The notes below the pieces were generated by a model. That model saw only the letters and a list, made by a program, of their open reading frames with translations, did no database searches and had not been told where the DNA came from. The position numbers were made by a program, and so were the translations under genes. From the sequence record PZ445448.1: DNA of 64,000 nt; one strand, given 5' to 3'. This DNA comes from a phage. Positions 1 to 64,000 of this stretch are shown piece after piece. How positions within the stretch are numbered: the first letter of the stretch is position 1; each line of letters opens with the position of its first letter.

Positions 1-486
1 GATGCTAAAGGTATACCTCCTTACAAGTTCCAAGTGGTTGTGTTTGGTGGTGCAACGGAGGACATTTGCCAAGCGCTTTACCAAACTATCGCCTGTACGA
101 ACAGGACTTATGGTAATATTTTCTACGATGTCACTACATCTGACGGTCAAACTGAAAGAATTTATTACTCCAAGGCAAATACCTACCGCTTGGATGTAAG
201 AATTACCTACTCCGGTGCTGCGCTTTCCACAACCGAAAAAGATGCCATTGTAGAGGCTCTTTTGCAGGTTGTTAACGGACTGGATGTTGCAGATACGTTA
301 TACAATATCCAATTGGTCGGTGCTGCATCCGCTGCTGTGTCAATAGGCAGATTTAATAGACTGGTAATTCAAGTTAAATCCGTAGGAGCTTCTGATGAAG
401 CTTACACTACAAACGATATTATTGCGAACATGACCGAGGTGTTTGACCTCGACGAAAGTAATATAACTTTCCAACAAACTATTTAA
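1..486 (+). CDS. structural protein, C-terminal fragment (5' end outside window)
   Basis: Frame-1 ORF open from position 1, stop at 484-486; lies directly upstream of tail-fiber module; no motif recognised. Confidence 0.45.
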   Translation, partial: DAKGIPPYKFQVVVFGGATEDICQALYQTIACTNRTYGNIFYDVTTSDGQTERIYYSKANTYRLDVRITYSGAALSTTEKDAIVEALLQVVNGLDVADTLYNIQLVGAASAAVSIGRFNRLVIQVKSVGASDEAYTTNDIIANMTEVFDLDESNITFQQTI

Positions 487-497
487 GGCGGCGAGAT

Positions 498-1184
498 ATG
501 GCAGAGATTAAGTCGGATGTTAACCACATCCACACTCTGCCAGATTTTGTTCAGGGAGGTCTTGACTACCTACCTGGAGATTTTCTGGCTGAGAAGGTTA
601 ATTTAGTCACATTCTTAACCGTATACCTTAAAAGGTTGGAGGATGTTGATAAGATGCTGGTAGGTTTGGCTGAAGGAAGATTGCTTAACAATGCCAGCGG
701 AAGATACCTTGACGAAGTTGGTAATCAGCTTGGTATTCTTAGGAATGGACTTTCAGATGCTGATTTTCGTGCCACACTAATTATTCAGCAGGCTGCAGCA
801 TCAAGGGGCGGGACTCGCGAAGATGTCATCTCCACCTTGCGACAATTGTTCGGAAGAGACAATTTCGATACGTGGAAAGGAGACAACTTCAGGTTTGACA
901 TAAATATTAGAAAAACTTGCTTTGACATATTGCAGTCTATCGATCAGATCTTAGATATGCTACCATTACCTTGTCATTTGCGTCTTACAGAATCGCAAGG
1001 GCAAGCTTTTGGTTTTGAAGGGGACTCTACAGCTCTTGGCTTCGGATCAGTGTGGGAAGAAAGCCAATTCGGAGTTGGTGGGCTGGCTACTTTGCTATAT
1101 GTTCCTGACGTAAGACCTGATTGGGACACCACAACCATTTATTGTGAAAGTATTACAGTAAACGCAACTAGACAGGAGGGTTAA
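498..1184 (+). CDS. hypothetical virion/baseplate-region protein
   Basis: 228 aa ORF, ATG preceded by AAGGCGGCGAG; ATGA overlap with next gene; position in tail module. Confidence 0.5.
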   Translation: MAEIKSDVNHIHTLPDFVQGGLDYLPGDFLAEKVNLVTFLTVYLKRLEDVDKMLVGLAEGRLLNNASGRYLDEVGNQLGILRNGLSDADFRATLIIQQAAASRGGTREDVISTLRQLFGRDNFDTWKGDNFRFDINIRKTCFDILQSIDQILDMLPLPCHLRLTESQGQAFGFEGDSTALGFGSVWEESQFGVGGLATLLYVPDVRPDWDTTTIYCESITVNATRQEG

Positions 1185-3256
1185 TGGCAACAGCTGTTTT
1201 TAAACCTTACCGTGATTACTCTACAATGGCTGCACAGTTTCATTACCGAACAGTTCAGGATACTGCCGTTCCTGGTAGGGATTATAATCATGTTGAGGGC
1301 GATATAACTATCCCAGTTGGGGCAACAAGTATTGAGATCCCCGTGGAAATTGTTGACAAATTACCCAACAGGTTGCCAAGAAGCTTCTTTATGGAGTTTT
1401 CATCAAAATCCCAAGGGGTAATGATTGGAACACAAAGGGCGAAATGTACAATAGTTTCAGATGAGAATCTTGACAGGATATCTTGGGATACTGTTGAGGA
1501 GAGAATGTTTCACCCAAGGTATTGGGTTACAACTACTCAGCAGACTGAAAGTACCTGTATTGTTGCAGATAACAACTGTTGTATTAACCGTTTAGTGTCA
1601 AGAACATATGGAGGTATGGCTGGGTGTATTTGGGAAACAGTTGACAAGTATGACCATTTCGGCATTGGGTTTGATGATCACTATGAGATGAGAAACACCA
1701 AGCTCTGGTTCAGAATGTCAATAACCAACGCCAGCAACTTCTCCACTCCTGAAAAGATGATTATGACTGTAGACCTTGTTGATGGCACAATCATCTATGT
1801 TCCTTTAGCTCAATATGCTGTCAGCATCTCAGAGGATAAGAATGTTGCAGAAATTCATATTGATTTTGAGGACTGCGTCGGGATGGACCAGAACAACAAC
1901 ATGATGGGTGTTGATCCTCGGCAGGTGAGAAGGATTTTAATACCACTCATGCCTAAAGACTGGGTAAGTAATAGCACAGACCCGAGAACGGAAAATGTAG
2001 AGTGTGAGTTGCGCCTAGATCTGCTTCAGCCAGACACAGGCTGGAAAATGATGCAACTTAACAATATTCAGGTTAAAGAGCACGACGTTGGGATCTGCAC
2101 CGCATATGACGATATGTGGAACGTATCTCCTTTAAGGGTGTTGAACAATATCAAGCGTCTGGGCTATACCGGAACCATAAACCATTATGTTGGTATGAGT
2201 CATTATTATGACTACACATGGTCAGGAACCCAATGGTCTATAAACAGAACAGGGGCGCTAAACGCTGCAGCTTATAAATGGCATGATGATTTTATGTACA
2301 ATGCCAAACGACATAACTTCGACGTTATGCAATCTGTAAGTTTTGAGCTTTTCAGCGATGCCTGCCCGTTGGAATGGACCCAAAGAGACTGGAACGATAA
2401 CTACGCTAAAACAGGGTATACACCCTGTAGCTACCTCCTGTCTCCAACCATTGAAGAGGGTATGAATTTCCTTACTGCAGTATTTAAGAATTTTGCATCA
2501 GCCGCTATGAGAAACAACCTGCCAGTGATTATGCAGGTTGGTGAACCGTGGTGGTGGTACAATACCGATACTCGTAGACCTTGTATTTATGATTACCCTA
2601 CAAAACAGGCGTTTTATGATGAGACAGGCGAGTATGCATTAGATATTGGGACTATTGACGATCCTAAAACTGGCGGTGTTTACGATAAGTATGTAGCATT
2701 TTGTCGTGGTAAGCTTGGCGCTCGTATTGCGGCTATTTCAAAGGCAATAAAGGCACACGCTGCATCAGCTCAGATGACAGCTCTGCTGTTTTTCCCAACC
2801 ATTATGGAAACCGAGCTTACGCAAAAGCTTAACCTTGCTGACCAATATAAAAAGGAAGCAGGTGCTCTTGATTTCTTCTGCACCGAGTGCTACGATTGGG
2901 TGATGCAGGGAGGTATTGAAAAGGCAAAAGAGTCTGTAAACATACCTATCGTTAAGTTAGGTTGGCAACCGTCTGAAATACAATACCTTGCAGGGTTCGT
3001 TCCTAGTAAAGAGCTTGCTCCGGTATATGGTTACGACCCAACCAGGAATTACCAAGAATTTTTATGGAGATGTATTTGCGGAAACATGGCAACTATAGAG
3101 TATAGATATCCTGAGGTAAAACAGTATGTGTGGGCATACCCGCAAGTAATGTCTGACAGCATCACTGTTACCGCTAGAGATTCTACCGTGCTTCATATGG
3201 GGCAGGTTGCTCTGAAAGGGTATGTAGAAGATGTTGTCCCGCCAGACTTCTCATAA
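1184..3256 (+). CDS. hypothetical structural protein (690 aa)
   Basis: Long ORF, RBS GACAGGAGGG upstream; coupled to upstream gene; position in tail module. Confidence 0.5.
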   Translation: MATAVFKPYRDYSTMAAQFHYRTVQDTAVPGRDYNHVEGDITIPVGATSIEIPVEIVDKLPNRLPRSFFMEFSSKSQGVMIGTQRAKCTIVSDENLDRISWDTVEERMFHPRYWVTTTQQTESTCIVADNNCCINRLVSRTYGGMAGCIWETVDKYDHFGIGFDDHYEMRNTKLWFRMSITNASNFSTPEKMIMTVDLVDGTIIYVPLAQYAVSISEDKNVAEIHIDFEDCVGMDQNNNMMGVDPRQVRRILIPLMPKDWVSNSTDPRTENVECELRLDLLQPDTGWKMMQLNNIQVKEHDVGICTAYDDMWNVSPLRVLNNIKRLGYTGTINHYVGMSHYYDYTWSGTQWSINRTGALNAAAYKWHDDFMYNAKRHNFDVMQSVSFELFSDACPLEWTQRDWNDNYAKTGYTPCSYLLSPTIEEGMNFLTAVFKNFASAAMRNNLPVIMQVGEPWWWYNTDTRRPCIYDYPTKQAFYDETGEYALDIGTIDDPKTGGVYDKYVAFCRGKLGARIAAISKAIKAHAASAQMTALLFFPTIMETELTQKLNLADQYKKEAGALDFFCTECYDWVMQGGIEKAKESVNIPIVKLGWQPSEIQYLAGFVPSKELAPVYGYDPTRNYQEFLWRCICGNMATIEYRYPEVKQYVWAYPQVMSDSITVTARDSTVLHMGQVALKGYVEDVVPPDFS

Positions 3257-3268
3257 TCAGGAGATAAA

Positions 3269-4309
3269 ATGTCAAAACCTAGTTTTCCATTAGAGATTTG
3301 GGCAGAGGAGGATCAGGTTCTGCCTAACACCCACAGACAGAACAGGCTACGCCCGATTGATGATTTGTGGAGAAAAGGTTGGGATCTTGGTCAAAAGCCC
3401 TCATGTGAAGAACTTAACTATATTTTCAATATGCTCGGGACTTGGGCAAAATACATCGCTGACGAGCAGATTCCCGCTCAAGAAGGCCGTTATCTGGTAC
3501 GTGATAATAACTTGAGTGATCTTTTGAACATTCCTGTTGCCCGTAGAAACCTTGGGATTATTACTAAGGAAGAGGCAGACGCCAGGTATGTAAAAGTTAC
3601 AGGTGATACAATGACAGGCCCATTGGGTTTGCAACGTATCAACTTTAAAGCTGCCGAGTCAGATAAGGCTTGGATAGAGACAACTATTGGCCCAGATAAG
3701 ACAACTCTCGACTTTGGGTTAAGTGATAATACCGGGTCGTTTGATGATGGTGGTACATCTACAGTGGATGCGTTCCGTTGGAGATTCCAGCCAACTCAGC
3801 CGGATATTAATCCAGAGTTCACTTTGATGTACCTTAACGCGATCACGGCTAACCGTGCGCTGTTGAAAGTGGTAGGCAATGTTGAAGTTGTCGATAACAT
3901 GAGGTGCAATAACCTTACTATCAGCAATACAGCGACATTCACCAACTGTAATGTGGCTAGTCAGTTGACGGCTGGGTCAGTGTATGTTAATGGTGGTGCA
4001 AGTTGTGACAGTATGGTTGTAAGAAGCCAGCACTGTGTTGTCGGTAACAGAAATGTGGTTCGCTCTGTGAACGGAGTGACGGCTAACGGTAACGGTGATG
4101 TAACGATCACTATCCCGCAGACAGGTGTGCAAGACATCAGAATCGGTGCAAGACTTGTGGACGGAGTTTCTGAATCTCCAATCCGCAACGGCTACGTTGT
4201 CACAGGCTGGCATTTCGGTGACAAAAAAGAGATGCGTGGTTCAACCTACTGGGCAGGACCTTTACAAAAACTTGTAAATGGTCAATGGATCACTGTTAAT
4301 TATGCATAG
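3269..4309 (+). CDS. tail fiber protein, P2 gpH-like C-terminal domain
   Basis: C-terminus ...YWAGPLQKLVNGQWITVNYA resembles the P2 H fiber end (PIQKYINGTWYNV, recalled from memory); RBS AGGAGATAAA; followed by Tfa-like chaperone. Confidence 0.65.
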   Translation: MSKPSFPLEIWAEEDQVLPNTHRQNRLRPIDDLWRKGWDLGQKPSCEELNYIFNMLGTWAKYIADEQIPAQEGRYLVRDNNLSDLLNIPVARRNLGIITKEEADARYVKVTGDTMTGPLGLQRINFKAAESDKAWIETTIGPDKTTLDFGLSDNTGSFDDGGTSTVDAFRWRFQPTQPDINPEFTLMYLNAITANRALLKVVGNVEVVDNMRCNNLTISNTATFTNCNVASQLTAGSVYVNGGASCDSMVVRSQHCVVGNRNVVRSVNGVTANGNGDVTITIPQTGVQDIRIGARLVDGVSESPIRNGYVVTGWHFGDKKEMRGSTYWAGPLQKLVNGQWITVNYA

Positions 4310-4323
4310 ATCGGAGGACTAGC

Positions 4324-4908
4324 ATGAAAATACTTCAAGAGTTTAAACTTTACCAACCGGGATCTGGCGAATACCGCACCAACAAGGAAACCAAGGAGCT
4401 GACCCCTCAAGAGGTTGAGGATTACACAGCATACACTGGGTATTTTTTACGTAATGATGATGGCGATTGGTATGTGCAGTCACGAACATTACGACAAGAA
4501 AATCCGGGGTGTATCTTCCTACTTGTTGACGAGAAGGGAATTCTTAAGACATCTACAGAAGAACCTGATGCCTTATGGCCTGCTCCAGGTCTTCGTGTGG
4601 TTATCGCCAAAAAAGAAGAGGTACCAGAAAACATTATGCTTCACCACGACGCTTTGCGTTTAGTTGGTGATGAATTTGTCACAGACAATGAATTCTTTGT
4701 TCAACAGGCAGAGGGTGTCATAGAGACAGAACTTGCTTGGGCTACTGCTAGAATTGGTGCCTATCAAGACATGATTGACCTTGAATATGATCTTACTGAT
4801 GACCAGAAACGTAACATCAGAGATTTGAAAATGTACAGGGTAAAACTTCTTGAAATAGATACATCTAAAGCCCCTGACATTTTCTTCCCGGAGCGACCTA
4901 CCCTCTAA
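4324..4908 (+). CDS. tail fiber assembly chaperone (Tfa-like)
   Basis: C-terminal KMYRVKLLEIDTSKAPDIFFPERP matches the conserved Tfa C-terminal signature (YRV..L..VDTS.APDI.WP); RBS GGAGGA. Confidence 0.7.
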   Translation: MKILQEFKLYQPGSGEYRTNKETKELTPQEVEDYTAYTGYFLRNDDGDWYVQSRTLRQENPGCIFLLVDEKGILKTSTEEPDALWPAPGLRVVIAKKEEVPENIMLHHDALRLVGDEFVTDNEFFVQQAEGVIETELAWATARIGAYQDMIDLEYDLTDDQKRNIRDLKMYRVKLLEIDTSKAPDIFFPERPTL

Positions 4909-4919
4909 GAGGAGGTGTT

Positions 4920-5234
4920 GTGGAGTTGGATTTGGCGGCATTGTACGGTATCTGCATGGGTACCGTTGTCCCGATCTGTGTATGGGCTTTCAACCAGTGG
5001 CACACCAAATGGAAAGGCATTTCCAAGAGGTTGGATGAACTGGAGAAAGACCTCATCTTAGTGAAAAACAGTATGGTTACAAAAGATAAACTTGATTCCG
5101 TTATCGAGACCCGGTTAAGTAAGCTAGAGGCCGATATTAACGACCTTAAGCAGGATGTCAGGACAGATGTCTCCGGTATCCGAGCTGATGTACAAAAGAT
5201 TTTGCACATGCTCGTAGAGCATAGTAAAAGGTAA
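4920..5234 (+). CDS. hypothetical protein, N-terminal hydrophobic segment plus coiled coil
   Basis: ORF beginning at GTG 4920 right after AAGAGGAGG; true start uncertain (GTG/TTG/ATG at 4956). Confidence 0.35.
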   Translation: MELDLAALYGICMGTVVPICVWAFNQWHTKWKGISKRLDELEKDLILVKNSMVTKDKLDSVIETRLSKLEADINDLKQDVRTDVSGIRADVQKILHMLVEHSKR

Positions 5235-5243
5235 ACAAAGGTC

Positions 5244-5277
5244 AGAACGGAAAGGACTCCGTTCTTGCATTTTGTTC
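5244..5277 (+). terminator. rho-independent terminator candidate
   Basis: Hairpin GAACGG-aaaggact-CCGTTC followed by TTGCATTTTGTT. Confidence 0.45.
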
Positions 5278-5320
5278 CCTAAAGTGTTAAAATAGTCCTA
5301 AGGAATTTTCTCAGGAGAAC

Positions 5321-6367
5321 GTGATGACTAAACCAGTTATCCCTCTTGATATTTGGGCCAATCAGGATGTTGTGCTTGAAAATACGGGAGAGTTGAATAA
5401 GTCTCAACCAAAAAAAGAAGAGAGATTGAAAGGTTGGGATATGACACAAAGAGTGGCATGTGAAGTTGTTAACTTTGAACTTCACATGCTTTCTGCGTGG
5501 TTAAAGCATTTAACAGAAGATGTTGTCCCGGGATGGGATAATAGATTCTTAAGGGTCACTAATAATCTAGCAGACGTTCCAGACAAAGCTGCTGCACGTC
5601 AAGTTCTCAATGTATACTCGCCTGAAGAAATGGACGATCTGTATGTTGACAAGTCTGGAGACATAATGACTCAGACTCAAACTTTAGGTCTTCAAAGAAT
5701 CGAGTTTGCATCTGCGTCAACAGACAATGCGGCAATATATACCACCATAACTCCAGACAAGACGACGATGGATTTCTGGATTATGGACAACATCGGTGGT
5801 GCTGACGGCACAGACCTTGATGATCCTTCTCACCAAATAGACGGGTTCCGTTGGAGATTTCAACCTTCTGGTGGGCAGCCTGTGTTTTCGGCTATGAAGC
5901 TCAATGCTATAACTGCCAACCGTGCAAGACTGGCTATCCAAGGGAATCTTGAATGCAACGATGCAAAAAGTTCCTCTGCAAATGCCAATGCGGTCACGAT
6001 ACCAAGAGCCACTGTTAATGGACAACAATCCTGCGGAAGCGCTCAAATAGGTGGAAGAGTTGATTGTAACGATGAAACCGTCAGGGGCCAATATGCAACA
6101 GTTGGTGGAAGAAACGTGGTCCGCAGGGTAAATGGTAACGGCGCAGACAGTAGTGGTAACCTTACTATTCCTATGCCTAGCAGAGGGGTTGATGATGTAA
6201 GGATAGCAAACCGTTTTAAAACCACCTACAGAGAGTCAAGAGTCTACCCTGGACATGTGATGTGCTCTGGTAACTACGCTTATAAACACCCTTATCAAGG
6301 TGATTACTGGACAGGTGCTATCCAAAAACTTGTAAATGGTCAATGGATCACTATATCTTATGCTTAA
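5321..6367 (+). CDS. tail fiber protein paralog, P2 gpH-like C-terminal domain
   Basis: Shares N-terminus (PLDIWANQDVVLENT vs PLEIWAEEDQVLPNT) and C-terminus (YWTGAIQKLVNGQWITISYA) with 3269-4309; middle divergent; RBS CAGGAGAA. Confidence 0.65.
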   Translation: MMTKPVIPLDIWANQDVVLENTGELNKSQPKKEERLKGWDMTQRVACEVVNFELHMLSAWLKHLTEDVVPGWDNRFLRVTNNLADVPDKAAARQVLNVYSPEEMDDLYVDKSGDIMTQTQTLGLQRIEFASASTDNAAIYTTITPDKTTMDFWIMDNIGGADGTDLDDPSHQIDGFRWRFQPSGGQPVFSAMKLNAITANRARLAIQGNLECNDAKSSSANANAVTIPRATVNGQQSCGSAQIGGRVDCNDETVRGQYATVGGRNVVRRVNGNGADSSGNLTIPMPSRGVDDVRIANRFKTTYRESRVYPGHVMCSGNYAYKHPYQGDYWTGAIQKLVNGQWITISYA

Positions 6368-6378
6368 AAAGAGGGTAA

Positions 6379-6645
6379 ATGAAACTAACTCAGTTTTTAT
6401 GGGGACTGGTTGCGGCATCTGATGACCCTACGAAAGTGTCCCAATCTAAGCTATGGTCGAACATAGGCATGGCGGTGATGACTGGGGTGTTTATTCATAT
6501 GGGGTATAATGATACGCTTCCTGAATGGTATGCGTGGATATACGCGCCTTCAGTAGCTTGCCCCCAGCTTATTAGCAAATTCATCTCGCTCCGGTGGGGT
6601 TGCCAGCACCCTGACCACGTTAAAAACGAAGAGCAAAAAGCTTAA
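6379..6645 (+). CDS. hypothetical protein (88 aa)
   Basis: ORF with RBS AAAGAGGGTAA directly after second fiber gene; partly hydrophobic. Confidence 0.4.
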   Translation: MKLTQFLWGLVAASDDPTKVSQSKLWSNIGMAVMTGVFIHMGYNDTLPEWYAWIYAPSVACPQLISKFISLRWGCQHPDHVKNEEQKA

Positions 6646-6654
6646 GGAGAAATC

Positions 6655-8400
6655 ATGGCGCAAGACATGACAAGCTTTGAGCAGGCGGTAGATCAAGTAA
6701 TTGTTGATTCTGAACGTTTGCACCTGATTGTCAACGGTAACGCTGTGGATGAAGTTGTCGTAGAGGATGGGACCACCATCCCTACGGTACGAAAAGCCAT
6801 GCTTGACACCCTTTATTTTAAAACGCCACCGATCCCTTGGGCGTATGGTGCATCCACAACAGTTTTTAACCAGCTGTACGAGTTTAAAGGGGACACAGGC
6901 CCTCAGTGGTGGTACGCTCCCGCAGCATCAAAATCTAACCCGGTTAGAATGCCAGCAGATCCTTCACAATCTCCAAACTGGAGATTATATACCGATTCTG
7001 CAGTAATGGCAAAATACTACGCAAAACTTAACAGTCCGAGGTTCGAAGGTGACCCGCGAGTACCTACGCCTCCAATGGACGACAAATCCGAGTCTATAGC
7101 AAACACAGAGTTTGTTGTTGACTATGTGGATAGCATATTTGAAGCCATGGAGGGAATGAAAGTTACTGTAGGGTCTTTGGTGGTAAAAGGTCTTACAGAA
7201 CTTGCTAACACTATAGTTGGTGGCACACTCACCTTACATGGGCCTGTTAATGGAGCAGATTCTACTGCACGCTTCAGGAACCTAATCCTCACGGCAAATA
7301 CTTCTACACTTACTTTTGCGTGGAGTGATCCTAAGCATGCAGACTGGAGAAGCACAGAGCTGCAACCTCATGAAGTGTCCACCTACAGGGTTATAGCTGA
7401 CACTATAACTTCTGGGAAACCAGTGGCTAATAATAACGATGTGCATTTTGATGGTCTAGGTAATAACTTTTTTGACTACGTGTACATTCGTGGTAATGCC
7501 ATGAAGGCAGCAACCGAACCGACATTGCAGGTAGATGGAACCACCAGGGTTAAGAACCTTGAGGTGACAGGCACTGTTACAGGGATAACCTACTCTGTCG
7601 ATGGCACCATGATTTACCCTAGCTATATTGAAAGCACGGGGGACGCATTAATAAATGGTGATTTAGAAGTTGGCGGATCTGTAGTTATTCGAGGTACAGC
7701 CTCTATCCAAAACATAGCTCTGAATACCCTAAGAGTCAATGAGCGTGCAACTTTTGAAGGGGAAGGGCTTACAGCCAACAAAGGTGTAATTACCGAGCTG
7801 ACAACCACTACTTTAACTGCAACAACTGCAAACTCTGAAAACTGCAACGTTACCAGAAACTTGCAGGTAAATGGAGATGTTAGTTTAAACGCAGCAGGGA
7901 CGGGCACCACCTACCTTCACAACCTTGAAATATCCGGCACAGTGACTGGGTGGCTGCCAGACTTCTCTAATGTCAACTTTGTTTGTAATGGCATTAACTC
8001 CAGTGGCAAGATAACCACCTCTCAAGAAATTGAGGCGGGTAAAACCATTACTGCCCCTACTTTCCACGCAGGAAAGGTAGATTTTGATTTAGAGGAGGTT
8101 GACGCGTCCAGTGGGACATGGACACCTAACGGGCAGGCCAGTATGTATGTTGTCCACGCGAAAGGGGATTTTACAATAGGACAATGGCCTGGTACATCAG
8201 CGGAAGATAAACCTTATCCATTCACTGCGGTTATCTATGTCATTCAGGATGCTGTAGGTCACAACGTGACTTTGCACGATAAGTATGCTATCCTGTCGGC
8301 AACGCCTGTTATTAATAACAAGGCTAATAGTGTTACCTTGCTGCAATTAACATATTGTGGTGTTGGTGATATCGTAGACGTAGTAATTGCACAACGTTAA
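6655..8400 (+). CDS. tail fiber/spike-like protein (581 aa)
   Basis: RBS AAGGAGAAA; Thr/Gly/Asn-rich repetitive stretches (TGTVTGITYSVDG, LTTTTLTATTANSENCNVT) typical of fibrous virion proteins. Confidence 0.55.
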   Translation: MAQDMTSFEQAVDQVIVDSERLHLIVNGNAVDEVVVEDGTTIPTVRKAMLDTLYFKTPPIPWAYGASTTVFNQLYEFKGDTGPQWWYAPAASKSNPVRMPADPSQSPNWRLYTDSAVMAKYYAKLNSPRFEGDPRVPTPPMDDKSESIANTEFVVDYVDSIFEAMEGMKVTVGSLVVKGLTELANTIVGGTLTLHGPVNGADSTARFRNLILTANTSTLTFAWSDPKHADWRSTELQPHEVSTYRVIADTITSGKPVANNNDVHFDGLGNNFFDYVYIRGNAMKAATEPTLQVDGTTRVKNLEVTGTVTGITYSVDGTMIYPSYIESTGDALINGDLEVGGSVVIRGTASIQNIALNTLRVNERATFEGEGLTANKGVITELTTTTLTATTANSENCNVTRNLQVNGDVSLNAAGTGTTYLHNLEISGTVTGWLPDFSNVNFVCNGINSSGKITTSQEIEAGKTITAPTFHAGKVDFDLEEVDASSGTWTPNGQASMYVVHAKGDFTIGQWPGTSAEDKPYPFTAVIYVIQDAVGHNVTLHDKYAILSATPVINNKANSVTLLQLTYCGVGDIVDVVIAQR

Positions 8401-8410
8401 TATATATCTA

Positions 8411-8436
8411 ACCGCTCCTGACGGGGCGGTTTTCTT
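8411..8436 (+). terminator. rho-independent terminator candidate
   Basis: Hairpin CCGCTCC-tgac-GGGGCGG followed by TTTTCTT. Confidence 0.4.
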
Positions 8437-8450
8437 ATCTGGAGAACACA

Positions 8451-11400
8451 ATGCTTCCAATCCCTTTGCTAAAACTTGGTCGTCATTTCCTCGATAAGAG
8501 GGGTGGAATTAAGGAACTTGCTGTTCTGTCATACCCAATAGACAACAGTGATGGTACAAGCAACACAGTATCCTATGTAAATAGCTTAGCTATACTTTTT
8601 GATGATGGTCAGCTTAATATTACTGGCTATAATAGGTTCGGAGAGTGTCGGACTGGAGATCTTGATACAATAAACTATCCTAATGAGGCAGCTTGGAACG
8701 TAGACCATGTTTGGAGAGCTGACCGTGCATTTGTAATCCGCACATTCGATAATAAATTTTTCTATATTGGTTGCACAGCTGGTCTTATCGGATCGGAGGC
8801 AGCAGGTGGAAACGATGTTTGTGTCAGAGAGTGGACACCTTTGCCGGAACAGATCGTAACAGGGTTGCATTTGGACACCCATCCTGAGAGACTTGTTGAA
8901 GTAATGGGTGGCGTAAACAATACAGTGTGGGTAATTGCTGCACCAGAGGCTGATGGTATGCTTCACCTGTACGGCTCTGGCAATAATACTTACGGCTCTC
9001 TTCATGTTGACAAAAATCAGCATGCAACCCCTGTAAAGATTGGTGAGACATCGGAAAATCCTGAAACAGGTCCTTGGAAAAACCCAAGCATCAACTGCGA
9101 GGTGCATGACAACTCTGTTATTTTCGGTGGTCCTAGAGGTTTCTGGATTGCTGGATACGACTTTCTGAGAAATAACAGTAGAAACGACCTTGTTTGGCCT
9201 CCTGTGCAGATTACTCGTAACGATTTGAGGGGCATTCCTGCAGATGAGGAGTGGAAAGGGTTTATGTGCGGTCCTAACGGGGCAATAATTGCCACACAGA
9301 GGATGCATAGACCCGATGACCAGCAGCTTGTTAACGTATTTTATGGTCAAAACATTTGGGGAGATGATACATGGCGGGAACTGAATATCACCTACACCCA
9401 TGAGGTAATAATGGCTCGTGGGTACGGCACAAGTGGCATTTTCTTCAATAATGGCACCAAGCAGTATCGTGGATTCTCTCGCAACTTGTGTAATGATATT
9501 GGTGCACAATCTGCAAACAATAGTCCTAGGTCCGATTTTATCCACTATCAAGCTCTTGCTACAGCTAAATATGTTGAGCAACGCCTGCCAGTTAGCTGGA
9601 CAGAGAGTGTTTATTTCCAAGGCATCCATAGAGAAGGTTTCTTAGGGACCTTTACTGTTGTTAATGGTAAACTTTGGTGGTCAGGCATCCCAAGGGGAAG
9701 TTTTGCAGGCTCTAACAACCTGTTTGGAGGCAGACTTAATAGCCAGGGGTTCACAGAGGTTCCTGAGAATTGGTATAAAAATGTCCCGGTAGACAGTTGG
9801 GGTGTTGAGGATATTTTCGACGTTAACGGTGTTAGCAGCGTTAGCAATATTTACATTGGTGACACGGTCAAGATGAAGTTGAAGCCTCAGCCAGAGGGGG
9901 CTACGTTCATTATTGACAAGATTGAACTGGTAAATGCTGCAGGTACGGTTGTTACAGATGCAAATTACCAATTCTCCACCAACTGGAACCACGGCGGGGC
10001 CAACGAAGTTGTTGTTACCCAGTATAACAGAAATGTTAACAGACGTGGCCTGTACTCTGTAAAAATAACCTATCATGACAAGCATGGCACAGGCAGAACC
10101 CATACGACAAGGACTTTGAACTGGAACACCATAGTTCCTGCGTATCCGTCCAACGGCAAGTGGCATACTGTCGGTAGAAACAAACAGTTCCATGTCAACG
10201 ATACTGTATACTTCGGGCTTAACGCAGCTCAACCTGCTGTAGAAGGCGATACATCGTATATAGTACGACTCCATAGAATGGATGCCGGGTCTGTAACCTA
10301 CGATGTGACTCAGGAGATCTACGATCAGAGACGTACCACGTATGACAATGTTGTGAAAACACAAGCCTTGTGGGAGTTCAACCCTAACGGCAGAGGCGGT
10401 AAAATGTTGCAGGTCAACGAGCAAAACGGGACATCGTTGACTGTCCATGAACATCCAGATCCTTGGCCTGATCCTGGAAAACCTAACTCTGGTGCTCGTA
10501 CACTGAAAATTGTTAGCCATGATGCAGGATATTTCGGAATACGCTGGGAAGCCACAGTAAGATATGCCGACGGGACAACAAACAACATAGGGATCACCCT
10601 TGGTGGCACTAGTGAGGATAACTCCCTGAAAATTGCCTACACCCCTAGGGGCATCTCTATTGACAACATAGATGTTGTTCGCAACGGTTACGGCGATGTG
10701 AATGTCAAAGTTACTCTTGGCGAACATCTTGGTGGGGAAAGGATCATCATGTATGCCTTTGATCATGATCCGCGCACCAATGGGACTTATGCAAATCAGG
10801 CATGGAGTTATCTGATAAATGCACCTGAGCCGAATACTAAAGAGTTCTACTACGGTATGAAGCGAGATGTGTGCAAGAAAACAGGAACACATGACTGGAT
10901 TGCTATCTGCGTTAAAGATGAGCGCACAGCTTGGGATGAGCCTGTTAACAGATGGTTCATAGGTATTCCTACCAGAAGTGATAAGTATGTCGCAGAATAT
11001 ATTGTATGCATGGGCGGTACCAACCTAAACATGTGTTGGAACGAAGATGTAAACAAATACTCTGATTATGACTATATGAGGGATTACTCTTGTAATTTGT
11101 GGTTTAACCAAACTACAGGTTACCCTCCGCGTCAGGCAAGGGTAAATCCTGCAATCTTTACAGATACGCAGGTTTTCTTGACAAAACAGGCCAACGAGGT
11201 CCAGACCTTCAAGAACAAATACGACCCTAATAAGTGGTTCTATAACTGCTATGGGGCATTTTTCTGGGGACCTGGAGAATTACCTGGTGGTGGCTCTTGT
11301 TTTGAGGCTGCAACTTACGCCAGTGACAGATTTATGGGCCAGGTCAAGAAATACAAGATAATTCCAGGGCCTGAAACTTTAGGCAACGCTGTCGACCCCT

Positions 11401-14078
11401 ATATCATCATAAGTGATCTAAGATCGAACATGGATGGAACATCCATATCTATGCAAGTTCCGGTAACAAACGGATACAAGCGTGTTGTGATGATCATTAA
11501 GTGCGATCTGATAGGTAAGCAAGTTCTTGCAGAGAACGGAACTTCCACCCACCTATTTGAGACTGCTCTGCACTATCAGTTTGCTGATTCACCTTTTGCA
11601 GGGGATAAGAGAATATCTGACACAGACGCTGTGCGATGCAAGAAATTTATGCTAGGTGGTGGGTGGTGGTGGTATGAATTTGACTTAACAGACAAATTCA
11701 CCGACACGTCTAAAGTAGTGACGGGGCTTCGTCTAGACCTTGGCGAAAACATGCACAAAAGTGTTTGTGATGGCACCTACGGTGACCCAACAATCTACTT
11801 AAAGTATGTCTCTTTTGAGCACCCAGAGGATGTTGTTTATGGTCCAAAACTGAGACTGTTTGGCAATTGGATTGCTAAAGACAGGGTAGGTATGGGCAAG
11901 AAGGTAAGAGGCTTCTTAATGGATGCCGGTACAGAGGACATGCTAGTCAATGCAGTGTGGCCTGAATTACCTGGGACTCAGTGGAACAACTCAGCCAAAT
12001 CTATAAACTGGTTCAATATCCACAGGGCTATGTGGACAACCAACTGTTACCTGTGGAAAGAGCTGAATGACGGCGCTTTCGGGTTCACAGGCGGCAGAAG
12101 AATGGCAATCATTTGCTGGACAACGTTGCAAAGATGTTATGACCATGACTACGAGATTGGAGGTAGGGCATGGAAAAATATTAGGGATAGAATCATAACC
12201 AACTTTGCAGATCCTAACGGTGGTGGAGCGTATGGCTTCGACTGCAGCAGGCTCATCCATTTGAACGGATCCTCTGCCTACAAGAAAGAAGGTTACTCTG
12301 GATCTATGATAGAATGGGGCCTGGTGAAAGATGCTCGCGTGCTGATGGGTCAACAACTTGCTGCTGCAATAGGTCCTAATGCAGTGCAATCTGTTAAACC
12401 TGCGTGGTTTGATATCCCATTGTGGTCATCCGGTACACCAGGAACTGCTGCAATCAACCCTACCACGGGGGATCTGGAAATCTCTTGGGAGGACTTGAAG
12501 CAGGTTGGAGGCTGGGATAAAACAGGGTATCAGGTCCAGTGGTGGAGGGCTGATGGATCTTTAGCCGCTGATGAGTTTGTTAAGGACAATTTCTACACCA
12601 TGTCCTCTGCAAAAGCACAGCAATTATTTGGTCAGGCCACTCCGTCAACGATCACCATGTCTATGTGCTGTAAAGACAACAGGACTGGAGCTTTGGGGCC
12701 AAGGGTTGCTAAGGTTTTCTCAGGTATTAAATGGAATCTCCCTGTTCAAAGTGTTTCATGGAAGCAAATAGGTGATAACAAGCTGCTGGTTACCCCTGCC
12801 TGTCAGTTCAACGCAACTCTTAACGTTGATCCTGCTGTTGCGGCAAACTCAGCTAAAGCTTCTGACTTCTCTGTGTCTAACACTGCTATGGCAGATGTGA
12901 GGAAGATTGACACACTGAACGCCAGAATTACCTGTAAAAACACTTATGGCACATTCCAAATCATCAACAACTTCACAGATGCTGATTCTAAGGTAGTAAG
13001 GACAGCAAGCCAGACTCTGAGTTTAGGAACTCTGGCCTATGCGGCCCTGATCACCGAGCAGTCGGCAACACTCCAAGGAGGTGGTGTAGGCAAGTCCATT
13101 GCAACACCTGTGTGGAAGCCAAATGAGTGGGTTGTGTTTGATTTGACTGTGGACTTCTCCAGCGATAATAACTGGACATGGGTAAGGAATTGTTTGTCAC
13201 AATTGATGGGCGGTCCAAGCTCCGTTAGTGATAGTCACGACTCTACTGACCCGAGTGTGTTCCAGGTAGGTAAAACTCACCCAGAGACTGGAGAAACGTT
13301 GCCTGACAGGAAGTATGCGTTGGTTTGCATCTCTTACGGGAAGGCAGATGTCACATTCTCAGGGACACACACTTATAACGGAACTTACAACTTCTCAAGG
13401 AAGTATAGTCTCAAAGCAGGGAACATTATAGACGAGGTCGGTGTGCTGTATAATCCGGGCAACGGCATAGGGATTGTGGGCGGTAAACTGCAGATGCAGG
13501 AACCTTCTATCACCCCTTCCAACGTATCCGGGATTAGAAAGACTTGGGAAAGTAGTAATACCAACATTGCAACAGTGGATGCCACCACAGGGCTGGTAAC
13601 ATTTAAAGCTGCTGGGAATGTCACCATAAAGTTTGTAGTTAGAGATGATGCAGGCCGCAAAACGTCTTCAACATCGTTTACTGTCAGACAGATGGCACCT
13701 CAGTGGTTTATTTGGGAAGGAAATCCTCTTGACGGGGCTTACCCTAGACCTGCAGGAACGTCCAATATGAGGGTCTTTACCGGTCCGGTCATGAACAATC
13801 CGACCACAACCACCAACCCTACATTTTTTGGTGCTTACATACCTGAAATTATTGGCCTACCAAGGAACCAGATACAACTGCTTTTCGGAGCAGGTGTTGA
13901 TGGTCTAGCCACTTTTGGGTACAGTGACAACATTGATGCAGCCAGAAGCTCGGGTTGGATTGGATTTAAGTTTCAGTGGAACCCTGGTGGTAGAACATTA
14001 GGTGTTGCAAGCATAGGTGTTATGCTACCTGGTAACCAGCAATACCATCTCGAAGCTTATACAAACTTCCCTAGTTAA
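8451..14078 (+). CDS. giant virion protein (1875 aa), putative host-specificity/tail fiber protein
   Basis: 5.6 kb uninterrupted ORF with RBS GGAGAACACA; a C-terminal stretch (residues approx. 1685-1740, EPSITPSNVSG...TSSTSFTV) looks Ig-like by eye; only shadow ORFs on the opposite strand. Confidence 0.5.
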   Translation: MLPIPLLKLGRHFLDKRGGIKELAVLSYPIDNSDGTSNTVSYVNSLAILFDDGQLNITGYNRFGECRTGDLDTINYPNEAAWNVDHVWRADRAFVIRTFDNKFFYIGCTAGLIGSEAAGGNDVCVREWTPLPEQIVTGLHLDTHPERLVEVMGGVNNTVWVIAAPEADGMLHLYGSGNNTYGSLHVDKNQHATPVKIGETSENPETGPWKNPSINCEVHDNSVIFGGPRGFWIAGYDFLRNNSRNDLVWPPVQITRNDLRGIPADEEWKGFMCGPNGAIIATQRMHRPDDQQLVNVFYGQNIWGDDTWRELNITYTHEVIMARGYGTSGIFFNNGTKQYRGFSRNLCNDIGAQSANNSPRSDFIHYQALATAKYVEQRLPVSWTESVYFQGIHREGFLGTFTVVNGKLWWSGIPRGSFAGSNNLFGGRLNSQGFTEVPENWYKNVPVDSWGVEDIFDVNGVSSVSNIYIGDTVKMKLKPQPEGATFIIDKIELVNAAGTVVTDANYQFSTNWNHGGANEVVVTQYNRNVNRRGLYSVKITYHDKHGTGRTHTTRTLNWNTIVPAYPSNGKWHTVGRNKQFHVNDTVYFGLNAAQPAVEGDTSYIVRLHRMDAGSVTYDVTQEIYDQRRTTYDNVVKTQALWEFNPNGRGGKMLQVNEQNGTSLTVHEHPDPWPDPGKPNSGARTLKIVSHDAGYFGIRWEATVRYADGTTNNIGITLGGTSEDNSLKIAYTPRGISIDNIDVVRNGYGDVNVKVTLGEHLGGERIIMYAFDHDPRTNGTYANQAWSYLINAPEPNTKEFYYGMKRDVCKKTGTHDWIAICVKDERTAWDEPVNRWFIGIPTRSDKYVAEYIVCMGGTNLNMCWNEDVNKYSDYDYMRDYSCNLWFNQTTGYPPRQARVNPAIFTDTQVFLTKQANEVQTFKNKYDPNKWFYNCYGAFFWGPGELPGGGSCFEAATYASDRFMGQVKKYKIIPGPETLGNAVDPYIIISDLRSNMDGTSISMQVPVTNGYKRVVMIIKCDLIGKQVLAENGTSTHLFETALHYQFADSPFAGDKRISDTDAVRCKKFMLGGGWWWYEFDLTDKFTDTSKVVTGLRLDLGENMHKSVCDGTYGDPTIYLKYVSFEHPEDVVYGPKLRLFGNWIAKDRVGMGKKVRGFLMDAGTEDMLVNAVWPELPGTQWNNSAKSINWFNIHRAMWTTNCYLWKELNDGAFGFTGGRRMAIICWTTLQRCYDHDYEIGGRAWKNIRDRIITNFADPNGGGAYGFDCSRLIHLNGSSAYKKEGYSGSMIEWGLVKDARVLMGQQLAAAIGPNAVQSVKPAWFDIPLWSSGTPGTAAINPTTGDLEISWEDLKQVGGWDKTGYQVQWWRADGSLAADEFVKDNFYTMSSAKAQQLFGQATPSTITMSMCCKDNRTGALGPRVAKVFSGIKWNLPVQSVSWKQIGDNKLLVTPACQFNATLNVDPAVAANSAKASDFSVSNTAMADVRKIDTLNARITCKNTYGTFQIINNFTDADSKVVRTASQTLSLGTLAYAALITEQSATLQGGGVGKSIATPVWKPNEWVVFDLTVDFSSDNNWTWVRNCLSQLMGGPSSVSDSHDSTDPSVFQVGKTHPETGETLPDRKYALVCISYGKADVTFSGTHTYNGTYNFSRKYSLKAGNIIDEVGVLYNPGNGIGIVGGKLQMQEPSITPSNVSGIRKTWESSNTNIATVDATTGLVTFKAAGNVTIKFVVRDDAGRKTSSTSFTVRQMAPQWFIWEGNPLDGAYPRPAGTSNMRVFTGPVMNNPTTTTNPTFFGAYIPEIIGLPRNQIQLLFGAGVDGLATFGYSDNIDAARSSGWIGFKFQWNPGGRTLGVASIGVMLPGNQQYHLEAYTNFPS

Positions 14079-14110
14079 CAGGAGGCAAATAAAAAGGGGC
14101 CAGACGGCCC
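14078..14110. terminator. bidirectional rho-independent terminator between convergent operons
   Basis: AAAAA-GGGGCC-agac-GGCCCC-TTTCTTTTT: perfect hairpin flanked by an A-run and a T-run. Confidence 0.55.
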
Positions 14111-14124
14111 CTTTCTTTTTATAA

Positions 14125-14325
14125 TTAGTAATATTCCCAACACGACCCATCTTCAGACGGCTGGACACGCTTACCTTCATGATCGACATAGGTGTAACCA
14201 CAGCCTTCACAGATAACAGGGGCCGCATAACCTTCCTTCCACTGGTCCTCTGTGATCAGTCCTTTCAGATCTCCGCAGTCACGACCAAACAACTCTTCAG
14301 AACAATCTTTGCAAAAATCAGCCAT
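14125..14325 (-). CDS. zinc-ribbon protein (66 aa)
   Basis: Two CxxC pairs (FCKDCSEE ... CEGCGY); RBS GAGGA upstream of ATG. Confidence 0.5.
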   Translation of the reverse strand: MADFCKDCSEELFGRDCGDLKGLITEDQWKEGYAAPVICEGCGYTYVDHEGKRVQPSEDGSCWEYY

Positions 14326-14328
14326 TTC

Positions 14329-14736
14329 TCAGTCCTCGCATTTAACAAATTTTTCTACAGATCCACCAAGCACAGCTTGTTGTTTAATGGCACTTTCTTC
14401 ATCATAGTGGATAGATTTATGTTCCGTACCTCCAAACTTACCTGTGTGGAAGGTGTGCACCCAAATCTCTTTAGGAAGGGATTTATTCTCTTCCTCCACC
14501 AACTCCCACATACCCCACAAGTGATCTGCGATATCTCTGATGAAATATCCCTCACCGAGGTTTGTATTCACACTATAAGCTGATTCGTGATCTCCGCAAA
14601 TATAACGGAAGGCAGTGTACTCTTTACCTGGTGTGAAGTGAGTGTCCATTAGTATAGCTGTTAAAGAATAAGGGTCTCGAAAGCCTAAGAACTTTAGTTT
14701 AACAATTTCGACATTTACATCCGCAAGATTATCCAT
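14329..14736 (-). CDS. hypothetical protein
   Basis: Start set at internal ATG preceded by AGAGGAGATCGTC; the longer ORF to 14775 has no RBS. Confidence 0.45.
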   Translation of the reverse strand: MDNLADVNVEIVKLKFLGFRDPYSLTAILMDTHFTPGKEYTAFRYICGDHESAYSVNTNLGEGYFIRDIADHLWGMWELVEEENKSLPKEIWVHTFHTGKFGGTEHKSIHYDEESAIKQQAVLGGSVEKFVKCED

Positions 14737-14900
14737 GACGATCTCCTCTGTTCGGTTGGTGAGATAATCATACATAGATCTGGTGTTGGTGTCAAGTTTA
14801 ATTTTAAGCGATTCTGGGGAGGTATTTTGTTCAGGAGGGTAATCACACAGGGTAGGGCAATTTATGAAGGCACAGGCCTCGTTTGAGGCCTTAAAATAGG

Positions 14901-15281
14901 TTATGACGCTTTGACGTAGCGCTCTGACAAAGCTGGGAAGCCAAAAGCAGTACCTATACTACCGTATGCTACCCACCATTGAAGTTCATCGTGACACCAT
15001 TTTCCGATCAGGAAGGTGCTGGGGTAGCGGGTCAGTATTTTGGCATAAGCTTTAGGGTCTGCATCCTCTGGGATAATGATACTTGGAACATCTTTGTTAT
15101 GACCACAGCAGCAGTTTAGAGTTTTCAATCCTGCCGCCCATAGACTCATGATAGGCTTAGCCATGCACTTATCAAGGCACACACGTTTTTTGCCGTCACG
15201 GAGCTTTTTAGGCACATCAACGATAACATTTTGATGCTTGGCACCTTTCACTTTCCAATTATAGGATTTACACTTGCACAT
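14901..15281 (-). CDS. Cys-rich hypothetical protein (126 aa)
   Basis: ORF with GGAG RBS; multiple Cys clusters (MCKCK, CLDKC, NCCCGH) suggest metal binding. Confidence 0.45.
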   Translation of the reverse strand: MCKCKSYNWKVKGAKHQNVIVDVPKKLRDGKKRVCLDKCMAKPIMSLWAAGLKTLNCCCGHNKDVPSIIIPEDADPKAYAKILTRYPSTFLIGKWCHDELQWWVAYGSIGTAFGFPALSERYVKAS

Positions 15282-15478
15282 TTAATCAGTCTCCATCTAG
15301 AAAGCAATACTTTACTTAAAATCTTTGTCACCTATTACGATTGCACGAATCCACTCATTGTGATGTTCAATGGCGGTAAGGTGTAACATAATGCAGTGAT
15401 TGTCATTACCAAACACGGTGCGGTAAGCTTTAGCAGCACCATGATATAACTTCCACATCAGGTAATGATATCTTCGCC

Positions 15479-15952
15479 TCATGGCTCTTTCTCCGGTTCA
15501 GGATCTGGGTAATCTTCAATAATAAAGGGCCATCCGTTCCGCTTAGCCTCAGACTTGTACTCAATCTCCTTCATTGCAAACTCTAACTGATTTTTAGCCG
15601 GAATACATGCCGGAGAATCATCAACCCAGATATCTGGGTAGATATCAAACTGCGCCAGGTAGGCTGCCTTCTGAACACCGCCAGTATAAAACACACCAAC
15701 ATCGAGCTCCTTGCGCCAATACTCAATGTCCACATTGTCTTGAGTAATGAATCGGAAAGTCACAAGGTACACTGTCCACCCCTCCTTCTTCAGGTCCCTG
15801 ATCAGGCGGGAGAAGATGAAAGGGCTCGCATTAAACGTTCCATCAAAGTCAATGGCAATGATGTGTGTGCCGTGGCGAGTCTCGTATGGATTGCTTGTGG
15901 TAAGATTACTGTAGTTAAAAGGAACTTCTTCCCCGCAGTAGCTGTAGTCCAT
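15479..15952 (-). CDS. HAD-superfamily phosphatase/nucleotidase-like protein
   Basis: IIAIDFDGTF matches HAD motif I (DxDGT); later IWVDD resembles motif IV; start at ATG after GAGAAGG. Confidence 0.5.
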   Translation of the reverse strand: MDYSYCGEEVPFNYSNLTTSNPYETRHGTHIIAIDFDGTFNASPFIFSRLIRDLKKEGWTVYLVTFRFITQDNVDIEYWRKELDVGVFYTGGVQKAAYLAQFDIYPDIWVDDSPACIPAKNQLEFAMKEIEYKSEAKRNGWPFIIEDYPDPEPEKEP

Positions 15953-15954
15953 AT

Positions 15955-16230
15955 TCACACCTTCTCGTTGATAAATTTACGGGCGGTTTGGTGGGTTGTT
16001 TCTGCTGTCTTCAGAATGATATTAATTTTATTGTCAAGATCATTCATCTCTGCAGTTAGTTCAGGAATCTCTCCGGCATGCATAGTGAAATCATACATAG
16101 ACATGCCCAGGATCTCATTAATGCGACGGTTGCATTCTGCAGCACGCTGGTTCATTTTCCAAGCCAACACCAGAGCCTCTTGCGTAGCCTCCAGTGCAAA
16201 GTCTAATACGTCAGCTTCTTCTTTCGTCAT
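15955..16230 (-). CDS. hypothetical protein (91 aa)
   Basis: ORF with RBS AAGAGAGACTGAG; GTGA overlap with downstream gene. Confidence 0.5.
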   Translation of the reverse strand: MTKEEADVLDFALEATQEALVLAWKMNQRAAECNRRINEILGMSMYDFTMHAGEIPELTAEMNDLDNKINIILKTAETTHQTARKFINEKV

Positions 16231-16285
16231 CTCAGTCTCTCTTGTTGTATTGTTAGTAGGTGCATGAACACCTTATATCTCACTT

Positions 16286-16852
16286 TTATTCAAACTGCAA
16301 TAGTAAGTCCACCACCGCGCCAGGTCTGTCAACAAATTCCCCAGGTCCACATGCCCACAGAGGGTATCCGTCCACATACCGCCAAATCCAACCTGCAGTG
16401 TGGAGTTCGAGCAGGGCAGTACCGTCCTTACTGTCAACCACTCTTTCCCACAGTGTTGGGCAGCGAAGCTTGAGAATCGGATCACCTCCCTTATACCCGT
16501 CCATGTAGATACCCATTGCAAAGTTCAGCATCATCTTTTTGTGCACTGATCTCTTACTGAGGGTGCTCATCACTTCCTCTTTGTGAATGTTTGTAAGCTT
16601 CTCTTTGGCTACCCGCAGATCGTTGCAACCATTGTTCAGCAGATCTTCCAGACACTTGATCCGGAGGTCGTGAATGTCTTTGTCGTGTACCGTTGGCACA
16701 GGGTCGTAGCGGTATAGCACTGTTGATACAAGGTTGCTCGGGTGTGGGTCTGACAGCAACCCATAACCCCAATACTCTTCTGTATCTGAAAGGACAAGAC
16801 ACCCAATGTCTCTGTCAAGCTTTCCTGTGTTGTAAGCCACATTGACCGCCAT
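16286..16852 (-). CDS. hypothetical protein (188 aa)
   Basis: ORF with GGAG RBS; no motif recognised. Confidence 0.5.
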   Translation of the reverse strand: MAVNVAYNTGKLDRDIGCLVLSDTEEYWGYGLLSDPHPSNLVSTVLYRYDPVPTVHDKDIHDLRIKCLEDLLNNGCNDLRVAKEKLTNIHKEEVMSTLSKRSVHKKMMLNFAMGIYMDGYKGGDPILKLRCPTLWERVVDSKDGTALLELHTAGWIWRYVDGYPLWACGPGEFVDRPGAVVDLLLQFE

Positions 16853-16854
16853 GA

Positions 16855-17100
16855 CTATAGCTCCACTAGCAAAGTGCTTTCAAAGTGCCGTTCATGCAGA
16901 CCGTTGTAAGGGACCACTTCCACAACACCATCACGGACATACGGGGCCATCATAGTGGTATAATCTCCAAACGGGTTGGTATTGTCACTAACCACAACCA
17001 CCTTCTGCCCTTCCTTGGCAGAGTGCCAAATAGATCTACACTTCATCAGGTGTTCGAGAGCTCCAGGTAAAATTTTGTTACGTTCTTTACGGGTCTTCAT
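16855..17100 (-). CDS. hypothetical protein (81 aa)
   Basis: ATGA overlap with upstream gene (translational coupling). Confidence 0.5.
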   Translation of the reverse strand: MKTRKERNKILPGALEHLMKCRSIWHSAKEGQKVVVVSDNTNPFGDYTTMMAPYVRDGVVEVVPYNGLHERHFESTLLVEL

Positions 17101-17546
17101 AACAGATATAGCTCCTTATGAAAGTGGTCTTTTAATTTCTCACTGAGAAACTTCTTGATACCTTCCTCTAAAGTGTTTTCGATGTAGTCCAGCTTAACTG
17201 CTTCGATGGACATATCATAGATTGCCAGCTCTAAGCTGTCAAGTCCCATCATAGCATGAACCATAAGATTTTCATCTTCAGATACATTCAGAGGACTTCC
17301 TATAACATCTGTAGGTAGGATAGTTTCCCAATTATTCTGGGGGGTGGTTCTCCCGCCATCCACTTTACGGCGCAGTTCGAAGGTGTTCTTAGTGTAGAAC
17401 ACTTCATAAGAAACGATACGACTATCGCTCTCATAATAAACGAAGTTCAGGTAGGAGCCTAGCCGCAGTCGGCAAACTTCTACCCCAAACCATTGTTTCT
17501 TATAAGAATTCAGGCTAATGCTGTCGCATTCACGCTTGCTCAACAC
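17097..17546 (-). CDS. hypothetical protein (149 aa), GTG start
   Basis: GTG start 6 nt after AAAAGGAGATAGCC. Confidence 0.5.
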   Translation of the reverse strand: MLSKRECDSISLNSYKKQWFGVEVCRLRLGSYLNFVYYESDSRIVSYEVFYTKNTFELRRKVDGGRTTPQNNWETILPTDVIGSPLNVSEDENLMVHAMMGLDSLELAIYDMSIEAVKLDYIENTLEEGIKKFLSEKLKDHFHKELYLL

Positions 17547-17562
17547 GGCTATCTCCTTTTTG

Positions 17563-17796
17563 TTAATCTTCGTAAATCAGGATTTCTGCTTTAGGTTTTC
17601 GTGCTTTCAAGTCCAGCTCTATCCAGCGCACCATAGCTGTTTCAAGAAAAACAGCTTGGATGCATCCGTCCTCAGCGTGCCCCACCAACATAACAAGATC
17701 TTCACCTTCGTCATCTGCATCACGAACATACAGAATCTCTCCAGATTCAAAGTCTTTCACAACCTGATTGCTGGATAATTTACGAATTTTTGCCAT
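17563..17796 (-). CDS. hypothetical protein (77 aa)
   Basis: ATG preceded by AGAGGG. Confidence 0.5.
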   Translation of the reverse strand: MAKIRKLSSNQVVKDFESGEILYVRDADDEGEDLVMLVGHAEDGCIQAVFLETAMVRWIELDLKARKPKAEILIYED

Positions 17797-17797
17797 A

Positions 17798-18061
17798 TCA
17801 GAAACCCTCTAAAAAGCTTTTGTAGAAAATAATTTCAGTGTCCACACCTGTCACGATCTTATCGTTTCGGATCTCATCTGTGAGGTAGGTATCGAAACGT
17901 AGTACTTGTGTGGTATTGTCACACATCCACTCAGCTGTGACCATTGCGAAAATCTTAGCATCTTCATTATCTGGTGTGAATGTTACCACCTCGCCGCACT
18001 TAAACTTTTCGATAGGTTGAGTGTTAGCTTTCGGTTCTGCGATAGTGATTTTCGTGGTCAT
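17798..18061 (-). CDS. hypothetical protein (87 aa)
   Basis: ORF whose ATG overlaps the stop of the upstream gene. Confidence 0.5.
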   Translation of the reverse strand: MTTKITIAEPKANTQPIEKFKCGEVVTFTPDNEDAKIFAMVTAEWMCDNTTQVLRFDTYLTDEIRNDKIVTGVDTEIIFYKSFLEGF

Positions 18062-18318
18062 TACTCTTCCTCCATAGTTTCACCAAATACTTCGATACGA
18101 GCATCGAGCTCGGTTGCTTTCAGCTCCCCAACAAAATCTTTTAGTTCTTTCTCGTCCAGATCGTAAGCCCACACACAAGAAGAACATGCAGATTTCACAA
18201 TCAGCAGCGTAGATACACGACCTAACTCTGTGATCATGCTCACAATGGTTCCCACAGGGAACGTGTTGATAGCTTTTTTAACTGGGCGTTCAGCTTTAAT
18301 TACTACCTCTGTTGCCAT
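18061..18318 (-). CDS. hypothetical protein (85 aa)
   Basis: Start set at ATG 18318 (AGAGG 9 nt upstream); the ATG at 18327 has no spacing to its RBS. Confidence 0.45.
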   Translation of the reverse strand: MATEVVIKAERPVKKAINTFPVGTIVSMITELGRVSTLLIVKSACSSCVWAYDLDEKELKDFVGELKATELDARIEVFGETMEEE

Positions 18319-18333
18319 AAATAACATCCTCTC

Positions 18334-19815
18334 TTACTTAGCGTACTCGATTAATTCCACAGTTTTCCCAAAGCTCGGGATATAATTTTTATTATATCCC
18401 TCAGTGAGGACCCATAGAGTATCGTACTTTTTCCACTTGTTGTCAACAGCCTTTTGTTCAAAGTTATGCTCAAAGTATAGGTCGGTCAGGACGATGACAT
18501 CTTTTGCATTTGGTATGTTGGCATCCAGATACTCGAACACGCAAGCAGCTGTTGTGCCCCATGTTGAGTGGACCTCATAGTTGATCATCTCGTCTATGTT
18601 GCCGCGAGTGTATACTTTAACCTCTCCAACCTCAGTTGACCAACAGAACATTGTAACCTTAAACTCTTTATACAGATTGCACAATCCGGTGATTTCATTG
18701 AACATTTTCTTTAAAGTTCTTTGAGAGATCGAGCCAGAAACGTCTAAAGCTACAACAATATCTATGGTGTTTTCCGGATTACGACCAGGAACAATAACGT
18801 GCTGGTTCTTGTTTATAGCCCCAACTTTTCGCATTGTGCTGGTCAAAGACCCAGATCGGCGACCAGGTTTTCTGTAGGTCAGTTCAGCCTTTCGTTTAGA
18901 CAACATGCGTTGCTTAATGATGTCTATATAGTTGATTACAGGCTTACCCCTGTTCTTGACAAACTCACGCACCGCCTCAGGGCAACGACCTCCGGAAGCT
19001 TGCATTGCTGCTTCCAGCATGTCACCAGAGTCTTGCATGGCCTGATCTTTATCAGATTGGCTGATTACAGGTTGTGGCTGATCATACCCCATAGCCTTTC
19101 TAAGATCATCGCTGGTGCCACCGTTCCCGCTCATGTGATCATCGGTTTGTCGCTTATCTCCTTGAGAATTCTCACCTTTGCCGCTCTTACTTTTACCGTT
19201 ATTCTGATCTCTTTGCTTATCAAGAACTGCATAGACGTTCTCAGCAATCCATCCATGAAACTTCATGTCGCAGTAGCAACTAGCTAAGAAGCCAAAAGGC
19301 TTACCTTTTACGAACTCAGTGCTTTTCCCCTTCGGGAAGAAAACACAAGGAGGCTTGCTAAAGTCAACCACAAGACCTGTGTTGATAACGTGATCACAAG
19401 CAATATTGAACAGTTCCGGCTCAAAGCTTTTACCACGGACCAGGTGATCACAGATAATATGCCCCACCTCATGTGACAGAAGGAAGGCCACCTCTTTCAC
19501 AGATTTTGGGGAATAGAAAACTTCAGCCATCTCAAACTGCTCGTCAGTTAGAGAAGCCTTAAGAATAGCCTTGCGTTCATCAGCCAATCCCATAATGAAC
19601 TCAGGACTGTAATAGATGCGTTTATGGTCGGTTGCCATGGTGGAGCACCATGTGTGGTTTTCTACGAACTGCAACCCTGACAGTAGTGTGCCATAAAACG
19701 GCAGCTTTTCAAGGAGATACATACGTGCAGCCTGCAACATTCTCAGGGCATCATCTTTCTGTGAGGCAATGATTTCTGAACTTCTGCTATCCATTAAAAC
19801 TCCAGAAGGGGCCAT
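18334..19815 (-). CDS. VWA-domain protein with N-terminal HExxH metallopeptidase-like domain (DUF2201-type)
   Basis: HExxH motif LLSHEVGHIICDH; C-terminal MIDAS-like IDIVVALDVSGSIS; RBS GGGGG; this architecture typically partners MoxR ATPases. Confidence 0.65.
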   Translation of the reverse strand: MAPSGVLMDSRSSEIIASQKDDALRMLQAARMYLLEKLPFYGTLLSGLQFVENHTWCSTMATDHKRIYYSPEFIMGLADERKAILKASLTDEQFEMAEVFYSPKSVKEVAFLLSHEVGHIICDHLVRGKSFEPELFNIACDHVINTGLVVDFSKPPCVFFPKGKSTEFVKGKPFGFLASCYCDMKFHGWIAENVYAVLDKQRDQNNGKSKSGKGENSQGDKRQTDDHMSGNGGTSDDLRKAMGYDQPQPVISQSDKDQAMQDSGDMLEAAMQASGGRCPEAVREFVKNRGKPVINYIDIIKQRMLSKRKAELTYRKPGRRSGSLTSTMRKVGAINKNQHVIVPGRNPENTIDIVVALDVSGSISQRTLKKMFNEITGLCNLYKEFKVTMFCWSTEVGEVKVYTRGNIDEMINYEVHSTWGTTAACVFEYLDANIPNAKDVIVLTDLYFEHNFEQKAVDNKWKKYDTLWVLTEGYNKNYIPSFGKTVELIEYAK

Positions 19816-19828
19816 TTGCCCCCTGTCA

Positions 19829-20869
19829 TTATTTAACGTGTTTGAAAATACCTGCCAACTCGGTCATTGTCATGCGGGTGGTCTTCATAAGATCTGTCAT
19901 AGCTTTCTCCATAATTGGAGATACTACCATAAAGTTTCCTTTAGTGAAACCTTTATTCCAGTCGGTCACCAACAGTGGTTTAAGTCCAGCTCCGAGACGT
20001 TCACCAGTTAAAGCACAGCATTTGCGAATATACGAACTCTTAAATTGGCTGAACGACAGATCAACTTTCATACCTGCATCGTAGAACGTTTGACAATAGA
20101 AAGTGTAAGCCTTAGCAATCTCAACATCATCAGGCAGTGCAGGAACCTCTTCTGCAATCCCCTCTTCGACCTCCTGAGGCTCTTTTTCCTCTTCAGAGTT
20201 CTGTTCTTCAACTTCTTCTGTCACAGTCTCGTTCACGATGTCTGAAATGTGTTTGTTGGCTGCACGATCAGCCATGAAATTTTTAAAGTCCTGCATTGGT
20301 GACATATCTTCTTCCTCTTCGTCAAATAGTGCTAGTTTATCTTCTTCTGTCCCGTATTGCAAGATGAAATCTTCAAAAGTATAATCACCTTTCAATTTCT
20401 CCATACGCTCTTCGCTCAGGTGGAGCATCATCTGCTGGACAATTTTTCGATCAGTTTTGTCTTTAATCAGGATTGCAGTCTTTTTATCTACCAGACAGTC
20501 TTTCAGAGCATTGCACCTCAACCCTACCACACAACAATTGTCAATTGCGTAAGGACCTTCATCATCTATACGCTCCAAAGATGGGTAGAAAGGATTCCCC
20601 AGCCCGTTTTCATCTGTGTGCATGTCAAAAGGTATAAGGGTATAGTCGCATACTCCATCTCCTAAAAGTTTTTTACCAAATAGGAGGTATTCTTCCCATG
20701 ACAGGTCGAACTCTATATCTCGTTTCCGTGCGTTATTCTGTTTGCGTCTATATTTTTTGAGCAAGCGCTCTAACTCTTCTGGTGTATAATATTTTTCAAG
20801 ATTCATGAGTCGTCTCTCGTGCTCTGTAAGTGAAGAAATCGTATCAATTGTCTCAACAGATGTCAACAT
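19829..20869 (-). CDS. hypothetical protein with acidic central region
   Basis: Start at ATG 20869 (second codon of the TTG-initiated track ORF); long Glu/Asp-rich stretch; first gene of the minus-strand operon. Confidence 0.5.
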   Translation of the reverse strand: MLTSVETIDTISSLTEHERRLMNLEKYYTPEELERLLKKYRRKQNNARKRDIEFDLSWEEYLLFGKKLLGDGVCDYTLIPFDMHTDENGLGNPFYPSLERIDDEGPYAIDNCCVVGLRCNALKDCLVDKKTAILIKDKTDRKIVQQMMLHLSEERMEKLKGDYTFEDFILQYGTEEDKLALFDEEEEDMSPMQDFKNFMADRAANKHISDIVNETVTEEVEEQNSEEEKEPQEVEEGIAEEVPALPDDVEIAKAYTFYCQTFYDAGMKVDLSFSQFKSSYIRKCCALTGERLGAGLKPLLVTDWNKGFTKGNFMVVSPIMEKAMTDLMKTTRMTMTELAGIFKHVK

Positions 20870-20879
20870 CAAAAACGTG

Positions 20880-20908
20880 TTGACTTTACTCTAACTCCAC
20901 AATATAGT
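20880..20908 (+). promoter_or_regulatory. sigma70-type promoter (TTGACT-17-TATAGT)
   Basis: TTGACT at 20880-20885, 17 nt spacer, TATAGT at 20903-20908, upstream of 20949 gene. Confidence 0.5.
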
Positions 20909-20948
20909 GCACCCATTCGAAAGAAAACTAACATAGGAGCACTTACTT

Positions 20949-21848
20949 ATGGCAAATCTTAACAGTTTTAGTACGCGGTGGAAACAGGACATAACAACCA
21001 ATCTTTCAGCTGGGGACATCCTTTCTGCAATTTACGAGGATTTAGATGCTAAAGCTACTTCAAAAGCGGTTTGTACCAACCCACTAATTCCTATAGTGAT
21101 GAAGGTTATTGAGCGTAGATTGGTATCTGGGTCTGATAAGTGGACATATTTAGATAATGAAGGACACACCTATTCCAATGGGTACGTCGATATAAAAGTA
21201 GAATACGCGGTATCATACCGCCGGAGCGGTTCTGTAACTTTCAACTTCTCTGGAGGTTTTCGATCTCTGGCTACCTCACCTTTTGTTTCCTCAGAGGAGA
21301 AGTATGAGCTGCCATTTCTTTGGATGATGGCTAACGCGACAGGAAAAACCCCCGTTAGCATCCGAGTAAAATACAACTACAACGGATCTAGTAAGATCTA
21401 TGCCGAAAGTGTCTCAGCAAGTTTTTATTTTGTGATGGGGGATGGAATCCTCAAACATATAAAGATGTGCGATATGCATGATGTTATAAATGAAGTGACT
21501 GATAAGAATGTTCTAGTGAAAGACCTCAACAATTTTTATACACCCGGAGACTATTACGTCAGCCGTCCACTGTGCATCTTTAATGCCGCACACCCTCTAG
21601 GTGAGTATTTGATCGCCAATAGCGATATTGCCAATAACCGCTTCGAGGTAGCAAGAGTTCAGAATGAGGTATTGACATCTTGCAAGAGCGGTGATAAGTT
21701 TACCGAAGAAGAGATGGGTGTTTTAGAAATGATGGGATATAAGTGTAGCCTTTGGGTAGATGAGGTGTTTAATGATTGCATCTATGGACAGGATATTTAC
21801 CCATTAAAGAAGTATACTGATACAAGTTTAATTTATGCGAGGGTTTGA
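20949..21848 (+). CDS. hypothetical protein (299 aa)
   Basis: ORF after promoter; RBS ACATAGGAGCA. Confidence 0.55.
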   Translation: MANLNSFSTRWKQDITTNLSAGDILSAIYEDLDAKATSKAVCTNPLIPIVMKVIERRLVSGSDKWTYLDNEGHTYSNGYVDIKVEYAVSYRRSGSVTFNFSGGFRSLATSPFVSSEEKYELPFLWMMANATGKTPVSIRVKYNYNGSSKIYAESVSASFYFVMGDGILKHIKMCDMHDVINEVTDKNVLVKDLNNFYTPGDYYVSRPLCIFNAAHPLGEYLIANSDIANNRFEVARVQNEVLTSCKSGDKFTEEEMGVLEMMGYKCSLWVDEVFNDCIYGQDIYPLKKYTDTSLIYARV

Positions 21849-21850
21849 CT

Positions 21851-22123
21851 ATGATGAAGGCATGTGGTAATGTATATTACGTCGGTGAACATGTTCAGGC
21901 AGACAGTGTGTGGAAATCTATTAAGTCCACCACTGACGATGCCTTTCTGAGTGGACTATGTTTCCCCAATCCGGGAGACATCCTCCCTCATCCTGGAGAT
22001 TTTGTTGTCAACAAGATGGACGGTTATACCGTGTGCCTGATGGTTGAAAAAATCTTTTTAGACACTAGACACAATCACCGTCTTGTGTTAAAATTTCAAG
22101 AATGTAAAATGACAATTGCCTAA
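21851..22123 (+). CDS. hypothetical protein (90 aa)
   Basis: ATG 7 nt after GAGGG. Confidence 0.5.
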   Translation: MMKACGNVYYVGEHVQADSVWKSIKSTTDDAFLSGLCFPNPGDILPHPGDFVVNKMDGYTVCLMVEKIFLDTRHNHRLVLKFQECKMTIA

Positions 22124-22136
22124 GGAGACCTTACCG

Positions 22137-22493
22137 ATGTCTAAAGTTACTTATCGTGCAGCTATTTACTGCAATGAACACCCAATCAATAACGATGGTC
22201 ACTGCCTTTTTAAAGAAAATCAGTTGGGATGTATTGTCCTCCCTGATGAAGGGAAAGGTTATCTGATTGCATTGACAGGGTTTGAACCTGAAGCTCTGGA
22301 AGCCAATCTGGACTACCTGGTAGAAGAGGGTGCTGCAGACCTGGTTGCCAATGGCTTCTCCATAAGCCTTGACGAAGTGGAGCGCTTCATGGGCAATTAC
22401 CGTGTAGTGCGTGAGTTTACTATCGAGGTGGAAACTCCAGAGTGGGGTAGCCATGAAACTAATGCCGAAGAAAAAGAAGAGGAGGTAGAATAA
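22137..22493 (+). CDS. hypothetical protein, acidic C-terminus
   Basis: ATG after CTAAGGAGACC. Confidence 0.5.
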   Translation: MSKVTYRAAIYCNEHPINNDGHCLFKENQLGCIVLPDEGKGYLIALTGFEPEALEANLDYLVEEGAADLVANGFSISLDEVERFMGNYRVVREFTIEVETPEWGSHETNAEEKEEEVE

Positions 22494-22750
22494 TGAAAGT
22501 GCAGATCTTGACTAATGCCGAGAAGATGTTTATTGAAGATACACCTTTTGAAGCTGGTGAGCTACAGTTCATTTATTTTGTTGACTTAGATAAGGTGTTC
22601 CCTGCACTGAATCTTGGTCTGGATGAAGTTCCTCATAAGGTTTTGTGCCAAGTTGTTCGTGCATTAGCGGCAGATGGGGAGTTCCACACCCTTGAAGATG
22701 TCCAGACCTACGGGTATCTTGAACTACAACGAGAAGAAGAGGTGGACTGA
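22493..22750 (+). CDS. hypothetical protein (85 aa)
   Basis: ATG after GAGGAGGTAGAATA; overlaps previous stop. Confidence 0.5.
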   Translation: MKVQILTNAEKMFIEDTPFEAGELQFIYFVDLDKVFPALNLGLDEVPHKVLCQVVRALAADGEFHTLEDVQTYGYLELQREEEVD

Positions 22751-22752
22751 TA

Positions 22753-23133
22753 ATGGCCCTGTGGAAGACAACAGTTGACCTTCATGATCAGTGGTTAGGA
22801 CGCATCACTGAAGACGGGAAGCTAGTGGAGTGGGACAATAAGCATGTTAGCGAGTTGGCAAGTATTGTGGCTGGCAAGTTACGCTCCAAGTTCCCTGAAC
22901 AACTGGATCCTGATAGTTCAAAGTTCGATCCTGAGTTGGAGGATGTTGTATACTACTTCGACACCGTTGATGACTACGACGCGTGGTTTGCAGCACAGGA
23001 GCTTTACCCACAAGGCTCTGCTATGCGCCAGATGGAAGAAGATTATCCTCCGTGTGAGCAATTCAACAGTGCAATGACTTGCCTCTATGATTGGGCAGAT
23101 AAGAACCTTGTCTGGATTCGGACCGTATTCTAG
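22753..23133 (+). CDS. hypothetical protein (126 aa)
   Basis: ORF tightly packed after previous gene. Confidence 0.5.
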   Translation: MALWKTTVDLHDQWLGRITEDGKLVEWDNKHVSELASIVAGKLRSKFPEQLDPDSSKFDPELEDVVYYFDTVDDYDAWFAAQELYPQGSAMRQMEEDYPPCEQFNSAMTCLYDWADKNLVWIRTVF

Positions 23134-23148
23134 CAGGTAGTGGCAAGG

Positions 23149-23442
23149 ATGCCACTTAAAAGAGTAATAAACATGTTATACCAGCAATATGAACTTCGTG
23201 CAGAAAAAGAGTTAAATTTTGACAAAGATATTCACAGATATTATTATGGGAAAGTTAGAGGGCAAGCAAGAAAGTGTACTCCAACACTCTTTTATGCCAG
23301 CAGACGACTAGCGCCAGAAGAGGCAACAGCAGAAAGGGTTGCATACAACTGGGAAGTTGTGTACGATATTGACAGATCCGATGTGATATCTGTTTTGGAA
23401 AACTTTGAAAACACTTACACACAAGTAGAGGACTTTTACTAA
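23149..23442 (+). CDS. hypothetical protein
   Basis: Start uncertain (ATG 23149 or 23173); ends in TAATG overlap with the ATPase gene. Confidence 0.4.
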   Translation: MPLKRVINMLYQQYELRAEKELNFDKDIHRYYYGKVRGQARKCTPTLFYASRRLAPEEATAERVAYNWEVVYDIDRSDVISVLENFENTYTQVEDFY

Positions 23443-24626
23443 TGTCAAGAAACGTATTTGAAAGTGGTCAAATCACTGTCCGTGAGTTGCCAGCTATCAT
23501 TCAGTTTGCCCAGCGTCATAACCGATCTGTCCTGATTTTAGGACCAATGGGTGTGGGAAAGAGTCAGGTGATGAAGCAGATCGCTGATAATATGTTCGGT
23601 GAGCGAGATGACAACCTGGTTGACGTGCGGCTGTCAGATAAAGATCCTGCCGACTTATCTGGGCTACCTATCCCTGTAGAAGCGGATGGGACTACACGTA
23701 CAGTGTTTGCAATCCCAGAATTTTGGCCTGCGGATCCTGACTGGAGCGGAATTGTCTTTCTGGATGAGCTCACTCATGCAGATAACTACCTGCAAAAGGT
23801 TGCAATGCAGATTATGCTCGACCACAAGTGCGGCACCTATGCATTCCCTAAGGGCTCTGTTTTTGTAGCTGCAGGTAACCGTTCTACAGATGGTGCTGTT
23901 CTTTCGGCGCTCGAAGCCCCTCTGGCTAACCGCTTTATCATTGTAGAAGTTACAAGCAACGCAGAGGTGTTTATTGAGGACTACGCATTCCTTAATGGGG
24001 TGCACTCCTCTGTAATTGGATATCTGAAAAGAGTTCCATCAGCTATTGATAATTATGAGGCCATGGCTGAGATTAATTGTCCATCTTTTGCCACACCGCG
24101 ATCTTGGGTTGCTGCATCTGATATCTTGCACGATTTTGACAGCGGTATTATTTCTGACGCTATGGCCCGTGTTCTTCTACAAGGTGCTATTGGTCACACT
24201 GCAGCGGTAGAGATCTGGACTTACCACACCAAGAAACGCAACTTACCGGAAATCGGTCGGATTATGGCAGGAGGTTGCAAAGAATACGTAGGCCCTAAAC
24301 AGCCAGACATCTTGTGGATTCTTGGATCTGAAGGTTGTATCGCTATTCGTAATATGATGGAAAATGCAAGTATCTCCGACGAAGATCTTGTTAGCTGTGT
24401 GGCAAACTTCCTCGATTTCCTTTGGGAAAACTTCAAGGACGAGAACCGAGATTTTGTATTCTCAGTCTTTATGGCGATGATGAAACCTAATGCCTTAGGA
24501 AATGCCTTGCTTATCGGTAAAGGGCGTGACAAGATTGTTGCTCAGCTGATCAAAGCATACCCAAACCTGATGAAGATTGTAAAAGAGTTTGGTGAAGAGT
24601 TTAGCGCCATTTTGGCTAAAGCTTAA
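23442..24626 (+). CDS. MoxR-like AAA+ ATPase
   Basis: Walker A ILGPMGVGKSQV; Walker B IVFLDELTHA; size (394 aa) fits the MoxR/CobS class. Confidence 0.7.
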   Translation: MSRNVFESGQITVRELPAIIQFAQRHNRSVLILGPMGVGKSQVMKQIADNMFGERDDNLVDVRLSDKDPADLSGLPIPVEADGTTRTVFAIPEFWPADPDWSGIVFLDELTHADNYLQKVAMQIMLDHKCGTYAFPKGSVFVAAGNRSTDGAVLSALEAPLANRFIIVEVTSNAEVFIEDYAFLNGVHSSVIGYLKRVPSAIDNYEAMAEINCPSFATPRSWVAASDILHDFDSGIISDAMARVLLQGAIGHTAAVEIWTYHTKKRNLPEIGRIMAGGCKEYVGPKQPDILWILGSEGCIAIRNMMENASISDEDLVSCVANFLDFLWENFKDENRDFVFSVFMAMMKPNALGNALLIGKGRDKIVAQLIKAYPNLMKIVKEFGEEFSAILAKA

Positions 24627-24636
24627 GGGGGGTTGT

Positions 24637-25017
24637 ATGGCTAAAGTAGGTAAGCGGGGAAACTACCTGGTGGTATTGACCGAGGAGCCGGAGAAGGAGT
24701 ACGAATGCAGCTCCACTTGCGTGATCGATATCCGAGAAAAAGATGTAGATGAAGTCTGGTTTAAAATATTGGACGCTTGCGATAGCAGTGATTATTTCTT
24801 CATCTATGTCAACGATAAGGCTGGGTTCTTCCATGACGACGGAGAGTTGCCGTATGAAATCTATGAACTTGTAGAGGCTTGCCATCGTGGAGATGCGGAG
24901 TTGTTTGGCTTACGGCTGAAAAGCGGTAAATTCTTCTATCAAGATGAGTGCATGAATCTTCATAACTTTGTAGAGGGAACTTGCAACGATGGAGAGATTT
25001 TGGCACACTACGATTAA
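24637..25017 (+). CDS. hypothetical protein (126 aa)
   Basis: ATG after AAGGGGGG. Confidence 0.5.
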   Translation: MAKVGKRGNYLVVLTEEPEKEYECSSTCVIDIREKDVDEVWFKILDACDSSDYFFIYVNDKAGFFHDDGELPYEIYELVEACHRGDAELFGLRLKSGKFFYQDECMNLHNFVEGTCNDGEILAHYD

Positions 25018-25027
25018 TTTCTAAGAC

Positions 25028-25056
25028 CTCCCCCGCTTCGGCGGGGATTTTCTATT
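25028..25056 (+). terminator. rho-independent terminator
   Basis: CCCCCGC-ttcg-GCGGGG followed by ATTTTCTATTT. Confidence 0.5.
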
Positions 25057-25066
25057 TGGAGTTATT

Positions 25067-25567
25067 GTGAAAATTAAGATCTTTGCTATTATTTTGAGCG
25101 CATTTTTATCGCTGCCTGTTGTTGCAGCACCAAAACAAAAAGTATACCATACTTGCAAGCCATCAGATACTAAGGAAAACATTCTAGCATGCAATATCTA
25201 CAGGGAAGCTAGAGGGGATGGCACGATGGGTATGCTGGCATCTGGGTTTGCCACCCTAAACAGGAAATCTCACCCCAAATACCCAGACACCATAAGAAAG
25301 ATTGTCTACCAACCTAACCAGTTTTCGTGGACAAACCACGGCAAAACTTTTAAGGTGACAGAAAAAGATTCATGGGATCACGCTAAAAGTCTTGCAAAGA
25401 TGCTTCTAAAGGTCTATAATAACAACCATGTTGCATACATGGCTATGGACATAACAGGTGGAGCAACACACTACCATACAACCAAAGTACGACCGAAATG
25501 GGCAAAAAAGATGCAGAGGACAGCTCAATTCGGGAGTCATATCTACTACAAGGAGCGCAATAAATGA
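25067..25567 (+). CDS. secreted SleB-type cell wall hydrolase
   Basis: GTG start; N-terminal signal-peptide-like KIKIFAIILSAFLSLPVVAAP; motif YREARGDG...LNRKSHPKYPDTIRKIVYQPNQFSW typical of the SleB/CwlJ hydrolase family. Confidence 0.65.
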   Translation: MKIKIFAIILSAFLSLPVVAAPKQKVYHTCKPSDTKENILACNIYREARGDGTMGMLASGFATLNRKSHPKYPDTIRKIVYQPNQFSWTNHGKTFKVTEKDSWDHAKSLAKMLLKVYNNNHVAYMAMDITGGATHYHTTKVRPKWAKKMQRTAQFGSHIYYKERNK

Positions 25568-27546
25568 TTGTAAACAGTAATGAAACTAAAGCAGTACTAA
25601 CCGGAAATATGGAGGTCACCAGGGGCTCAATTTCTCTGAACAAAGAGACTTTTGGGCTAATCATTAAAGGGATTTACGAAGATAAGGTGCTGGCAAGCTG
25701 CCGTGAACCAATCTTCAATGCTGTGGACTCTCATGTTGAGTCTGGACGGGGTGATGTACCGATCATCATTCACTCCCCTACAGACCTTGAACCATACTTC
25801 TTTGTGCAGGACGTTGGATTGGGTATGTCAGAAGAGATGGTCCGCAACACTTTCATGAACCTCGGGGAGTCAACCAAGCGCAACAGCAACGCTCTGGTAG
25901 GTAATAAAGGTGTAGGTTCAAAGGCCCCGTTCAGCATGGTGGACACTTTCGATGTGATTAGTGTGCACAACGGTGTTGAAAGCACATATCTATTGTTCTT
26001 GGATCAGGGTATCCCAAACGTTACCAAGATCCGCGAGCGGAAGACTGAAGAGCACAACGGGGTAAAAGTTCAGTTCCATGTTAAGAAAGAGCATGTCCTG
26101 AAATATCGCACTGCTATTGCATCGTGCTTACGCTATGCGAAGTTTCCGTTCATCGTCACCGATCCCATGACCAGTAAGATGTTAGAAGGTGACAAGGTTG
26201 AGGCACAGTATCATTACGAGAAGGATGGCTGGAAAATGACCATCCTGAAAGGTTATACCAGTTCTGATGAGAGCCGTGTTGTGATGGGTCACCAACCTTA
26301 CCGCTCCAAGTTCCTGGAGACATTGACCGATTACCCTGCAATCTGCGTGGAAATTCCTATTGGGGATTGCAATATTAACCCTGGGCGTGAATGGACCATA
26401 GAGGGCCATGACGACGGTGGATTCCAGGATCGCCTGGAGGCATTTGTCAAAGAAGGTATACGTCTTCGCGGGGCAGAAGTTGTTGCAGAACTGGAGACGG
26501 CAAAAACCTCCGCAGAAGCACGTGAAATGATGAAGAATAGTGGAGTGTTCGGACACATCTTCGGCAAGAACTTTATGTGGAACCGTTGGGAAGAAACAGG
26601 GCTTGGCGACTTAGGCGATTGTGAAATTTTCGCTGGCGGCTTAAATAAAGGCCGCATAGGTTATGCTTGTTACGGAAAGTCGGAGTTCTTACGAGGTGTA
26701 TACCTTGTATTTAACGACGGAGACGGCAAATATAACCGGAATAAGTGTAACTACTTAAGCGAGATCACCGGACGCAACGTTTTCTATTGCCGGAACACGG
26801 ATCTGGTGAAAGAGTTTAAAGAGGCGGCACACCATCCGTTCTTTGCAGATACGGTCAAATTGTTATCGGAGCTTCCACGCCGACCTGCGAAGAAAGGTGA
26901 AACCAAAACTCGTTACGAGCCAGGCTACTGGGTTAAGAAGCTTAGAGAGGATGGCTACTTCCATCGTGAGCGCCTCACGAAGGCAGAGTTCAAGAAGATT
27001 AAGCATTGCATCCCTTATGAGGGGGATATCCAACGGGGAAGCTGCTGGCTGGGCCAGATGAGTAACATCTACCAGCAAAATTATGACCGTGTGCGTGCTG
27101 CACTCCAGATTCCTGAAGGTGAAGATCTGTACCTGGTATCAGAATCTCGTCTGCTTTGGACTGATCCTGATTGCCAGTATGTTACAGAGAAGAATGTGGA
27201 ACATTTGTTGAAAGAGGATGCTTGGAAATTCTTACTGACTCGCGCAGCAAATGAAACTTCATATGACAGCCTGTATAGACAATTAGGGAAAATTATCCCC
27301 ATGCAGGATTTTGGAAATTATCGGCCACATTTCCACAAGTGGGAAGGTAACACCGCGTGGAAGCACAGTGAGCTAAATCATCGTGCCAAAATCTTAATCG
27401 CCAACCGGGTTAAGTGCGGGAAGGCCTATATTGCAAGATTGGAAAAGAAATATCCACTTTTGAAACATGTGGGCTTGAAATATTGGGACACTCCTGCTAT
27501 GATTGAATACCGTGAACTGATCGATACAAAGAATAACATCAAATAA
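25564..27546 (+). CDS. GHKL-family (Bergerat fold) ATPase, rIIA-like
   Basis: N box REPIFNAVDSH, G1 box VQDVGLGMS, G2 box GNKGVGSKAPF; 660 aa; phage rIIA proteins carry this fold. Confidence 0.6.
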   Translation: MIVNSNETKAVLTGNMEVTRGSISLNKETFGLIIKGIYEDKVLASCREPIFNAVDSHVESGRGDVPIIIHSPTDLEPYFFVQDVGLGMSEEMVRNTFMNLGESTKRNSNALVGNKGVGSKAPFSMVDTFDVISVHNGVESTYLLFLDQGIPNVTKIRERKTEEHNGVKVQFHVKKEHVLKYRTAIASCLRYAKFPFIVTDPMTSKMLEGDKVEAQYHYEKDGWKMTILKGYTSSDESRVVMGHQPYRSKFLETLTDYPAICVEIPIGDCNINPGREWTIEGHDDGGFQDRLEAFVKEGIRLRGAEVVAELETAKTSAEAREMMKNSGVFGHIFGKNFMWNRWEETGLGDLGDCEIFAGGLNKGRIGYACYGKSEFLRGVYLVFNDGDGKYNRNKCNYLSEITGRNVFYCRNTDLVKEFKEAAHHPFFADTVKLLSELPRRPAKKGETKTRYEPGYWVKKLREDGYFHRERLTKAEFKKIKHCIPYEGDIQRGSCWLGQMSNIYQQNYDRVRAALQIPEGEDLYLVSESRLLWTDPDCQYVTEKNVEHLLKEDAWKFLLTRAANETSYDSLYRQLGKIIPMQDFGNYRPHFHKWEGNTAWKHSELNHRAKILIANRVKCGKAYIARLEKKYPLLKHVGLKYWDTPAMIEYRELIDTKNNIK

Positions 27547-27556
27547 GGAGACCAAG

Positions 27557-28762
27557 ATGATTTTCATCTACGAACATTTCAAAACCCGTAAAGAAGCACG
27601 AGACCGCCGTGCAGAACTTGAGAAGAAGGGTTTCACATGTGCCATTGAGAAAGGCGACACAACCTGGACACTGGCAGTTGGTGCCCCAGAGTTGTTCGAT
27701 CCTGACCGTGACAGCGTCTGCTACACCCGTGAGGATTTTGAAACCCGCGAAGAGGCCCGTTTATTTCGATACGGTCTGGAAGATAACGGTAAGTACGCTA
27801 TGATCTTAGATTTAGGCGAAGGTTCCGTTAAACGTTGGGGCGTGGTATACCCACTGTGTGTTGTTCACGGTGTGGGGTTCACTGGGGTAGCAATCAAGTC
27901 AGAAGAACCTTTAGTAGAAGTCAAAGATCCGGTGCTGGAGGTGGTGAGCAGTGTGTCTCAGCAACAGACTCGAAGCATCGAGCCTTTGGTAGTTATTTGT
28001 GGGGAACTCCTCCAGATCACCTGCAACGAAGGCATTTTTGAAATTCGCCGCAGCGAAAGTGAGGAAGTTTACCAGAAAGTCTTCGACCATATCTCTGTTC
28101 AGGAATATGATGAGGCAATTGGTGAAATCCTTGTCTGGCTGGAACGCAAGAATGAGTTCACCACACTTGCAGACAACCTGATCATGAAAGATGGTAAGCT
28201 CTACTACTACGGTGTAGAGATGCGATCCACCATTGCAAAGAAAATTGAGAAAGATTATGCAGACGGAACGCTGGATGACCGCTATGTGAAATTCCTCGTT
28301 CGCCTGCTACGCAATCCTTCTGCAAAATCTGTAAACATGCTCTACGATTTTATGCAGGCCAACGATATCCAGATTGCAGAAGATGGTCGAATCATTTGCT
28401 ACAAAGGGGTTCAGTTTAACGGCAGCAAGTGGGTAGATTGGCACAGTGGTAAAGTTCCACAATACCAGGGTGCTTTTGTATCCATGCCTCGTAACTTTGT
28501 AGAGGATGATCCGGAAGCTGCGTGCTCCTATGGCTTACACTGCGCCAGCAAAGAGTATGCAAAGAGCTACGGCACTGTAATGACTGTCATGGTTGACCCT
28601 GCAGATGTGGTTAGTGTGCCATACCAACACAATAGCGCCAAGTGCCGTGCATGCCGCTATGAGATTGTGGTAGCTCCGGAAGCACGCAAAGATGGAGACC
28701 CTATTGAATATGTAGTTGATCGTGACGGTAACACTATCGACATTCTTTACGAGGAGGCGTAA
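27557..28762 (+). CDS. hypothetical protein with N-terminal internal repeat (rIIB-like by position only)
   Basis: RBS AAGGAGACC; two repeats FKTRKEARDRRAELEKKG / FETREEARLFRYGLEDNG; directly after GHKL ATPase. Confidence 0.45.
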   Translation: MIFIYEHFKTRKEARDRRAELEKKGFTCAIEKGDTTWTLAVGAPELFDPDRDSVCYTREDFETREEARLFRYGLEDNGKYAMILDLGEGSVKRWGVVYPLCVVHGVGFTGVAIKSEEPLVEVKDPVLEVVSSVSQQQTRSIEPLVVICGELLQITCNEGIFEIRRSESEEVYQKVFDHISVQEYDEAIGEILVWLERKNEFTTLADNLIMKDGKLYYYGVEMRSTIAKKIEKDYADGTLDDRYVKFLVRLLRNPSAKSVNMLYDFMQANDIQIAEDGRIICYKGVQFNGSKWVDWHSGKVPQYQGAFVSMPRNFVEDDPEAACSYGLHCASKEYAKSYGTVMTVMVDPADVVSVPYQHNSAKCRACRYEIVVAPEARKDGDPIEYVVDRDGNTIDILYEEA

Positions 28763-30132
28763 TGGAAAAAGGGCAGTATGATGTAGGCACAGATGCTGCC
28801 CTCGTTGCAATCATGAGCGGTGAGAATGTCTTCGTTTCAGGACCTGCAGGTTGTGGGAAGACGTATCTCATCAACATGATCCAGTCGATGTATGGAGACT
28901 CTTGCATAACGGTTGCCCCGACAGGGGTAGCCGCTTTAAACGTTAATGGAGCAACAGCACACCGAACCTTCGATCTTGCAGCAGGTGTGAGCATGGAGTC
29001 AGACTGGACCGCAATAAGGGCAAAAACAGCAAAGCCTTTGAAAAGCAAGGCATTTACCATCCTAATTATCGATGAAATCTCTATGATCCGTGCTGATAAG
29101 TTTATAGAGATGGATAGGAAACTCCGCTTCCTTCGAAAAAATGACAAACCTTTCGGAGGCATACAGGTCATATTGTTTGGCGATTTTTACCAGGCACCTC
29201 CTGTTGTCTCTTCTATGGAGAAGGAAGCCTACTTCAACTTCTACCATACGGACCTGTGTTGCTATACCGAATCTTGGAAAGAGCTTGACCTCCACAACAT
29301 AGCCCTAATAGATCAGTTCCGACAGGAGTCTATTCGATTTGCTACAATGCTCAACTGTGTTCGTGAGGGTCGTCGCATAAAAGAGGTTGTAGCAGAACTT
29401 AATGCTCGCTGTTACAAAGGAGGTGTACCAACAGACGCTCTCACAATTTGCGCCACCAACAAACAAGCAGAGGAAGTGAACAGAAGGTTCTATGATGCCA
29501 TCAACGCCCCAGAGAAGGTATACACTGGTGAAATGAAGGGTAAGTTTCCCTCCACCCTGCCAGTTGAGCAGGAGATGAAGTTGAAAATTGGCATGAAAGT
29601 TATGATAACCGCCAACGATGTTGACCCGACGCACAAAGTACCTTATTATGTTAACGGAACACGTGCCACAATTGTTAAATTTAAGAACAAGGCGGTGGTG
29701 GTAGAGCTTGAAGATGGAACACAGGTTGACATAGAGCAGAGGTTGTGGGAGAATAACGAGTATAAGCCATCTCAGAGATACAACATTGCAGAAAGGAAGA
29801 TGGAGAAGTTTATAGAGAGGGTAGTGATTGGGTCATACAGGCAACTTCCTCTGAAATCTGGGTACGCCGTAACATCTCATAAAAGTCAAGGACTTACACT
29901 AGATTGTTACAACCTAGACCTTGGAAAGAACGGAGCTTTCTCTCCTGGGATGACGTATGTCGCTTTGAGTAGAGTTAAGACAATACAAGGAATAAACTTG
30001 TTGCGTCCACTAAGAGAAGTTGACATTATTGTTGACCCGCGAGTCGTAGAGTTTTACAATACAACATTCCCTGACTTAGACAAAATTGTCAGGAAAGATT
30101 TTGAAACCAGAGCAGAAGAGGGGGACGTATGA
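28762..30132 (+). CDS. Dda/RecD/Pif1-like SF1 DNA helicase
   Basis: Walker A VSGPAGCGKTYLIN; Walker B LIIDEISM; C-terminal VTSHKSQGLTLD and YVALSRVK motifs. Confidence 0.7.
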   Translation: MEKGQYDVGTDAALVAIMSGENVFVSGPAGCGKTYLINMIQSMYGDSCITVAPTGVAALNVNGATAHRTFDLAAGVSMESDWTAIRAKTAKPLKSKAFTILIIDEISMIRADKFIEMDRKLRFLRKNDKPFGGIQVILFGDFYQAPPVVSSMEKEAYFNFYHTDLCCYTESWKELDLHNIALIDQFRQESIRFATMLNCVREGRRIKEVVAELNARCYKGGVPTDALTICATNKQAEEVNRRFYDAINAPEKVYTGEMKGKFPSTLPVEQEMKLKIGMKVMITANDVDPTHKVPYYVNGTRATIVKFKNKAVVVELEDGTQVDIEQRLWENNEYKPSQRYNIAERKMEKFIERVVIGSYRQLPLKSGYAVTSHKSQGLTLDCYNLDLGKNGAFSPGMTYVALSRVKTIQGINLLRPLREVDIIVDPRVVEFYNTTFPDLDKIVRKDFETRAEEGDV

Positions 30133-30470
30133 GTTTGTGGAGAAATATCGTTAACTACGTGTGCGGCAATCCAACTCCTGAAGAGAAGGATGTTGTGATT
30201 CACGATTTTACTAAAAGATCTCGTGAAAAAGATCTACTGCTAACAAAGGTGACCGATAAAGATCCTGCAGTAGGGGACTGGGCAGGTTTTGCGTTTACAT
30301 CGGACAAATACACCTTTAACAAAGGTGACTACCTTGTTGTGGATTTTAACGAAGACATTGAGGGTGCTGAACCTTACTATCAAACCCTTATTGTTGCAGG
30401 GTGTGTTGATCTCTCTGCAGGCATGCACAGTTTGATTCTTTTTGAGCTTGACTCTGAAGACCTTGAGTAG
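30129..30470 (+). CDS. hypothetical protein (113 aa)
   Basis: ATGA-coupled ORF. Confidence 0.5.
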   Translation: MSLWRNIVNYVCGNPTPEEKDVVIHDFTKRSREKDLLLTKVTDKDPAVGDWAGFAFTSDKYTFNKGDYLVVDFNEDIEGAEPYYQTLIVAGCVDLSAGMHSLILFELDSEDLE

Positions 30471-30530
30471 TAAGATGTGAGCATAAAGGGGAGGCACTCC
30501 TCCCCACAAAAACTAAGGAAGCACTAAACG

Positions 30531-30833
30531 ATGAAACGTTATAAACCATACACTTTTGAAATCGATTTCGAACTTGACGATATGTTTACTGTGGAAGCTC
30601 AGGCAGTTGTCCAGTTGCCAGACTCGGAGTGCCGTGACTCTGATGTTGACTATTACGGGTTTAGACAAATTACCGATGTGCGTGTTTACCACAACGGTGA
30701 AGAGGTGGACTTCCACCAACTGCCAAACGATATGCGCCACTCAATTTACAAACGTGCAGCCCGTGAACTAGAGTCCTATCTGGATGCAGCGACGACAGCA
30801 GCTGCATTTGCTGAAGAAGTGGGAGGTTTCTGA
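30531..30833 (+). CDS. hypothetical protein (100 aa)
   Basis: ATG after CTAAGGAAGC. Confidence 0.5.
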   Translation: MKRYKPYTFEIDFELDDMFTVEAQAVVQLPDSECRDSDVDYYGFRQITDVRVYHNGEEVDFHQLPNDMRHSIYKRAARELESYLDAATTAAAFAEEVGGF

Positions 30834-31228
30834 TGATTACAGGTGTGAAGATTATCCAATACCACTTAACCAAATTGGAAGATGCTGAAAAAGAGCTTGC
30901 AGAAGTTCTGAATAGTGGATATACTTTGCTATCATGCGCCTGCTCAGACACATACGCTGTGTGGACACTTATCCGGAAGGAAGAGCCTGCGGGGATCTTG
31001 GTGCCAAACCCTAAGATCATTAGTGAGGTGGATGACTACGCTCAGGACGGCCTGCCAGAAGGCTGGGAAGTATGGGAAGGTGGTGAAAACCCTGCACCAG
31101 GTAAGTGGGTAAAATACAAACTGCGTAGTGGCGCACAGTACGCTGACTATTCTGATGACCTGGACTGGAGTCATTCTTCACCAGAATCATCTGCAAGTTC
31201 CTATGATATCATAGCTTTTAAGGAATAA
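30833..31228 (+). CDS. hypothetical protein (131 aa)
   Basis: ATG after GGAGG; TGATG overlap. Confidence 0.5.
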   Translation: MITGVKIIQYHLTKLEDAEKELAEVLNSGYTLLSCACSDTYAVWTLIRKEEPAGILVPNPKIISEVDDYAQDGLPEGWEVWEGGENPAPGKWVKYKLRSGAQYADYSDDLDWSHSSPESSASSYDIIAFKE

Positions 31229-31240
31229 GGAGAAGGTGGT

Positions 31241-31723
31241 ATGTCAGATTTTATGTGGAAAGTTGGTTATTCCTCCCCTGAAATGTGTAAGGCCTGTTTT
31301 GTGAAAATAGGTCGCGAGGATATCGACAAAGTGATTCTTAAGTTTCGTGATGTGGCTGTAATCGGCAACCGAGTGCTTAAGCACTTAAAGAATCTGAAGC
31401 TCACCAAAAAGAAGTTCTTTGGACTTTTCGAAGAGAAGGTTGATGCTTGGACCCATTGCATTCAGGAAGCTAAATCTCACTACAGTGCTATCATTACCCC
31501 AGAACGGGTAGCCAAGATGGAAGGATTCATAAACAGCACAGAGTTTGAGTGCCTGAAAGCTGCACTTGATAGTTATCCGAAATGCCTCAAGCACTTGGAC
31601 AAGTATGTAGAAAAGGATGGGGAAATGTACCTAACCCTGGACGCATATTATGAGATGCAAGAAATTTTAAATTTAGATTTGACATTGGTATCCACCGAGT
31701 ATACAATAGGTATCCGGGTTTAA
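31241..31723 (+). CDS. hypothetical protein (160 aa)
   Basis: ATG after AAGGAGAAGGTGG. Confidence 0.5.
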   Translation: MSDFMWKVGYSSPEMCKACFVKIGREDIDKVILKFRDVAVIGNRVLKHLKNLKLTKKKFFGLFEEKVDAWTHCIQEAKSHYSAIITPERVAKMEGFINSTEFECLKAALDSYPKCLKHLDKYVEKDGEMYLTLDAYYEMQEILNLDLTLVSTEYTIGIRV

Positions 31724-31728
31724 CACTA

Positions 31729-31757
31729 GGCCCTGCCCGAAAGGGTGGGGCTTTTTG
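31729..31757 (+). terminator. rho-independent terminator (GNRA-loop hairpin), copy 1
   Basis: GCCCTGCCC-gaaa-GGGTGGGGC plus TTTTT; same hairpin recurs at 42709. Confidence 0.55.
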
Positions 31758-31774
31758 CATTAGGAGACAGCAAA

Positions 31775-32539
31775 TTGAAATTCATCTACAAAGAACACTA
31801 CCACAAAGGTGTTGTGTGGAGTCTATTTGACGGGTCTGGTGGTGCAGTTATTGACTGGGCAAAAGCTGGGTACCTGTGCCTGTGCTTTAATGCAGAAGGT
31901 GCTGACCACGGCAGTTATGCAGAGGTGATAACCGATCATCCTAACATTCACTATGTGGATTATTGGATTGACCCATGGTTCCCTCAGGAAACTTTTTGCA
32001 TGTATCCAGCTCCAGACTTTATTCTTGCATTTCCTCCGTGCACGCATTTAGCGGTATCAGGTGCTGCACATTTTAAGAAAAAGCTGGCTAAGGATCCTTT
32101 GATCCAAATTAATGCTGTAAAGGATGCTCGGGTTGCGGAAGAGTTGGGAGAGATTTACGATTGCCCGTGGCATGTAGAGAATCCTGTAGGGGTTATGTCC
32201 ACACTGTGGCGAAAACCTGATTACCGTTTTCATCCTTCGGATTATGGTGGGTATTTACCGGAGGATGATGTAAACCCCTGGTTTCCTGAATTTATAGCTC
32301 CACGTGATGCCTATCCAAAAATAACTTGCGGCTGGATAGGCAATGGATTTATAATCCCGGCCACAAAACCTGTCCCGCAAATAGTTGACGCGGTTAGCGG
32401 GTATTCCATGCAACACGCCAAGCTGGGTGGAAAGAGTGCAAGAACGAAGATGATCCGAAGCCTCACGCCACGTGGCTGGGCAAAAGCCGTATTCTTAGCA
32501 AACGAGCCTGTAGTAAGGAGCAGAATTAATGGGAAGTAA
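31775..32539 (+). CDS. putative DNA (cytosine-5)-methyltransferase, orphan
   Basis: TTG start after AGGAGACAGC; motif I-like LFDGSGG; PC-motif-like FPPCTHLAVSG; ENV-like HVENP; no adjacent nuclease. Confidence 0.5.
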   Translation: MKFIYKEHYHKGVVWSLFDGSGGAVIDWAKAGYLCLCFNAEGADHGSYAEVITDHPNIHYVDYWIDPWFPQETFCMYPAPDFILAFPPCTHLAVSGAAHFKKKLAKDPLIQINAVKDARVAEELGEIYDCPWHVENPVGVMSTLWRKPDYRFHPSDYGGYLPEDDVNPWFPEFIAPRDAYPKITCGWIGNGFIIPATKPVPQIVDAVSGYSMQHAKLGGKSARTKMIRSLTPRGWAKAVFLANEPVVRSRINGK

Positions 32540-34607
32540 ATTTATGGCATCTGCATACAACCGTTTCGGTGAGCCAAACCCGAAAGCAACTAAGTATAAA
32601 AGTGGGGGAAGTGTGAAACGAGACTATCGTGATGAAAAAGAGGTTGAAACTGTAGAGACTGTTTTAGAAAATACTAAAATTGTCCCTGTCCCACAACAAA
32701 ATATCGGTCTGATGGCTGCACAATATTTTGGTGTGCGATCAGCATTGTCACAAGAAGACGGTGTGACAGTCACTGCAACATATTTCCCATATTACGACCG
32801 CTACGGAAATCTGTCCGGTTTCAAAAAGCGTGACTGGACTATTCCTAAAGAACAAAGGGGCCACTTCTCCGTTGTTGGCATCGTAAAGGCCAACTCCCAG
32901 ATGTTTGGTCAAAAGCTGTGTGCATCTTCCAACAACCGTAAGCAGATTAACGTTTGTGAGGGAGAAGGTGATGTTATTGCAGCATGGCAGGCTGCATATC
33001 AGATACAAGTAAAAGGGATTCTCACCAACGCTAAAGCCCCGGCAAAGGTGAAGCAGTGGGCTAAAGAGGTCCAGGACGGGATCGACGCAGTTATCAACGG
33101 TGGTGATCTGGCAGGAAAACCCTGCCTGCCTTTTGTTGGAATTAACTGTGGATGTGCAAACGCAGTAGATACTTTTGCAAACAATGAGAAGTTTATCCGT
33201 AGCTATGGAACAGTTGTGCTGGCAATGGATAACGATGCAGCTAACGAGGTAGAGAAGCAAAAACACGTCATTAAAGGTGTTGAGGCCACGCACAATATCG
33301 CAGCATTTTTGATGGCTGATAACGTTTACCACGTAGAATACCCTGGTGAAGTAAATGACCCTGACGGGGTAAAAGATATCCGTGACATGCTGAAGGCTAA
33401 AAAGCTGGAAGATATTGTCAACATGTTCCGGCACCCTGTTAAATATGTGCCTGATGCTGTGTCGGATTTAGAAGACTTCTCTATCGAGTCTTTGCGGAAA
33501 AAGACTTCCAACGGGGTAGATATCAGCGCAGAGTTCCCAAAACTGCAAAAAATGCTAAAAGGCTTGCACAAAGGGACACTCGTAATGCTTACAGGGCCAT
33601 CAGGGGGCGGTAAAACAACTGTAGCTAAAAAACTGGAACATTGTATTGCAAGATACCTAATGGACCCGACATGCCCGAAGGCTGATGACTATGAAGAGGA
33701 TGATCGTCTATGTATGATCCATCTTGAGGAGGACCCAGAGGAAGCAATTAACTCCTTGTATGCAAACCAGTTAGGGTTTGATGTTAAAGAGTTTGTTGAA
33801 GATCCTAGCCAGTTTTTAACTGATCAAGAACACGCAGAGATTCACCAATCATGGGCAAAAGCTGGAAAAATCAAAGTGTTCAAACATTTCGGATCTATTC
33901 CGGTGGACGAGTTGATTACCAAGCTTAAGCAAATGGTTTGCCTGTACCATTGCCGTTATATTGTGCTGGATCACCTGTCCATGGTAATTTCAGGGCTTAA
34001 TGTTAAGGATGAGCGAAAAGAACTGGACATGGCTATGACTCAGCTGGCTGCGTTTTGTAAGCAGTTTAACGTGTTTATCTTGGTGATCGCTCACCTCAAA
34101 CGTACAGAGATTGTGCCTCCTAAGGACAAGGATGGTAACCCGTTACCTTTCTGGTATCCTGTGCGAAAAGAGAATTTGCGAGGATCGGCGGGGCTTGAAC
34201 AGTTGAGTTGGGTAGTCATAGGTGTCGAGGCCGAAGAAATGGTGGATCGTTCTCGTGGACGTGTCCGTCTGGTAGGTCTTAAAAACCGTCCAGCAAAAAC
34301 TCTAGGTATTGCTGACACTTTGGTTATGGACCCGCACACAGGTAAGTTCCATGATGCCAGTAATTGGTACTGGGACAAAGAAATGCAAATGTTTACAGAC
34401 GGAGAAGGTGGGGAGGTTGTTTGGAGACCTCAGGCTATGTTTGAGGATCAGGAGCATGCAGTTGTAGAAACACCTATGGGCAAGGTTGTGGCTGATAAGG
34501 TTGTAACTCCTACTGTTAAGCCTGTTGACACGCAGGAAGACCTCCAGTACGATGATCCATCCTCTGACCCGGTCCCTGGTTTTGAGGATGATGAAACGCC
34601 TTTTTAA
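32529..34607 (+). CDS. DNA primase-helicase (TOPRIM plus DnaB-like)
   Basis: TOPRIM-like CEGEGDVIAAW and MDNDAANE; Walker A LTGPSGGGKTTV; RecA-like region IVLDHLSMV. Confidence 0.7.
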   Translation: MGSKFMASAYNRFGEPNPKATKYKSGGSVKRDYRDEKEVETVETVLENTKIVPVPQQNIGLMAAQYFGVRSALSQEDGVTVTATYFPYYDRYGNLSGFKKRDWTIPKEQRGHFSVVGIVKANSQMFGQKLCASSNNRKQINVCEGEGDVIAAWQAAYQIQVKGILTNAKAPAKVKQWAKEVQDGIDAVINGGDLAGKPCLPFVGINCGCANAVDTFANNEKFIRSYGTVVLAMDNDAANEVEKQKHVIKGVEATHNIAAFLMADNVYHVEYPGEVNDPDGVKDIRDMLKAKKLEDIVNMFRHPVKYVPDAVSDLEDFSIESLRKKTSNGVDISAEFPKLQKMLKGLHKGTLVMLTGPSGGGKTTVAKKLEHCIARYLMDPTCPKADDYEEDDRLCMIHLEEDPEEAINSLYANQLGFDVKEFVEDPSQFLTDQEHAEIHQSWAKAGKIKVFKHFGSIPVDELITKLKQMVCLYHCRYIVLDHLSMVISGLNVKDERKELDMAMTQLAAFCKQFNVFILVIAHLKRTEIVPPKDKDGNPLPFWYPVRKENLRGSAGLEQLSWVVIGVEAEEMVDRSRGRVRLVGLKNRPAKTLGIADTLVMDPHTGKFHDASNWYWDKEMQMFTDGEGGEVVWRPQAMFEDQEHAVVETPMGKVVADKVVTPTVKPVDTQEDLQYDDPSSDPVPGFEDDETPF

Positions 34608-34669
34608 TGTTTAACAAAGAGTGGGAGGGGTAGTACAACCGCCTCCCCTTTAAGGAGAACGTTTATACT

Positions 34670-37036
34670 ATGAGTATGTGGAATTTTGACTTTGAGGCCT
34701 CAGGTCTTCTGGACGAGGAAGATCTTTACTACCATTGTGGCCTGTTTAAAGAGTTGAATAAAAATAATTTTATGTTGTTTTTGCCTATCAATGATAGATC
34801 TCATTACAGTGAAGAGGAGGTTGAAAAAGCAAAACAATTTATGCTGGCAAAGCAAGATATCTATCCTAGCTGCTCTGTCCGTATTGCGGATTTCAGCCAG
34901 CTTGAATGGTGGTTAACCGGGAACTCCGATTGGTCACCCACATCATTAAGTTGTCACAACTGTTTTAGTTATGACTTTATCTTGATGGAGAAGCTGTCTG
35001 GTATTCATTTTGATATGTTCCGTGATCCCAAGTGTATGGGGACAATCAATAATCATCAGGTGAACCTGTTCGACACTCTGCCAATGAGTCGTATACTATG
35101 GCCCGACAGACCGTTACCTAAAGGATGCCCTGATTCTGTATACAATCCTGTTACAAAACGTATGCAGCAGGTAGGTCCTCATGGCCTAATGGCGTGGGGG
35201 TACGCTTTAGGAAACCAGAAGGTTAAAATTGATGACTGGAGAAATTTACCTCTGTGGAAGTATGTTGATCGTGTATTCGAGGACGTTATCATCCAGGAGC
35301 TGCTCTGGAAAGAGCTGGTAGCGGAATCAAAAGGTGTATTCTACGGCAAATCTGACATGCAGAACTTTATGTACGATCCAGCCAAAGAGAAGCCGAAAGG
35401 GTTCAAGAAGATTACCTGGAAGAATGCATTACGCCGAGGCATGCTGCAGCATTTCCTGATGGAGCTGCAGGCTCGACAGGGTGTGTATTTCGACATAGAT
35501 GGGGCTATTGCTTTACGTGACCGCTGCGATGCGTGGATGAAAGAGATCGCTGATCGTGTTGAACCACAACTTCCTTTAAAAGAGTTATCAATGTCTCAGC
35601 GGCCTAAGTTCCCTGAAAAGCCGTTTAACCAGGATGGGACAATCTCCAATAATGGTTGGAAATGGTTAAAAGACAAGCTTGGCTACCCTGTGGACATGAG
35701 TGCTTTAGAATTCAAAGCTCCTCCTAAGCGAGCATTTACCTCCACAGGAGATGTCAGTAAGATGGGGATAAAATGGTGTGAAGAGATGGGCTGTAAAGAC
35801 CCTGATAAGATGGCGGATTTCTTGAGGGGCTATATCAAGGGCACCTCCACACCACAACCTTTACCTAAAGAGCTAATGGATCAGGCAATAAGTGATCTAC
35901 AGCAGAAGCGAATGCCTGACTGCAAGATACCTATGAAAATCAGCAATCAGGACGATATTAAGCGATACCTGATCAGTGCTGGTTGGCTTCCGACAATGTG
36001 GAGAACTAAGGATGTAACTAAAGACAGCAAGAAGAAAGCTCTACCTGATGCAGATGTTGATGCACGAGTGTATGCATATATGGACGAGCTTTTAGAGTCA
36101 GAGTATTGTGACCTAATTATCAACTTCTGGAACAAAACTGATGCTAAGTTCCAGACAACCGTGCACAAGTTCCGAAGCTTTCCTAACTCCGAAAGGATTA
36201 AAAAGGAAGTATTCGGGAAAATACGTAGAAAAGCTAGGGCACTTATTACTTCTCCGCAACTGAAAGATACGTTTGGACACCTATGCCCGAATCTTGAAAA
36301 ATTGAACGGAGAGATGGCTAAAGATATCGTCTTGTGGTTATCATTGCGAAACCGCAGATCGGTCCTTGATCCAATCAAGGAGGATAAGGTTGATACTGGT
36401 CTTCTTAATCACCCACGTTTGAAGATTGACCATAAGCTTCCTGCTAAAAGTTCTGGATTAACAAACACTTCCCGACAGAAACATAGTATTTGTGCAAACA
36501 TGCCTAAACCATCTCCTAAAGTGGTTATGGGTAAAGAGATGCGTAGTCTGTGGGGTGTTCCTCCAGGATACTTTGAGATCGGTATTGACGGGTCCAACTT
36601 AGAGCAGCTTATCGGGGCTTGGGGTGCCTTTGAGTTCGACAACGGCCTGTATTACGATGTTGTAAGTAACGGGGACGCACACCAAAACAATGCTGAGGCA
36701 TATACAAAAGTAGCAGGTAGAGAGGTGTCTCGTAACGACGGTAAACCTATCACGTATGGGGTTATGTATGGGGCACAAAAAGATAAAGTTGCAGATATGC
36801 TGGACATCTCTCCAGAGTTGGGACAAAGGGTAATCGATGCACTCTGGGATGCCAACCCTGGTCTTAAGGGGCGTAAAGAAGATCTGGAGAAATTCTGGGA
36901 AGCAACGGGTAAGAAGTTTATCTACTCTTTTGATGGTCATGCTATCTGGACCCGATCTAAACACTCTTTACTTAATGCATACCAACAAAATGGCGGCGCA
37001 TCGTTGTGTGACTTAGTTGGGATACTCATGCACCAT
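34670..37036 (+). CDS. family A DNA polymerase, exon 1
   Basis: Exo I FDFEASGL, motif A IGIDGSNLEQL, motif B RNDGKPITYGVMYGAQ; ORF runs 21 codons into the intron to a stop at 37097-37099; exon end at U37036 inferred. Confidence 0.65.
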
Positions 37037-37935
37037 CAAATGGTGAAGCGTGGGTGGTACGATGAAGGTGTTCGTCGTATTATCTATTACCATAAATAAC
37101 ATTGTGGCTTCGTGCAGTGATGCACGTCGAAAACCTCTTTAATTGACGGGAAGGCTAAGTTGACTTTTACACCTAAACATGGTAAAAGCTCAATATGCTA
37201 ATCCGCAGCGAAGACTAAAGGGGTGTAGTTAAAATGGCTAGATCAGTTGAGTATCACGGATATACCGTGTTTGATGATGGAACAATACCTTTATCGAAAC
37301 GTGATCATACAACAATGTTTTGTTTTGATAATGGTCGAGGTTACCTTTGCGTAACCATGTTCATCGAGGGGAAGCAGTGCACAAAAGGTGTCCACCACTT
37401 GGTTGCTGAATGCTTTGTATCAAACCCTGATCCTGAAAGGCTCACATGGGTGAACCATAAGGACGGAAACAAATACAACAATGCATACTGGAACCTTGAA
37501 TGGACCACCCCTGGTGGAAATATCAAACACGCTTATGATAATGACCTCAGAGTAAGGCCAGTCGGTGAGTATAATGCCAACGCTGTACTGACCGAGGATG
37601 AGGTAACGGAGATTTGCGAACTGTTACAAAGTGGTTTACGACAATGCGAGATTAGGGATCTTGGGTATCCTTATGAGACGGTCAGAGCCATAAAGCAAAG
37701 AAGACAGTGGAAACATATCTCTAAAAACTACACCTGGTAGTAACGTTCAGAGACTATCGAAAGCATAGCGCCAACATAAATTGGTGCGAAGAAGCGAGTA
37801 GAGTAGACCAGCAAGTGCGGTCGAAATGGGAGGTGCCTTGGTAACAAGGTAGTGAGATAGTCCGATCCATACAGGAAACTGTATGGCTGTGCACGTAATG
37901 GTGCGGGGTAGCTTAACGACCTACCTGAACTATTG
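37037..37935 (+). mobile_element. group I intron carrying an HNH homing endonuclease ORF
   Basis: Candidate P1: exon ACCAU with intron GUGGU (37054-37058), U.G at the splice site; P7-like GACUAUC (37753) / GAUAGUC (37846); terminal G at 37935; splicing restores HDE and keeps frame. Confidence 0.55.
37234..37740 (+). CDS. HNH homing endonuclease (intron-encoded)
   Basis: HHLVAECF...WVNHKDGNKYNNAYWNLEW matches HNH_3-type signature; C-terminal helix-turn-helix-like segment. Confidence 0.65.
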   Translation: MARSVEYHGYTVFDDGTIPLSKRDHTTMFCFDNGRGYLCVTMFIEGKQCTKGVHHLVAECFVSNPDPERLTWVNHKDGNKYNNAYWNLEWTTPGGNIKHAYDNDLRVRPVGEYNANAVLTEDEVTEICELLQSGLRQCEIRDLGYPYETVRAIKQRRQWKHISKNYTW

Positions 37936-38289
37936 GATGAGTACCAACTTCAAGTCCCTGACACACCGAAGTATAAGACTGTGTACACCTTCGACACAAT
38001 CGAAGAACTGGAAGCATTTAAGGCAGAGCAGGAGGCCAAACTTCATGTGTTCGACGGTCATAAGTACAAAAAGGCACGCAAGGATGAGGACGGAAACGAA
38101 GTGGTTGACAGAGACGGAAACACGGTGTACGATCCTATCCTGAACGATGACGGAAAGCTTGAACTTATCTGGAGCCCTGTGGGTGAAATGGTGGTGCATT
38201 GCTTCTGGCAAGCTTCTAAAATGATGGGCGTCCCGTTCCAGATCACGGGTGAATACCTGTGTGGTCGTAATTGGGGTGATTGTCACTAA
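37936..38289 (+). CDS. family A DNA polymerase, exon 2 (C-terminal segment)
   Basis: Begins DEYQLQV, completing motif C (..LMHH|DEYQL); ends GRNWGDCH, like the T7/Pol I C-terminus (G.NW..H, recalled from memory); has no own ATG or RBS. Confidence 0.6.
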   Translation, partial: DEYQLQVPDTPKYKTVYTFDTIEELEAFKAEQEAKLHVFDGHKYKKARKDEDGNEVVDRDGNTVYDPILNDDGKLELIWSPVGEMVVHCFWQASKMMGVPFQITGEYLCGRNWGDCH

Positions 38290-38338
38290 TGTAAACTATC
38301 AACACATGGAAGTGTTGTTGAGCAAAGAGGAGACTTTT

Positions 38339-38623
38339 ATGGTAGTAGAACCAACAAAAACATTTACATCCATGACTATCCCTGTTATTATGCAGGTGGA
38401 GTGTGTTCAGGTATCTCAAGTGTGGCCAGGCACTAAAATCCCAACAGGGCCTGATTTCTTTCAGGTTGGGAAAGTGTACAATGTCTGGAAGGCACCAGAT
38501 TGTCACCCTTTCATTAAAGATGACCGTGGGATGCTGTGGTATCTTGGAAATGACTTGACACTGCACCTTGGGAATGCTATTATTGCAGTATTCAGACTTA
38601 ACAAGAAGGAGACCGATCAATGA
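38339..38623 (+). CDS. hypothetical protein (94 aa)
   Basis: ATG after GAGGAGACTTTT. Confidence 0.45.
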   Translation: MVVEPTKTFTSMTIPVIMQVECVQVSQVWPGTKIPTGPDFFQVGKVYNVWKAPDCHPFIKDDRGMLWYLGNDLTLHLGNAIIAVFRLNKKETDQ

Positions 38624-38847
38624 CGACTTTGGTTAAAGCCACCTTTGTAGAAGAAAAGATGACAGACATGTCATTCTTTAAAGAAGGAAAGACCTACGAG
38701 GTTTATTACGATAAAGCTCGTGCAAACAAAATGATTAAAGACGAGGAAGGGGTTGACTGGTATATCTCTCACCTGGCAAACGGTGAGTATCATATCTACG
38801 GAACCACTTTGCTTGCCAAGTTTGTAGTTGTTGAAGAGGACCTATGA
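38620..38847 (+). CDS. hypothetical protein (75 aa)
   Basis: ATGA-coupled ORF. Confidence 0.5.
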   Translation: MTTLVKATFVEEKMTDMSFFKEGKTYEVYYDKARANKMIKDEEGVDWYISHLANGEYHIYGTTLLAKFVVVEEDL

Positions 38848-39038
38848 AAGTAAAGTATCTTGCTGAAGGTATGAATAGGTATTTTACCCTTGGTGAAGAA
38901 TATTGGCCCTTTACAAACAACGGCGATGTCTACGTGAAAGATAATTTCGGCACGCCGTGGTTTCTGCACTCTAATGGGCTGGGATACTCCATTTACTGCG
39001 GTGCAGTGAACAACACAACTCTTGCAGAGTTCGTTTAG
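38844..39038 (+). CDS. hypothetical protein (64 aa)
   Basis: ATGA-coupled ORF. Confidence 0.5.
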   Translation: MKVKYLAEGMNRYFTLGEEYWPFTNNGDVYVKDNFGTPWFLHSNGLGYSIYCGAVNNTTLAEFV

Positions 39039-39048
39039 AGGAGGTAGG

Positions 39049-39420
39049 ATGTTAGTAAAAGGTACCCACACAGTCAAACAACGTATTGAAGTTGAGATTG
39101 ATGATTGTGAGCTGAAGCATATTTTACGGTCATGCTCCAACGTTTTGCTCCTTAGTATTCTTCAGGAGCGAGCGGAGAACGAGTTCTTAAATGCATTGGC
39201 AGGCCGTCCCGGTGACTTCTGTGTGCGTAAGCGTGGTGACAACAAGTCGTGGTTGTGGGAGATCGATGCCGACTGGGATTACCACAAAAATGAGGGTATA
39301 GATGAGCCTATTCGTGAACTGACGGACAAAGAGATTCAGATGTACAATGAAGTTTGTCATTGGGCAACACGCCAACAAATTTACCTAGACCCTGTGTGGC
39401 TGATTGAAAATAGTCGTTGA
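39049..39420 (+). CDS. hypothetical protein (123 aa)
   Basis: ATG after GAGGAGGTAGG. Confidence 0.5.
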   Translation: MLVKGTHTVKQRIEVEIDDCELKHILRSCSNVLLLSILQERAENEFLNALAGRPGDFCVRKRGDNKSWLWEIDADWDYHKNEGIDEPIRELTDKEIQMYNEVCHWATRQQIYLDPVWLIENSR

Positions 39421-39445
39421 CAAGAAGTAAGGTTAGATGTAAGAT
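39417..39445 (+). promoter_or_regulatory. sigma70-type promoter candidate (TTGACA-17-TAAGAT)
   Basis: Hexamers at 39417-39422 and 39440-39445, upstream of 39497 gene. Confidence 0.4.
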
Positions 39446-39496
39446 ACTCCTCACAAACAGAGTATTGATTGTTAAATAATTAAGGAGACCTCTAAG

Positions 39497-39751
39497 ATGA
39501 AAATCATGTTGAAACCAGAATGCGTTGCAAACGACCGAGCTTTTAAAGATTGCACACTTGGCGCTACTTATGAAGCAGAGTTTTGTGAGAACCCTTTGGT
39601 AAAAGCCCTTTTGGAAGAAGGGGCCCCTCTATCACAAGAAGAGCTTGATGAGCTGGAAAACTCAGCACAGTGCCTTACCTTTAAAGATGATGAAGGAGAC
39701 TCTGTCTGGTGCACTGTTAACGAAGTAGTTTTTGTAAAAACTGAACATTAA
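39497..39751 (+). CDS. hypothetical protein (84 aa), paralog of 39815-40075
   Basis: ATG after AAGGAGACC; shares AF(K/R)DCT and D..GD.V(W/F)CT motifs with the next gene. Confidence 0.5.
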   Translation: MKIMLKPECVANDRAFKDCTLGATYEAEFCENPLVKALLEEGAPLSQEELDELENSAQCLTFKDDEGDSVWCTVNEVVFVKTEH

Positions 39752-39754
39752 TAC

Positions 39755-39791
39755 TTGACAACAGCGATAGGACCTAATACAATGGTCCTAT
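39755..39791 (+). promoter_or_regulatory. promoter candidate (TTGACA-17-TACAAT) with dyad ATAGGACC/GGTCCTAT bracketing the -10
   Basis: TTGACA 39755-39760; TACAAT 39778-39783; perfect 8 bp inverted repeat arms 39767-39774 and 39784-39791. Confidence 0.45.
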
Positions 39792-39814
39792 CAAAACGAA
39801 AGGGGACCACAGCA

Positions 39815-40075
39815 ATGACCAAACAATATCAACGAATTAAAGCCAAGGTTAAGCCAGACTATCTAGAGAAGGACTCTGCTTTTCGGGACTGCACAGCTGA
39901 CAAAGTTTACACAGGGGCCGTCCTGTTGAACGATAAACTTGAAGTAGATGTGCTGGGTAAAGAGGCCGTTATCGAGGATGACAACGGTGACTGTGTTTTC
40001 TGCACCACACGAGAGCTAGAAGTCTTAGAATATTTCGGTGAAATCTTCAACTCCTTAGACGACGAGGAAGCGTGA
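39815..40075 (+). CDS. hypothetical protein (86 aa), paralog of 39497-39751
   Basis: ATG after AAAGGGGACC. Confidence 0.5.
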   Translation: MTKQYQRIKAKVKPDYLEKDSAFRDCTADKVYTGAVLLNDKLEVDVLGKEAVIEDDNGDCVFCTTRELEVLEYFGEIFNSLDDEEA

Positions 40076-40464
40076 TGAAAAATATTTGGGATATCGATAT
40101 CTTTGAAGCCTCTAAGCTTGACGGTGCTGATGGAGTGATTATGGTGTCTGATGGCAAGGCAACACTAACTTCCGGAGATATCATCTATGCCTTGGACGAG
40201 CTGGCGCTTCTGAAATCTACCGGTAACACTTTGGAGGAGCGTCTTCAAGGATTCGCTTTCAAAGAAGGTACAAATACAGCCATGATGTGCACCACACGGA
40301 CAGTTCAGGTTGGTAACGGTGTCTATATGATTATTGCTGTGTGTCCTAAATTCAGCAACGTCAACAAAGATGATGCTGACGCGGTCAACGATGTGGTTGT
40401 TCTCTTCGTGGGTGACGCTATGGCAGATCTGATGAATGCAGGAGAAGCAGCAAATGAAGACTGA
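40075..40464 (+). CDS. hypothetical protein (129 aa)
   Basis: ATG overlapping upstream stop (GTGATGA). Confidence 0.5.
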   Translation: MKNIWDIDIFEASKLDGADGVIMVSDGKATLTSGDIIYALDELALLKSTGNTLEERLQGFAFKEGTNTAMMCTTRTVQVGNGVYMIIAVCPKFSNVNKDDADAVNDVVVLFVGDAMADLMNAGEAANED

Positions 40465-40756
40465 AAACATCACCCCAGCAGGGTTCTTAAAAGTATACCG
40501 TGAACTGCTATATACTACAGAGGACAGTGTTCTAGAGTATCCAGAATATCTTTTGCTGTATAAGTATCTGCAGGAGGCTGGTGAAAATCTGCCAGTTAGT
40601 GCAGAAGGTGGTCCAAACTGGATATACAGCGCATGGAGAAAGGTTGACATTCTCCCAGACCCAGGTAAAGATATGGTAGTTTGGCAGCTTATCAACAACA
40701 TCGGGATTCCAATCTTTGATGAAGCTGTTAAAATCTATTTTGAACTTGACGATTAA
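40454..40756 (+). CDS. hypothetical protein (100 aa)
   Basis: ATG after GCAGGAGAAGCAGC. Confidence 0.5.
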   Translation: MKTENITPAGFLKVYRELLYTTEDSVLEYPEYLLLYKYLQEAGENLPVSAEGGPNWIYSAWRKVDILPDPGKDMVVWQLINNIGIPIFDEAVKIYFELDD

Positions 40757-40773
40757 TATCAGGAGACCTTAAG

Positions 40774-41019
40774 ATGACTGAAGCAGTTGCTCGCGCAGGA
40801 CAGAAAGTACGTTGTGTTGAAGTAGGTTTTGGTGGCAAAGGGTGTCAAAACTTGACTCAAGGCAAGGAATATGCTGTTATCTCTGGTGGTGGCGACGAAA
40901 GTATTGTGTTCGAGGGCCACATCCTGGATGCTGAAAACTTTGAAATCTTTGACGACGATGGGGATCCGATCACCTGCCTGCTGGACGGGAATTGGGGAAC
41001 TTTCGAAGTGATTGGCTAA
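40774..41019 (+). CDS. hypothetical protein (81 aa)
   Basis: ATG after CAGGAGACC. Confidence 0.5.
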   Translation: MTEAVARAGQKVRCVEVGFGGKGCQNLTQGKEYAVISGGGDESIVFEGHILDAENFEIFDDDGDPITCLLDGNWGTFEVIG

Positions 41020-41102
41020 CAAATACCTATTGTAATTTACAGAAGGGGATGCTAAAATAGTGTCTCCTTCTATGTTGTTCAAATAAAATCGGAGATTCCA
41101 TA

Positions 41103-41471
41103 ATGGAACAAATGAACGATCAAGAGTCGGTTGCGATGAACGAGCAAGAACAACCTCAAGAATTTTTCTTAGGGTTAAGTAAAGATCAAGTGTCTCTTTT
41201 GCTAGTGCTTTCTTCTTTCATGGGAAGACTTCAGGAGCTCACACAACAACCGGAGGCTGAACAATTATTTCAGGCTCTGCGTGAAGAAGAAAAATATCGT
41301 CGTTTGGACTATGCCTTAGGTTGGGTAGCTCAACAACGAGATATGCTGATGGCCCTCTCTGGGACCACAAGTTTTGCAATGGGCCTGTTGGCTCAAGTTC
41401 AGGACAAATTAATTCAAGCAGGGTTTGCACACACGGCAAACACTAACGAAGAACAAGGAGACAAAGAATGA
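41103..41471 (+). CDS. hypothetical protein (122 aa)
   Basis: ATG after AATCGGAGA. Confidence 0.5.
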   Translation: MEQMNDQESVAMNEQEQPQEFFLGLSKDQVSLLLVLSSFMGRLQELTQQPEAEQLFQALREEEKYRRLDYALGWVAQQRDMLMALSGTTSFAMGLLAQVQDKLIQAGFAHTANTNEEQGDKE

Positions 41472-42694
41472 GCGTTATTCAACAATTCGCTAACCCGATG
41501 AATCCGCGTGAAACTGTTTTACTGGCTCACGGCATGATTAAACGCGTCAGCATCAAGCCTATCAAAGGTGCTGATCCTACAACAGGTATTAAAACCACTG
41601 TGTGGCAAGGTAAGAAAATTGAATCCAGCCACACCATCTCTTTACTGATTTCTGAACTGGATTCCTCTGATAACCTACTTCAAGGTGGTGAAGAAGTTTG
41701 GATCAGTATGGGCGATAAGCTGCTTAAACCGGGTCATCAAGACTCTGTCTCTGTTAAAATTGATGACAAGTGGGAAACCGTAACGCCAGGATGGATCGTA
41801 AATATCCCTTTGAAGGCAAACGAGCATAACGGTAAGACCTACTACAAAGGCTCACTGGCTAAGATGGTTAAGCTGGGTGCAGGAGAGGCTCCAGCAGCGA
41901 CTCAGCAGCAAAAACAGCAACAAGGTGCACAATCACAAGGCCAGAAGCAGAAACCTCAGCAGAATGCCAATCAGGACGTTTTACGCATCTATGGTGATGT
42001 GACTCAGATTGTTGGCAACGTGGTTACTGTAAATGATCACAAGATTGGCGAAGGTGCTATGGTTGTAACTGATGAGCAGCTTAAAGACCTGGTGGTAGGT
42101 GGTCGTGTTGCAGCCATTGTGGACAAAGACACCGGAAACATTATCAGTGGTTTCAAAGCCTACCCACCTAAGGCAGAGAACGGCACTCAAGGCCCTGGTG
42201 GCAAGCGTAAATCCTCTTACGACCCTATTGGTGTGGAGACGGGGCATAGCATCAATGCGTTGCAGATCATCCTGGATCGTGGGTTTAAGGTAGACGACCC
42301 ACTAGGCGTGGCTAAAACACTGCACGTAGTCACCATCGAGCTTAAGAAAGAGTATGCTCAAGCCACCAACCGAACTGAAGATGAAGTAGGTGCCAGTGTC
42401 GGTAATGCGGTGTTGAACGCTTGTCGCCGTATTGACAAGAAAACGAAAGTTGATGATTTTGCAGCGGCAATTACTGCAGAAGCAAAAGATGTCTTGACTA
42501 ATCTGGCTGAGCCGTTGTACGATTGGATCAAGAACGGTGCTGGGTCAACTGACCATCAAGAACCTCAGGCTGCCAAACAGGAAGCAGCTCCACAGCAAAA
42601 CACTGTAGACGCTCCTCCTGTAAATGATGGGGAAGATGACCCGATGGATCAGAATCCAGCACAGTATGACTTCTGTGATGACATACCGTTTTAA
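41468..42694 (+). CDS. SSB-like single-stranded DNA-binding protein
   Basis: C-terminal tip DFCDDIPF resembles the bacterial SSB acidic tail (DDDIPF); Gln-rich linker; N-terminal region plausibly OB-fold. Confidence 0.55.
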   Translation: MSVIQQFANPMNPRETVLLAHGMIKRVSIKPIKGADPTTGIKTTVWQGKKIESSHTISLLISELDSSDNLLQGGEEVWISMGDKLLKPGHQDSVSVKIDDKWETVTPGWIVNIPLKANEHNGKTYYKGSLAKMVKLGAGEAPAATQQQKQQQGAQSQGQKQKPQQNANQDVLRIYGDVTQIVGNVVTVNDHKIGEGAMVVTDEQLKDLVVGGRVAAIVDKDTGNIISGFKAYPPKAENGTQGPGGKRKSSYDPIGVETGHSINALQIILDRGFKVDDPLGVAKTLHVVTIELKKEYAQATNRTEDEVGASVGNAVLNACRRIDKKTKVDDFAAAITAEAKDVLTNLAEPLYDWIKNGAGSTDHQEPQAAKQEAAPQQNTVDAPPVNDGEDDPMDQNPAQYDFCDDIPF

Positions 42695-42708
42695 CAATTA
42701 GTTAACAT

Positions 42709-42737
42709 AGCCCTGCCCGAAAGGGTGGGGCATTTTT
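42709..42737 (+). terminator. rho-independent terminator (GNRA-loop hairpin), copy 2
   Basis: AGCCCTGCCC-gaaa-GGGTGGGGC plus ATTTTTG; same hairpin as 31729. Confidence 0.55.
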
Positions 42738-42756
42738 GTATAAGGAGATCTGAAAA

Positions 42757-43173
42757 ATGACATTAGAAGATATCATTGTTAAACCTGAGAACTATGACCA
42801 ATACAACCTGTCAACTCAATCTGTAGACCTTGGATGCGCCACAGTTAGTGCGTGGCTGGTTAATGGAAAAGAGCTGGACAAGTGCTTAGAAGCTCACATG
42901 TCTGTTAACAAGTTTCTGGATGAAAATACTCACTGGCTTGAGGGTGCTGGAGTATATGCTTCATGGTTGGAGAGCATGGGCTTTGACTATCAATCTGATG
43001 AAGGGTGGTGGAGCTATCTAGCTATCTGTCCAGAAACACTGCAATGCTTCATGAAATACTCTGAAGATCTTGAGTACCGGGCGGTGGTTGATAGTGCTAT
43101 TGCCCGTTATAGCCGTAAACCTTTTTCCCATGACATTAAAACTGTGGAAGAATTTGTTGAAGTTTTCTGTTGA
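42757..43173 (+). CDS. hypothetical protein (138 aa)
   Basis: ATG after TAAGGAGATC. Confidence 0.5.
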   Translation: MTLEDIIVKPENYDQYNLSTQSVDLGCATVSAWLVNGKELDKCLEAHMSVNKFLDENTHWLEGAGVYASWLESMGFDYQSDEGWWSYLAICPETLQCFMKYSEDLEYRAVVDSAIARYSRKPFSHDIKTVEEFVEVFC

Positions 43174-43269
43174 CACAGGTTGAAAGGTGTGCAATTATAA
43201 CTTCATAAAACGGGAGGACGTGATGAACGAAGAAAACTGGGATGTATAACTAACAGGAGGCCACTGCCC

Positions 43270-43467
43270 ATGATTTATCGAATCCGTGTAAGAGAAGATG
43301 CACCAGGCTGTTACTTTGACTGGCGTGGGTGGTGGTTTCTCCACCCAATGGATGGACTCACAGATAGAATGCTGGATGCTGCCCTTTATACAGATACCGA
43401 CATAGAGTATAATCTTTATCTGAAGGATGGTATAGATAACGGCCTGTTTGAAGCAATTCCTGTGTAA
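43270..43467 (+). CDS. hypothetical protein (65 aa)
   Basis: ATG after AACAGGAGGCC. Confidence 0.5.
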   Translation: MIYRIRVREDAPGCYFDWRGWWFLHPMDGLTDRMLDAALYTDTDIEYNLYLKDGIDNGLFEAIPV

Positions 43468-43592
43468 GAGACTGTGATAGCCATGTTTTATGATCTTCCT
43501 GTAGCACCACCTGTTGAACCTGGAGAACTAAGATGATCTATGAAATGCCAAAATTGATCCGTGACGATGCCTAAAACGCTCACACCATTATT

Positions 43593-43958
43593 ATGGGCAA
43601 ACGCATGGATATTATTTGTCATAAAGATTTCTGGGAAGGAAGTTACTTCACAGAATATTTTGGTAAACTGGACAATGGTCTGCTGATCCAGTTCTACACC
43701 GATGCGGAAAACAACATTCACTGGGAGTTCGAAACTGAAGATATCCATAAACTTTTCACCTTCCTCGGTATTAAGGTTGAGGCCAAGTTTGAAGAAGGTG
43801 AGTGCGACGATTGTGGATTCTATGAGGTAACAGATTTCTATCTCCCGAGTGGTGAGAACCTTTACTATGAGAGTCACTTCGGAAACACCAACATGCCTCA
43901 AAGCTGGGAAGAATTTTTCAGTATCGTAGAAGAGGAGCTGGCATACCGTGATTATTGA
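43593..43958 (+). CDS. hypothetical protein (121 aa)
   Basis: No clear RBS; start could be ATG 43605. Confidence 0.4.
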   Translation: MGKRMDIICHKDFWEGSYFTEYFGKLDNGLLIQFYTDAENNIHWEFETEDIHKLFTFLGIKVEAKFEEGECDDCGFYEVTDFYLPSGENLYYESHFGNTNMPQSWEEFFSIVEEELAYRDY

Positions 43959-44406
43959 TACTGTAAAGGGAGATTTAATCTCCCTTTTTAAGAGCGGTGC
44001 TGGTCACCTAATCCACGGTTGTAACTGCTTCCACACAATGGGTAAGGGCATAGCAAAACAGATTGCCCGTGAGTTTCCTCAAGCATTGTCAGCCGACAAA
44101 GAGACCAGACACGGTTGCCTAAGTAAACTGGGTGCGTTCTCCCGATGGGAGCACTTATCTCCGAGAGGTATTGTCTACGGAATCAATCTGTATACTCAGT
44201 TCTACCCAGGGCCTAATGCTGAATATTTCTCAATCCTGAAAGGCTTTGAGCTAGTCAATGAGGTATTCGAGGGATCGACTTTACCATTCTACATCCCTAA
44301 GATCGGGTGCGGCATAGGCGGTTTGAAGTGGGAGCACGTAGAGGACGTTATTAACCTCGCCACTTTTGATATAGATATTATCGTGGTGGAGTACAAAGAG
44401 TGTTGA
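43948..44406 (+). CDS. macro-domain-like protein (candidate ADP-ribose binding/hydrolysing)
   Basis: GTG start; GHLIHGCNCFHTMGKGIAKQIA resembles macro-domain N-x(5)-G-x-G-[VI]-A; later IGCGIGGL glycine-rich segment. Confidence 0.45.
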   Translation: MIIDTVKGDLISLFKSGAGHLIHGCNCFHTMGKGIAKQIAREFPQALSADKETRHGCLSKLGAFSRWEHLSPRGIVYGINLYTQFYPGPNAEYFSILKGFELVNEVFEGSTLPFYIPKIGCGIGGLKWEHVEDVINLATFDIDIIVVEYKEC

Positions 44407-44431
44407 CAGCCGACTTTTGAGATGGTATAGT
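44403..44431 (+). promoter_or_regulatory. sigma70-type promoter (TTGACA-17-TATAGT)
   Basis: TTGACA 44403-44408, TATAGT 44426-44431, upstream of 44463 gene. Confidence 0.5.
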
Positions 44432-44462
44432 CACCACAACGATTGAGAGAGGGAGCACCACT

Positions 44463-44663
44463 ATGGAGACTAAAATCTTAATTCTGGCTGTGATAGATAC
44501 GACCGAAGGGGCCGTGTTCGAATCTGCAGGAGGGTATTTCTACCTGCCCTACGGAAAAATAACTTCCGAACCGAGTAAAGATTCAATCCTTAAAGTGTTC
44601 CCTTGTGCTTTCTGGCTGGAGATTCTAGTAGAAGATTGCAGAGGATTGGGGAGAGAATTATGA
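44463..44663 (+). CDS. hypothetical protein (66 aa)
   Basis: ATG after GAGAGAGGGAGCACC. Confidence 0.5.
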   Translation: METKILILAVIDTTEGAVFESAGGYFYLPYGKITSEPSKDSILKVFPCAFWLEILVEDCRGLGREL

Positions 44664-44854
44664 GAAACAAGAAAGAGCTTTATTCTGGCGAGTGGATCAA
44701 CGATCAACAGGTCGGAGAGGTAACCTGCTTCCGGTGTTTTACTCGGTACAATCTTAAAACTGCACCAAAAAGTGTTCCAAAGACTGACGGTTATTACATA
44801 AAAGAACCTCATTGCCCAAAATGTAAATGCCGATTGTACTGGAGCAATCTATAA
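44660..44854 (+). CDS. zinc-ribbon protein (64 aa)
   Basis: ATGA-coupled; CFRC ... CPKCKC pairs. Confidence 0.5.
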   Translation: MRNKKELYSGEWINDQQVGEVTCFRCFTRYNLKTAPKSVPKTDGYYIKEPHCPKCKCRLYWSNL

Positions 44855-44858
44855 GAGG

Positions 44859-44886
44859 TTGACATCTGAAAACTGCAGTGTATAGT
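44859..44886 (+). promoter_or_regulatory. sigma70-type promoter (TTGACA-16-TATAGT)
   Basis: TTGACA 44859-44864, TATAGT 44881-44886, upstream of 44918 gene. Confidence 0.5.
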
Positions 44887-44917
44887 ATACGCATAAACTA
44901 ACAGAGAGCGATGTATT

Positions 44918-45109
44918 ATGGTAATTTTTAACCGGGATGGTATCATAGTTAGACAGCACCCGTTCCTTGAATACTATCAAATTGAGCAATGGTGCTACGG
45001 GGATTGCAGTCACTCCTATGGGCAAAGTTGGGGATATCGCACAGTTTTTGAATCAACAGACCTTGACAAAGTAAGACAGAAAGTTTTAGAACTTATTAAC
45101 AACAAGTGA
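44918..45109 (+). CDS. hypothetical protein (63 aa)
   Basis: ORF downstream of promoter. Confidence 0.5.
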   Translation: MVIFNRDGIIVRQHPFLEYYQIEQWCYGDCSHSYGQSWGYRTVFESTDLDKVRQKVLELINNK

Positions 45110-45118
45110 GTATGATAT

Positions 45119-45451
45119 ATGGTAACATTAGAAAGACGTAAAGCTATCGCCGCCACACTGGCAGACATCTTTTGGGATTGCAACTTAAAAGATACCAGAA
45201 ATTGTGGCGCATCTGTAGATGTATTATTCCCACGGCCCACCATTGTTGCAATGGGAAACCTGTTAAACGTAGTGTACGGAGCATGGGACAAAGAAGGTGG
45301 ATTCTATATCTGGCAACCTGACTACGGAGCCTGGAAAGAGGTAAGGGGTGCGGATGACTTTGGGCCTACAGTTGCTAAGATGGATGGCTGGGAAATTTAT
45401 GTTGGAAACGACATGAAGCTGAAAGGCGAGATTGTTTACTGGTTACCTTAA
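45119..45451 (+). CDS. hypothetical protein (110 aa)
   Basis: ORF after GAGTATGATAT. Confidence 0.5.
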   Translation: MVTLERRKAIAATLADIFWDCNLKDTRNCGASVDVLFPRPTIVAMGNLLNVVYGAWDKEGGFYIWQPDYGAWKEVRGADDFGPTVAKMDGWEIYVGNDMKLKGEIVYWLP

Positions 45452-45471
45452 GAAAGTGCAGGAGATAAAGT

Positions 45472-45717
45472 ATGAACAAAGGGTGGACATTTGTAGACGG
45501 CGTTAAAAACATGCCTCTAGGAAAGTATATCGTAGCCATGGCTGATGAGGATGGCAATGTAGATTTCGGAGCTTGCGAGGTTGTTCTTGCAGGATCTGGT
45601 AACTATGTGAGTAAAACCGGGATAATTAACGGTCAGTTCTACTTTGATCACAACCCTGTTGTAGCGTATATGGCTATGCCAGAGTTCAAGTTCCCAAAGG
45701 AGGGTGCAGATGTTTAA
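45472..45717 (+). CDS. hypothetical protein (81 aa)
   Basis: ATG after GCAGGAGATAAAGT. Confidence 0.5.
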   Translation: MNKGWTFVDGVKNMPLGKYIVAMADEDGNVDFGACEVVLAGSGNYVSKTGIINGQFYFDHNPVVAYMAMPEFKFPKEGADV

Positions 45718-45907
45718 GCTTAAATCTGCATGGAACATCGCTGTGGGGGACGAGATCCGTATCCCAGGTGGAAAGACCATTATGAAGATATCTCGTATTG
45801 AGTACGAAGGTGACCGTGTATTCCACATCTTCGCAGAAGATGGTCGAGAAATTTATATACAGGCAGGTTCTCACATTTATATCCGTAAGAAAGGGGACGA
45901 CAAATGA
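45710..45907 (+). CDS. hypothetical protein (65 aa)
   Basis: ATG 45710 after AAAGGAGGG; overlaps upstream gene end. Confidence 0.45.
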   Translation: MFKLKSAWNIAVGDEIRIPGGKTIMKISRIEYEGDRVFHIFAEDGREIYIQAGSHIYIRKKGDDK

Positions 45908-46233
45908 CAGAGATCATCATTTCAACTGCAGGGTATGTGTTCCTGACAATCATTGCACTGACTATTTTGGTGACAGTGTATGGGTTTGTTATCCTTCCTA
46001 TCCTTGAGACATTTAGTTTGTGTCGGTGTTGGAGAAAAGCTTACGGTCCACAACCATGGAAGGACTGGCCCCACCTGGTGCGCTTAGCGTTCTCTTATGC
46101 TTACGATCACTCCAGTAGTGCATGCATAACCGGATACCACGCCCACAACTGGAGCTGGGAAGGATTGAGGAAATGGAATGTTACAAAGACCATACCTCTA
46201 CGCATGTACAAACCTAAAAACAAAGACAGCTGA
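45904..46233 (+). CDS. hypothetical membrane protein (109 aa)
   Basis: ATGA-coupled; N-terminal hydrophobic helix IISTAGYVFLTIIALTILVTVYGFVILPIL. Confidence 0.5.
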   Translation: MTEIIISTAGYVFLTIIALTILVTVYGFVILPILETFSLCRCWRKAYGPQPWKDWPHLVRLAFSYAYDHSSSACITGYHAHNWSWEGLRKWNVTKTIPLRMYKPKNKDS

Positions 46234-46269
46234 TACTTGAAAATTCCTGGCATATCAAGTGTAAGGGGG

Positions 46270-46730
46270 ATTTCTAAAATGGATTTCCTCCTTTTGATAT
46301 TTCACCGGGCTGGATATTTTAAAATTCTTAGAAAATCAGAAAATGGATCGAAAACTAAAATGGATTTTTCAGAGTAGGCGCGACAAGCTGAATAACTCAT
46401 CCTATCGTTTGCACCATATTCCAGGCCACCATTATAGATTTCCCACACATGCTAACCTCCCTCTACTAGAACTTCCTCCACTTGCCCTTAACCTTCTATG
46501 GTAACAATCTAACCACTATCTTGAAGTTGCGGTGCAGCTTTCCAAGTACTCGATCTACTTTTCATTTCATGGCTTGGATTTTCTGAAAATTTTTCTCGAT
46601 AAATTTCTCAGTACTCGATCTGTTTTTCGTTTTCTGAATCGGATTTTCTGGAAATCGTTCCGGATCTCGACCTGAAATTTTTGGGGACGAAATCGATTTT
46701 TCGTTTTCAGAAATGGATTTTTAAAATTTC
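46270..46730. repeat. noncoding direct-repeat cluster (AAATGGATTTT / GGATTTTCTG units; GTACTCGATCT x2)
   Basis: At least six copies of the GGATTT-containing unit and a roughly 64 bp tandem duplication beginning AGTACTCGATCT; no ORF with RBS. Confidence 0.5.
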
Positions 46731-46869
46731 TATATGGGAATATTTTATGGGATACTGTTTTATAGGAAATTGTTACGGAGGGTAATTAGCATGCTAATTA
46801 AATTTATTAAATGCGAGGAGTTCTCATTTAGAATTTTGAATGATAATCATTCTCGTTTGCAGAATAACG

Positions 46870-46910
46870 GGCAGGCCCGGTGATTGTCTCCCCCGTCACC
46901 GGTGCCTGCC
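46870..46910. other. long GC-rich hairpin
   Basis: GGCAGGCCCGGTGA ... TCACCGGTGCCTGCC, about 14 bp stem with one bulge and an 11 nt loop. Confidence 0.45.
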
Positions 46911-46935
46911 GTCCTTTCGATAGGTATATTGTGCC

Positions 46936-47074
46936 ACCTGGCGGGGCCGCTGTCAACACTTTTCAAAAAATTTTTCTAACCTGATGCGCTAACCGCTGCA
47001 ACCTGGCGGGGCCAGCCTGGCAGGACCTAACTGACCAGGTAGGAGAGAATGAAGGCTTGTAAACCTGGTGGGCC
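46936..47074. repeat. three ACCTGG(C/T)GGGGCC iterons at 62-65 bp spacing
   Basis: Copies at 46936, 47001, 47063; a further degenerate copy near 47239. Confidence 0.5.
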
Positions 47075-47374
47075 TATGCTATAGGACAGGTAACAATTGA
47101 AGAGGAGGTACAAAAATGAAAGGTAATGTGATCCCCTGGAAAATGTAGCTATTAATGACGCTGAGGCTATCGCCCTGGTTGAAAAGGCCATGGCGGGAGC
47201 GTTGGAACATAAAGAAGAGTACGAAAAAATGATGGTTAACCTGGTAGGGCGGCGGCAGGTGGATTCTATCATAAAAAATAATTTAAAATAATTGTTGACA
47301 ACCGGGGGAGTCCTGCTATTCTTACCCTACAAGGTGAACAACACCGCACTAACTAGTAAAGAGGATAAAAAATC

Positions 47375-47572
47375 ATGAACGCATACGGAATCAAAGTACG
47401 TCGCAACACTCGCCAGGTGGTCACCGATCAAGTGGTTTGCCTGGTGGATGTAACCATCAACAACGGGCAAGGCCTTTATAAATTTCGTCGCGGTCATAGC
47501 TATACCCTGCAACAGCTTAATCGTTGCGCCCTGACAAAAGGTCAGATCAATCACTGGTTTAATAAAAAATAA
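47375..47572 (+). CDS. small-gene block protein (65 aa), unknown function
   Basis: ATG after AAAGAGGATAAAAAATC; promoter-like TTGACA at 47295. Confidence 0.55.
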   Translation: MNAYGIKVRRNTRQVVTDQVVCLVDVTINNGQGLYKFRRGHSYTLQQLNRCALTKGQINHWFNKK

Positions 47573-47575
47573 GTA

Positions 47576-47604
47576 TTGACATACGCCCCGACACAAAATA
47601 TACT
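47576..47604 (+). promoter_or_regulatory. sigma70-type promoter (TTGACA-17-TATACT)
   Basis: Hexamers at 47576-47581 and 47599-47604. Confidence 0.55.
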
Positions 47605-47636
47605 GAAATCACAAAAGACACTAAGAGGATAAAATC

Positions 47637-48035
47637 ATGAAAACCACAACCTTTAATTTTGACAATGCCGACTTCTCTTTTTCTGATGTCAAGAACTGCC
47701 GCCGTGATCGTGGATTTTACAAGGCTTATAATCTGGTTGGCCTGGACGATGATAATAATTTGCACGAAGTAGCGGAGATCCGGTACTATGCCGCCGCCAG
47801 CGGTAACACTAACTACTGCGTTTTTTGGATACACGACAACAAGAACAATAAGTACGGTTATACTGGCGGCAAGGCGAGCGGTCACGGTTATGATAAAGCT
47901 AACGCAGCACTTGAGAGCGCATTAAATGCTATGGGGATCACTGCCAACGGCTGGATCTATGAAGAAGAGTTTTTGTCAGCACTTGCTGCCCACCTGGGGT
48001 ATAAAAAGCACATTGTGACATGCGCCCACGAATAA
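47637..48035 (+). CDS. small-gene block protein (132 aa), unknown function
   Basis: ATG after CTAAGAGGATAAAATC. Confidence 0.6.
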   Translation: MKTTTFNFDNADFSFSDVKNCRRDRGFYKAYNLVGLDDDNNLHEVAEIRYYAAASGNTNYCVFWIHDNKNNKYGYTGGKASGHGYDKANAALESALNAMGITANGWIYEEEFLSALAAHLGYKKHIVTCAHE

Positions 48036-48127
48036 AAAAAAAAAAAATTATTGACACGCTGCAAAATTCAAGTAAACTATACACAAAAGGCGGGAATGTT
48101 TCCCGCCAACACAAAGGAAAAAAGATC

Positions 48128-48523
48128 ATGAATAAGAACGTACGCCGCATCATGAACGAACTGGCAAACGATGAAAAAATTATTGATATGCATTTGGTCA
48201 ACATTTGCCGCCGTTGTGTAACATATAACAACCGCGCCGCAAAAGCGCGTGAGATGAACGCAAAAGGCACCTTAAAGCCCTTTCAGGTGGTTGTAAAATC
48301 TATAACCAGTGCAGCAGGCCAGGCGCATGACCACAACAACGGGAGCACTAATATTGATCCGTCTTACGTAATGAAACGGATCCGGACTTGCAAGAATAAA
48401 GAGCAGGTGTATAACGTCATAGATTGGCTGGACTCCCTGGGCGATGTGGTTTATAATAGGTTTTCTGCAGCTATCGAGATCCAGCTTGACAGACTGGACG
48501 GGAAAGTACTGAAAACTTACTAA
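48128..48523 (+). CDS. small-gene block protein (131 aa), unknown function
   Basis: ATG after AAAGGAAAAAAGATC; leader hairpin GGCGGGAA-tgt-TTCCCGCC; TTGACA at 48043. Confidence 0.6.
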   Translation: MNKNVRRIMNELANDEKIIDMHLVNICRRCVTYNNRAAKAREMNAKGTLKPFQVVVKSITSAAGQAHDHNNGSTNIDPSYVMKRIRTCKNKEQVYNVIDWLDSLGDVVYNRFSAAIEIQLDRLDGKVLKTY

Positions 48524-48525
48524 GT

Positions 48526-48571
48526 TTATTTTTAGATGGCCTTGACGCCAGGGCCATCAATAAAGTAAACT
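48526..48571 (+). promoter_or_regulatory. dyad-embedded promoter-like element, copy 1
   Basis: TTATTTTTA-GATGGCC-TTGACG-CCAG-GGCCATC-AATAAAG-TAAACT; TTGACG sits in the dyad spacer, 18 nt to TAAACT. Confidence 0.45.
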
Positions 48572-48602
48572 AATCCCAGTTAAGCTAAAAGGAGGCTTGA
48601 AG

Positions 48603-48722
48603 ATGAGCACTACACGCCAGCACACAAAGGTAACTATTATCGTTTGCATCATTGGTTATATCCTGGCGCAAATGTTGATGGGTAGCGCCAACGGTGTCGC
48701 AAAATTTTTCTTAAACTTTTAA
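48603..48722 (+). CDS. small hydrophobic peptide (39 aa)
   Basis: ATG after AAAAGGAGGCTTGAAG; predicted single TM helix; below the 60 aa ORF-track cutoff. Confidence 0.5.
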   Translation: MSTTRQHTKVTIIVCIIGYILAQMLMGSANGVAKFFLNF

Positions 48723-48750
48723 TTGACAAGCTAACTTAGATCGGTATACT
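48723..48750 (+). promoter_or_regulatory. sigma70-type promoter (TTGACA-16-TATACT)
   Basis: Hexamers at 48723-48728 and 48745-48750. Confidence 0.55.
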
Positions 48751-48800
48751 AAACACATCAACGGGAAAACTTCCCAGAACACACAAAAGGAGAAAACACC

Positions 48801-49142
48801 ATGACCACTATGACCGCCGCAGAAAAAGCTATTCAGATCGCTGCCCTGAAAAAACAGATCGCAGACCTTGAGAATAAGATCGATAACTTTGAAATCGACG
48901 AGGACAAGTACGACGAAAACTATGATGAATGGTTAGACGAGATCTACGGCGAAATTATGATCGGAAACATTTCTTTTCTTCCGTCGCGTATCCTCAAGGA
49001 GCTAGATCCTATCGCTTACCGCTGCGGATTTAGCGACTACATCGACAGCCTGGATATTGAGGACGATGAAGAATACCAGGAATTACAGACAGAGTTGGAA
49101 GAAGCAAAAGAAGAGCTTGCGGAGCTGGAAGAAAACGAGTAA
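48801..49142 (+). CDS. highly acidic coiled-coil protein (113 aa), unknown function
   Basis: ATG after AAAAGGAGAAAACACC; Asp/Glu-rich throughout (DEDKYDENYDEWLDEIYGE ... ELEEAKEELAELEENE). Confidence 0.6.
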   Translation: MTTMTAAEKAIQIAALKKQIADLENKIDNFEIDEDKYDENYDEWLDEIYGEIMIGNISFLPSRILKELDPIAYRCGFSDYIDSLDIEDDEEYQELQTELEEAKEELAELEENE

Positions 49143-49144
49143 GA

Positions 49145-49190
49145 TTATTTTTAGATGGCCTTGACTCCAGGGCCATCAATAAAGTAAACT
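49145..49190 (+). promoter_or_regulatory. dyad-embedded promoter-like element, copy 2
   Basis: TTATTTTTA-GATGGCC-TTGACT-CCAG-GGCCATC-AATAAAG-TAAACT. Confidence 0.45.
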
Positions 49191-49231
49191 TTATACTGTT
49201 AACACTGAACTAATGCATAGGAGTTAAAACC

Positions 49232-49477
49232 ATGGCAGCACTAATCACTAAATATTACGCCCCTACCAACACCAAAAGCGCCCGTATCATGGTAAAAGGC
49301 TTCGGACGTAAAAAGGTTTACACCTGGGATTATGCCTTAGACACGGAAGACAACTACACCAACGCGATGACAGATTTTATTAATGAGCTGAACACGCGGA
49401 TCTTGACAAATTATAAAATTACCGATATTGCCTATATAGGGGAAGGCGGGATCTGTTTTGTCGGTATCGTCAAATAA
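49232..49477 (+). CDS. small-gene block protein (81 aa), unknown function
   Basis: ATG after TAGGAGTTAAAACC. Confidence 0.6.
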   Translation: MAALITKYYAPTNTKSARIMVKGFGRKKVYTWDYALDTEDNYTNAMTDFINELNTRILTNYKITDIAYIGEGGICFVGIVK

Positions 49478-49553
49478 ACTGTTTTTTCGGTGGTCCTGGT
49501 AGCAGGGCCATCTATAAAGATAGTTTATCAATACAATGAAAGGAGAAAGTAAC

Positions 49554-49907
49554 ATGATCAGTGGGGCAAGTTTTATCATTGGCGCTATTGCTACGGCTTT
49601 AATTGTAAATAAGATCCAGGATAAAAAGGAAAGAGGAAGTACCGCCCTTGCAGAATATCCATTTTGGGCATTCAACGATAACGAAGATTATATTATAAAG
49701 TATAAAAATAAAGAAGGTGACCAAGTAACACCACGACCGATCCCGGCTTACAAAATGCAGGAAACACTATACCGCCTGGAGGCGGGTGGCGCAAAAATTG
49801 TAGACTTTTGGGGATACGACCACACAGATCAGGAAGTTATAAAGCGCCGTATCCGGGCTATTCAGGCCAATATTGAAGTTAGCAAGGGGGGAATATATGA
49901 AAATTAA
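49554..49907 (+). CDS. small-gene block protein (117 aa) with N-terminal hydrophobic segment
   Basis: ATG after AAAGGAGAAAGTAAC; a partial copy of the dyad element lies upstream. Confidence 0.55.
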   Translation: MISGASFIIGAIATALIVNKIQDKKERGSTALAEYPFWAFNDNEDYIIKYKNKEGDQVTPRPIPAYKMQETLYRLEAGGAKIVDFWGYDHTDQEVIKRRIRAIQANIEVSKGGIYEN

Positions 49908-50094
49908 TTTCGAGAAAATTGTAAAGCGCCCTCATGATTCCGAAGAGCTGCCAGAACGCCGCCAGCGTAACAATAAACTGAATAAGCCAAAAAGGTTTGG
50001 GAAGATCTGGCGGAATCATTATGATCGTAAATTGCCGGGCCTACTTTTGGAACGTGAACGACAAGCGGAACGATACCGCCACAAAGACAAATAG
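49897..50094 (+). CDS. small basic protein (65 aa)
   Basis: ATG after AAGGGGGGAATAT; overlaps previous gene by 11 nt; Lys/Arg-rich. Confidence 0.5.
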   Translation: MKINFEKIVKRPHDSEELPERRQRNNKLNKPKRFGKIWRNHYDRKLPGLLLERERQAERYRHKDK

Positions 50095-50101
50095 CAACCA
50101 A

Positions 50102-50128
50102 CGCCCCGCCATTGTGCGGGGCTTTTTA
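50102..50128 (+). terminator. rho-independent terminator
   Basis: GCCCCGCC-attgt-GCGGGGC followed by TTTTTATTT. Confidence 0.55.
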
Positions 50129-50251
50129 TTTCTATCCTACGAATAGCGCCCCTGGTTGGCCCTGTAAGCGCCAAAAAGGCCCCCACCTATGCAATCGCCC
50201 CTTTAACCTGAAAACATCGCCCAGGGCCGTTTTATGGCGTTAAAAATATCA

Positions 50252-50279
50252 TTGACATCGTCAACAGGTTAGCTATACT
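50252..50279 (+). promoter_or_regulatory. sigma70-type promoter (TTGACA-16-TATACT)
   Basis: Hexamers at 50252-50257 and 50274-50279. Confidence 0.55.
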
Positions 50280-50311
50280 AACCACATCAAAGAGAGAAAG
50301 GAGTAAACGCC

Positions 50312-50572
50312 ATGCGTAAATTAAAAAATTTTGATAAAGTTGATGTTATCCTGAATAATTTTTACTACTGCAACAACAAGGCTATTTGGTGGCGTGATAG
50401 TTCCACCGATAAAGTCAAAGCGCGCTTTCTTCAGGGGCACTGGCAAGGCCGCCCAGTGATTAAAATCATGGGGCAATTGGTAGCGTTTAAAAATTGCCGC
50501 CGTGTTGATGACGTTGAGGAGATTTTAAACATTTTGCGCCACAATAATTTAAAAAATAGTGTTGACAAGTAA
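50312..50572 (+). CDS. small-gene block protein (86 aa), unknown function
   Basis: ATG after AAAGGAGTAAACGCC. Confidence 0.6.
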   Translation: MRKLKNFDKVDVILNNFYYCNNKAIWWRDSSTDKVKARFLQGHWQGRPVIKIMGQLVAFKNCRRVDDVEEILNILRHNNLKNSVDK

Positions 50573-50589
50573 ATCTCAATAAGTATAAT
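50562..50589 (+). promoter_or_regulatory. sigma70-type promoter (TTGACA-16-TATAAT)
   Basis: Consensus hexamers at 50562-50567 and 50584-50589. Confidence 0.6.
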
Positions 50590-50599
50590 TAAACACACA

Positions 50600-50618
50600 G
50601 GCGGGAAAACTTCCCGCC
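50600..50618 (+). promoter_or_regulatory. leader stem-loop at predicted 5' end of transcript
   Basis: GGCGGGAA-aac-TTCCCGCC starting about 10 nt after the -10; similar hairpins precede at least ten other genes in the block. Confidence 0.45.
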
Positions 50619-50646
50619 ACTAACAAAGAAAACAGGAGAAAATATC

Positions 50647-51270
50647 ATGACCACCGTTAACATTACCACAGGTTACAATTTAGCTTTCGACGTGCTGACC
50701 GACGAACAAAAAGAAAAAGCCGTTGAAATGGTCCGCGAAAGAGAAGAACACAGCGGGGATAACTTTTTTGCAGAAAGTGTAATTGAAGACTATAAAGAAT
50801 ATATCTTTCCAGAGTATGGCCTTGAAGATACCGAAGTACATTGGTCCGGCTTTTGGTGCCAGGGCGACGGCGCATCAATCAGTGCGGAAAACGTGGATTT
50901 AGAAAAATTCTTGCGTAAAGTCAAGTCTCTGACTAAATTCCGCTCAATTCGTCACTTGTTCGGCACAATGCACGATGGCGAGCTATCCGCAAGTGTTGAG
51001 CGCGATCCATATAGCCGTTATAGTCACGAAAACACTGTAAGCGGGTACATCGATACTACATGGCTAGACCTGACCGCCAAACAAGAAAACAAAGTGGAAG
51101 ACCTGGAAGAACTGATCACCGAGACGGTACGGGAGCTATCCCGCAAGGTTTACGTAGACCTGGAGGAGGCCTATCTAGAACAGTTCACCGCAGAAAACCT
51201 GATCGGCCTTATCGAGGCCAATGATTGGCGGTTTGATGTCGATGAATATGGTGAGATGACTTTTTCATAA
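50647..51270 (+). CDS. acidic protein (207 aa), unknown function
   Basis: ATG after AACAGGAGAAAATATC; Asp/Glu-rich. Confidence 0.6.
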   Translation: MTTVNITTGYNLAFDVLTDEQKEKAVEMVREREEHSGDNFFAESVIEDYKEYIFPEYGLEDTEVHWSGFWCQGDGASISAENVDLEKFLRKVKSLTKFRSIRHLFGTMHDGELSASVERDPYSRYSHENTVSGYIDTTWLDLTAKQENKVEDLEELITETVRELSRKVYVDLEEAYLEQFTAENLIGLIEANDWRFDVDEYGEMTFS

Positions 51271-51360
51271 ATAAAGTGTTGCAATAACCTAAAAACCTGC
51301 TATATTAAAACTCAAGGGGGCAAGACGTTTGCCCCCACACAAAACAAAGAGGAAAACATC

Positions 51361-51741
51361 ATGAAAAACACTACTAAAGCTATTGACACTGTTATGTTTA
51401 ACCTGGTTACATTCCGTGAAGATATGAAAGATCTTCCACGTGAAACAGTGTGCGATCACATTGAAAACTATCGCAAACTAATCAAAGAGTTGCCTTTAAA
51501 ACGTGACCAGTATGCGGCTAACGCTATGCTTAACGCCATGATCAAAAAGATGATTCAGTGTGATTTAACTCTGGCCTATGATTATGCAGGTGGTCGTTTT
51601 GCAGTATACAATCAGCCCGTGCCTGGTATGAGCACCACCGAAGAATTGCACGCGTTAAATCTGAAACAAGATGTATGGGATAACATGCCCCGCGTGGTGG
51701 TGTGGGCAGAAAGCGGAAAGATTTACGGCGATAATTTTTAA
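51361..51741 (+). CDS. small-gene block protein (126 aa), unknown function
   Basis: ATG after AAAGAGGAAAACATC; leader hairpin GGGGGCAA-gacg-TTTGCCCCC. Confidence 0.6.
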   Translation: MKNTTKAIDTVMFNLVTFREDMKDLPRETVCDHIENYRKLIKELPLKRDQYAANAMLNAMIKKMIQCDLTLAYDYAGGRFAVYNQPVPGMSTTEELHALNLKQDVWDNMPRVVVWAESGKIYGDNF

Positions 51742-51750
51742 TCAGGTAAC

Positions 51751-51777
51751 AGGCGGCATATTTGCCGCCTTATTGTT
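51751..51777 (+). terminator. terminator candidate
   Basis: AGGCGGCA-tatt-TGCCGCCT followed by TATTGTT. Confidence 0.4.
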
Positions 51778-51805
51778 AAACAGAACTGCAAAAGAGGTAC
51801 ATAGA

Positions 51806-52177
51806 ATGGAATTTATTATTTTGGCTGTAGTAGTTGCCTTGTTCAACGCCTGGATCGCTGGCAAGATAGGTAGATCCGCTTTTCTATGGTTTGTTATATC
51901 TATTTTCCTGGGAGTGGTTGCAACTATTGTATTGGTTATCCTTGCAATTGTTGACAAGGGCGATAATAGAAAGGGTAAAGTGTTTTCCGACCTGTATGAC
52001 GCACAAACGTTTGTCAACGCCTATTATAGTGATCTTCCAGTCTCCCTACGCTGCAGCCTGGCACAACAGGTTTTTGATGAGGCTAAAACCAGAGACCAAG
52101 CCCATGAGATATGTTTAACTGAAGCGGATCGCCTATTTGAGAGGAATAGAAAATATGTGGACCAGCCGTTTAAATAA
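51806..52177 (+). CDS. membrane protein (123 aa), two predicted TM helices
   Basis: ATG after AAAGAGGTACATAGA; hydrophobic segments FIILAVVVALFNAWIAG and FLWFVISIFLGVVATIVLVILAIV. Confidence 0.55.
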   Translation: MEFIILAVVVALFNAWIAGKIGRSAFLWFVISIFLGVVATIVLVILAIVDKGDNRKGKVFSDLYDAQTFVNAYYSDLPVSLRCSLAQQVFDEAKTRDQAHEICLTEADRLFERNRKYVDQPFK

Positions 52178-52376
52178 CGCCACGTTAATTAATCCCTTTA
52201 GTGAAGATTTGAAGCCAGCCGCCTGGCGTGACGGATTCAATAACGAACGCTTTATTTTCAGGCCTGATCTTGAGGAATTTTATAACAATGGATCGAACAA
52301 CAGCGGAGATAATTTTTCTTGTGGTGTGCGTGGTGATAGGACTCCTGGGGGCCATTGTAAACCACGTCACTACTAA
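52155..52376 (+). CDS. hypothetical protein (73 aa), uncertain
   Basis: ATG 10 nt after GAGAGG; overlaps an alternative-frame membrane ORF (52288-52413). Confidence 0.3.
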   Translation: MWTSRLNNATLINPFSEDLKPAAWRDGFNNERFIFRPDLEEFYNNGSNNSGDNFSCGVRGDRTPGGHCKPRHY

Positions 52377-52413
52377 CAGGAGGGAAGGGGGAGACGATGA
52401 CAACCAAGGATAA
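52288..52413 (+). CDS. small hydrophobic peptide (41 aa), uncertain
   Basis: Single TM-like helix IIFLVVCVVIGLLGAIV; alternative frame to 52155-52376. Confidence 0.3.
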   Translation: MDRTTAEIIFLVVCVVIGLLGAIVNHVTTNRREGGDDDNQG

Positions 52414-52516
52414 GCCATGCGCTGATAAGGTGCGCCGTGTTATGGTATGGCTTGAGATTATCGCCCTTGAAATATTGTTAGGCGTAGGGATGTACTTTAT
52501 CGCTGTAAGTAACTAA
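52397..52516 (+). CDS. small hydrophobic peptide (39 aa)
   Basis: ATG after GGAGGGAAGGGGGAGACG; C-terminal hydrophobic helix; followed by a terminator. Confidence 0.45.
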   Translation: MTTKDKPCADKVRRVMVWLEIIALEILLGVGMYFIAVSN

Positions 52517-52518
52517 GA

Positions 52519-52548
52519 GCGGCCCCCGATCATGGGGGCCTATCTTTT
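52519..52548 (+). terminator. rho-independent terminator
   Basis: GGCCCCC-gatcat-GGGGGCC followed by TATCTTTT. Confidence 0.55.
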
Positions 52549-52654
52549 AAAAAATTTTTCTTCCGGGGTGTTGCAATCCGGTCCGGAATGTGGATAATAA
52601 CAATCAACGGGGAGCTAATCCCCACCACCACAAAAACCAGAAAGGAGAAACAAA

Positions 52655-52855
52655 ATGAGCAACAATATCCGCGTTATTAACTTCAAAAAAGAAGAAAAAA
52701 TTGCCGTGCTGATTGACGGTCAAGAAATCTTCAAGGGCGACTATGAAGATCATCAAACGGCGATTAGTATCACTCGCGTGATTGGTTATCATAATTTCTA
52801 CCCCCAAGGCGCTGAGGCAGCAGTTAAACGAATCAAAGAGATTGTAGGCCTGTAA
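52655..52855 (+). CDS. small-gene block protein (66 aa), unknown function
   Basis: ATG after AAAGGAGAAACAAA; leader hairpin GGGGA-gctaa-TCCCC. Confidence 0.6.
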   Translation: MSNNIRVINFKKEEKIAVLIDGQEIFKGDYEDHQTAISITRVIGYHNFYPQGAEAAVKRIKEIVGL

Positions 52856-52857
52856 AA

Positions 52858-52905
52858 TTTATTTTTAGATGGCCTTGACTTCAGGGCCATCGATAAAGTA
52901 AATTT
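52858..52905 (+). promoter_or_regulatory. dyad-embedded promoter-like element, copy 3
   Basis: TTATTTTTA-GATGGCC-TTGACT-TCAG-GGCCATC-GATAAAG-TAAATT. Confidence 0.45.
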
Positions 52906-52948
52906 AAACCCTGTTAAAATACCACGCAGTTAACAAGGAGTGATAGAC

Positions 52949-53248
52949 ATGTTTATCCAGGCTAATAATCTTTATTTCTTTGATGGTCAGATCGTAGATG
53001 GTGTGGAAGTGGAGATCACCGGGTGCCCTGGCGGTCAGGCTATGACTTTTCGGAATAATGCCTTTGATGATTCTCATATCGTTATGAGAATGGAAGTTAC
53101 GAAGCTGGACGACAAGAAAACACTTATTGACTATTCTGTGAAAGATCATCCAGACTACCGCATGATCCATGGTGATTTGTGCATTGTTGACCGTGACAAG
53201 GTGGGCGGCATTGTGATCGCTATTGTGAACGATGTTTTCTCAAACTAA
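52949..53248 (+). CDS. small-gene block protein (99 aa), unknown function
   Basis: ATG after AAGGAGTGATAGAC. Confidence 0.55.
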   Translation: MFIQANNLYFFDGQIVDGVEVEITGCPGGQAMTFRNNAFDDSHIVMRMEVTKLDDKKTLIDYSVKDHPDYRMIHGDLCIVDRDKVGGIVIAIVNDVFSN

Positions 53249-53265
53249 TTTCAGCAGGCGATTTT

Positions 53266-53616
53266 ATGAAAGTCAAACTATATTACCTTAATGAGCTTAA
53301 CCCCCTTGCCCAGGTCCGCGCCCTAGCTAATACCTTGATTTGTGAGAAATCTGTATATTGTGTTGAGCTTAACGCCATGCGTGAACGTCTCAAAGGTGGT
53401 TACTTTGACATCCATGCTGCAATCAACGGCCTGAATATGGAATTTATACGCTTACGTAACAGCCGCCGGAATCTGGCAAGAATGGAACAAGATCCGGCCC
53501 ACCTTCGTAAGCTGGTTATTGAAAATCATCTGATGTTTAATGCCGAGGGTGATTATTACCATTTTCACCGCAAACGCTGGTACCGTGGCGGCAATACAGG
53601 CAAGAATGCAAAATAA
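53266..53616 (+). CDS. small-gene block protein (116 aa), unknown function
   Basis: ORF closely following previous gene; weak RBS. Confidence 0.5.
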   Translation: MKVKLYYLNELNPLAQVRALANTLICEKSVYCVELNAMRERLKGGYFDIHAAINGLNMEFIRLRNSRRNLARMEQDPAHLRKLVIENHLMFNAEGDYYHFHRKRWYRGGNTGKNAK

Positions 53617-53651
53617 GGCCCCTAGCAGGGCCTGCAGCAATATAATCACAT

Positions 53652-53686
53652 AAAGGCCATGCGGTTGCATGGCCTTTATTATTTTG
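53652..53686 (+). terminator. rho-independent terminator candidate
   Basis: AAAGGCCATGC-ggtt-GCATGGCCTTT followed by ATTATTTT. Confidence 0.45.
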
Positions 53687-53818
53687 GCGTTACAACGGCA
53701 TACGGGGCGCTTAAAAAATTTTTAAAGAAGTACTTGCATCATTCCCGACAATATGGATAATAAGAGTTGTCGAGGGGGAGGCCCCCAATCGTTGACCAGA
53801 TAGATAGGAGTTAAAATC

Positions 53819-54103
53819 ATGGCTATTGTTACCGCTGGCGATGTAGTAGAAATGGAAGCAAAATACTTAAAAGCGGGTATGCACATCCTACGGAATGATC
53901 AAGAGTTATTATTAACGATGGTTGACTATAATCACGGCCAGGATTATCCAAGCATCGACTACTTTTTTGAGTATGTTGATGAAGAGTTGAAAGAGGATGA
54001 GGCCTATTGCGGTGAGTTCTGCAACTTCTTTTGTCCTGATGAGGTTGTAAAGGTTATTTATCAACCTGGCGTAGCTTTCCCGCTGCACGCTATCAATAAA
54101 TAA
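53819..54103 (+). CDS. small-gene block protein (94 aa), unknown function
   Basis: ATG after ATAGGAGTTAAAATC; leader hairpin GGGGG-agg-CCCCC; TTGCAT-17-ATAATA promoter-like at 53728. Confidence 0.6.
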   Translation: MAIVTAGDVVEMEAKYLKAGMHILRNDQELLLTMVDYNHGQDYPSIDYFFEYVDEELKEDEAYCGEFCNFFCPDEVVKVIYQPGVAFPLHAINK

Positions 54104-54158
54104 ACCTGGCGGGGCCGAAAAGGCCCCCAATTATGAAAATAAAGAGAGGCAAATCATC

Positions 54159-54392
54159 ATGATGGAACAAATTAAACGCGCCGAGGCTATTAATGGCAAC
54201 GTGATCTATTTTGTCAGCAAAAACGAAAAAGGCGTACCATATGCGGCAGTAATAGTACAACCTGACGGCGATTATTGGTTTACTGTGTACGGCGCTTATT
54301 CTTTTGGGCGTCCAGTGCATGATAAAATTTTGAAAGTAGCGAACCCTACCGGGAAGAATATCACAGCAGAAAAATTTTTTGAAAATAGTTGA
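54159..54392 (+). CDS. small-gene block protein (77 aa), unknown function
   Basis: ATG after AAAGAGAGGCAAATCATC. Confidence 0.55.
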   Translation: MMEQIKRAEAINGNVIYFVSKNEKGVPYAAVIVQPDGDYWFTVYGAYSFGRPVHDKILKVANPTGKNITAEKFFENS

Positions 54393-54416
54393 CATGACCA
54401 TATAAGACTGTAATAT
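54389..54416 (+). promoter_or_regulatory. sigma70-type promoter (TTGACA-16-TAATAT)
   Basis: Hexamers at 54389-54394 and 54411-54416. Confidence 0.5.
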
Positions 54417-54467
54417 ATAAATCAAAGGGGGCAACTAACCCCACCAACTACAAAGAGGATAAAAATC

Positions 54468-54647
54468 ATGGCTATTATTGCAAAGACTGAGATCGTAGGC
54501 TTAGATTCTATTCTCCTCGCATATGAGGAAGCTATAGAAATGTATGTGGTTTCCTATGGTGAGTATATCCGTGAATATAAATCTATTGATCTGGCTTTTG
54601 AATGTTATATCCGCCAGGTTAATAAAGCGTACGATGATTATCGTTAA
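54468..54647 (+). CDS. small protein (59 aa), unknown function
   Basis: ATG after AAAGAGGATAAAAATC; below the ORF-track length cutoff; own promoter. Confidence 0.5.
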   Translation: MAIIAKTEIVGLDSILLAYEEAIEMYVVSYGEYIREYKSIDLAFECYIRQVNKAYDDYR

Positions 54648-54653
54648 AATAGT

Positions 54654-54682
54654 TTGACAACAGCCATCTTACAAAGCATAAT
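54654..54682 (+). promoter_or_regulatory. sigma70-type promoter (TTGACA-17-CATAAT)
   Basis: Hexamers at 54654-54659 and 54677-54682. Confidence 0.5.
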
Positions 54683-54734
54683 ACATAAGGCGGTGGAATG
54701 GTCCGCCACCTGGAACAAAGAAGAGGTAAACACC

Positions 54735-54980
54735 ATGAAAAGCAATAAAGGTTATAACGGTTACAAAAACAAAACTCATTGGAATGTAAGCCTTTGGATT
54801 AATAACGATGAGTCATTGTACCGGTTGGCCCAAGGCTTTATTAACGCCAATGCTAATCGTAATGATGCGGCGCGGGATATGATGCTTTTTCTGGAGCTAA
54901 CCGGACAAGATAAGACCCCGGACGGCTTCAAGTACAGCACTACGGCGATCCGTGCCGCGATGGTTGGAATGAAACACTAA
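54735..54980 (+). CDS. small-gene block protein (81 aa), unknown function
   Basis: ATG after AAGAAGAGGTAAACACC; leader hairpin GGCGG...CCGCC. Confidence 0.55.
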   Translation: MKSNKGYNGYKNKTHWNVSLWINNDESLYRLAQGFINANANRNDAARDMMLFLELTGQDKTPDGFKYSTTAIRAAMVGMKH

Positions 54981-55057
54981 AAGCACATAGCTGCCTTACC
55001 CTGGGGCTGTGGTAGCGGCCCCATGAATAAGGTTACTAACAGAAGAGAATAAACACC

Positions 55058-55162
55058 ATGAAACAGAAATTAATCGATGCAGTGATCTTGGTTATTGCCC
55101 TGGGTATTGGCCTGATTGCAACCATGTCTAATATGATCTTGTCTTCCAACGGTATCGGGTGA
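55058..55162 (+). CDS. small hydrophobic peptide (34 aa)
   Basis: ATG after AGAAGAGAATAAACACC; sequence MKQKLIDAVILVIALGIGLIATMSNMILSSNGIG. Confidence 0.45.
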   Translation: MKQKLIDAVILVIALGIGLIATMSNMILSSNGIG

Positions 55163-55171
55163 GGTTGGCAA

Positions 55172-55387
55172 ATGATCACTAACAAAACAGGCAAAACGGA
55201 ATTTTTACGCAACTTACAGATCGGCAAGCCTGAGATCTGGTACTGCACTAAAACACCACGTGACGAAATGAAAGACTTCACCGCCACGCTGCAACGGGTA
55301 AAGATATCTATCACGCAGAAAAAGGCCTTACTAGTGGTGGAAGGGGAGATCCCCCAAACCGTTGTTATAGTTGAGCGTACAGCATAG
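55172..55387 (+). CDS. small-gene block protein (71 aa), unknown function
   Basis: ATG after GGTGAGGTTGGCAA. Confidence 0.5.
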   Translation: MITNKTGKTEFLRNLQIGKPEIWYCTKTPRDEMKDFTATLQRVKISITQKKALLVVEGEIPQTVVIVERTA

Positions 55388-55478
55388 TTTAATTTATACA
55401 GATACCTGAAAATTAACCAACAAAGCATAAACAGGCGGTTACCGCCGCCTTAAACGTAGCAGAAAGAGGATAGACACA

Positions 55479-55763
55479 ATGAAAAAGATGATCGCAGTGG
55501 TTACCCTGGTTGTTGGACTTAATGCGCCTGTAATGGCTAAAGAGCTGGCAAAAGAGGTTAATCTAACGGATATTCATGCCGTCAATCAAATCGGGGTTAC
55601 TTATCGCTTATGCCTTGCCGCTAAAACTTTTAAGGACGGCACAACAGAGTACTACGGATTCGAGGGTATCCGGTGCGGTGAGCTTGCTCGCGACCTTAAG
55701 GAAGATCCAGACCTGGAGGATCTGCCCATAACCGTGAACGGAAAAACTTACGTGAACCGTTAA
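55479..55763 (+). CDS. secreted/periplasmic small protein (94 aa)
   Basis: ATG after AAAGAGGATAGACACA; N-terminal signal-peptide-like MKKMIAVVTLVVGLNAPVMA. Confidence 0.55.
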   Translation: MKKMIAVVTLVVGLNAPVMAKELAKEVNLTDIHAVNQIGVTYRLCLAAKTFKDGTTEYYGFEGIRCGELARDLKEDPDLEDLPITVNGKTYVNR

Positions 55764-55765
55764 CC

Positions 55766-55900
55766 ATGAGAAAGATAATTATTACCATGGGGATCGTGGC
55801 GGCAATGTTGGCGATCTTTCCCTTTATGGTTAGGTATGTGCTGATTAATGTTGTCCTGGTAGTCAGCGATCTGGTGTTATATATTAACTCATTGTTTTAG
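55766..55900 (+). CDS. small hydrophobic peptide (44 aa)
   Basis: ATG 2 nt after previous stop; sequence MRKIIITMGIVAAMLAIFPFMVRYVLINVVLVVSDLVLYINSLF. Confidence 0.4.
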   Translation: MRKIIITMGIVAAMLAIFPFMVRYVLINVVLVVSDLVLYINSLF

Positions 55901-55908
55901 GCGCGATA

Positions 55909-56100
55909 ATGACAGCGGAAGAAGTTAAAAAAGTACTGGCGGTACTGCGTTATCATAATCATTGCAAGGTGAAGAATGATCCTGATTATCTTGATTCATC
56001 CCTTGAAGAGGATACACTACAAGCCATAAGCAACATGCAAGAATTGCTTAAGCGTATGACAGAGAAAAACCGACCGGACTACATAGGGGGTAAAATATGA
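55909..56100 (+). CDS. small-gene block protein (63 aa), unknown function
   Basis: ORF coupled to upstream genes; no strong RBS. Confidence 0.45.
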   Translation: MTAEEVKKVLAVLRYHNHCKVKNDPDYLDSSLEEDTLQAISNMQELLKRMTEKNRPDYIGGKI

Positions 56101-56408
56101 TCGCTATTACGCCAACCGTTTTAGATTGGTATCGGCAACGCATAGCGCCTCCGCTGGCTATCTTCAAAGATGCGGAAGCAAAACAACGCCGGATCTCAAT
56201 ACATGAGATCATCAACCTTAACGCTGGAGGCACACCATACCGCCCAGGACCTGGCCGTGAGATGGACAATACATTGGCGATCCTGAAGATACGCCGTAAA
56301 CGGTCCTCCCTTACGCTGGATTCATTACACACAATGCAGTCCCCGTTCCAGGTGACTGGGAAACGGATCGCCAGGTCCTGGACAAAGGCCAATGACCGGA
56401 CCGTATAA
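56097..56408 (+). CDS. small-gene block protein (103 aa), unknown function
   Basis: ATGA-coupled; RBS TAGGGGGTAAAAT. Confidence 0.5.
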   Translation: MIAITPTVLDWYRQRIAPPLAIFKDAEAKQRRISIHEIINLNAGGTPYRPGPGREMDNTLAILKIRRKRSSLTLDSLHTMQSPFQVTGKRIARSWTKANDRTV

Positions 56409-56543
56409 ATAAAAAGTGTTTTGGTACTGATTTTGGGGTTGACTTGTTCGGCCCCTTTTGCTATTCTTATTAAACGGGCGGCACTTGGGAACAGGGGGAG
56501 ACAATCACCAGGCCTGCCTGTCATATAAGAACTATAAAAACCG

Positions 56544-56572
56544 TTGACATCTGCCAGGGGGTGGGGTAACAT
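56544..56572 (+). promoter_or_regulatory. sigma70-type promoter (TTGACA-17-TAACAT)
   Basis: Hexamers at 56544-56549 and 56567-56572. Confidence 0.5.
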
Positions 56573-56626
56573 TTATCTTGAAGGGGCAAAGGTGCCCACA
56601 CAACAACCAGAAGAGAGGAAAACACT

Positions 56627-56899
56627 ATGTCAAGCTGGATTAATCAAGAAGTCGAATCACGTTTTAATGCTATTTGGGATCTCATCGAAAAAGAAGACGG
56701 CACATCAAGCCCCTACCTCAACAATTTGGAATTCCATTTTGTGGAAGCGATGAACGCAGAACATGATCACGAAGGTGGTGCGGACGAGTTCGCTAAAGGG
56801 TATGGCTTCAACAATGCCAACGAAATGATCGAGGCGGTTGTACTCCAGGCTGAGGAAGATTATCAATTAAAAACGCTTGAATTCTGCCGCCGTAAGTAA
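56627..56899 (+). CDS. small-gene block protein (90 aa), unknown function
   Basis: ATG after AAGAGAGGAAAACACT; leader hairpin GGGCA-aagg-TGCCC. Confidence 0.6.
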   Translation: MSSWINQEVESRFNAIWDLIEKEDGTSSPYLNNLEFHFVEAMNAEHDHEGGADEFAKGYGFNNANEMIEAVVLQAEEDYQLKTLEFCRRK

Positions 56900-56959
56900 T
56901 AAGATAATGACACGGGCCGGGAGGCCCACTAATCAGAACCACACAAAGAGGTAAACATC

Positions 56960-57223
56960 ATGAAACGTCTTGATCAGCTTAAACTAGTTCAGTACATGGC
57001 CTACAAAGTTCTTGAAGTCCAAAAAGGTAGCAAAAAAGAGGTTTGCGAGAAAGCATATAAGATCTTTACCCGTAAAAAAGATGATTGGATGTTACGCCAG
57101 ACCAAAAAAGCCGATATCCTGGGATACCTGGAAGAAGAGATCCGACTTGAAGAACAAGAAGAGATCCGCCGTAGTGAGGCAGATTATCAGGCAGCTTGGG
57201 AAAACTGGATGAGCAACAAATAA
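56960..57223 (+). CDS. small-gene block protein (87 aa), unknown function
   Basis: ATG after AAAGAGGTAAACATC; leader hairpin GGGCC-ggga-GGCCC. Confidence 0.6.
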   Translation: MKRLDQLKLVQYMAYKVLEVQKGSKKEVCEKAYKIFTRKKDDWMLRQTKKADILGYLEEEIRLEEQEEIRRSEADYQAAWENWMSNK

Positions 57224-57289
57224 TACAACAAGTTACATGGTCAGGGGCAATAAAGCCCCTTGATCACATAAAAATTATGCTATCCCTGG

Positions 57290-57318
57290 TTGACAGGGAT
57301 CGGCAGTTTTGCTATATT
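57290..57318 (+). promoter_or_regulatory. sigma70-type promoter (TTGACA-17-TATATT)
   Basis: Hexamers at 57290-57295 and 57313-57318. Confidence 0.55.
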
Positions 57319-57367
57319 CTTTTTTGAAGGGAAGTTGTAAGAAAATTAACTAAGAGGTAAAAACACC

Positions 57368-57787
57368 ATGAACATTAAATCTAATAATCCGGCATATAGC
57401 TTTGATAACGCTTTTTGTCACGGTCCGGCGGCGAAAGGATTCGAAATCGATGGTAAACTAATTATTGTCAATGTTGACGGGGAAGAGGTTGCAGTATATC
57501 CGGTGGCAGACGTAAAAAGCCGTTTACAATGCCGCATGGATGTTACCGCCTATCAGCTTGATCCGGTCCGCATAGTTGCCCTGGTCCTGGAAGAAGAAAT
57601 TAAAGCCATGCACCATAGCAACAGATTTATTGGTGACGCGCAGGATAATATGAAAGTATGCCGCCATAAAGTTAATGAAGTGCTTAAAGAGTACGGCTAT
57701 AAAGATCTTATGATCAAACGTGAGGAAAAATTCCGCTACCGTAACGACCTGGCAAATCGGATTTTTGAAATATACGAATCATTATAA
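57368..57787 (+). CDS. small-gene block protein (139 aa), unknown function
   Basis: ATG after CTAAGAGGTAAAAACACC; last gene of the block. Confidence 0.6.
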   Translation: MNIKSNNPAYSFDNAFCHGPAAKGFEIDGKLIIVNVDGEEVAVYPVADVKSRLQCRMDVTAYQLDPVRIVALVLEEEIKAMHHSNRFIGDAQDNMKVCRHKVNEVLKEYGYKDLMIKREEKFRYRNDLANRIFEIYESL

Positions 57788-57805
57788 TTTTTTAACTGAA
57801 TTATC

Positions 57806-57830
57806 AAGGGGCTTAGGCCCCTTTCTTTTT
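57806..57830 (+). terminator. rho-independent terminator closing the plus-strand small-gene block
   Basis: AAGGGGC-ttag-GCCCCTT followed by TCTTTTT. Confidence 0.55.
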
Positions 57831-58435
57831 GTCTGCTCTTCCTCCTACCACAAACGGCCCAGCCTGGCAAGTGGAATAATTGACTAGCCATCAATCCCAC
57901 ACACTGTACAAATATACATGGAAAATAACTATTGCATAATTTTTCATTGTGTGGTAGCAGGTCCATTTTTACCCGTTTTCTCTCTCAAAATTGCACGTAA
58001 TGCCGCTATTGCACAAAATTTAACCTGATGCACATCTTCAATATCTTGTCAACAACTAAAAATCTTTATAAGTCATACACTTACACACTCACAAAAGCGT
58101 GTTCTACGTGAAAAATCGAGTATAACTATAGCCGCCAGATCTCAGAATTTACGTACGCTCACCATTCTATAGTCTGCTAAGTATTTATTCCAACCATGGA
58201 ATAACGGAATAGTCAATACCTGCATAAAATAATTATTCGTGTAAACTGCATAACATAAATCAGCTCAGGTGTCAACATTTTTCGTAAACAGTCCGAAATT
58301 GTCACGGTGAGTTATCATAAACAGAGAAATATTTAGTCGTCTAATGTTTACTGTACATTACTATACTGACTGGAATCATTAGATGACTAAGAGAAAGATA
58401 AGAAATAATTAACAATACAATTATTTTATCTGTAA

Positions 58436-58632
58436 CAATAAGGCAACTATGCAAACGAATGGCATGGCGCGACGGAGTCGCGACATAATATAAAAGCAGT
58501 AACCATCACCCCCGTGATAGTTTGTCTGCAAACTATTAATCAGATCATAGTTGCCTTGTATTTAGTTAATCATGACATAACAAGCAAGGCAACTATAGAT
58601 CTTCTAATAGTTGCCCTGCTTTTATATTATGT
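58436..58632. repeat. nested palindromes: four copies of AAGGCAACTAT (two per orientation) inside an outer 15 bp inverted repeat
   Basis: AAGGCAACTAT at 58438 and 58586 (forward), ATAGTTGCC at 58544 and 58607 (reverse); outer arms ATAATATAAAAGCAG (58484) / CTGCTTTTATATTAT (58615). Confidence 0.5.
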
Positions 58633-58755
58633 CATAGAAACACCCGAAGGGGTGACCAAAGGTCACCTGGCATGGCCAGTGAAAGATTATTAACTTGTTA
58701 ATTGTTAACTTGCTAATTGTTTTCATGCAAACGAATGTCATGGCTTATCCTATCT

Positions 58756-58815
58756 GTGTAAACAGTCAAGGTGTAAACTATCCAGGCGTAAACAATCTAT
58801 ACGTGAACAGTGAAA
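58756..58815. repeat. four tandem 15 bp iterons (GYGTAAAC-type)
   Basis: GTGTAAACAGTCAAG / GTGTAAACTATCCAG / GCGTAAACAATCTAT / ACGTGAACAGTGAAA, head to tail. Confidence 0.5.
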
Positions 58816-59377
58816 CATGAAATAATAACAGTCGTTATTGTGTCGAAAGTGTATAAGGTGTCATAGTATGTCAGACAAGTTTTTCTCCTCTTTGTCAAGT
58901 GCTGCATGAAAAATTTACAAGCTTGTATGGTAGCATTTTTGCTGCCCTGTTTACATTCAGTTGTGTATGTATAACCCTTGTTGTGTGGGCGTTTAGACGT
59001 CTAGACGGTTGGAAGTCCGCAGGTTAATATCTAATCTATTGGCTGCTAACTATATCCCACACAAATAGTAAGAAATATAATTGTTATGTGCGTAAACAGT
59101 AACTCATGTTATCAATCCCTGTATGTATCGCCAGTGGTGCGCATAATGGGTATTATGTTAAATTGCCCGTAATGATAACTATTCTCACAATGATAGGTAT
59201 TCTCATTCACTCCCACAAGATAGGTTGCAAATGTTGTGCCACTGTGTGAACGGCCTCACCTATTAATTTGCCTCACTGCCTCGATATTTGAGAATTGTTA
59301 TAAGAATGAGAAGTATTCCCATTTCGTCCGCCTGGCAGCACTCCAGTCGCTACCGCTCATGACAGGGCAGAACTAGA

Positions 59378-59620
59378 CCCTCTTCAGATATTTCTGGCTG
59401 ACTCTTCAGGCCTGTGTGGGAAAAGCCAACCTCTCCGGCGGCGGGGAGGGGTTTGTCAGGAAAATTGCAGGTCAATTAAAAAATTTACGTGGTATATGAA
59501 GCGCTCTTCAGGTAAGGCATGTATTATGGGATGAAACCCTCTTCAGGCAATGATATTTGTGGGTGTGATATTTGCTGGAAAGCCAGATATGACGGGACTC
59601 CCGGCGGGGCAGGGGTAGTA
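59378..59620. repeat. degenerate tandem repeats with recurring CTCTTCAGG motif
   Basis: CTCTTCAG(G) at 59378, 59402, 59504, 59539 (also 59954 and 60601); related GC-rich units CTCCGGCGGCGGGGAGGGG and CTCCCGGCGGGGCAGGGG. Confidence 0.45.
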
Positions 59621-60311
59621 CAGACAGGGGAAATATGGAGGATGTAGTTGGGGGAGTTGATCAAACAGGTAGAGTATGGAATATGTTACAAGTATGTTAA
59701 ATATGGAGGGTGGATATCTGTAGGATTTATGTGTAAAATCAAAGACTTAAGTGGTGTTGTGGTATTTTCTATAAATAATTCAAGTTTAATAGGTAATATT
59801 TGTCTCTATCCGCTTTGTGTGGTAAACAAATTCAGATGGTGTTGGTTTACAAGTGTATACATAATATACAAATTAAAGATACAAGAAACCCCCCTCCCCC
59901 TTCGGCTACCATTCACCTTTTCCTCTGACTGGTACTTAAACACTTATTCAGACTCTTCAGGTTATCACCCATATATCATATGGCAGTGACTGGTGTCCTC
60001 CGGCCCCTCTTTCGTCACCCGTCCGCTTCGCCATGCTAATGCCATAGCCAATGGTTCGGTTGTTCACCCTGTTCACTCAGGTGTATCTCCATACCCCTTC
60101 AAACCGAAGAGAACAGAAAACCCGAATTACTCGGTAAAAGAAAAGAGAAGAACTTAATTTTATCAGGATAGGCAAGAATGTCAAGGCATGACTGCTCACT
60201 AAACAAGCAAACAGTCATGTGTGGGAGGTAAGTGATTGTGGTGGTAGGAAATTTAGTTGAAAGATGTGTTATAGGTGCTCCCAGCACTTTAGCCGGGTAG
60301 CTAATTGTGTG

Positions 60312-60527
60312 TCAGTCCAGTGGTTCATCACCTACTTCACTGAAATCAATGTTCATGGTCTCCTCCCAACCATCAATCTCAGCACCAGAGTAGAGATCTT
60401 TAGGACTTACTCCCAAAGCATCAGCAACAGAGTCCATATTTAACACCTCTGGCAGGTATGATTTATCGAATTCAAGGTAAATCAGGCCACGAGTATTGTC
60501 AGCTCCACCAAATATTTCTATCTTCAT
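60312..60527 (-). CDS. hypothetical acidic protein (71 aa)
   Basis: ATG after CAGAGGAGATTTC on the minus strand. Confidence 0.55.
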   Translation of the reverse strand: MKIEIFGGADNTRGLIYLEFDKSYLPEVLNMDSVADALGVSPKDLYSGAEIDGWEETMNIDFSEVGDEPLD

Positions 60528-60648
60528 GAAATCTCCTCTGGAAATGAGAGTGTGAACAGGGTTTTATACGTTCCGATGCACAGGAATTATGCACGTTTTC
60601 CTCTTCAGGCCATGCTTTAGCATGAGGAACCTGTGTGGGCTCGGTGCT

Positions 60649-60861
60649 TCATAGTCTACCACCCCTGAACTCTTCGTGCTCAGGCATAATAGAGAACCAG
60701 ATATCTACGATGTCTTCCCACGTTAGGTCATCAGCCTCAGGATCTACCTGGAGCAAAGATGGAGAATCTTCAGAATCGAAGTTTTCCTCTTGCACTGGCT
60801 CAGTCAAGGGACATATAGTCACTCCTTTGGATGTCTCTTCAGATGCATGCGTGTTTATCAT
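60649..60861 (-). CDS. hypothetical acidic protein (70 aa), uncertain
   Basis: Start set at ATG preceded by GGTGGAAC; the longer alternative-start ORF to 61062 has no support. Confidence 0.35.
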   Translation of the reverse strand: MINTHASEETSKGVTICPLTEPVQEENFDSEDSPSLLQVDPEADDLTWEDIVDIWFSIMPEHEEFRGGRL

Positions 60862-61221
60862 GTTCCACCCGTGAGTATTCCGGCAACAGCCGCTATGGAC
60901 GTAATGATCATCAGAATAACCACCAAAACCTCTGACAATGTTTTCATTGTGTATCCCATATTCTCCAAACGATGTGTGGATACTATCACTGGAGCGGCAA
61001 TGTGTCAACAGAAACGCCGCGAGGGTTTGGTTAAAATCCGAGCGTATGGTGATTTGGGTCAAAACGGACGTGCGTTCTCGCTACGCTCGAAATATAGAGT
61101 TGTTTGTAGGAAGCTCTTAAACGCTCTGTAACGAGATTATCTGTCCAAGGTATGCAATCGTGCACCAGATAAAGAAAAGGACGCCACAGAGCGTCCTAGG
61201 TGTCTTAAATTTGATATTTTG

Positions 61222-61521
61222 TTATACCCATGAGGGTTTATCAAGGTTGGAGTAGCTGAAAGGTGTCAAAAGGTGATTGTCAAAATCTCTCAAACTATCC
61301 AGATCTTTCTCCTCGTCCTGACACCATCTGTGCCTACATTTATTGTTGTAGTGCATAGAATGCATAGCGTTCTGCAACTTAACAGGTACAAGTGATTCAG
61401 GAGTAGATAGTATTGTTGGGTATGCCAGAACCACCTCAAACAGTGGAAACACATCGAAACTAAAGTCTACCTCTGCAGAGGTTGATGGCATGTAAGAGTA
61501 TTTAGCCGCCTTTGTAGACAT
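61222..61521 (-). CDS. hypothetical protein (99 aa)
   Basis: ATG after GTGAGGTGGATT. Confidence 0.5.
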   Translation of the reverse strand: MSTKAAKYSYMPSTSAEVDFSFDVFPLFEVVLAYPTILSTPESLVPVKLQNAMHSMHYNNKCRHRWCQDEEKDLDSLRDFDNHLLTPFSYSNLDKPSWV

Positions 61522-61529
61522 AATCCACC

Positions 61530-61856
61530 TCACACAGGTTTGATAATACCTTTACCGAATAATTCTTCGTATCTAATCTTATCCGGATCCCACTCCTGGA
61601 TAATTTCGAAGACAATATCCAACCCAGGGATAATCACTTCTCCAGTGTCAAGTTTGGCAAGAACAAAACCAGAAGGCTGAATGGTTTCCCAGTTGCGCCG
61701 ATTGGAATAGAAGACCTCGAAAATATCGCCGACCTTTATCTGTTGATCAAGATGTTCAAGATTCTCTTTCATATAGACGCAGCGGATTTTTCGTGCAGGC
61801 CATAGACCACCTGCATCACGTTCATTTAGCTCTTTTACAGTAATCGGTATACCCAT
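61530..61856 (-). CDS. hypothetical protein (108 aa)
   Basis: ATG after GAAGGAGATTTGAG. Confidence 0.55.
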   Translation of the reverse strand: MGIPITVKELNERDAGGLWPARKIRCVYMKENLEHLDQQIKVGDIFEVFYSNRRNWETIQPSGFVLAKLDTGEVIIPGLDIVFEIIQEWDPDKIRYEELFGKGIIKPV

Positions 61857-61911
61857 CTCAAATCTCCTTCATAGATAGTAAAAAGAGGGGCCCAAGCCCC
61901 CCTCTTTGTCA

Positions 61912-62217
61912 TTATTCTACAGAGCGTTTGAACAGAATGTCTGCCTCAGACATGTGCTCAACCTCTTCTTCGATTTTAGCGCGACGTTTTTCAGCCTCAT
62001 AGCGAATATCGAACTCGGTAGCCACCAGAGATTTGATGAATTTAGGAGAATACAGGTGATCCTGCTTCTCAACGAGAATGATATCCTTAATGGCATCTTT
62101 CAGATCTTTAATCTGAAGTTGGAGTTCTACCAGTTCTTCGATTGTTTTGCGAAGGCGATCACGCTCTGCAGTGTCAGAAGGAAGAGAGGTGAACAGTTCA
62201 ACTTTAGATTTAGCCAT
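61912..62217 (-). CDS. hypothetical coiled-coil protein (101 aa)
   Basis: ATG after TAAGGAGACTCTTACT. Confidence 0.55.
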   Translation of the reverse strand: MAKSKVELFTSLPSDTAERDRLRKTIEELVELQLQIKDLKDAIKDIILVEKQDHLYSPKFIKSLVATEFDIRYEAEKRRAKIEEEVEHMSEADILFKRSVE

Positions 62218-62245
62218 AGTAAGAGTCTCCTTATGTTGTTTTAAA

Positions 62246-62496
62246 TTAACGTTCTACAAAAATACCGTTCAGTTCAATAACCAGGAATTTCTGGTCTTCA
62301 CTATCGTCTCGTGCCAGCACCTCACAGACGTATCGGTCATCCCCATCATCATCGCAGTCAAATACAAGACTGAGGACTTTATCATGGTAAACCTTCGCAA
62401 CTACCGCCTCGTAAGTATTGCCGATTGTGAATCCAAGATAATCTCCGATGCATTTGACAACAACATGGTCTCCAGCATTTAAGTCAATCTTCGTCA
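62246..62496 (-). CDS. hypothetical protein (83 aa)
   Basis: Start at ATG after AAGGAGCGCAGTA; the longer track ORF uses an unsupported upstream start. Confidence 0.5.
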
Positions 62497-62652
62497 TTAC
62501 TGCGCTCCTTGGGTAATAATACTGTATGTAAAACTTTAACCAGAGATGTGAATAACGCCCCAAAACACACCGATAGCGCTAAAACAGACAAGGCCATCAT
62601 TAAAGCTTCAGTAAAATCAGTCATTCCTCACCTCTTGTTAGTCACTATACTA

Positions 62653-62916
62653 TCATTTATCCTTGTCGTCAAGAACTTTTTTAAATCTTTCAGGGATATC
62701 TCCCGTTCTTAGATAGTTCATGACCTCGCAAGGTTCCCACTTGAATTTCTTACAGAGCAGGGCGGCTGAGATTGTTTCATTGCGAAAAGAAAGGATATTA
62801 ATATCCCACTCTGAGAACCCCAACTTCCGAAGGGTAGCTACAGAAATCCTCACCGCAACCCAGCAGCAAAAACATGCAACAAACGCCACTGCTACAACCC
62901 ACATCAGGATGTTCAT
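62653..62916 (-). CDS. hypothetical protein with N-terminal TM helix (87 aa)
   Basis: Hydrophobic N-terminus ILMWVVAVAFVACFCCWVAV. Confidence 0.5.
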   Translation of the reverse strand: MNILMWVVAVAFVACFCCWVAVRISVATLRKLGFSEWDINILSFRNETISAALLCKKFKWEPCEVMNYLRTGDIPERFKKVLDDKDK

Positions 62917-62925
62917 ATAAGCACC

Positions 62926-63009
62926 TTACTGAAATACAAGACACAGTGTTAAGGTTACTGACCAGCAAATAATTAACAGTGCCGTTGCAACCTTGGCAAG
63001 ATTTATCAT
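62926..63009 (-). CDS. small hydrophobic peptide (27 aa), uncertain
   Basis: ATGA overlap with upstream gene stop; sequence MINLAKVATALLIICWSVTLTLCLVFQ. Confidence 0.3.
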   Translation of the reverse strand: MINLAKVATALLIICWSVTLTLCLVFQ

Positions 63010-63293
63010 AGTGCCTCTAAGATTTCATATCCTTCGGGTCGGAATACAAGCCACTCCGTGGCTCCGTTTGGTCGATACGCTTTATACAGAACAACCTGGT
63101 CTCGGCACATGCACATGGCTACATAGTTTTCATCCACACCTGCAGCCTGCATTGCATCTTCTTCTCCGGCAACTGCTTTGCTTACAACTTCCTTGGTAGG
63201 CAGGTGTGCGATCAGCTCGTCACCATCATTAATTCCAAAATGGCTGAGTTCGCCGTTGGTATCTTTAATCTTAATCTTAACCAGATCTTTCAT
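63006..63293 (-). CDS. hypothetical protein (95 aa)
   Basis: ORF coupled to the flanking minus-strand genes. Confidence 0.5.
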   Translation of the reverse strand: MKDLVKIKIKDTNGELSHFGINDGDELIAHLPTKEVVSKAVAGEEDAMQAAGVDENYVAMCMCRDQVVLYKAYRPNGATEWLVFRPEGYEILEAL

Positions 63294-63622
63294 TAGTCTT
63301 CCCCCAGGTTCAAAGGTCCTAAGATTTCATATGCCAGATTAGAAGTTACAAGAGGGTCTTCTGCGTCTTTAGTATTATACCACCCGTGAATAACCAGAGT
63401 CCCACTTTGTTTCATGTCCAACTGGAACTCTTCTGCCGTTTCCTCATCCAGCTCCAAGATTTCCATAAGGTATTTGATGTTAGGGAGGTATGCAGCTGTT
63501 ACAGTCCCCTCTACCAGACCTTCAGGCCAACCTACATCTGGATGACAAGTAGGAACCAGATTGGTCAGCTTAATGGTGTACGCTTTTTCTGCACGAGCCT
63601 TCAGTAACGGGTCAATCTTCAT
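63293..63622 (-). CDS. hypothetical protein (109 aa)
   Basis: ORF with overlapping start/stop to neighbours. Confidence 0.5.
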   Translation of the reverse strand: MKIDPLLKARAEKAYTIKLTNLVPTCHPDVGWPEGLVEGTVTAAYLPNIKYLMEILELDEETAEEFQLDMKQSGTLVIHGWYNTKDAEDPLVTSNLAYEILGPLNLGED

Positions 63623-63972
63623 TATTCGTCCTCCTCTTCGGTACCTGCTTCCAGTAATAAGTTAAGAATATCTTCTGCACAAGGCTCATAGAACTCTTGG
63701 CCTTCATTATCGATGATTTTGTAGTCATCTCCGCGAATAATCAGAGGATCACTCTCAAAATTATCGAGACCTTTAACAACGACAACACGATCGATTGCCA
63801 TCATTGTAAGAACTTTATCGACATCTTCCTCTGCTACACCATACTGCAGCAGAATGTCTTTGGTAGGAGGAACAGCATCCACCACAACACCGTTACCAAA
63901 ACCTTCCGGTAAGTTAGCTAAAATATCTTCCGGAACCACACTAACATCAAAACCAGTAATTTCTACTTTCAT
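63622..63972 (-). CDS. hypothetical acidic protein (116 aa)
   Basis: ORF ending in acidic tail; TAAATG overlap with the gene beyond. Confidence 0.5.
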   Translation of the reverse strand: MKVEITGFDVSVVPEDILANLPEGFGNGVVVDAVPPTKDILLQYGVAEEDVDKVLTMMAIDRVVVVKGLDNFESDPLIIRGDDYKIIDNEGQEFYEPCAEDILNLLLEAGTEEEDE

Positions 63973-64000
63973 TTACAGCACCTCTTCGTCAACTACTTCA
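63973..64000 (-). CDS. 3' end of a minus-strand gene continuing beyond the window
   Basis: Open frame to the window edge with stop at 63973-63975. Confidence 0.3.

Follow-up and report, generated by a model that had tools for sequence, protein, structure and literature searches.

A variable accessory-gene region of an rV5-like Vequintavirus, probably assembled from PeSL-type expression cassettes

What kind of module is formed by the run of small genes at positions 47280–57835 of the 64,000-nt phage DNA stretch analysed here (the window; sequence record PZ445448.1), and what role do its repeated leaders play? The window comes from an E. coli phage of the rV5-like type (Vequintavirus); the block is 98% identical to Vequintavirus genomes such as vB_EcoM_12A_SA_NWU and MaxTheCat, and its counterparts in rV5 are genes ~164–196. 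We consider it likely that the block is a variable accessory-gene region of this phage, made of PeSL-type (promoter-early stem-loop) cassettes and operating by a mechanism that we infer from the sequence. The features of the block are listed in the table. Promoters and terminators of rV5 in this region were predicted already in 2013; the earlier note on this DNA had missed these predictions, as well as the PeSL identity and the role of the leaders as recombination linkers.

The 30 small genes all lie on the + strand and encode products of 34–207 aa. The earlier note had the gene number right at about 30, but set the smallest product at 27 aa. All 30 products matched PHROG families of unknown function, and for 28 the match spans the entire family. 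The description of the genes as unrecognisable was nearly right, since Pfam recognises only g08 (Phage_1_1, like T7 gp1.1) and g21 (DUF7249). Neither sequence searches (Pfam, PHROG) nor fold searches assigned a function to a block product, and a PDB fold search with the AlphaFold2 model of g10 (pLDDT 88) gave no convincing match. The acidic proteins, secreted protein and tiny hydrophobic peptides noticed earlier are all present among the 30 genes. We regard the products as accessory proteins, for which host takeover, superinfection exclusion or counter-defence would be the likeliest classes.

Table. Features of the block. Promoters are given as -35 hexamer (position), spacer, -10 hexamer (end); hairpins and terminators by their coordinates.
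Feature	Coordinates	Strand	Description
Variable block	47280..57835	+	30 genes, 22 leader cassettes, 7 canonical terminators
g01 leader	47280..47374	+	AT-rich upstream tract; TTGACA (47295), 16 nt, TATTCT (47322); weak stem-loop in spacer 47304-47327; AAAGAGGATAAAAAATCATG
g01	47375..47572	+	65 aa, basic; phrog_7119
g02 leader	47573..47636	+	TTGACA (47576), 17 nt, TATACT; no hairpin found in this leader
g02	47637..48035	+	132 aa; phrog_7028
g03 leader	48036..48127	+	A14 run; TTGACA (48051), 16 nt, TAAACT (48078); post-(-10) hairpin GGCGGGAAtgtTTCCCGCC 48089-48107; CA-rich tract; AAAGGAAAAAAGATCATG
g03	48128..48523	+	131 aa; phrog_13245
g04 leader	48521..48602	+	51-nt repeat D1; T-rich tract; hairpin 48535-48558, TTGACG in loop; TTGACG, 18 nt, TAAACT (48571)
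g04	48603..48722	+	39 aa, hydrophobic peptide; phrog_16391
g05 leader	48723..48800	+	TTGACA (48723), 16 nt, TATACT (48750); post-(-10) hairpin GGGAAaacTTCCC 48763-48775
g05	48801..49142	+	113 aa, acidic (pI 4.1); phrog_9294
g06 leader	49140..49231	+	Repeat D1; hairpin 49154-49177; TTGACT (49161), 18 nt, TAAACT (49190)
g06	49232..49477	+	81 aa; phrog_3199
g07 leader	49475..49553	+	Repeat D1 variant; hairpin GGTGGTCCTGgtagCAGGGCCATC 49489-49512, two G.U pairs, -16.4 kcal/mol (+ strand RNA) vs -7.6 (- strand RNA)
g07	49554..49907	+	117 aa, N-terminal hydrophobic segment; phrog_12734
g08	49897..50094	+	65 aa, very basic; Phage_1_1, E 2.6e-11; overlaps g07 by 11 nt, coupled
g09 leader	50095..50311	+	Canonical terminator 50103-50122, then TTTTTATTT; decayed leader remnant 50161-50194; TTGACA (50252), 16 nt, TATACT (50279); weak hairpin over -10 50267-50283
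g09	50312..50572	+	86 aa; phrog_11241; replaced in some relatives
g10 leader	50562..50646	+	TTGACA, 16 nt, TATAAT (50589), 12/12 matches; post-(-10) hairpin GGCGGGAAaacTTCCCGCC 50600-50618; CA-rich tract; AACAGGAGAAAATATCATG
g10	50647..51270	+	207 aa, acidic; phrog_5162
g11 leader	51271..51360	+	TTGCAA (51279), 16 nt, TATATT (51306); post-(-10) hairpin GGGGGCAAgacgtTTGCCCCC 51316-51336
g11	51361..51741	+	126 aa; phrog_7352
g12 leader	51742..51805	+	Canonical terminator 51751-51770, then TATTGTT (rV5 t184); AAAGAGG SD
g12	51806..52177	+	123 aa, two N-terminal hydrophobic helices; phrog_13090; labelled 'putative holin' in BASEL records
g13	52155..52376	+	73 aa; overlaps g12, coupled; phrog_12060
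g14	52397..52516	+	39 aa, hydrophobic; coupled, 20-nt gap; phrog_13629
g15 leader	52517..52654	+	Terminator 52521-52540 (rV5 t181); upstream tract AAAAAATTTTT; TTGCAA (52571), 16 nt, GATAAT (52598); hairpin GGGGAGCTAATCCCC 52609-52623
g15	52655..52855	+	66 aa; phrog_12347
g16 leader	52854..52948	+	Repeat D1; hairpin 52868-52891; TTGACT (52875), 18 nt, TAAATT (52904)
g16	52949..53248	+	99 aa, acidic; phrog_7366
g17	53266..53616	+	116 aa, basic; coupled, 17-nt gap; phrog_8549
g18 leader	53617..53818	+	Hairpin 53616-53633; terminator 53650-53679 (rV5 t177); AAAAAATTTTT tract; TTGCAT (53734), 16 nt, GATAAT (53761); hairpin GGGGGaGGCCCCC 53774-53786
g18	53819..54103	+	94 aa, acidic; phrog_12610
g19 leader	54104..54158	+	Hairpin GGGGCCgaaaaGGCCCC 54111-54127; no recognisable promoter
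g19	54159..54392	+	77 aa; phrog_9227
g20 leader	54389..54467	+	TTGACA (54389), 16 nt, TAATAT (54416); weak hairpin 54427-54442
g20	54468..54647	+	59 aa, acidic; phrog_9374
g21 leader	54648..54734	+	TTGACA (54654), 17 nt, CATAAT (54682); hairpin GGCGGTGGAATGGTCCGCCACC 54689-54710
g21	54735..54980	+	81 aa; DUF7249
g22 leader	54981..55057	+	Hairpin 55002-55023 (-16.2 kcal/mol, G.U pairs); no recognisable promoter
g22	55058..55162	+	34 aa, hydrophobic peptide; phrog_14631
g23	55172..55387	+	71 aa; coupled, 9-nt gap; phrog_5988
g24 leader	55388..55478	+	Hairpin 55433-55450; no recognisable promoter
g24	55479..55763	+	94 aa; Sec-type signal peptide by inspection (MKKMIAVVTLVVGLNAPVMA/KE); phrog_9845
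g25	55766..55900	+	44 aa, hydrophobic; coupled; phrog_16005; missing from Murica
g26	55909..56100	+	63 aa; coupled; phrog_9599
g27	56097..56408	+	103 aa, basic; coupled; phrog_13681
g28 leader	56409..56626	+	Terminator/promoter composite 56435-56455 (TTGACT (56439), 17 nt, TATTCT); inverted-repeat arm 56494-56524; TTGACA (56544), 17 nt, TAACAT (56572); hairpin GGGCAaaggTGCCC 56584-56597
g28	56627..56899	+	90 aa, acidic; phrog_7287
g29 leader	56900..56959	+	Hairpin GGGCCgggaGGCCC 56914-56927
g29	56960..57223	+	87 aa; phrog_11701
g30 leader	57224..57367	+	Terminator-like hairpin 57278-57305 around -35 TTGACA (57290); spacer and -10 TATATT (57318) within its U-rich tail
g30	57368..57787	+	139 aa; phrog_12277
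Canonical terminator at block end (rV5 t164)	57806..57823	+	Then TCTTTTTG

Sigma70 sites with at least 10 of 12 consensus matches occurred 12 times on the + strand of the block and not at all on the - strand, compared to 1.9 ± 1.2 strong sites in dinucleotide shuffles. Ten of the 12 have a perfect TTGACA and precede a gene. Additional promoters are three of the TTGCAA/TTGCAT type and another three or four, of the form TTGAC(G/T)-18-TAAAYT, that lie within repeats. In total, about 16–17 of the 22 genes with a leader of their own are preceded by a promoter, while the remaining eight genes are translationally coupled to the preceding gene; the proposal that most genes possess their own near-consensus promoter was slightly generous. 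Across eight relatives, none of 384 ortholog positions in the -35 hexamers differed, compared to 8.1% in the spacers. The 25 nt upstream of the -35 box have an AT content of 76%, versus 57% for the whole block. Seven canonical terminators split the block into units.

The initiation regions of the block leaders follow the consensus aAAAGGaGaAAAcAtCATG and, with the ATG left out, hold 18.3 bits of information, while 6.9–7.0 bits were obtained for genes elsewhere in the window. A C at -1 occurs in 17 of 22 leaders but in only 2 of 38 genes elsewhere, bearing out the nearly invariant initiation region described before. The A+C share of the leader is 74%, and a repeat search independently recovered the leader parts as repeat families D1, D2, D4 and D5. 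A module of small unknown genes with host-type promoters and with initiation regions that are stereotyped, strong and unstructured is supported, its signals being block-specific and conserved.

A hairpin of -4 kcal/mol or below was found in 18 of 22 leaders; beyond these, a hairpin follows the -10 of g15, and g20 has a weak one of 4 bp. The earlier note had placed at least 11 stem-loops right after the -10. Nine leaders (g03, g05, g10, g11, g15, g18, g20, g21, g28) have this arrangement, the hairpin starting about 6–13 nt (mostly 9–12) past the -10, but in the others it lies over the -35 box (g04, g06, g07, g16, g30), over the -10 (g09) or within the spacer (g01), or occupies the equal position relative to the ATG without a recognisable promoter (g19, g22, g24, g29). 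Of 78 distinct orthologous leader variants, 76 retained the hairpin (median z -4.5); where the promoter could be recognised, it mostly starts 9–12 nt beyond the -10. Predicted 5' UTRs fold into the hairpin, with the rest of the leader left wholly unpaired (z -3.8 to -5.4). The g30 stem displays compensatory and wobble changes (C-G to U.G to U-A) among relatives, with CCCTGG/CAGGG, CCTTGG/CAAGG and the intermediate CCTTGG/CAGGG; that of g18 changes from GGGGG/CCCCC to GGAGG/CCTCC, and in some hairpins the loops are inverted. The hairpins are maintained as structures though stems and loops vary. RNA of the + strand folds better in 86 leaders and that of the - strand in 49 (Wilcoxon p = 2e-4, with orthologous leaders being non-independent). 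Formal covariation statistics are weak because in a naive pair-by-pair count of orthologs numerous pairs score as 'broken', for the most part owing to shifted alignments and to spurious outer pairs.

What might these hairpins do? The 10 nt after them contain 0–3 T, compared to 5–8 after the seven canonical terminators; the cassette hairpins lack a U-tract and are therefore not ordinary terminators. Protection of mRNA 5' ends, as suggested before, fits the nine leaders in which the predicted start lies about 2–5 nt from the hairpin, although a single-stranded 5' overhang of this length may be too long for full protection. It does not fit about ten others, whose hairpins cannot be 5'-terminal from a recognisable promoter, as they lie over the -35 or the -10 or are promoterless. 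The ompA 5' stem-loop slows 5'-end-dependent decay. In E. coli, 5' stem-loops are established stabilisers of mRNA, according to work listed in a review (PMC3997798).

The cassettes of the block are not a new kind of element but match PeSL, known from the variable regions of T4-like phages (Arbiol 2010, Comeau 2014; PMC2839356, PMC4122927). PeSL cassettes combine a sigma70 promoter, preceded by AT-rich DNA, with an SD/ATG and with a polyG/polyC stem-loop whose position varies (PMC2839356, PMC4122927); in experiments, their promoters were very strong and the stem-loop lowered downstream expression (PMC2839356). The block shares these parts and the turnover of single genes at cassette junctions. 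However, PeSL was defined in T4-like phages with the stem-loop reported as a terminator, whereas the U-less hairpins of the block are unlikely to terminate efficiently. The same architecture was found in Phapecoctavirus, Certrevirus and a jumbo Asteriusvirus, and the tuntematon leader occurs at 3–7 places per genome across Stephanstirmvirinae.

Relatives differ by gains and losses of single genes as whole cassettes, with junctions at the -35 box or the SD/ATG. The genes that relatives lack or have replaced are g09, g17 (missing from phita32 and V18), g21 (in five of seven compared relatives), g25 and g27 (missing from four of seven). In relatives, the g21 leader either is joined directly to g22, as in JohannBauhin, or precedes different genes; divergence starts at TTGACAAC in typing phage 14 and phita32. 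Typing phage 14 carries a 319-nt ORF-plus-leader unit inserted exactly at the SD of the g29 leader and 89% identical to Phapecoctavirus tuntematon. At the nucleotide level, the g21 ORF alone is 80–90% identical to its counterparts in jumbo Asteriusvirus phages, T7-like PGT2 and Klebsiella phage ZCKP1, g26 is 89% identical to that of jumbo phage 121Q, and g27 has a homologue in a Certrevirus. Of 30 breakpoints, 27 were intergenic or no more than 15 nt from the end of a gene; any mechanism would give such a distribution, since recombinants must be viable to survive. Service as a recombination linker for gene gain, loss and exchange is the best-supported extra role of the leader.

Each cassette runs from an AT-rich upstream tract through a near-consensus sigma70 promoter and a short G-run/C-run stem-loop to an A/C-rich leader unable to fold; next come a strong SD, a spacer rich in A, (T/C)CATG and a single small ORF, behind which one to three further ORFs are in some cases translationally coupled. 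We infer start sites, timing and hairpin function of the cassettes as follows. Upon DNA entry, unmodified host RNA polymerase would fire the promoters and yield many short, heavily translated early mRNAs. The hairpins in + strand RNA would serve as insulators: past the -10, about 2–5 nt from the 5' end, they could slow RppH/RNase E decay in the manner of the ompA stem-loop, and in read-through RNA from an upstream gene the post-(-10), -35 and -10 hairpins could attenuate transcription or stop 3' exonucleases. Because leader segments of 30–50 nt recur ahead of every gene, recombination enzymes of the phage itself could delete, insert or swap single ORFs with the expression signals staying intact. 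The phages appear to exchange genes through the cassettes, and the cassette style shared with other large coliphages would allow genes to move between phage families.

The 10.6-kb block of small genes on the + strand of the window (47280–57835) is 98% identical to several genomes of Vequintavirus, the rV5-like myophages of E. coli. Its counterpart in rV5 comprises genes about 164–196, which lie at the far end of the long leftward transcription unit and adjoin a 'non-coding' box of roughly 3 kb reported for that phage (PMC3606486). Matches to the block were obtained in 306 phage records, only 62 of which cover at least 80% of it, indicating that its gene content varies among isolates. We defined 30 + strand genes (g01 to g30, in order) encoding proteins of 34–207 aa. 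All 30 matched PHROG families of unknown function, a different one for each gene and in 28 cases across the entire family length, and we therefore regard the ORFs as real, conserved phage genes. Pfam matches were restricted to g08, which encodes a small, arginine-rich protein (Phage_1_1, like T7 gp1.1), and g21 (DUF7249), and sequence searches against Pfam, PHROGs, NCBIfam and PDB assigned no function beyond these two. For the acidic protein encoded by g10, a confident AlphaFold2 model was obtained that had no convincing match among solved structures, and the label 'YeeU-like antitoxin' carried by one GenBank record was unsupported by our searches. A search of IMG/VR with g10 returned two close loci only, and GenBank phage records were used instead. 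Among GenBank entries, 23 records that give Campylobacter jejuni as the host (MG0656xx; 'Campylobacter phage' A142, A13b, C7, D# and others) are 94–100% identical to the block; probably either their host label is wrong or the preparations were contaminated. A leader of at least 55 nt is present upstream of 22 of the 30 genes, while the remaining eight are translationally coupled to the preceding gene.

Screening the block for sites matching at least 10 of the 12 sigma70 consensus positions yielded 12 sites on the + strand and none on the − strand, compared to 1.9 ± 1.2 expected from dinucleotide shuffles. Ten of these strong sites immediately precede a gene and contain a perfect TTGACA. Upstream of the −35 box, the adjacent 25 nt are AT-rich (76% AT versus 57% for the whole block). 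Among eight related phages none of 384 positions in the −35 hexamers differed, whereas divergence was 8.1% in the spacers and 7.2% in the upstream tract. Sigma70 promoters and terminators of rV5 have been predicted by Kropinski et al. 2013 (PMC3606486, Table S4). For the orthologous rV5 genes, this study lists nine promoters of the block (P164, P168, P174, P185, P186, P192, P194, P195 and P195A) and four of its terminators (t164, t177, t181 and t184), but it is silent on a hairpin after the −10, a 51-nt hairpin/−35 repeat, a stereotyped initiation region and cassette shuffling. No perfect copy of the rV5 late-promoter motif TGGTAAAATA occurs within the block, and a literature search found no transcriptome data for this phage group. 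A homopolymer of 14 A precedes the promoter of g03 and could vary in length by slippage.

Most leaders contain a GC hairpin. In nine of them (g03, g05, g10, g11, g15, g18, g20, g21 and g28) the hairpin starts about 6–13 nt after the −10 box, mostly at 9–12 nt, which places it approximately 2–5 nt from the predicted transcription start. About ten other hairpins are positioned differently. The −35 box is enclosed by a hairpin in five leaders, four of which are copies of a 51-nt repeat (D1, TTATTTTTAGATGGCCTTGACnnCAGGGCCATCAATAAAGTAAACT) and the fifth the g30 promoter; the hairpin lies over the −10 at g09 and in the spacer at g01, and at g19, g22, g24 and g29 it occupies the equivalent place relative to the ATG with no recognisable promoter. 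The predicted 5' UTRs consist of a single hairpin followed by a wholly unpaired leader. Hairpins after the −10, in the D1 repeat and at promoter-less leaders are followed by only 0–3 T in the next 10 nt and thus lack the U-tract of an intrinsic terminator, their tails being mostly A/C-rich. Seven canonical terminators split the block into about seven units. The positions of these and further features are compiled in the table.

Features in and around the small-gene block (window coordinates)
Feature	Position	Strand	Remarks
Tandem repeat, three copies of 65–74 nt	46536–46721		noncoding, 5' of block
Folded RNA	46921 to 46840	−	−36 kcal/mol, z −5.0
Inverted repeat, first arm	46864–46894		31 nt; arms 90% complementary
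CCTGG(C/T)(G/A)GGGCC motifs	46940–47250		scattered
Sigma70-like promoter TTGACA-17-CACAAT	46956	−	first arm just 3'
Run of 14 A	48035–48048		immediately 5' of g03 promoter; rV5 tract there shorter (A/T)
Canonical terminators (hairpin plus U-tract)	50103, 51751, 52521, 53650, 56435, 57278, 57806		5–8 T in next 10 nt
Leader-like segment	50161–50194		inside 217-nt gap before g09; 76% identical to part of g19 leader
g10	50647–51270	+	207-aa acidic protein; invariant G58, G68, F69, Q72, G73, D74, G75, H127, R162
g19 leader, matching part	54105–54138		
g21	54735–54980	+	
g26	55909–56100	+	
Sigma70-like promoter TTGACT-17-TATTCT	56439	+	second arm just 3'
Inverted repeat, second arm	56494–56524		31 nt
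Long AT-rich noncoding region	57835 to about 60500		36% GC at 58–59 kb; equivalent to rV5 'non-coding' box
Short repeats such as ATGCAAACGAATGnCATGGC	58449, 58725		in noncoding region 3' of block

Both noncoding flanks of the block carry repeats. The two arms of the inverted repeat could correspond to paired small RNAs or regulatory elements located on either side of most of the block. The tandem repeats and scattered motifs on the 5' side are a possible replication origin or protein-binding array.

Conservation of the hairpins was determined on segments from eight relatives. A pair-by-pair count of orthologous stem positions proved unreliable because of indels, inverted loops and spurious outer pairs, so each segment was refolded instead. 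By this approach the hairpin was retained in 76 of 78 distinct orthologous leader variants (median z −4.5), and where a promoter was recognisable the offset from the −10 was again mostly 9–12 nt. Stem changes preserved pairing: in g30 CCCTGG/CAGGG is replaced by CCTTGG/CAAGG, with a U.G intermediate in V18, and in g18 GGGGG/CCCCC by GGAGG/CCTCC. The loops vary freely and are at times inverted (AAC to GTT, TGT to ACA). When the best hairpin was chosen for each strand separately in 187 leaders, the + strand RNA was the more stable in 86 and the − strand RNA in 49 (Wilcoxon p = 2e-4, on leaders that are not independent of one another), which favours a role of the hairpins at the RNA level. Searches of Rfam with the leaders gave no family match, the sole match being at chance level (E = 0.3), and BLAST with the g10 leader returned orthologous copies only.

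The 22 genes with leaders share the initiation consensus aAAAGGaGaAAAcAtCATG. Outside the ATG this region holds 18.3 bits of information, compared to 6.9–7.0 bits for the other genes of the window. A C at position −1 occurs in 17 of 22 leaders versus 2 of 38 genes elsewhere in the window, and the 20 nt upstream of the SD are 74% A+C. In two further repeat families recovered from the leaders, D2 and D4, the SD and the start codon form the 3' end of the leader motif. Between 21000 and 46000 on the + strand, several replication-region genes with a promoter-like site use an SD of the style TAAGGAGACC, and no hairpin follows their promoters; the phage thus seems to use at least two styles of translation initiation. 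The combination of promoter, hairpin and stereotyped initiation region, which the earlier note had read from the sequence, was borne out by these results and is specific to the block, as promoters elsewhere in the window have neither the hairpin nor this initiation region.

All differences in gene content compared to seven relatives are losses, gains or replacements of single genes (g09, g17, g21, g25 and g27), and 27 of 30 breakpoints fall between genes or at most 15 nt from a gene end. In JohannBauhin, the promoter-hairpin leader of g21 is joined directly to the ORF of g22 by a junction between SD and ATG. Typing phage 14 and phita32 diverge exactly at TTGACAAC in the g21 leader and have different genes downstream of it. 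Typing phage 14 also carries an extra gene of 72 aa inserted at the SD of g29; the insert of 319 nt spans the interval between two successive SD/ATG sites, and Phapecoctavirus tuntematon, a phage of a different subfamily, has an ORF-plus-leader unit with 89% identity to it. In tuntematon itself, about 35 small genes lie behind leaders that are even more uniform than those of the block (TTGACA, a 17-nt spacer, TAAGAT and ACRTAG, followed by GGGCGGCAATGGTGCCGCC or GGCGGGAAnnnTTCCCGCC), and one such leader recurs at 3–7 places per genome across Phapecoctavirus and Justusliebigvirus. Hairpins are likewise associated with promoters in the Pectobacterium Certrevirus DU_PP_I (in the spacer, over the −10 or after the −10) and in the jumbo phage Sharanji (after the −10). 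Recombination between repeated leader segments would be the means by which genes are exchanged. As separate observations, the segment in the gap before g09 looks, from its similarity to the g19 leader, like the remnant of a lost cassette, and the ORFs of g21 and g26, without their leaders, share 85–89% nucleotide identity with jumbo Asteriusvirus (Sharanji, 121Q). The g21 gene is also common to the T7-like phage PGT2 and Klebsiella phage ZCKP1. The sequence similarity of g21 and g26 suggests that individual genes have recently moved from one phage family to another.

Promoter-early stem-loop (PeSL) cassettes have been described in the variable (hyperplastic) regions of the T4-like phages RB49 and phi1 (Arbiol et al. 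2010, PMC2839356) and were later found in PST and nt-1 (Comeau et al. 2014, PMC4122927). In a PeSL unit, the stop codon of the upstream gene lies in an AT-rich tract, and the unit further contains a consensus sigma70 promoter, a polyG/polyC stem-loop, and the SD and ATG of a small gene without known function; five subclasses have been published according to the position of the stem-loop relative to the promoter (PMC2839356). Experimentally, PeSLs had very strong promoter activity while the stem-loop lowered downstream expression, reducing that of lacZ as much as rrnB T1 (PMC2839356), and recombination between cassettes deletes, inserts or circularises single genes (PMC2839356; PMC4122927). All sequence-level defining features of PeSLs were found in the block: a repeated intergenic motif with a consensus sigma70 promoter (12 + strand sites with an invariant −35), an AT-rich upstream tract (76% AT, with repeat D1 beginning at a stop codon), a stem-loop in several positions (nine after the −10, five over the −35, one over the −10 and one in the spacer), a closing SD and start codon (the 18.3-bit region; D2 and D4), a concentration in a variable region whose genes are non-essential and without known function (PHROG matches and variation in gene content), and indels or replacements bounded by cassettes (junctions at TTGACAAC or SD/ATG). 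As in the T4-like phages, the units recur in front of small, functionally uncharacterised genes where the genome varies most, and indels between close relatives have their junctions between the −10 and the SD/ATG. However, the lineages differ (Vequintavirinae, together with Stephanstirmvirinae, versus T4-like phages), and the commonest hairpin position in the block is after the −10 and hence within the transcript, whereas phi1 PeSLs mostly have it in the spacer or over the −10. In further contrast to PeSLs, most hairpins of the block have no U-tract, separate canonical terminators are present, and the initiation region is stereotyped. Mini-circles, promoter strength and terminator activity of PeSLs are experimental results; the block was compared by sequence. 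Taken together, we consider it likely that the block as a whole is an array of PeSL-type cassettes, which as far as the searched literature shows have not been noted before in rV5-like or phAPEC8-like phages. The block does not reveal a new mechanism. The interpretation in the earlier note, a co-ordinately and strongly expressed module with a plausible role in host takeover or counter-defence, was partly supported: the leader design stands, while host takeover, exclusion or counter-defence are candidate roles of the proteins and a reasonable guess only.

According to our proposal, unmodified host RNA polymerase would transcribe the block immediately and the hairpins would work in the RNA as insulators. 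A hairpin after the −10 would protect the 5' end of the mRNA, like the 5' stem-loops of ompA and papA, and hairpins in read-through RNA would attenuate transcription or block 3' exonucleases. The stabilising stem-loops of ompA and papA (Emory, Bouvet and Belasco 1992, as given in the references of review PMC3997798) resemble the leaders in having a stable hairpin a few nt from the 5' end (predicted for the block), with an unstructured segment and then a strong ribosome-binding site behind it. However, the 5' ends in the block are predicted, the overhang of 2–5 nt may exceed the limit for full protection, and a 5'-proximal placement occurs in just nine of about 19 hairpins. We put forward 5'-end protection as a real function of the hairpins after the −10 tentatively, with somewhat less than even confidence.

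It is possible, though we think it unlikely, that the hairpins only attenuate or terminate transcription arriving from the upstream cassette, as in the original view of PeSLs, and that the placement after the −10 is incidental and confers no 5' protection. The hairpins of the block may overlap the −35 or the −10, lie in the spacer or follow the −10, and their position is likewise varied in Certrevirus and the five published PeSL subclasses; what they have in common is a location between an upstream stop codon and a downstream SD, and the effect of the PeSL stem-loop on lacZ, equal to that of rrnB T1, fits this explanation. It accounts less well for the nine hairpins after the −10, which have A/C-rich tails with 0–3 T in 10 nt while canonical terminators with a U-tract are used at seven other sites of the block. 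An efficient terminator at about +25 would, moreover, abort the cassette's own transcript, and the offset between −10 and hairpin (mostly 9–12 nt) is tightly held across relatives and Phapecoctavirus.

Control of T4 early mRNAs by RegA and RegB provides a precedent for another explanation, in which the hairpin and/or the 18-bit region is the recognition site of a phage factor that shuts off this class of genes after the early phase, for example a RegA-like translational repressor, a RegB-like endoribonuclease or a DNA-binding repressor acting on the palindromes. The information content of the initiation region far exceeds what is required for ribosome binding, other phage genes do not have it and favour TAAGGAGACC, and the 51-nt D1 repeat is an inverted repeat around a −35-like box. 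Nevertheless, we consider such a class-specific factor improbable, as recombination among cassettes explains the homogeneity of the sequence equally well and hairpin stems and loops differ freely between leaders, with loops even inverted, leaving no common sequence for a specific binder. A duplex-DNA operator for a dimeric repressor is disfavoured by this free variation of the stems, by the occurrence of G.U pairs and by the fact that the + strand RNA folds more stably.

That the leaders are nothing but ordinary strong signals, alike through recent local duplication or shared ancestry and with functionless GC palindromes, appears very improbable. Several leaders are plainly paralogous (D1, D2, D4 and D5) and sigma70-like promoters occur throughout the rV5 genome, but the ORFs behind similar leaders are unrelated (30 different PHROGs), 76 of 78 variants retain the hairpin although their sequences have changed, neither hairpin nor initiation region accompanies the promoters in other parts of the window, and the design recurs before different genes in different subfamilies and in a jumbo phage. 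Finally, the downstream hairpins as nut/boxB-like or put-like RNA that loads an antitermination factor for read-through of the internal terminators are scarcely credible: the block does contain seven terminators and has hairpins just 3' of its presumed early promoters, the g19 loop is GAAAA as in lambda boxB, and g08 is small and arginine-rich, but stems and loop sizes vary, neither a conserved loop or stem nor a boxA-like sequence occurs among leaders or orthologues, Rfam gave no match, the GAAAA hairpin has no recognisable promoter upstream, and g08 is homologous to T7 gp1.1 and not to N.

Small genes grouped behind strong promoters of the host type are also characteristic of the pre-early region of T5 and the class I early genes of T7, and g08 is homologous to the T7 early protein gp1.1. 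However, the early genes of T7 depend on three common promoters and on RNase III sites, whereas the promoters of the block are not shared but provided gene by gene. T5 DNA is transferred in two steps, while rV5 is reported to be circularly permuted (PMC3606486). According to this literature on rV5, which does not concern the window itself, the block has no fixed leading end that could enter first, and a T5-like pre-early first-step-transfer region flanked by repeats was ruled out.

The cassettes are gained and lost as units, like the morons of lambdoid phages and the cassettes of integrons, which are single genes with their own or received expression signals. Morons, however, have no conserved flanking linker, which the cassettes of the block have. 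Integrons use an integrase and attC sites, whereas no recombinase is implicated in the block and the 'linker' is the expression signal itself. A speculative extension, to which we assign a low probability, is that the leader acts as a 'linker dialect' uniting Vequintavirinae, Stephanstirmvirinae and the jumbo Asteriusvirus into one exchange pool of early accessory genes. If true, this would amount to an integron-like system without a recombinase, in which ORFs flanked by common SD/ATG and −35 segments hop between families and are expressed at once. As a second layer of this idea, genes with the 18-bit initiation region, which is specific to the block, might form a regulon that is shut down collectively at the post-transcriptional level.

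If the identification of the block as PeSL-type cassettes is confirmed, PeSL-type shuffling would extend beyond the T4-like phages to the rV5-like and phAPEC8-like groups, which are widely used as therapeutic and biocontrol coliphages, and would explain why isolates differ gene by gene in their accessory content. The approximately 30 strongly expressed genes of unknown function per genome would then form a natural set for screening for host takeover, exclusion and anti-defence functions. The leaders, which combine a promoter, a 5' hairpin, an unstructured leader and a strong ribosome-binding site, represent compact 'insulated' expression units of natural origin that could be of practical use in synthetic biology and the engineering of phages.

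Follow-up and report, generated by a model that had tools for sequence, protein, structure and literature searches.

A probable genome-end region with flanking repeats and a conserved palindrome in an rV5-like Vequintavirus

The closest described systems are phages T7 and T3, in which one copy of a short terminal repeat (160-230 bp) is reportedly found per concatemer junction, the repeat being exact, non-permuted and present at both ends of the genome. In T7, arrays of short repeats (SRL and SRR) are said to lie right beside the repeat, an inverted repeat near the junction has been proposed as a hairpin intermediate in duplication of the repeat, and transcription into the junction has been implicated in processing. 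In T5 the injection-stop region, beside the terminal-repeat boundary, has no genes and many direct and inverted repeats. The inverted terminal repeats of parvoviruses form T- or Y-shaped hairpins in which an outer stem surrounds two internal palindromes, and they can fold back and prime DNA synthesis. Iteron-type origins such as plasmid oriV and the lambda ori have a few direct repeats beside AT-rich DNA and dyads.

Terminal repeats have been published for the Vequintavirinae: 459 bp in Gotham (PMC7471380), "458 bp terminal redundancies" in EdH4 and HdK5 (PMC6563267) and 514 bp in KPP-1 (PMC9862379). Read-start pile-ups at the ends and an about two-fold coverage of the repeat were reported for KPP-1 (PMC9862379) and are implied for Gotham (PMC7471380). 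The three reports give the length of the repeat only, plus coordinates for KPP-1; they make no link to the stretch which the rV5 paper labels merely "non-coding", and the flanking arrays, the palindrome and the conserved block described below are absent from them. The terminal repeat has already been reported for relatives; the surrounding layout has not been described previously.

The DNA analysed here (the window) is a stretch of 64,000 nucleotides (PZ445448.1) from a Vequintavirus, an rV5-like E. coli myophage; 121 phage records match it at 88-96%, almost all of them Vequintavirus. The region of interest, 57836-60311, is without genes in every careful annotation, and we found no literature on transcriptomes or the non-coding region of these phages beyond the rV5 paper. 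A sequence-only reading of this DNA had claimed that the region holds no credible ORF and sits between convergent gene blocks, and both claims hold: a + strand gene ends at 57787, a - strand gene occupies 60312-60527, and the longest ORF in between has 113 aa, is broken by indels in relatives and was rejected as a gene. None of the ORFs inside the region matches a PHROG family, and both flanking genes do (phrog_12277 and phrog_12108, function of both families unknown). The gene calls of metagenome contigs show the same ~2.5-kb gap, and the annotators of relatives have called tiny ORFs inconsistently or none. A 20-aa hydrophobic peptide near 59880, preceded by a good ribosome-binding site, was dropped because the stretch is variable between relatives. 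No tRNA or tmRNA was found in the window (ARAGORN), and when both strands of 56500-61500 were compared with Rfam 15 no covariance model matched at E<=1. The features of the region are, from left to right:

57806-57823, + strand: intrinsic terminator closing the rightward gene block (AAGGGGCTTAGGCCCCTT then a T-run; terminator scan, and annotated as a terminator in Murica)
57836-58432: conserved AT-rich non-coding arm without ORF, GC ~34-39%
58433-58633: nested palindrome cluster (repeat finder; ssDNA fold)
58449-58468 and 58725-58744, + strand: 20-nt direct repeat ATGCAAACGAATG(G/T)CATGGC, copies 95% identical, conserved in relatives
58641-58654: small dyad CACCCGAAGGGGTG (sequence read directly)
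58651-58667: small dyad GGTGACCaaaGGTCACC (GGTGACC-aaa-GGTCACC; sequence read directly)
58667-58679: small dyad CTGGCatgGCCAG (CTGGC-atg-GCCAG; sequence read directly)
58686-58873, + strand: hypervariable short-repeat zone adjoining the left junction
58686-58721: ATTGTTAACTTGCTA tandem, inside the hypervariable left zone
58756-58815, + strand: GT(A/G)AAC iterons, inside the hypervariable left zone
58874-59332: direct terminal repeat, 459 bp, one copy in a permuted or circularised assembly (homology to the Gotham repeat)
59352-59385: hypervariable indel zone right outside the right junction
59380-59620, + strand: oriented CTCTTCAG(G) cluster within a diverged ~163-bp duplication
59885-60225, - strand: ultra-conserved ~340-bp block (15-genome alignment; promoter scan)

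Positions 58874-59332 are the orthologue of the Gotham repeat: the identity to the annotated repeat_region is 95.4%, without gaps and with identical junctions. The Gotham record has its 459-bp repeat_regions at both ends (1-459 and 136567-137025), and the HdK5 record begins and finishes with exact 459-bp copies that have identical junction bases. The left junction reads ...TATGTCA before the cut and GACAAGTTTTTCTCC after it (starting GACAAG; between 58873 and 58874), the right junction ...CATTTCGTCCGCC before and TGGCAGCAC after (...GTCCGCC, then TGGCAG...; between 59332 and 59333). At least eight records from several laboratories begin or finish exactly at these junctions (Gotham, HdK5, EdH4, YN3, ECP2309, ECP2303, Pr121LW and bov10K2 v2), so the positions are common to isolates. 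In 15 aligned genomes the repeat is 458-460 bp long with invariant junction bases, as expected of sequence-specific shared ends, whereas indels are plentiful immediately beyond either junction. Internal 17-18-bp repeats, AATGA(T/G)A..., are found at 59171, 59189 and 59305. The window has a single copy of the repeat, as a permuted or circularised assembly would. The position, length and junctions of the repeat in this phage are assigned from homologous relatives whose ends have been determined; orthologues have the same sequence at both ends, and the present isolate is placed in the class of fixed ends with short direct repeats by homology alone.

Vequintavirus genomes have been called circularly permuted or headful-packaged from PhageTerm output (PMC8407724; PMC13211470). 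Headful (pac) packaging with circular permutation is disfavoured, since deposited genomes bear an exact repeat of a fixed length, 459 bp, at both ends; despite the published calls the revised bov10K2 record now begins at the repeat boundary. Contig ends were also tried as evidence for termini and were uninformative, two Logan contigs stopping at ~59843-59855, away from the repeat junctions. A scan of IMG/VR with a 26-mer from the repeat returned one contig only, and the I29 assembly contains a duplication, apparently an assembly artefact, away from the repeat boundary. Comparison of sequences argues with good confidence that the region forms the genome-end module, with the concatemer junction, of a fixed-end packaging system of the T7 type; the flanking repeats and the palindrome would be its cis signals for cutting and for duplicating the repeat.

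On the left side of the repeat the aligned genomes differ in copy number and by indels of 23-62 bp, and the distance from the palindrome to the repeat varies from 177 to 338 bp across the 15 genomes. TGTCAnAGTR 8-9-mers in this zone reach as far as the cut site. The iterons had been described as four 15-bp units; three are good units and the fourth is degenerate and offset, and TRF reports 2.8 copies of period 15 with 81% matches (58756-58797). In other genera there is a single-copy homologue, CTTGACAGTTTACAC. On the right side, insertions of 33-38 bp are found at 59352-59385 in 7-12 of 14 relatives, and the flank from 59333 to 59400 spans 67-135 bp across the 15 genomes. The CTCTTCAG motifs start ~48 bp beyond the right junction (59380, 59402, 59504 and 59539, with more copies at 59953, 60601 and 60835). 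This 8-mer is found seven times in 59380-60842, always on the + strand, and four times in the other 62 kb, with 2.4 copies expected for the whole window. A motif recurring six times between 59378 and 60601 had been noted; the enrichment was borne out, with exact copies of CTCTTCAGG numbering five, all on the + strand (59402, 59504, 59539, 59953 and 60601; 0.56 expected in the whole window). Among the degenerate repeats said to surround them is the diverged duplication of ~163 bp (59402-59460 against 59539-59620). The CTCTTCAG cluster also contains TGTGTGGGA partners and a GC-rich hairpin, CCTCTCC-N-GGGGAGGGG, at 59430-59451, followed by TTTGTC. When related phages are compared, as the sequence-only reading had proposed, the palindrome stems and the CTCTTCAG copies are conserved in the 15 genomes, whereas the GTRAAC iteron cores number from 1 to 5 among close relatives.

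It should be mentioned that the iteron and CTCTTCAG motifs oppose each other across the repeat. In other genera one or the other occupies the same aligned promoter-like site, which is suggestive of one motif. A merged motif, STRAASWGTC, was tried and rejected: the window has five matches where 2.1 are expected, a count also attained by 6 of 100 shuffles.

The palindrome cluster has a perfect inverted repeat of 18 nt as its outer stem (58482-58499 with 58616-58633), and not one of 15 nt as first read. Inside the stem are two hairpins, one short (58501-58522) and one long (~58526-58615), the latter with AAGGCAACTAT in its arms. This motif is found at 58440 (+), 58547 (-) and 58586 (+) and, with one mismatch, at 58607 (-), so that three of the four copies described as nested inverted repeats are exact; allowing up to one mismatch there are 10 in the window against 1.4 expected. 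Folded as single-stranded DNA the cluster reaches -55.7 kcal/mol, whereas the value for shuffles is -25.3 (z = -7.9), and the predicted form of the nested palindromes is a Y-shaped multi-hairpin. In the 15 genomes the stems are invariant and the changes confined to the loops; the variants include one genome with a 33-nt insertion in an apical loop and one with a double change from A:T to G:C. The pair of 20-nt direct repeats encloses the outer-stem structure together with the small dyads. Both of the dyads that had been claimed were found (58651-58667 and 58667-58679); the segment 58641-58679 gives a terminator-like match on the - strand in the terminator scan and has been lost by deletion from 3 of 14 relatives. 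In topology only, an outer stem enclosing two internal palindromes, the element is like a parvovirus inverted terminal repeat, but it is internal, ~240 bp from the genome end, and present in a single copy. We know of no Rep-type nickase for this phage palindrome.

The non-coding arms are conserved as well as or better than the flanking genes in the 15-genome alignment. In the left arm (57836-58432) the column identity per 100-bp window is 88-97%, and 92-97% from 57900, with indels almost absent; it holds one copy of GTAAACAGTC at 58284 as well as CCCACACA/TGTGTGG. On the right the identity reaches 98.6-99.6% per 100-bp window over 59900-60199, which is above the flanking genes. This block carries on the - strand a near-consensus sigma-70 promoter, TTGACA at 60184-60179, a 16-nt spacer with TG and TAAAAT at 60162-60157. 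The predicted promoter scores 11/12, is directed toward the repeat and is invariant in the 15 genomes; KPP-1 and PVP-SE1 have promoter-like sites with TG that likewise aim into the repeat. The block ends in a C6TC5 tract (59889-59900), where a transcript would be G-rich. The RNA fold of the block is no better than shuffles on either strand (z = -1.0 and -0.1), and therefore no structured RNA is claimed.

The whole layout is conserved across three genera, Vequintavirus, Mydovirus and Seunavirus. The published 514-bp repeat of KPP-1 sits in the same convergent gene-poor gap and its end sequences resemble those of the repeat in the window; the KP12 and DP records start or end at a KPP-1-type repeat boundary, and PVP-SE1 has a 2.27-kb gap at the corresponding place. 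A single long, perfect inverted repeat occupies an equivalent relative position in each of the 8 genomes examined. In the three genera the outer stem is perfect, 17-21 bp long, encloses two or three hairpins and always lies outside the same end of the repeat, about 240-310 bp away. The Mydovirus and Seunavirus element is a structural counterpart with compensatory base changes: pairing is found in 99.7% of cells and six pairs show compensatory changes. Its covariation score was reached by 0 of 500 shuffles, and slid controls gave zero. In Mydovirus and Seunavirus the reverse complement of the CTCTTCAG motif, CTGAAG[AT]G, is again found on this side of the repeat, as is a GC-rich hairpin. A profile of the repeat matched other genera only within their own repeat, whereas none of the other profiles (arms, palindrome, ultra-conserved block) matched other genera at all; the repeat alone is detectably homologous by sequence.

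The likeness to T7 and T3 is found in the short exact repeat (459 bp here), which would be non-permuted at both ends with one copy per concatemer junction, in the short-repeat arrays right beside it, in the inverted repeat near the junction and in transcription that would be directed into the junction. However, this phage is a myovirus of 135-140 kb with promoters of the host type, it has ~1 kb of conserved non-coding DNA on each side, its palindrome is a large multi-branch element with an 18-21-bp outer stem, the genes at both ends of its genome are transcribed outward, and none of the T7 cis sequences is common to this region. With T5 it shares the gene-free repeat-rich stretch beside the terminal-repeat boundary, but the T5 repeats are ~10 kb and serve a two-step DNA transfer, and nothing suggests two-step transfer here.

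In the mechanism that we propose the virion DNA would be linear with fixed ends and carry the 459-bp segment 58874-59332 at both of them, the packaged genome beginning GGCGGACG... and finishing ...AACTTGTC. Replication would produce head-to-tail concatemers with one copy of the repeat between two outward-transcribed gene blocks. Terminase would cut sequence-specifically between 58873 and 58874 and between 59332 and 59333, and the repeat would be duplicated to give two copies per packaged genome, as in T7-type packaging. The GTRAAC iterons, the TGTCA units and the CTCTTCAG motifs may be sites that are recognised by, or help to position, the packaging machinery or another phage DNA-binding protein. 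The palindrome, ~240 bp outside the left junction, could be extruded as a hairpin or cruciform and then serve processing or duplication of the repeat, for instance by acting as a structural landmark or by priming as a hairpin, and the conserved promoter reading into the junction may help to open it. Ten flanking proteins were without Pfam domains, and they therefore offer no candidate binder or initiator; Pfam on these proteins and PHROG on the ORFs inside and flanking the gap identified no small terminase subunit or DNA-binding protein. As a tentative suggestion, which we would sooner doubt than believe, the palindrome may represent an undescribed class of cis-acting DNA structure in large fixed-end myoviruses, used for duplication or processing of the repeat or for a hairpin- or transcription-primed start of replication, and would then form one junction-processing machine together with the promoter, the CTCTTCAG sites and the GTAAAC sites.

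The sequence-only reading had suggested a replication origin or a partition/packaging site. The genome-end and packaging part is strongly supported by a homologue of the terminal repeat in the centre and repeats just outside its boundaries; the origin part gained no specific support, and we consider it rather improbable, although an origin could coexist with genome ends. It would work through iterons that bind an initiator next to AT-rich DNA that unwinds with help from the palindromes, or be primed by a transcript from the 60184-60157 promoter that is G-rich and adjoins AT-rich DNA. Direct repeats at 15-bp spacing, a GC content of 34-37% over 58000-58800, the strongly structured palindrome (predicted fold), a near-consensus invariant promoter with an ultra-conserved downstream block ending in C6TC5 beside AT-rich DNA, and a local turn in the cumulative GC skew are all compatible with this. 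The resemblance to iteron-type origins ends, however, with an unstable copy number (2.8 copies at 81% here, with core numbers and indels differing among relatives) and a variable sequence in genomes that are >90% identical, with a 15-bp spacing that is not helical-phase, and with an array that adjoins the genome-end cut site. No cognate initiator was found, no Rep-like or DnaA-like protein being recognisable among the flanking ORFs, and a novel initiator is possible. As to the skew, its changes, including the one at 104425-105475 which corresponds to this position, coincide with switches in transcription direction according to the rV5 authors, to whom the origin was not definable.

A locus acting in transcription or at the RNA level is unlikely in our judgement, yet it deserves some weight. 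The 60184-60157 promoter would then drive a non-coding RNA, and CTCTTCAGG (in the leftward block the coding strand reads CCTGAAGAG) would serve as a phage-specific promoter, an operator or an RNA-processing signal instead of in packaging. The sigma-70 match of 11/12 with TG, the ~99% conservation over ~340 bp and the strict orientation of the motif fit this, but Rfam has no family at E<=1, the putative transcript folds no better than shuffles, and for most copies of the motif there is no usable -10 box at constant spacing; a CATAAT box does lie 9-10 nt past the motif at 60601 and 59539 (- strand site 59550-59523 in the promoter scan). In KPP-1, GAP31 and EC152 a promoter-like site has the motif in its spacer. 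Several genera also show the motif between genes of the adjacent block, on the coding strand and preceded by CCACACAA, so for CTGAAG[AT]G a transcription or RNA signal fits at least as well as packaging. That the region is non-functional spacer or decayed genes, with repeats arising by chance or replication slippage, would agree with the missing ORF, the many indels in two zones and the disagreement of annotators, but the conservation pattern already contradicts it and we give it practically no credence: the arms are conserved as much as, or more than, neighbouring genes, the indels are limited to two narrow zones adjoining the repeat, and layout and palindrome structure are maintained from genus to genus, with compensatory changes.

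On E. coli, Salmonella and Klebsiella, Vequintaviruses and their relatives belong to the most frequently isolated phages, and they are used in cocktails for biocontrol and therapy. Most of the deposited genomes were opened arbitrarily; true ends give a natural start for annotation and would allow the ends to be designed correctly when genomes are rebooted or engineered. To our knowledge the formation of T7-style fixed ends is known in detail only for small podoviruses, and the region would offer defined candidate cis signals for its study in a large myovirus, with the conserved palindrome and the near-invariant block of ~340 bp as concrete experimental targets.

The stretch 57836-60311 aligns at 88-96% identity to 121 phage records, nearly all of them from Vequintavirus, the rV5-like E. 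coli myophages. The sequence-only reading regarded it as gene-free, and this is borne out: the largest internal ORF is 113 aa, no PHROG family was found for ORFs inside the region while both flanking genes have one, and the same 2.5-kb gap is left by independent gene calls on metagenome contigs. In the rV5 paper the equivalent stretch is drawn as a grey box marked "non-coding", on which transcription of genes 163 and 164 converges, and the authors gave it no function (PMC3606486). Nineteen GenBank records titled 'Campylobacter phage' (MG0656xx series, host C. jejuni) share 90-96% identity with the region, which suggests that their host was mislabelled or that coliphage had contaminated the preparations.

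The key finding is that the genome ends appear to sit in the middle of this region, at 58874-59332. Several related records start or stop inside the region. The Gotham record has a 459-bp repeat_region annotated at both ends, which aligns without gaps to 58874-59332 at 95.4% identity, and terminal redundancies of 458 bp have been published for EdH4 and HdK5 (Korf et al., PMC6563267). Each end of HdK5 bears an exact 459-bp copy, with GGCGGACG... as first and ...AAAAACTTGTC as last bases; the bases beside its repeat, ...GTGCTGCCA/ and /TGACAT..., correspond as reverse complements to the window flanks at 59332 and 58874. Gotham, HdK5, EdH4, YN3, ECP2309, ECP2303, Pr121LW and the revised bov10K2 start or end exactly at the two junctions. 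The alignment of the centre of the region to Gotham's annotated repeat, with records opening and closing at both junctions, upholds the earlier suggestion of a packaging site. Two papers on this genus (PMC8407724, PMC13211470) give PhageTerm results of the permuted or headful type, in conflict with the deposited exact repeats.

Features of the terminal-repeat region (window coordinates; / marks a junction)
58873/58874: left junction, ...TATGTCA/GACAAGTTTTTCTCC...
59171-59205 and 59305-59321: 17-18-bp AATGA(T/G)A(A/G)...TTC repeats, three copies inside the terminal repeat
59332/59333: right junction, ...CATTTCGTCCGCC/TGGCAGCAC...
59885-60225: near-invariant block, ~340 bp, 98.6-99.6% over 59900-60199, above flanking genes
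60184-60157, - strand: near-consensus sigma-70 promoter, TTGACA-16-TAAAAT with TG, inside the near-invariant block, directed at the repeat

Phage I29 (L026, ON286975.1) has at 842-1981 an exact 546-bp duplication, equivalent to window ~59116-59678 and joined via a 120-bp inverted piece. This is no repeat-boundary duplication; an assembly artefact close to the genome end is the probable explanation.

The window and 14 relatives were compared in a 6-kb alignment. In each of the 15 genomes the repeat measures 458-460 bp, and neither junction sequence varies. The most indel-rich DNA of the alignment lies directly outside the repeat: 177-338 bp separate the palindrome from the repeat, and the first stretch past the right junction measures 67-135 bp. 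The iterons (58756-58815) are part of the left variable zone, with 1 to 5 GT(A/G)AAC cores per genome, followed as far as the cut site by a variable number of TGTCAnAGTR units. The remaining non-coding DNA is 92-98% conserved, level with the flanking genes. Three of the 14 relatives lack the final gene of the rightward block (57368-57787, 139 aa, phrog_12277) or have another in its place, and the segment 56100-56400 is absent from about half of the relatives; gene content beside the genome ends is thus mosaic. Two short-read Logan contigs (L031, L032) end within ~12 bp of each other at the equivalent of window ~59843-59855, in an AT-rich variable stretch immediately left of the near-invariant block, which may reflect strain variation or difficult sequence.

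The palindrome cluster lies outside the left junction. As ssDNA, 58425-58700 folds with -55.7 kcal/mol (shuffles -25.3, z = -7.9), and the predicted fold is an 18-bp outer stem around one short and one long hairpin. The outer palindrome described earlier exists, but its perfect arms measure 18 nt (58482-58499 and 58616-58633) instead of 15 nt. All four AAGGCAACTAT copies could be placed, at 58440(+), 58547(-), 58586(+) and, with one mismatch, 58607(-), as could the two small dyads (58651-58667 and 58667-58679). The stems are unvarying in the 15 Vequintavirus genomes and substitutions are confined to loops; the variants are a 33-nt apical-loop insertion in one genome and an A:T to G:C double change in another. 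A single long perfect inverted repeat (arms 17-21 nt, spacing 116-217 nt) is found in 8/8 genomes examined, 240-310 bp past the same end of the terminal repeat; the element of the Mydovirus KPP-1 folds with z = -9.6. When seven non-Vequintavirus elements were aligned, an outer stem and three inner hairpins were found, comprising 54 pairs with 99.7% of cells paired and compensatory changes at six pairs. Their covariation score, 0.118, exceeds the 0.054 of shuffles (0/500 reach 0.118), and slid controls gave zero. The outer stem reads GACATAATATAAAAGCAG in Vequintavirus and GACACAATAACACGGGAG in the other genera, yet the arms are perfect in each, so that pairing rather than sequence is maintained.

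The recurring motif CTCTTCAGG does recur, with five exact copies in the region, always on the + strand; 0.56 would be expected for the whole window. Its 8-mer has seven copies in 59380-60842, all on the + strand. The CTCTTCAG motifs start ~48 bp past the right junction, directly beyond the variable zone 59352-59385. The sequence TGTGTGGGA and its complement CCCACACA recur in 57895-60640 (8/31 window matches at <=1 mismatch, 4/5 exact ones), often 2-25 nt away from a CTCTTCAGG copy.

The same layout is seen in Mydovirus and Seunavirus. KPP-1 has a published terminal repeat of 514 bp (PMC9862379). It sits in the equivalent convergent gene-poor gap, and the KP12 and DP records open or close at its boundary; PVP-SE1 has a gene-free gap of 2.27 kb at the equivalent place. 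The KPP-1 non-coding region can be traced through both genera at 70-77% identity, and a profile of the Vequintavirus repeat matches there only within their own repeat (E = 7e-6 to 2e-4). The end sequences are alike, TGCTA/GACGGACA with TGCCA/GGCGGACG and CTTGACAAGGAGAGAGAATTGTGTT/ with CTTGACAAAGAGGAGAAAAACTTGTC/. The window (59430-59451), KPP-1 and PVP-SE1 each have a GC-rich hairpin ~65-145 bp outside the same junction. CTGAAG[AT]G, the reverse complement of the recurring motif, nearly always shares its strand with the gene block running toward the repeat start; it is also found at intergenic spots of that block and often follows CCACACAA, a pairing like that of TGTGTGGGA/CCCACACA with CTCTTCAGG. 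Units similar to the AATGA repeats, AATGAGAAT and AATGATAA, occur in the KPP-1 repeat and palindrome (L019 5214-5267). KPP-1 and PVP-SE1 have promoter-like sites with TG directed into the repeat, where the same aligned columns hold GTAAACTGTC (PVP-SE1, 4MG) or CTGAAGAGTC (KPP-1, GAP31, EC152). This alternation hints at the idea that iteron and CTCTTCAG might be variants of one site, one on either side of the repeat and opposed in direction; a pattern merging the two was not significant over the window.

The sequence-only reading also considered a replication origin. Of its four 15-bp iterons three are good units and one is degenerate. An iteron-type origin lacks support and is unlikely: the number of iterons is unstable between genomes, no initiator is recognisable among the flanking ORFs, and skew is confounded by transcription direction. 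For rV5 the authors could define no origin, since its skew changes fall where transcription switches direction (PMC3606486). A transcription-primed origin is a possibility, which would consist of the conserved promoter, a G-rich transcript segment (C6TC5, 59889-59900) and adjacent AT-rich DNA; ~260 nt past the - strand promoter (60157-60184) the transcript would contain GGGGGAGGGGGG and then a U-rich stretch, followed by AT-rich DNA. This arrangement resembles G-rich primer-forming or R-loop elements such as mitochondrial CSB II and ColE1 RNA II. The + strand has further G-runs at 59437-59451 and 59602-59615. The strong conservation of the near-invariant block demands some explanation, but neither an Rfam search nor RNA folding backs a non-coding RNA from 59885-60225. 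The conservation pattern contradicts a reading as non-functional spacer DNA.

The repeat's position, length, junctions and conservation are shown, through homology with relatives whose ends have been determined, and the virion chromosome is most likely linear and not permuted, with the 459-bp repeat at each end. Concatemers would hold a single repeat copy per junction; terminase would cut both fixed junctions, the repeat being duplicated in the style of T7/T3. We infer that the variable arrays adjoining the junctions and the oriented motifs may be recognition or positioning sites, that the palindrome may extrude as hairpin or cruciform for processing or duplication of the repeat, and that transcripts which start at the conserved promoter and run into the junction may assist. 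In T7, short-repeat arrays (SRL and SRR) adjoin the terminal repeat, a hairpin intermediate has been proposed at an inverted repeat near the junction, and RNA polymerase pauses at the junction; the arrays, the near-junction inverted repeat and the putative transcription at the junction are parallels in the window.

The observation is real, and in the main it is explained as the terminal-repeat and genome-end region, an element of a known kind that has already been published for this genus. The surrounding cis-architecture has not been described before, chiefly the palindrome with its conserved structure and the near-invariant block.
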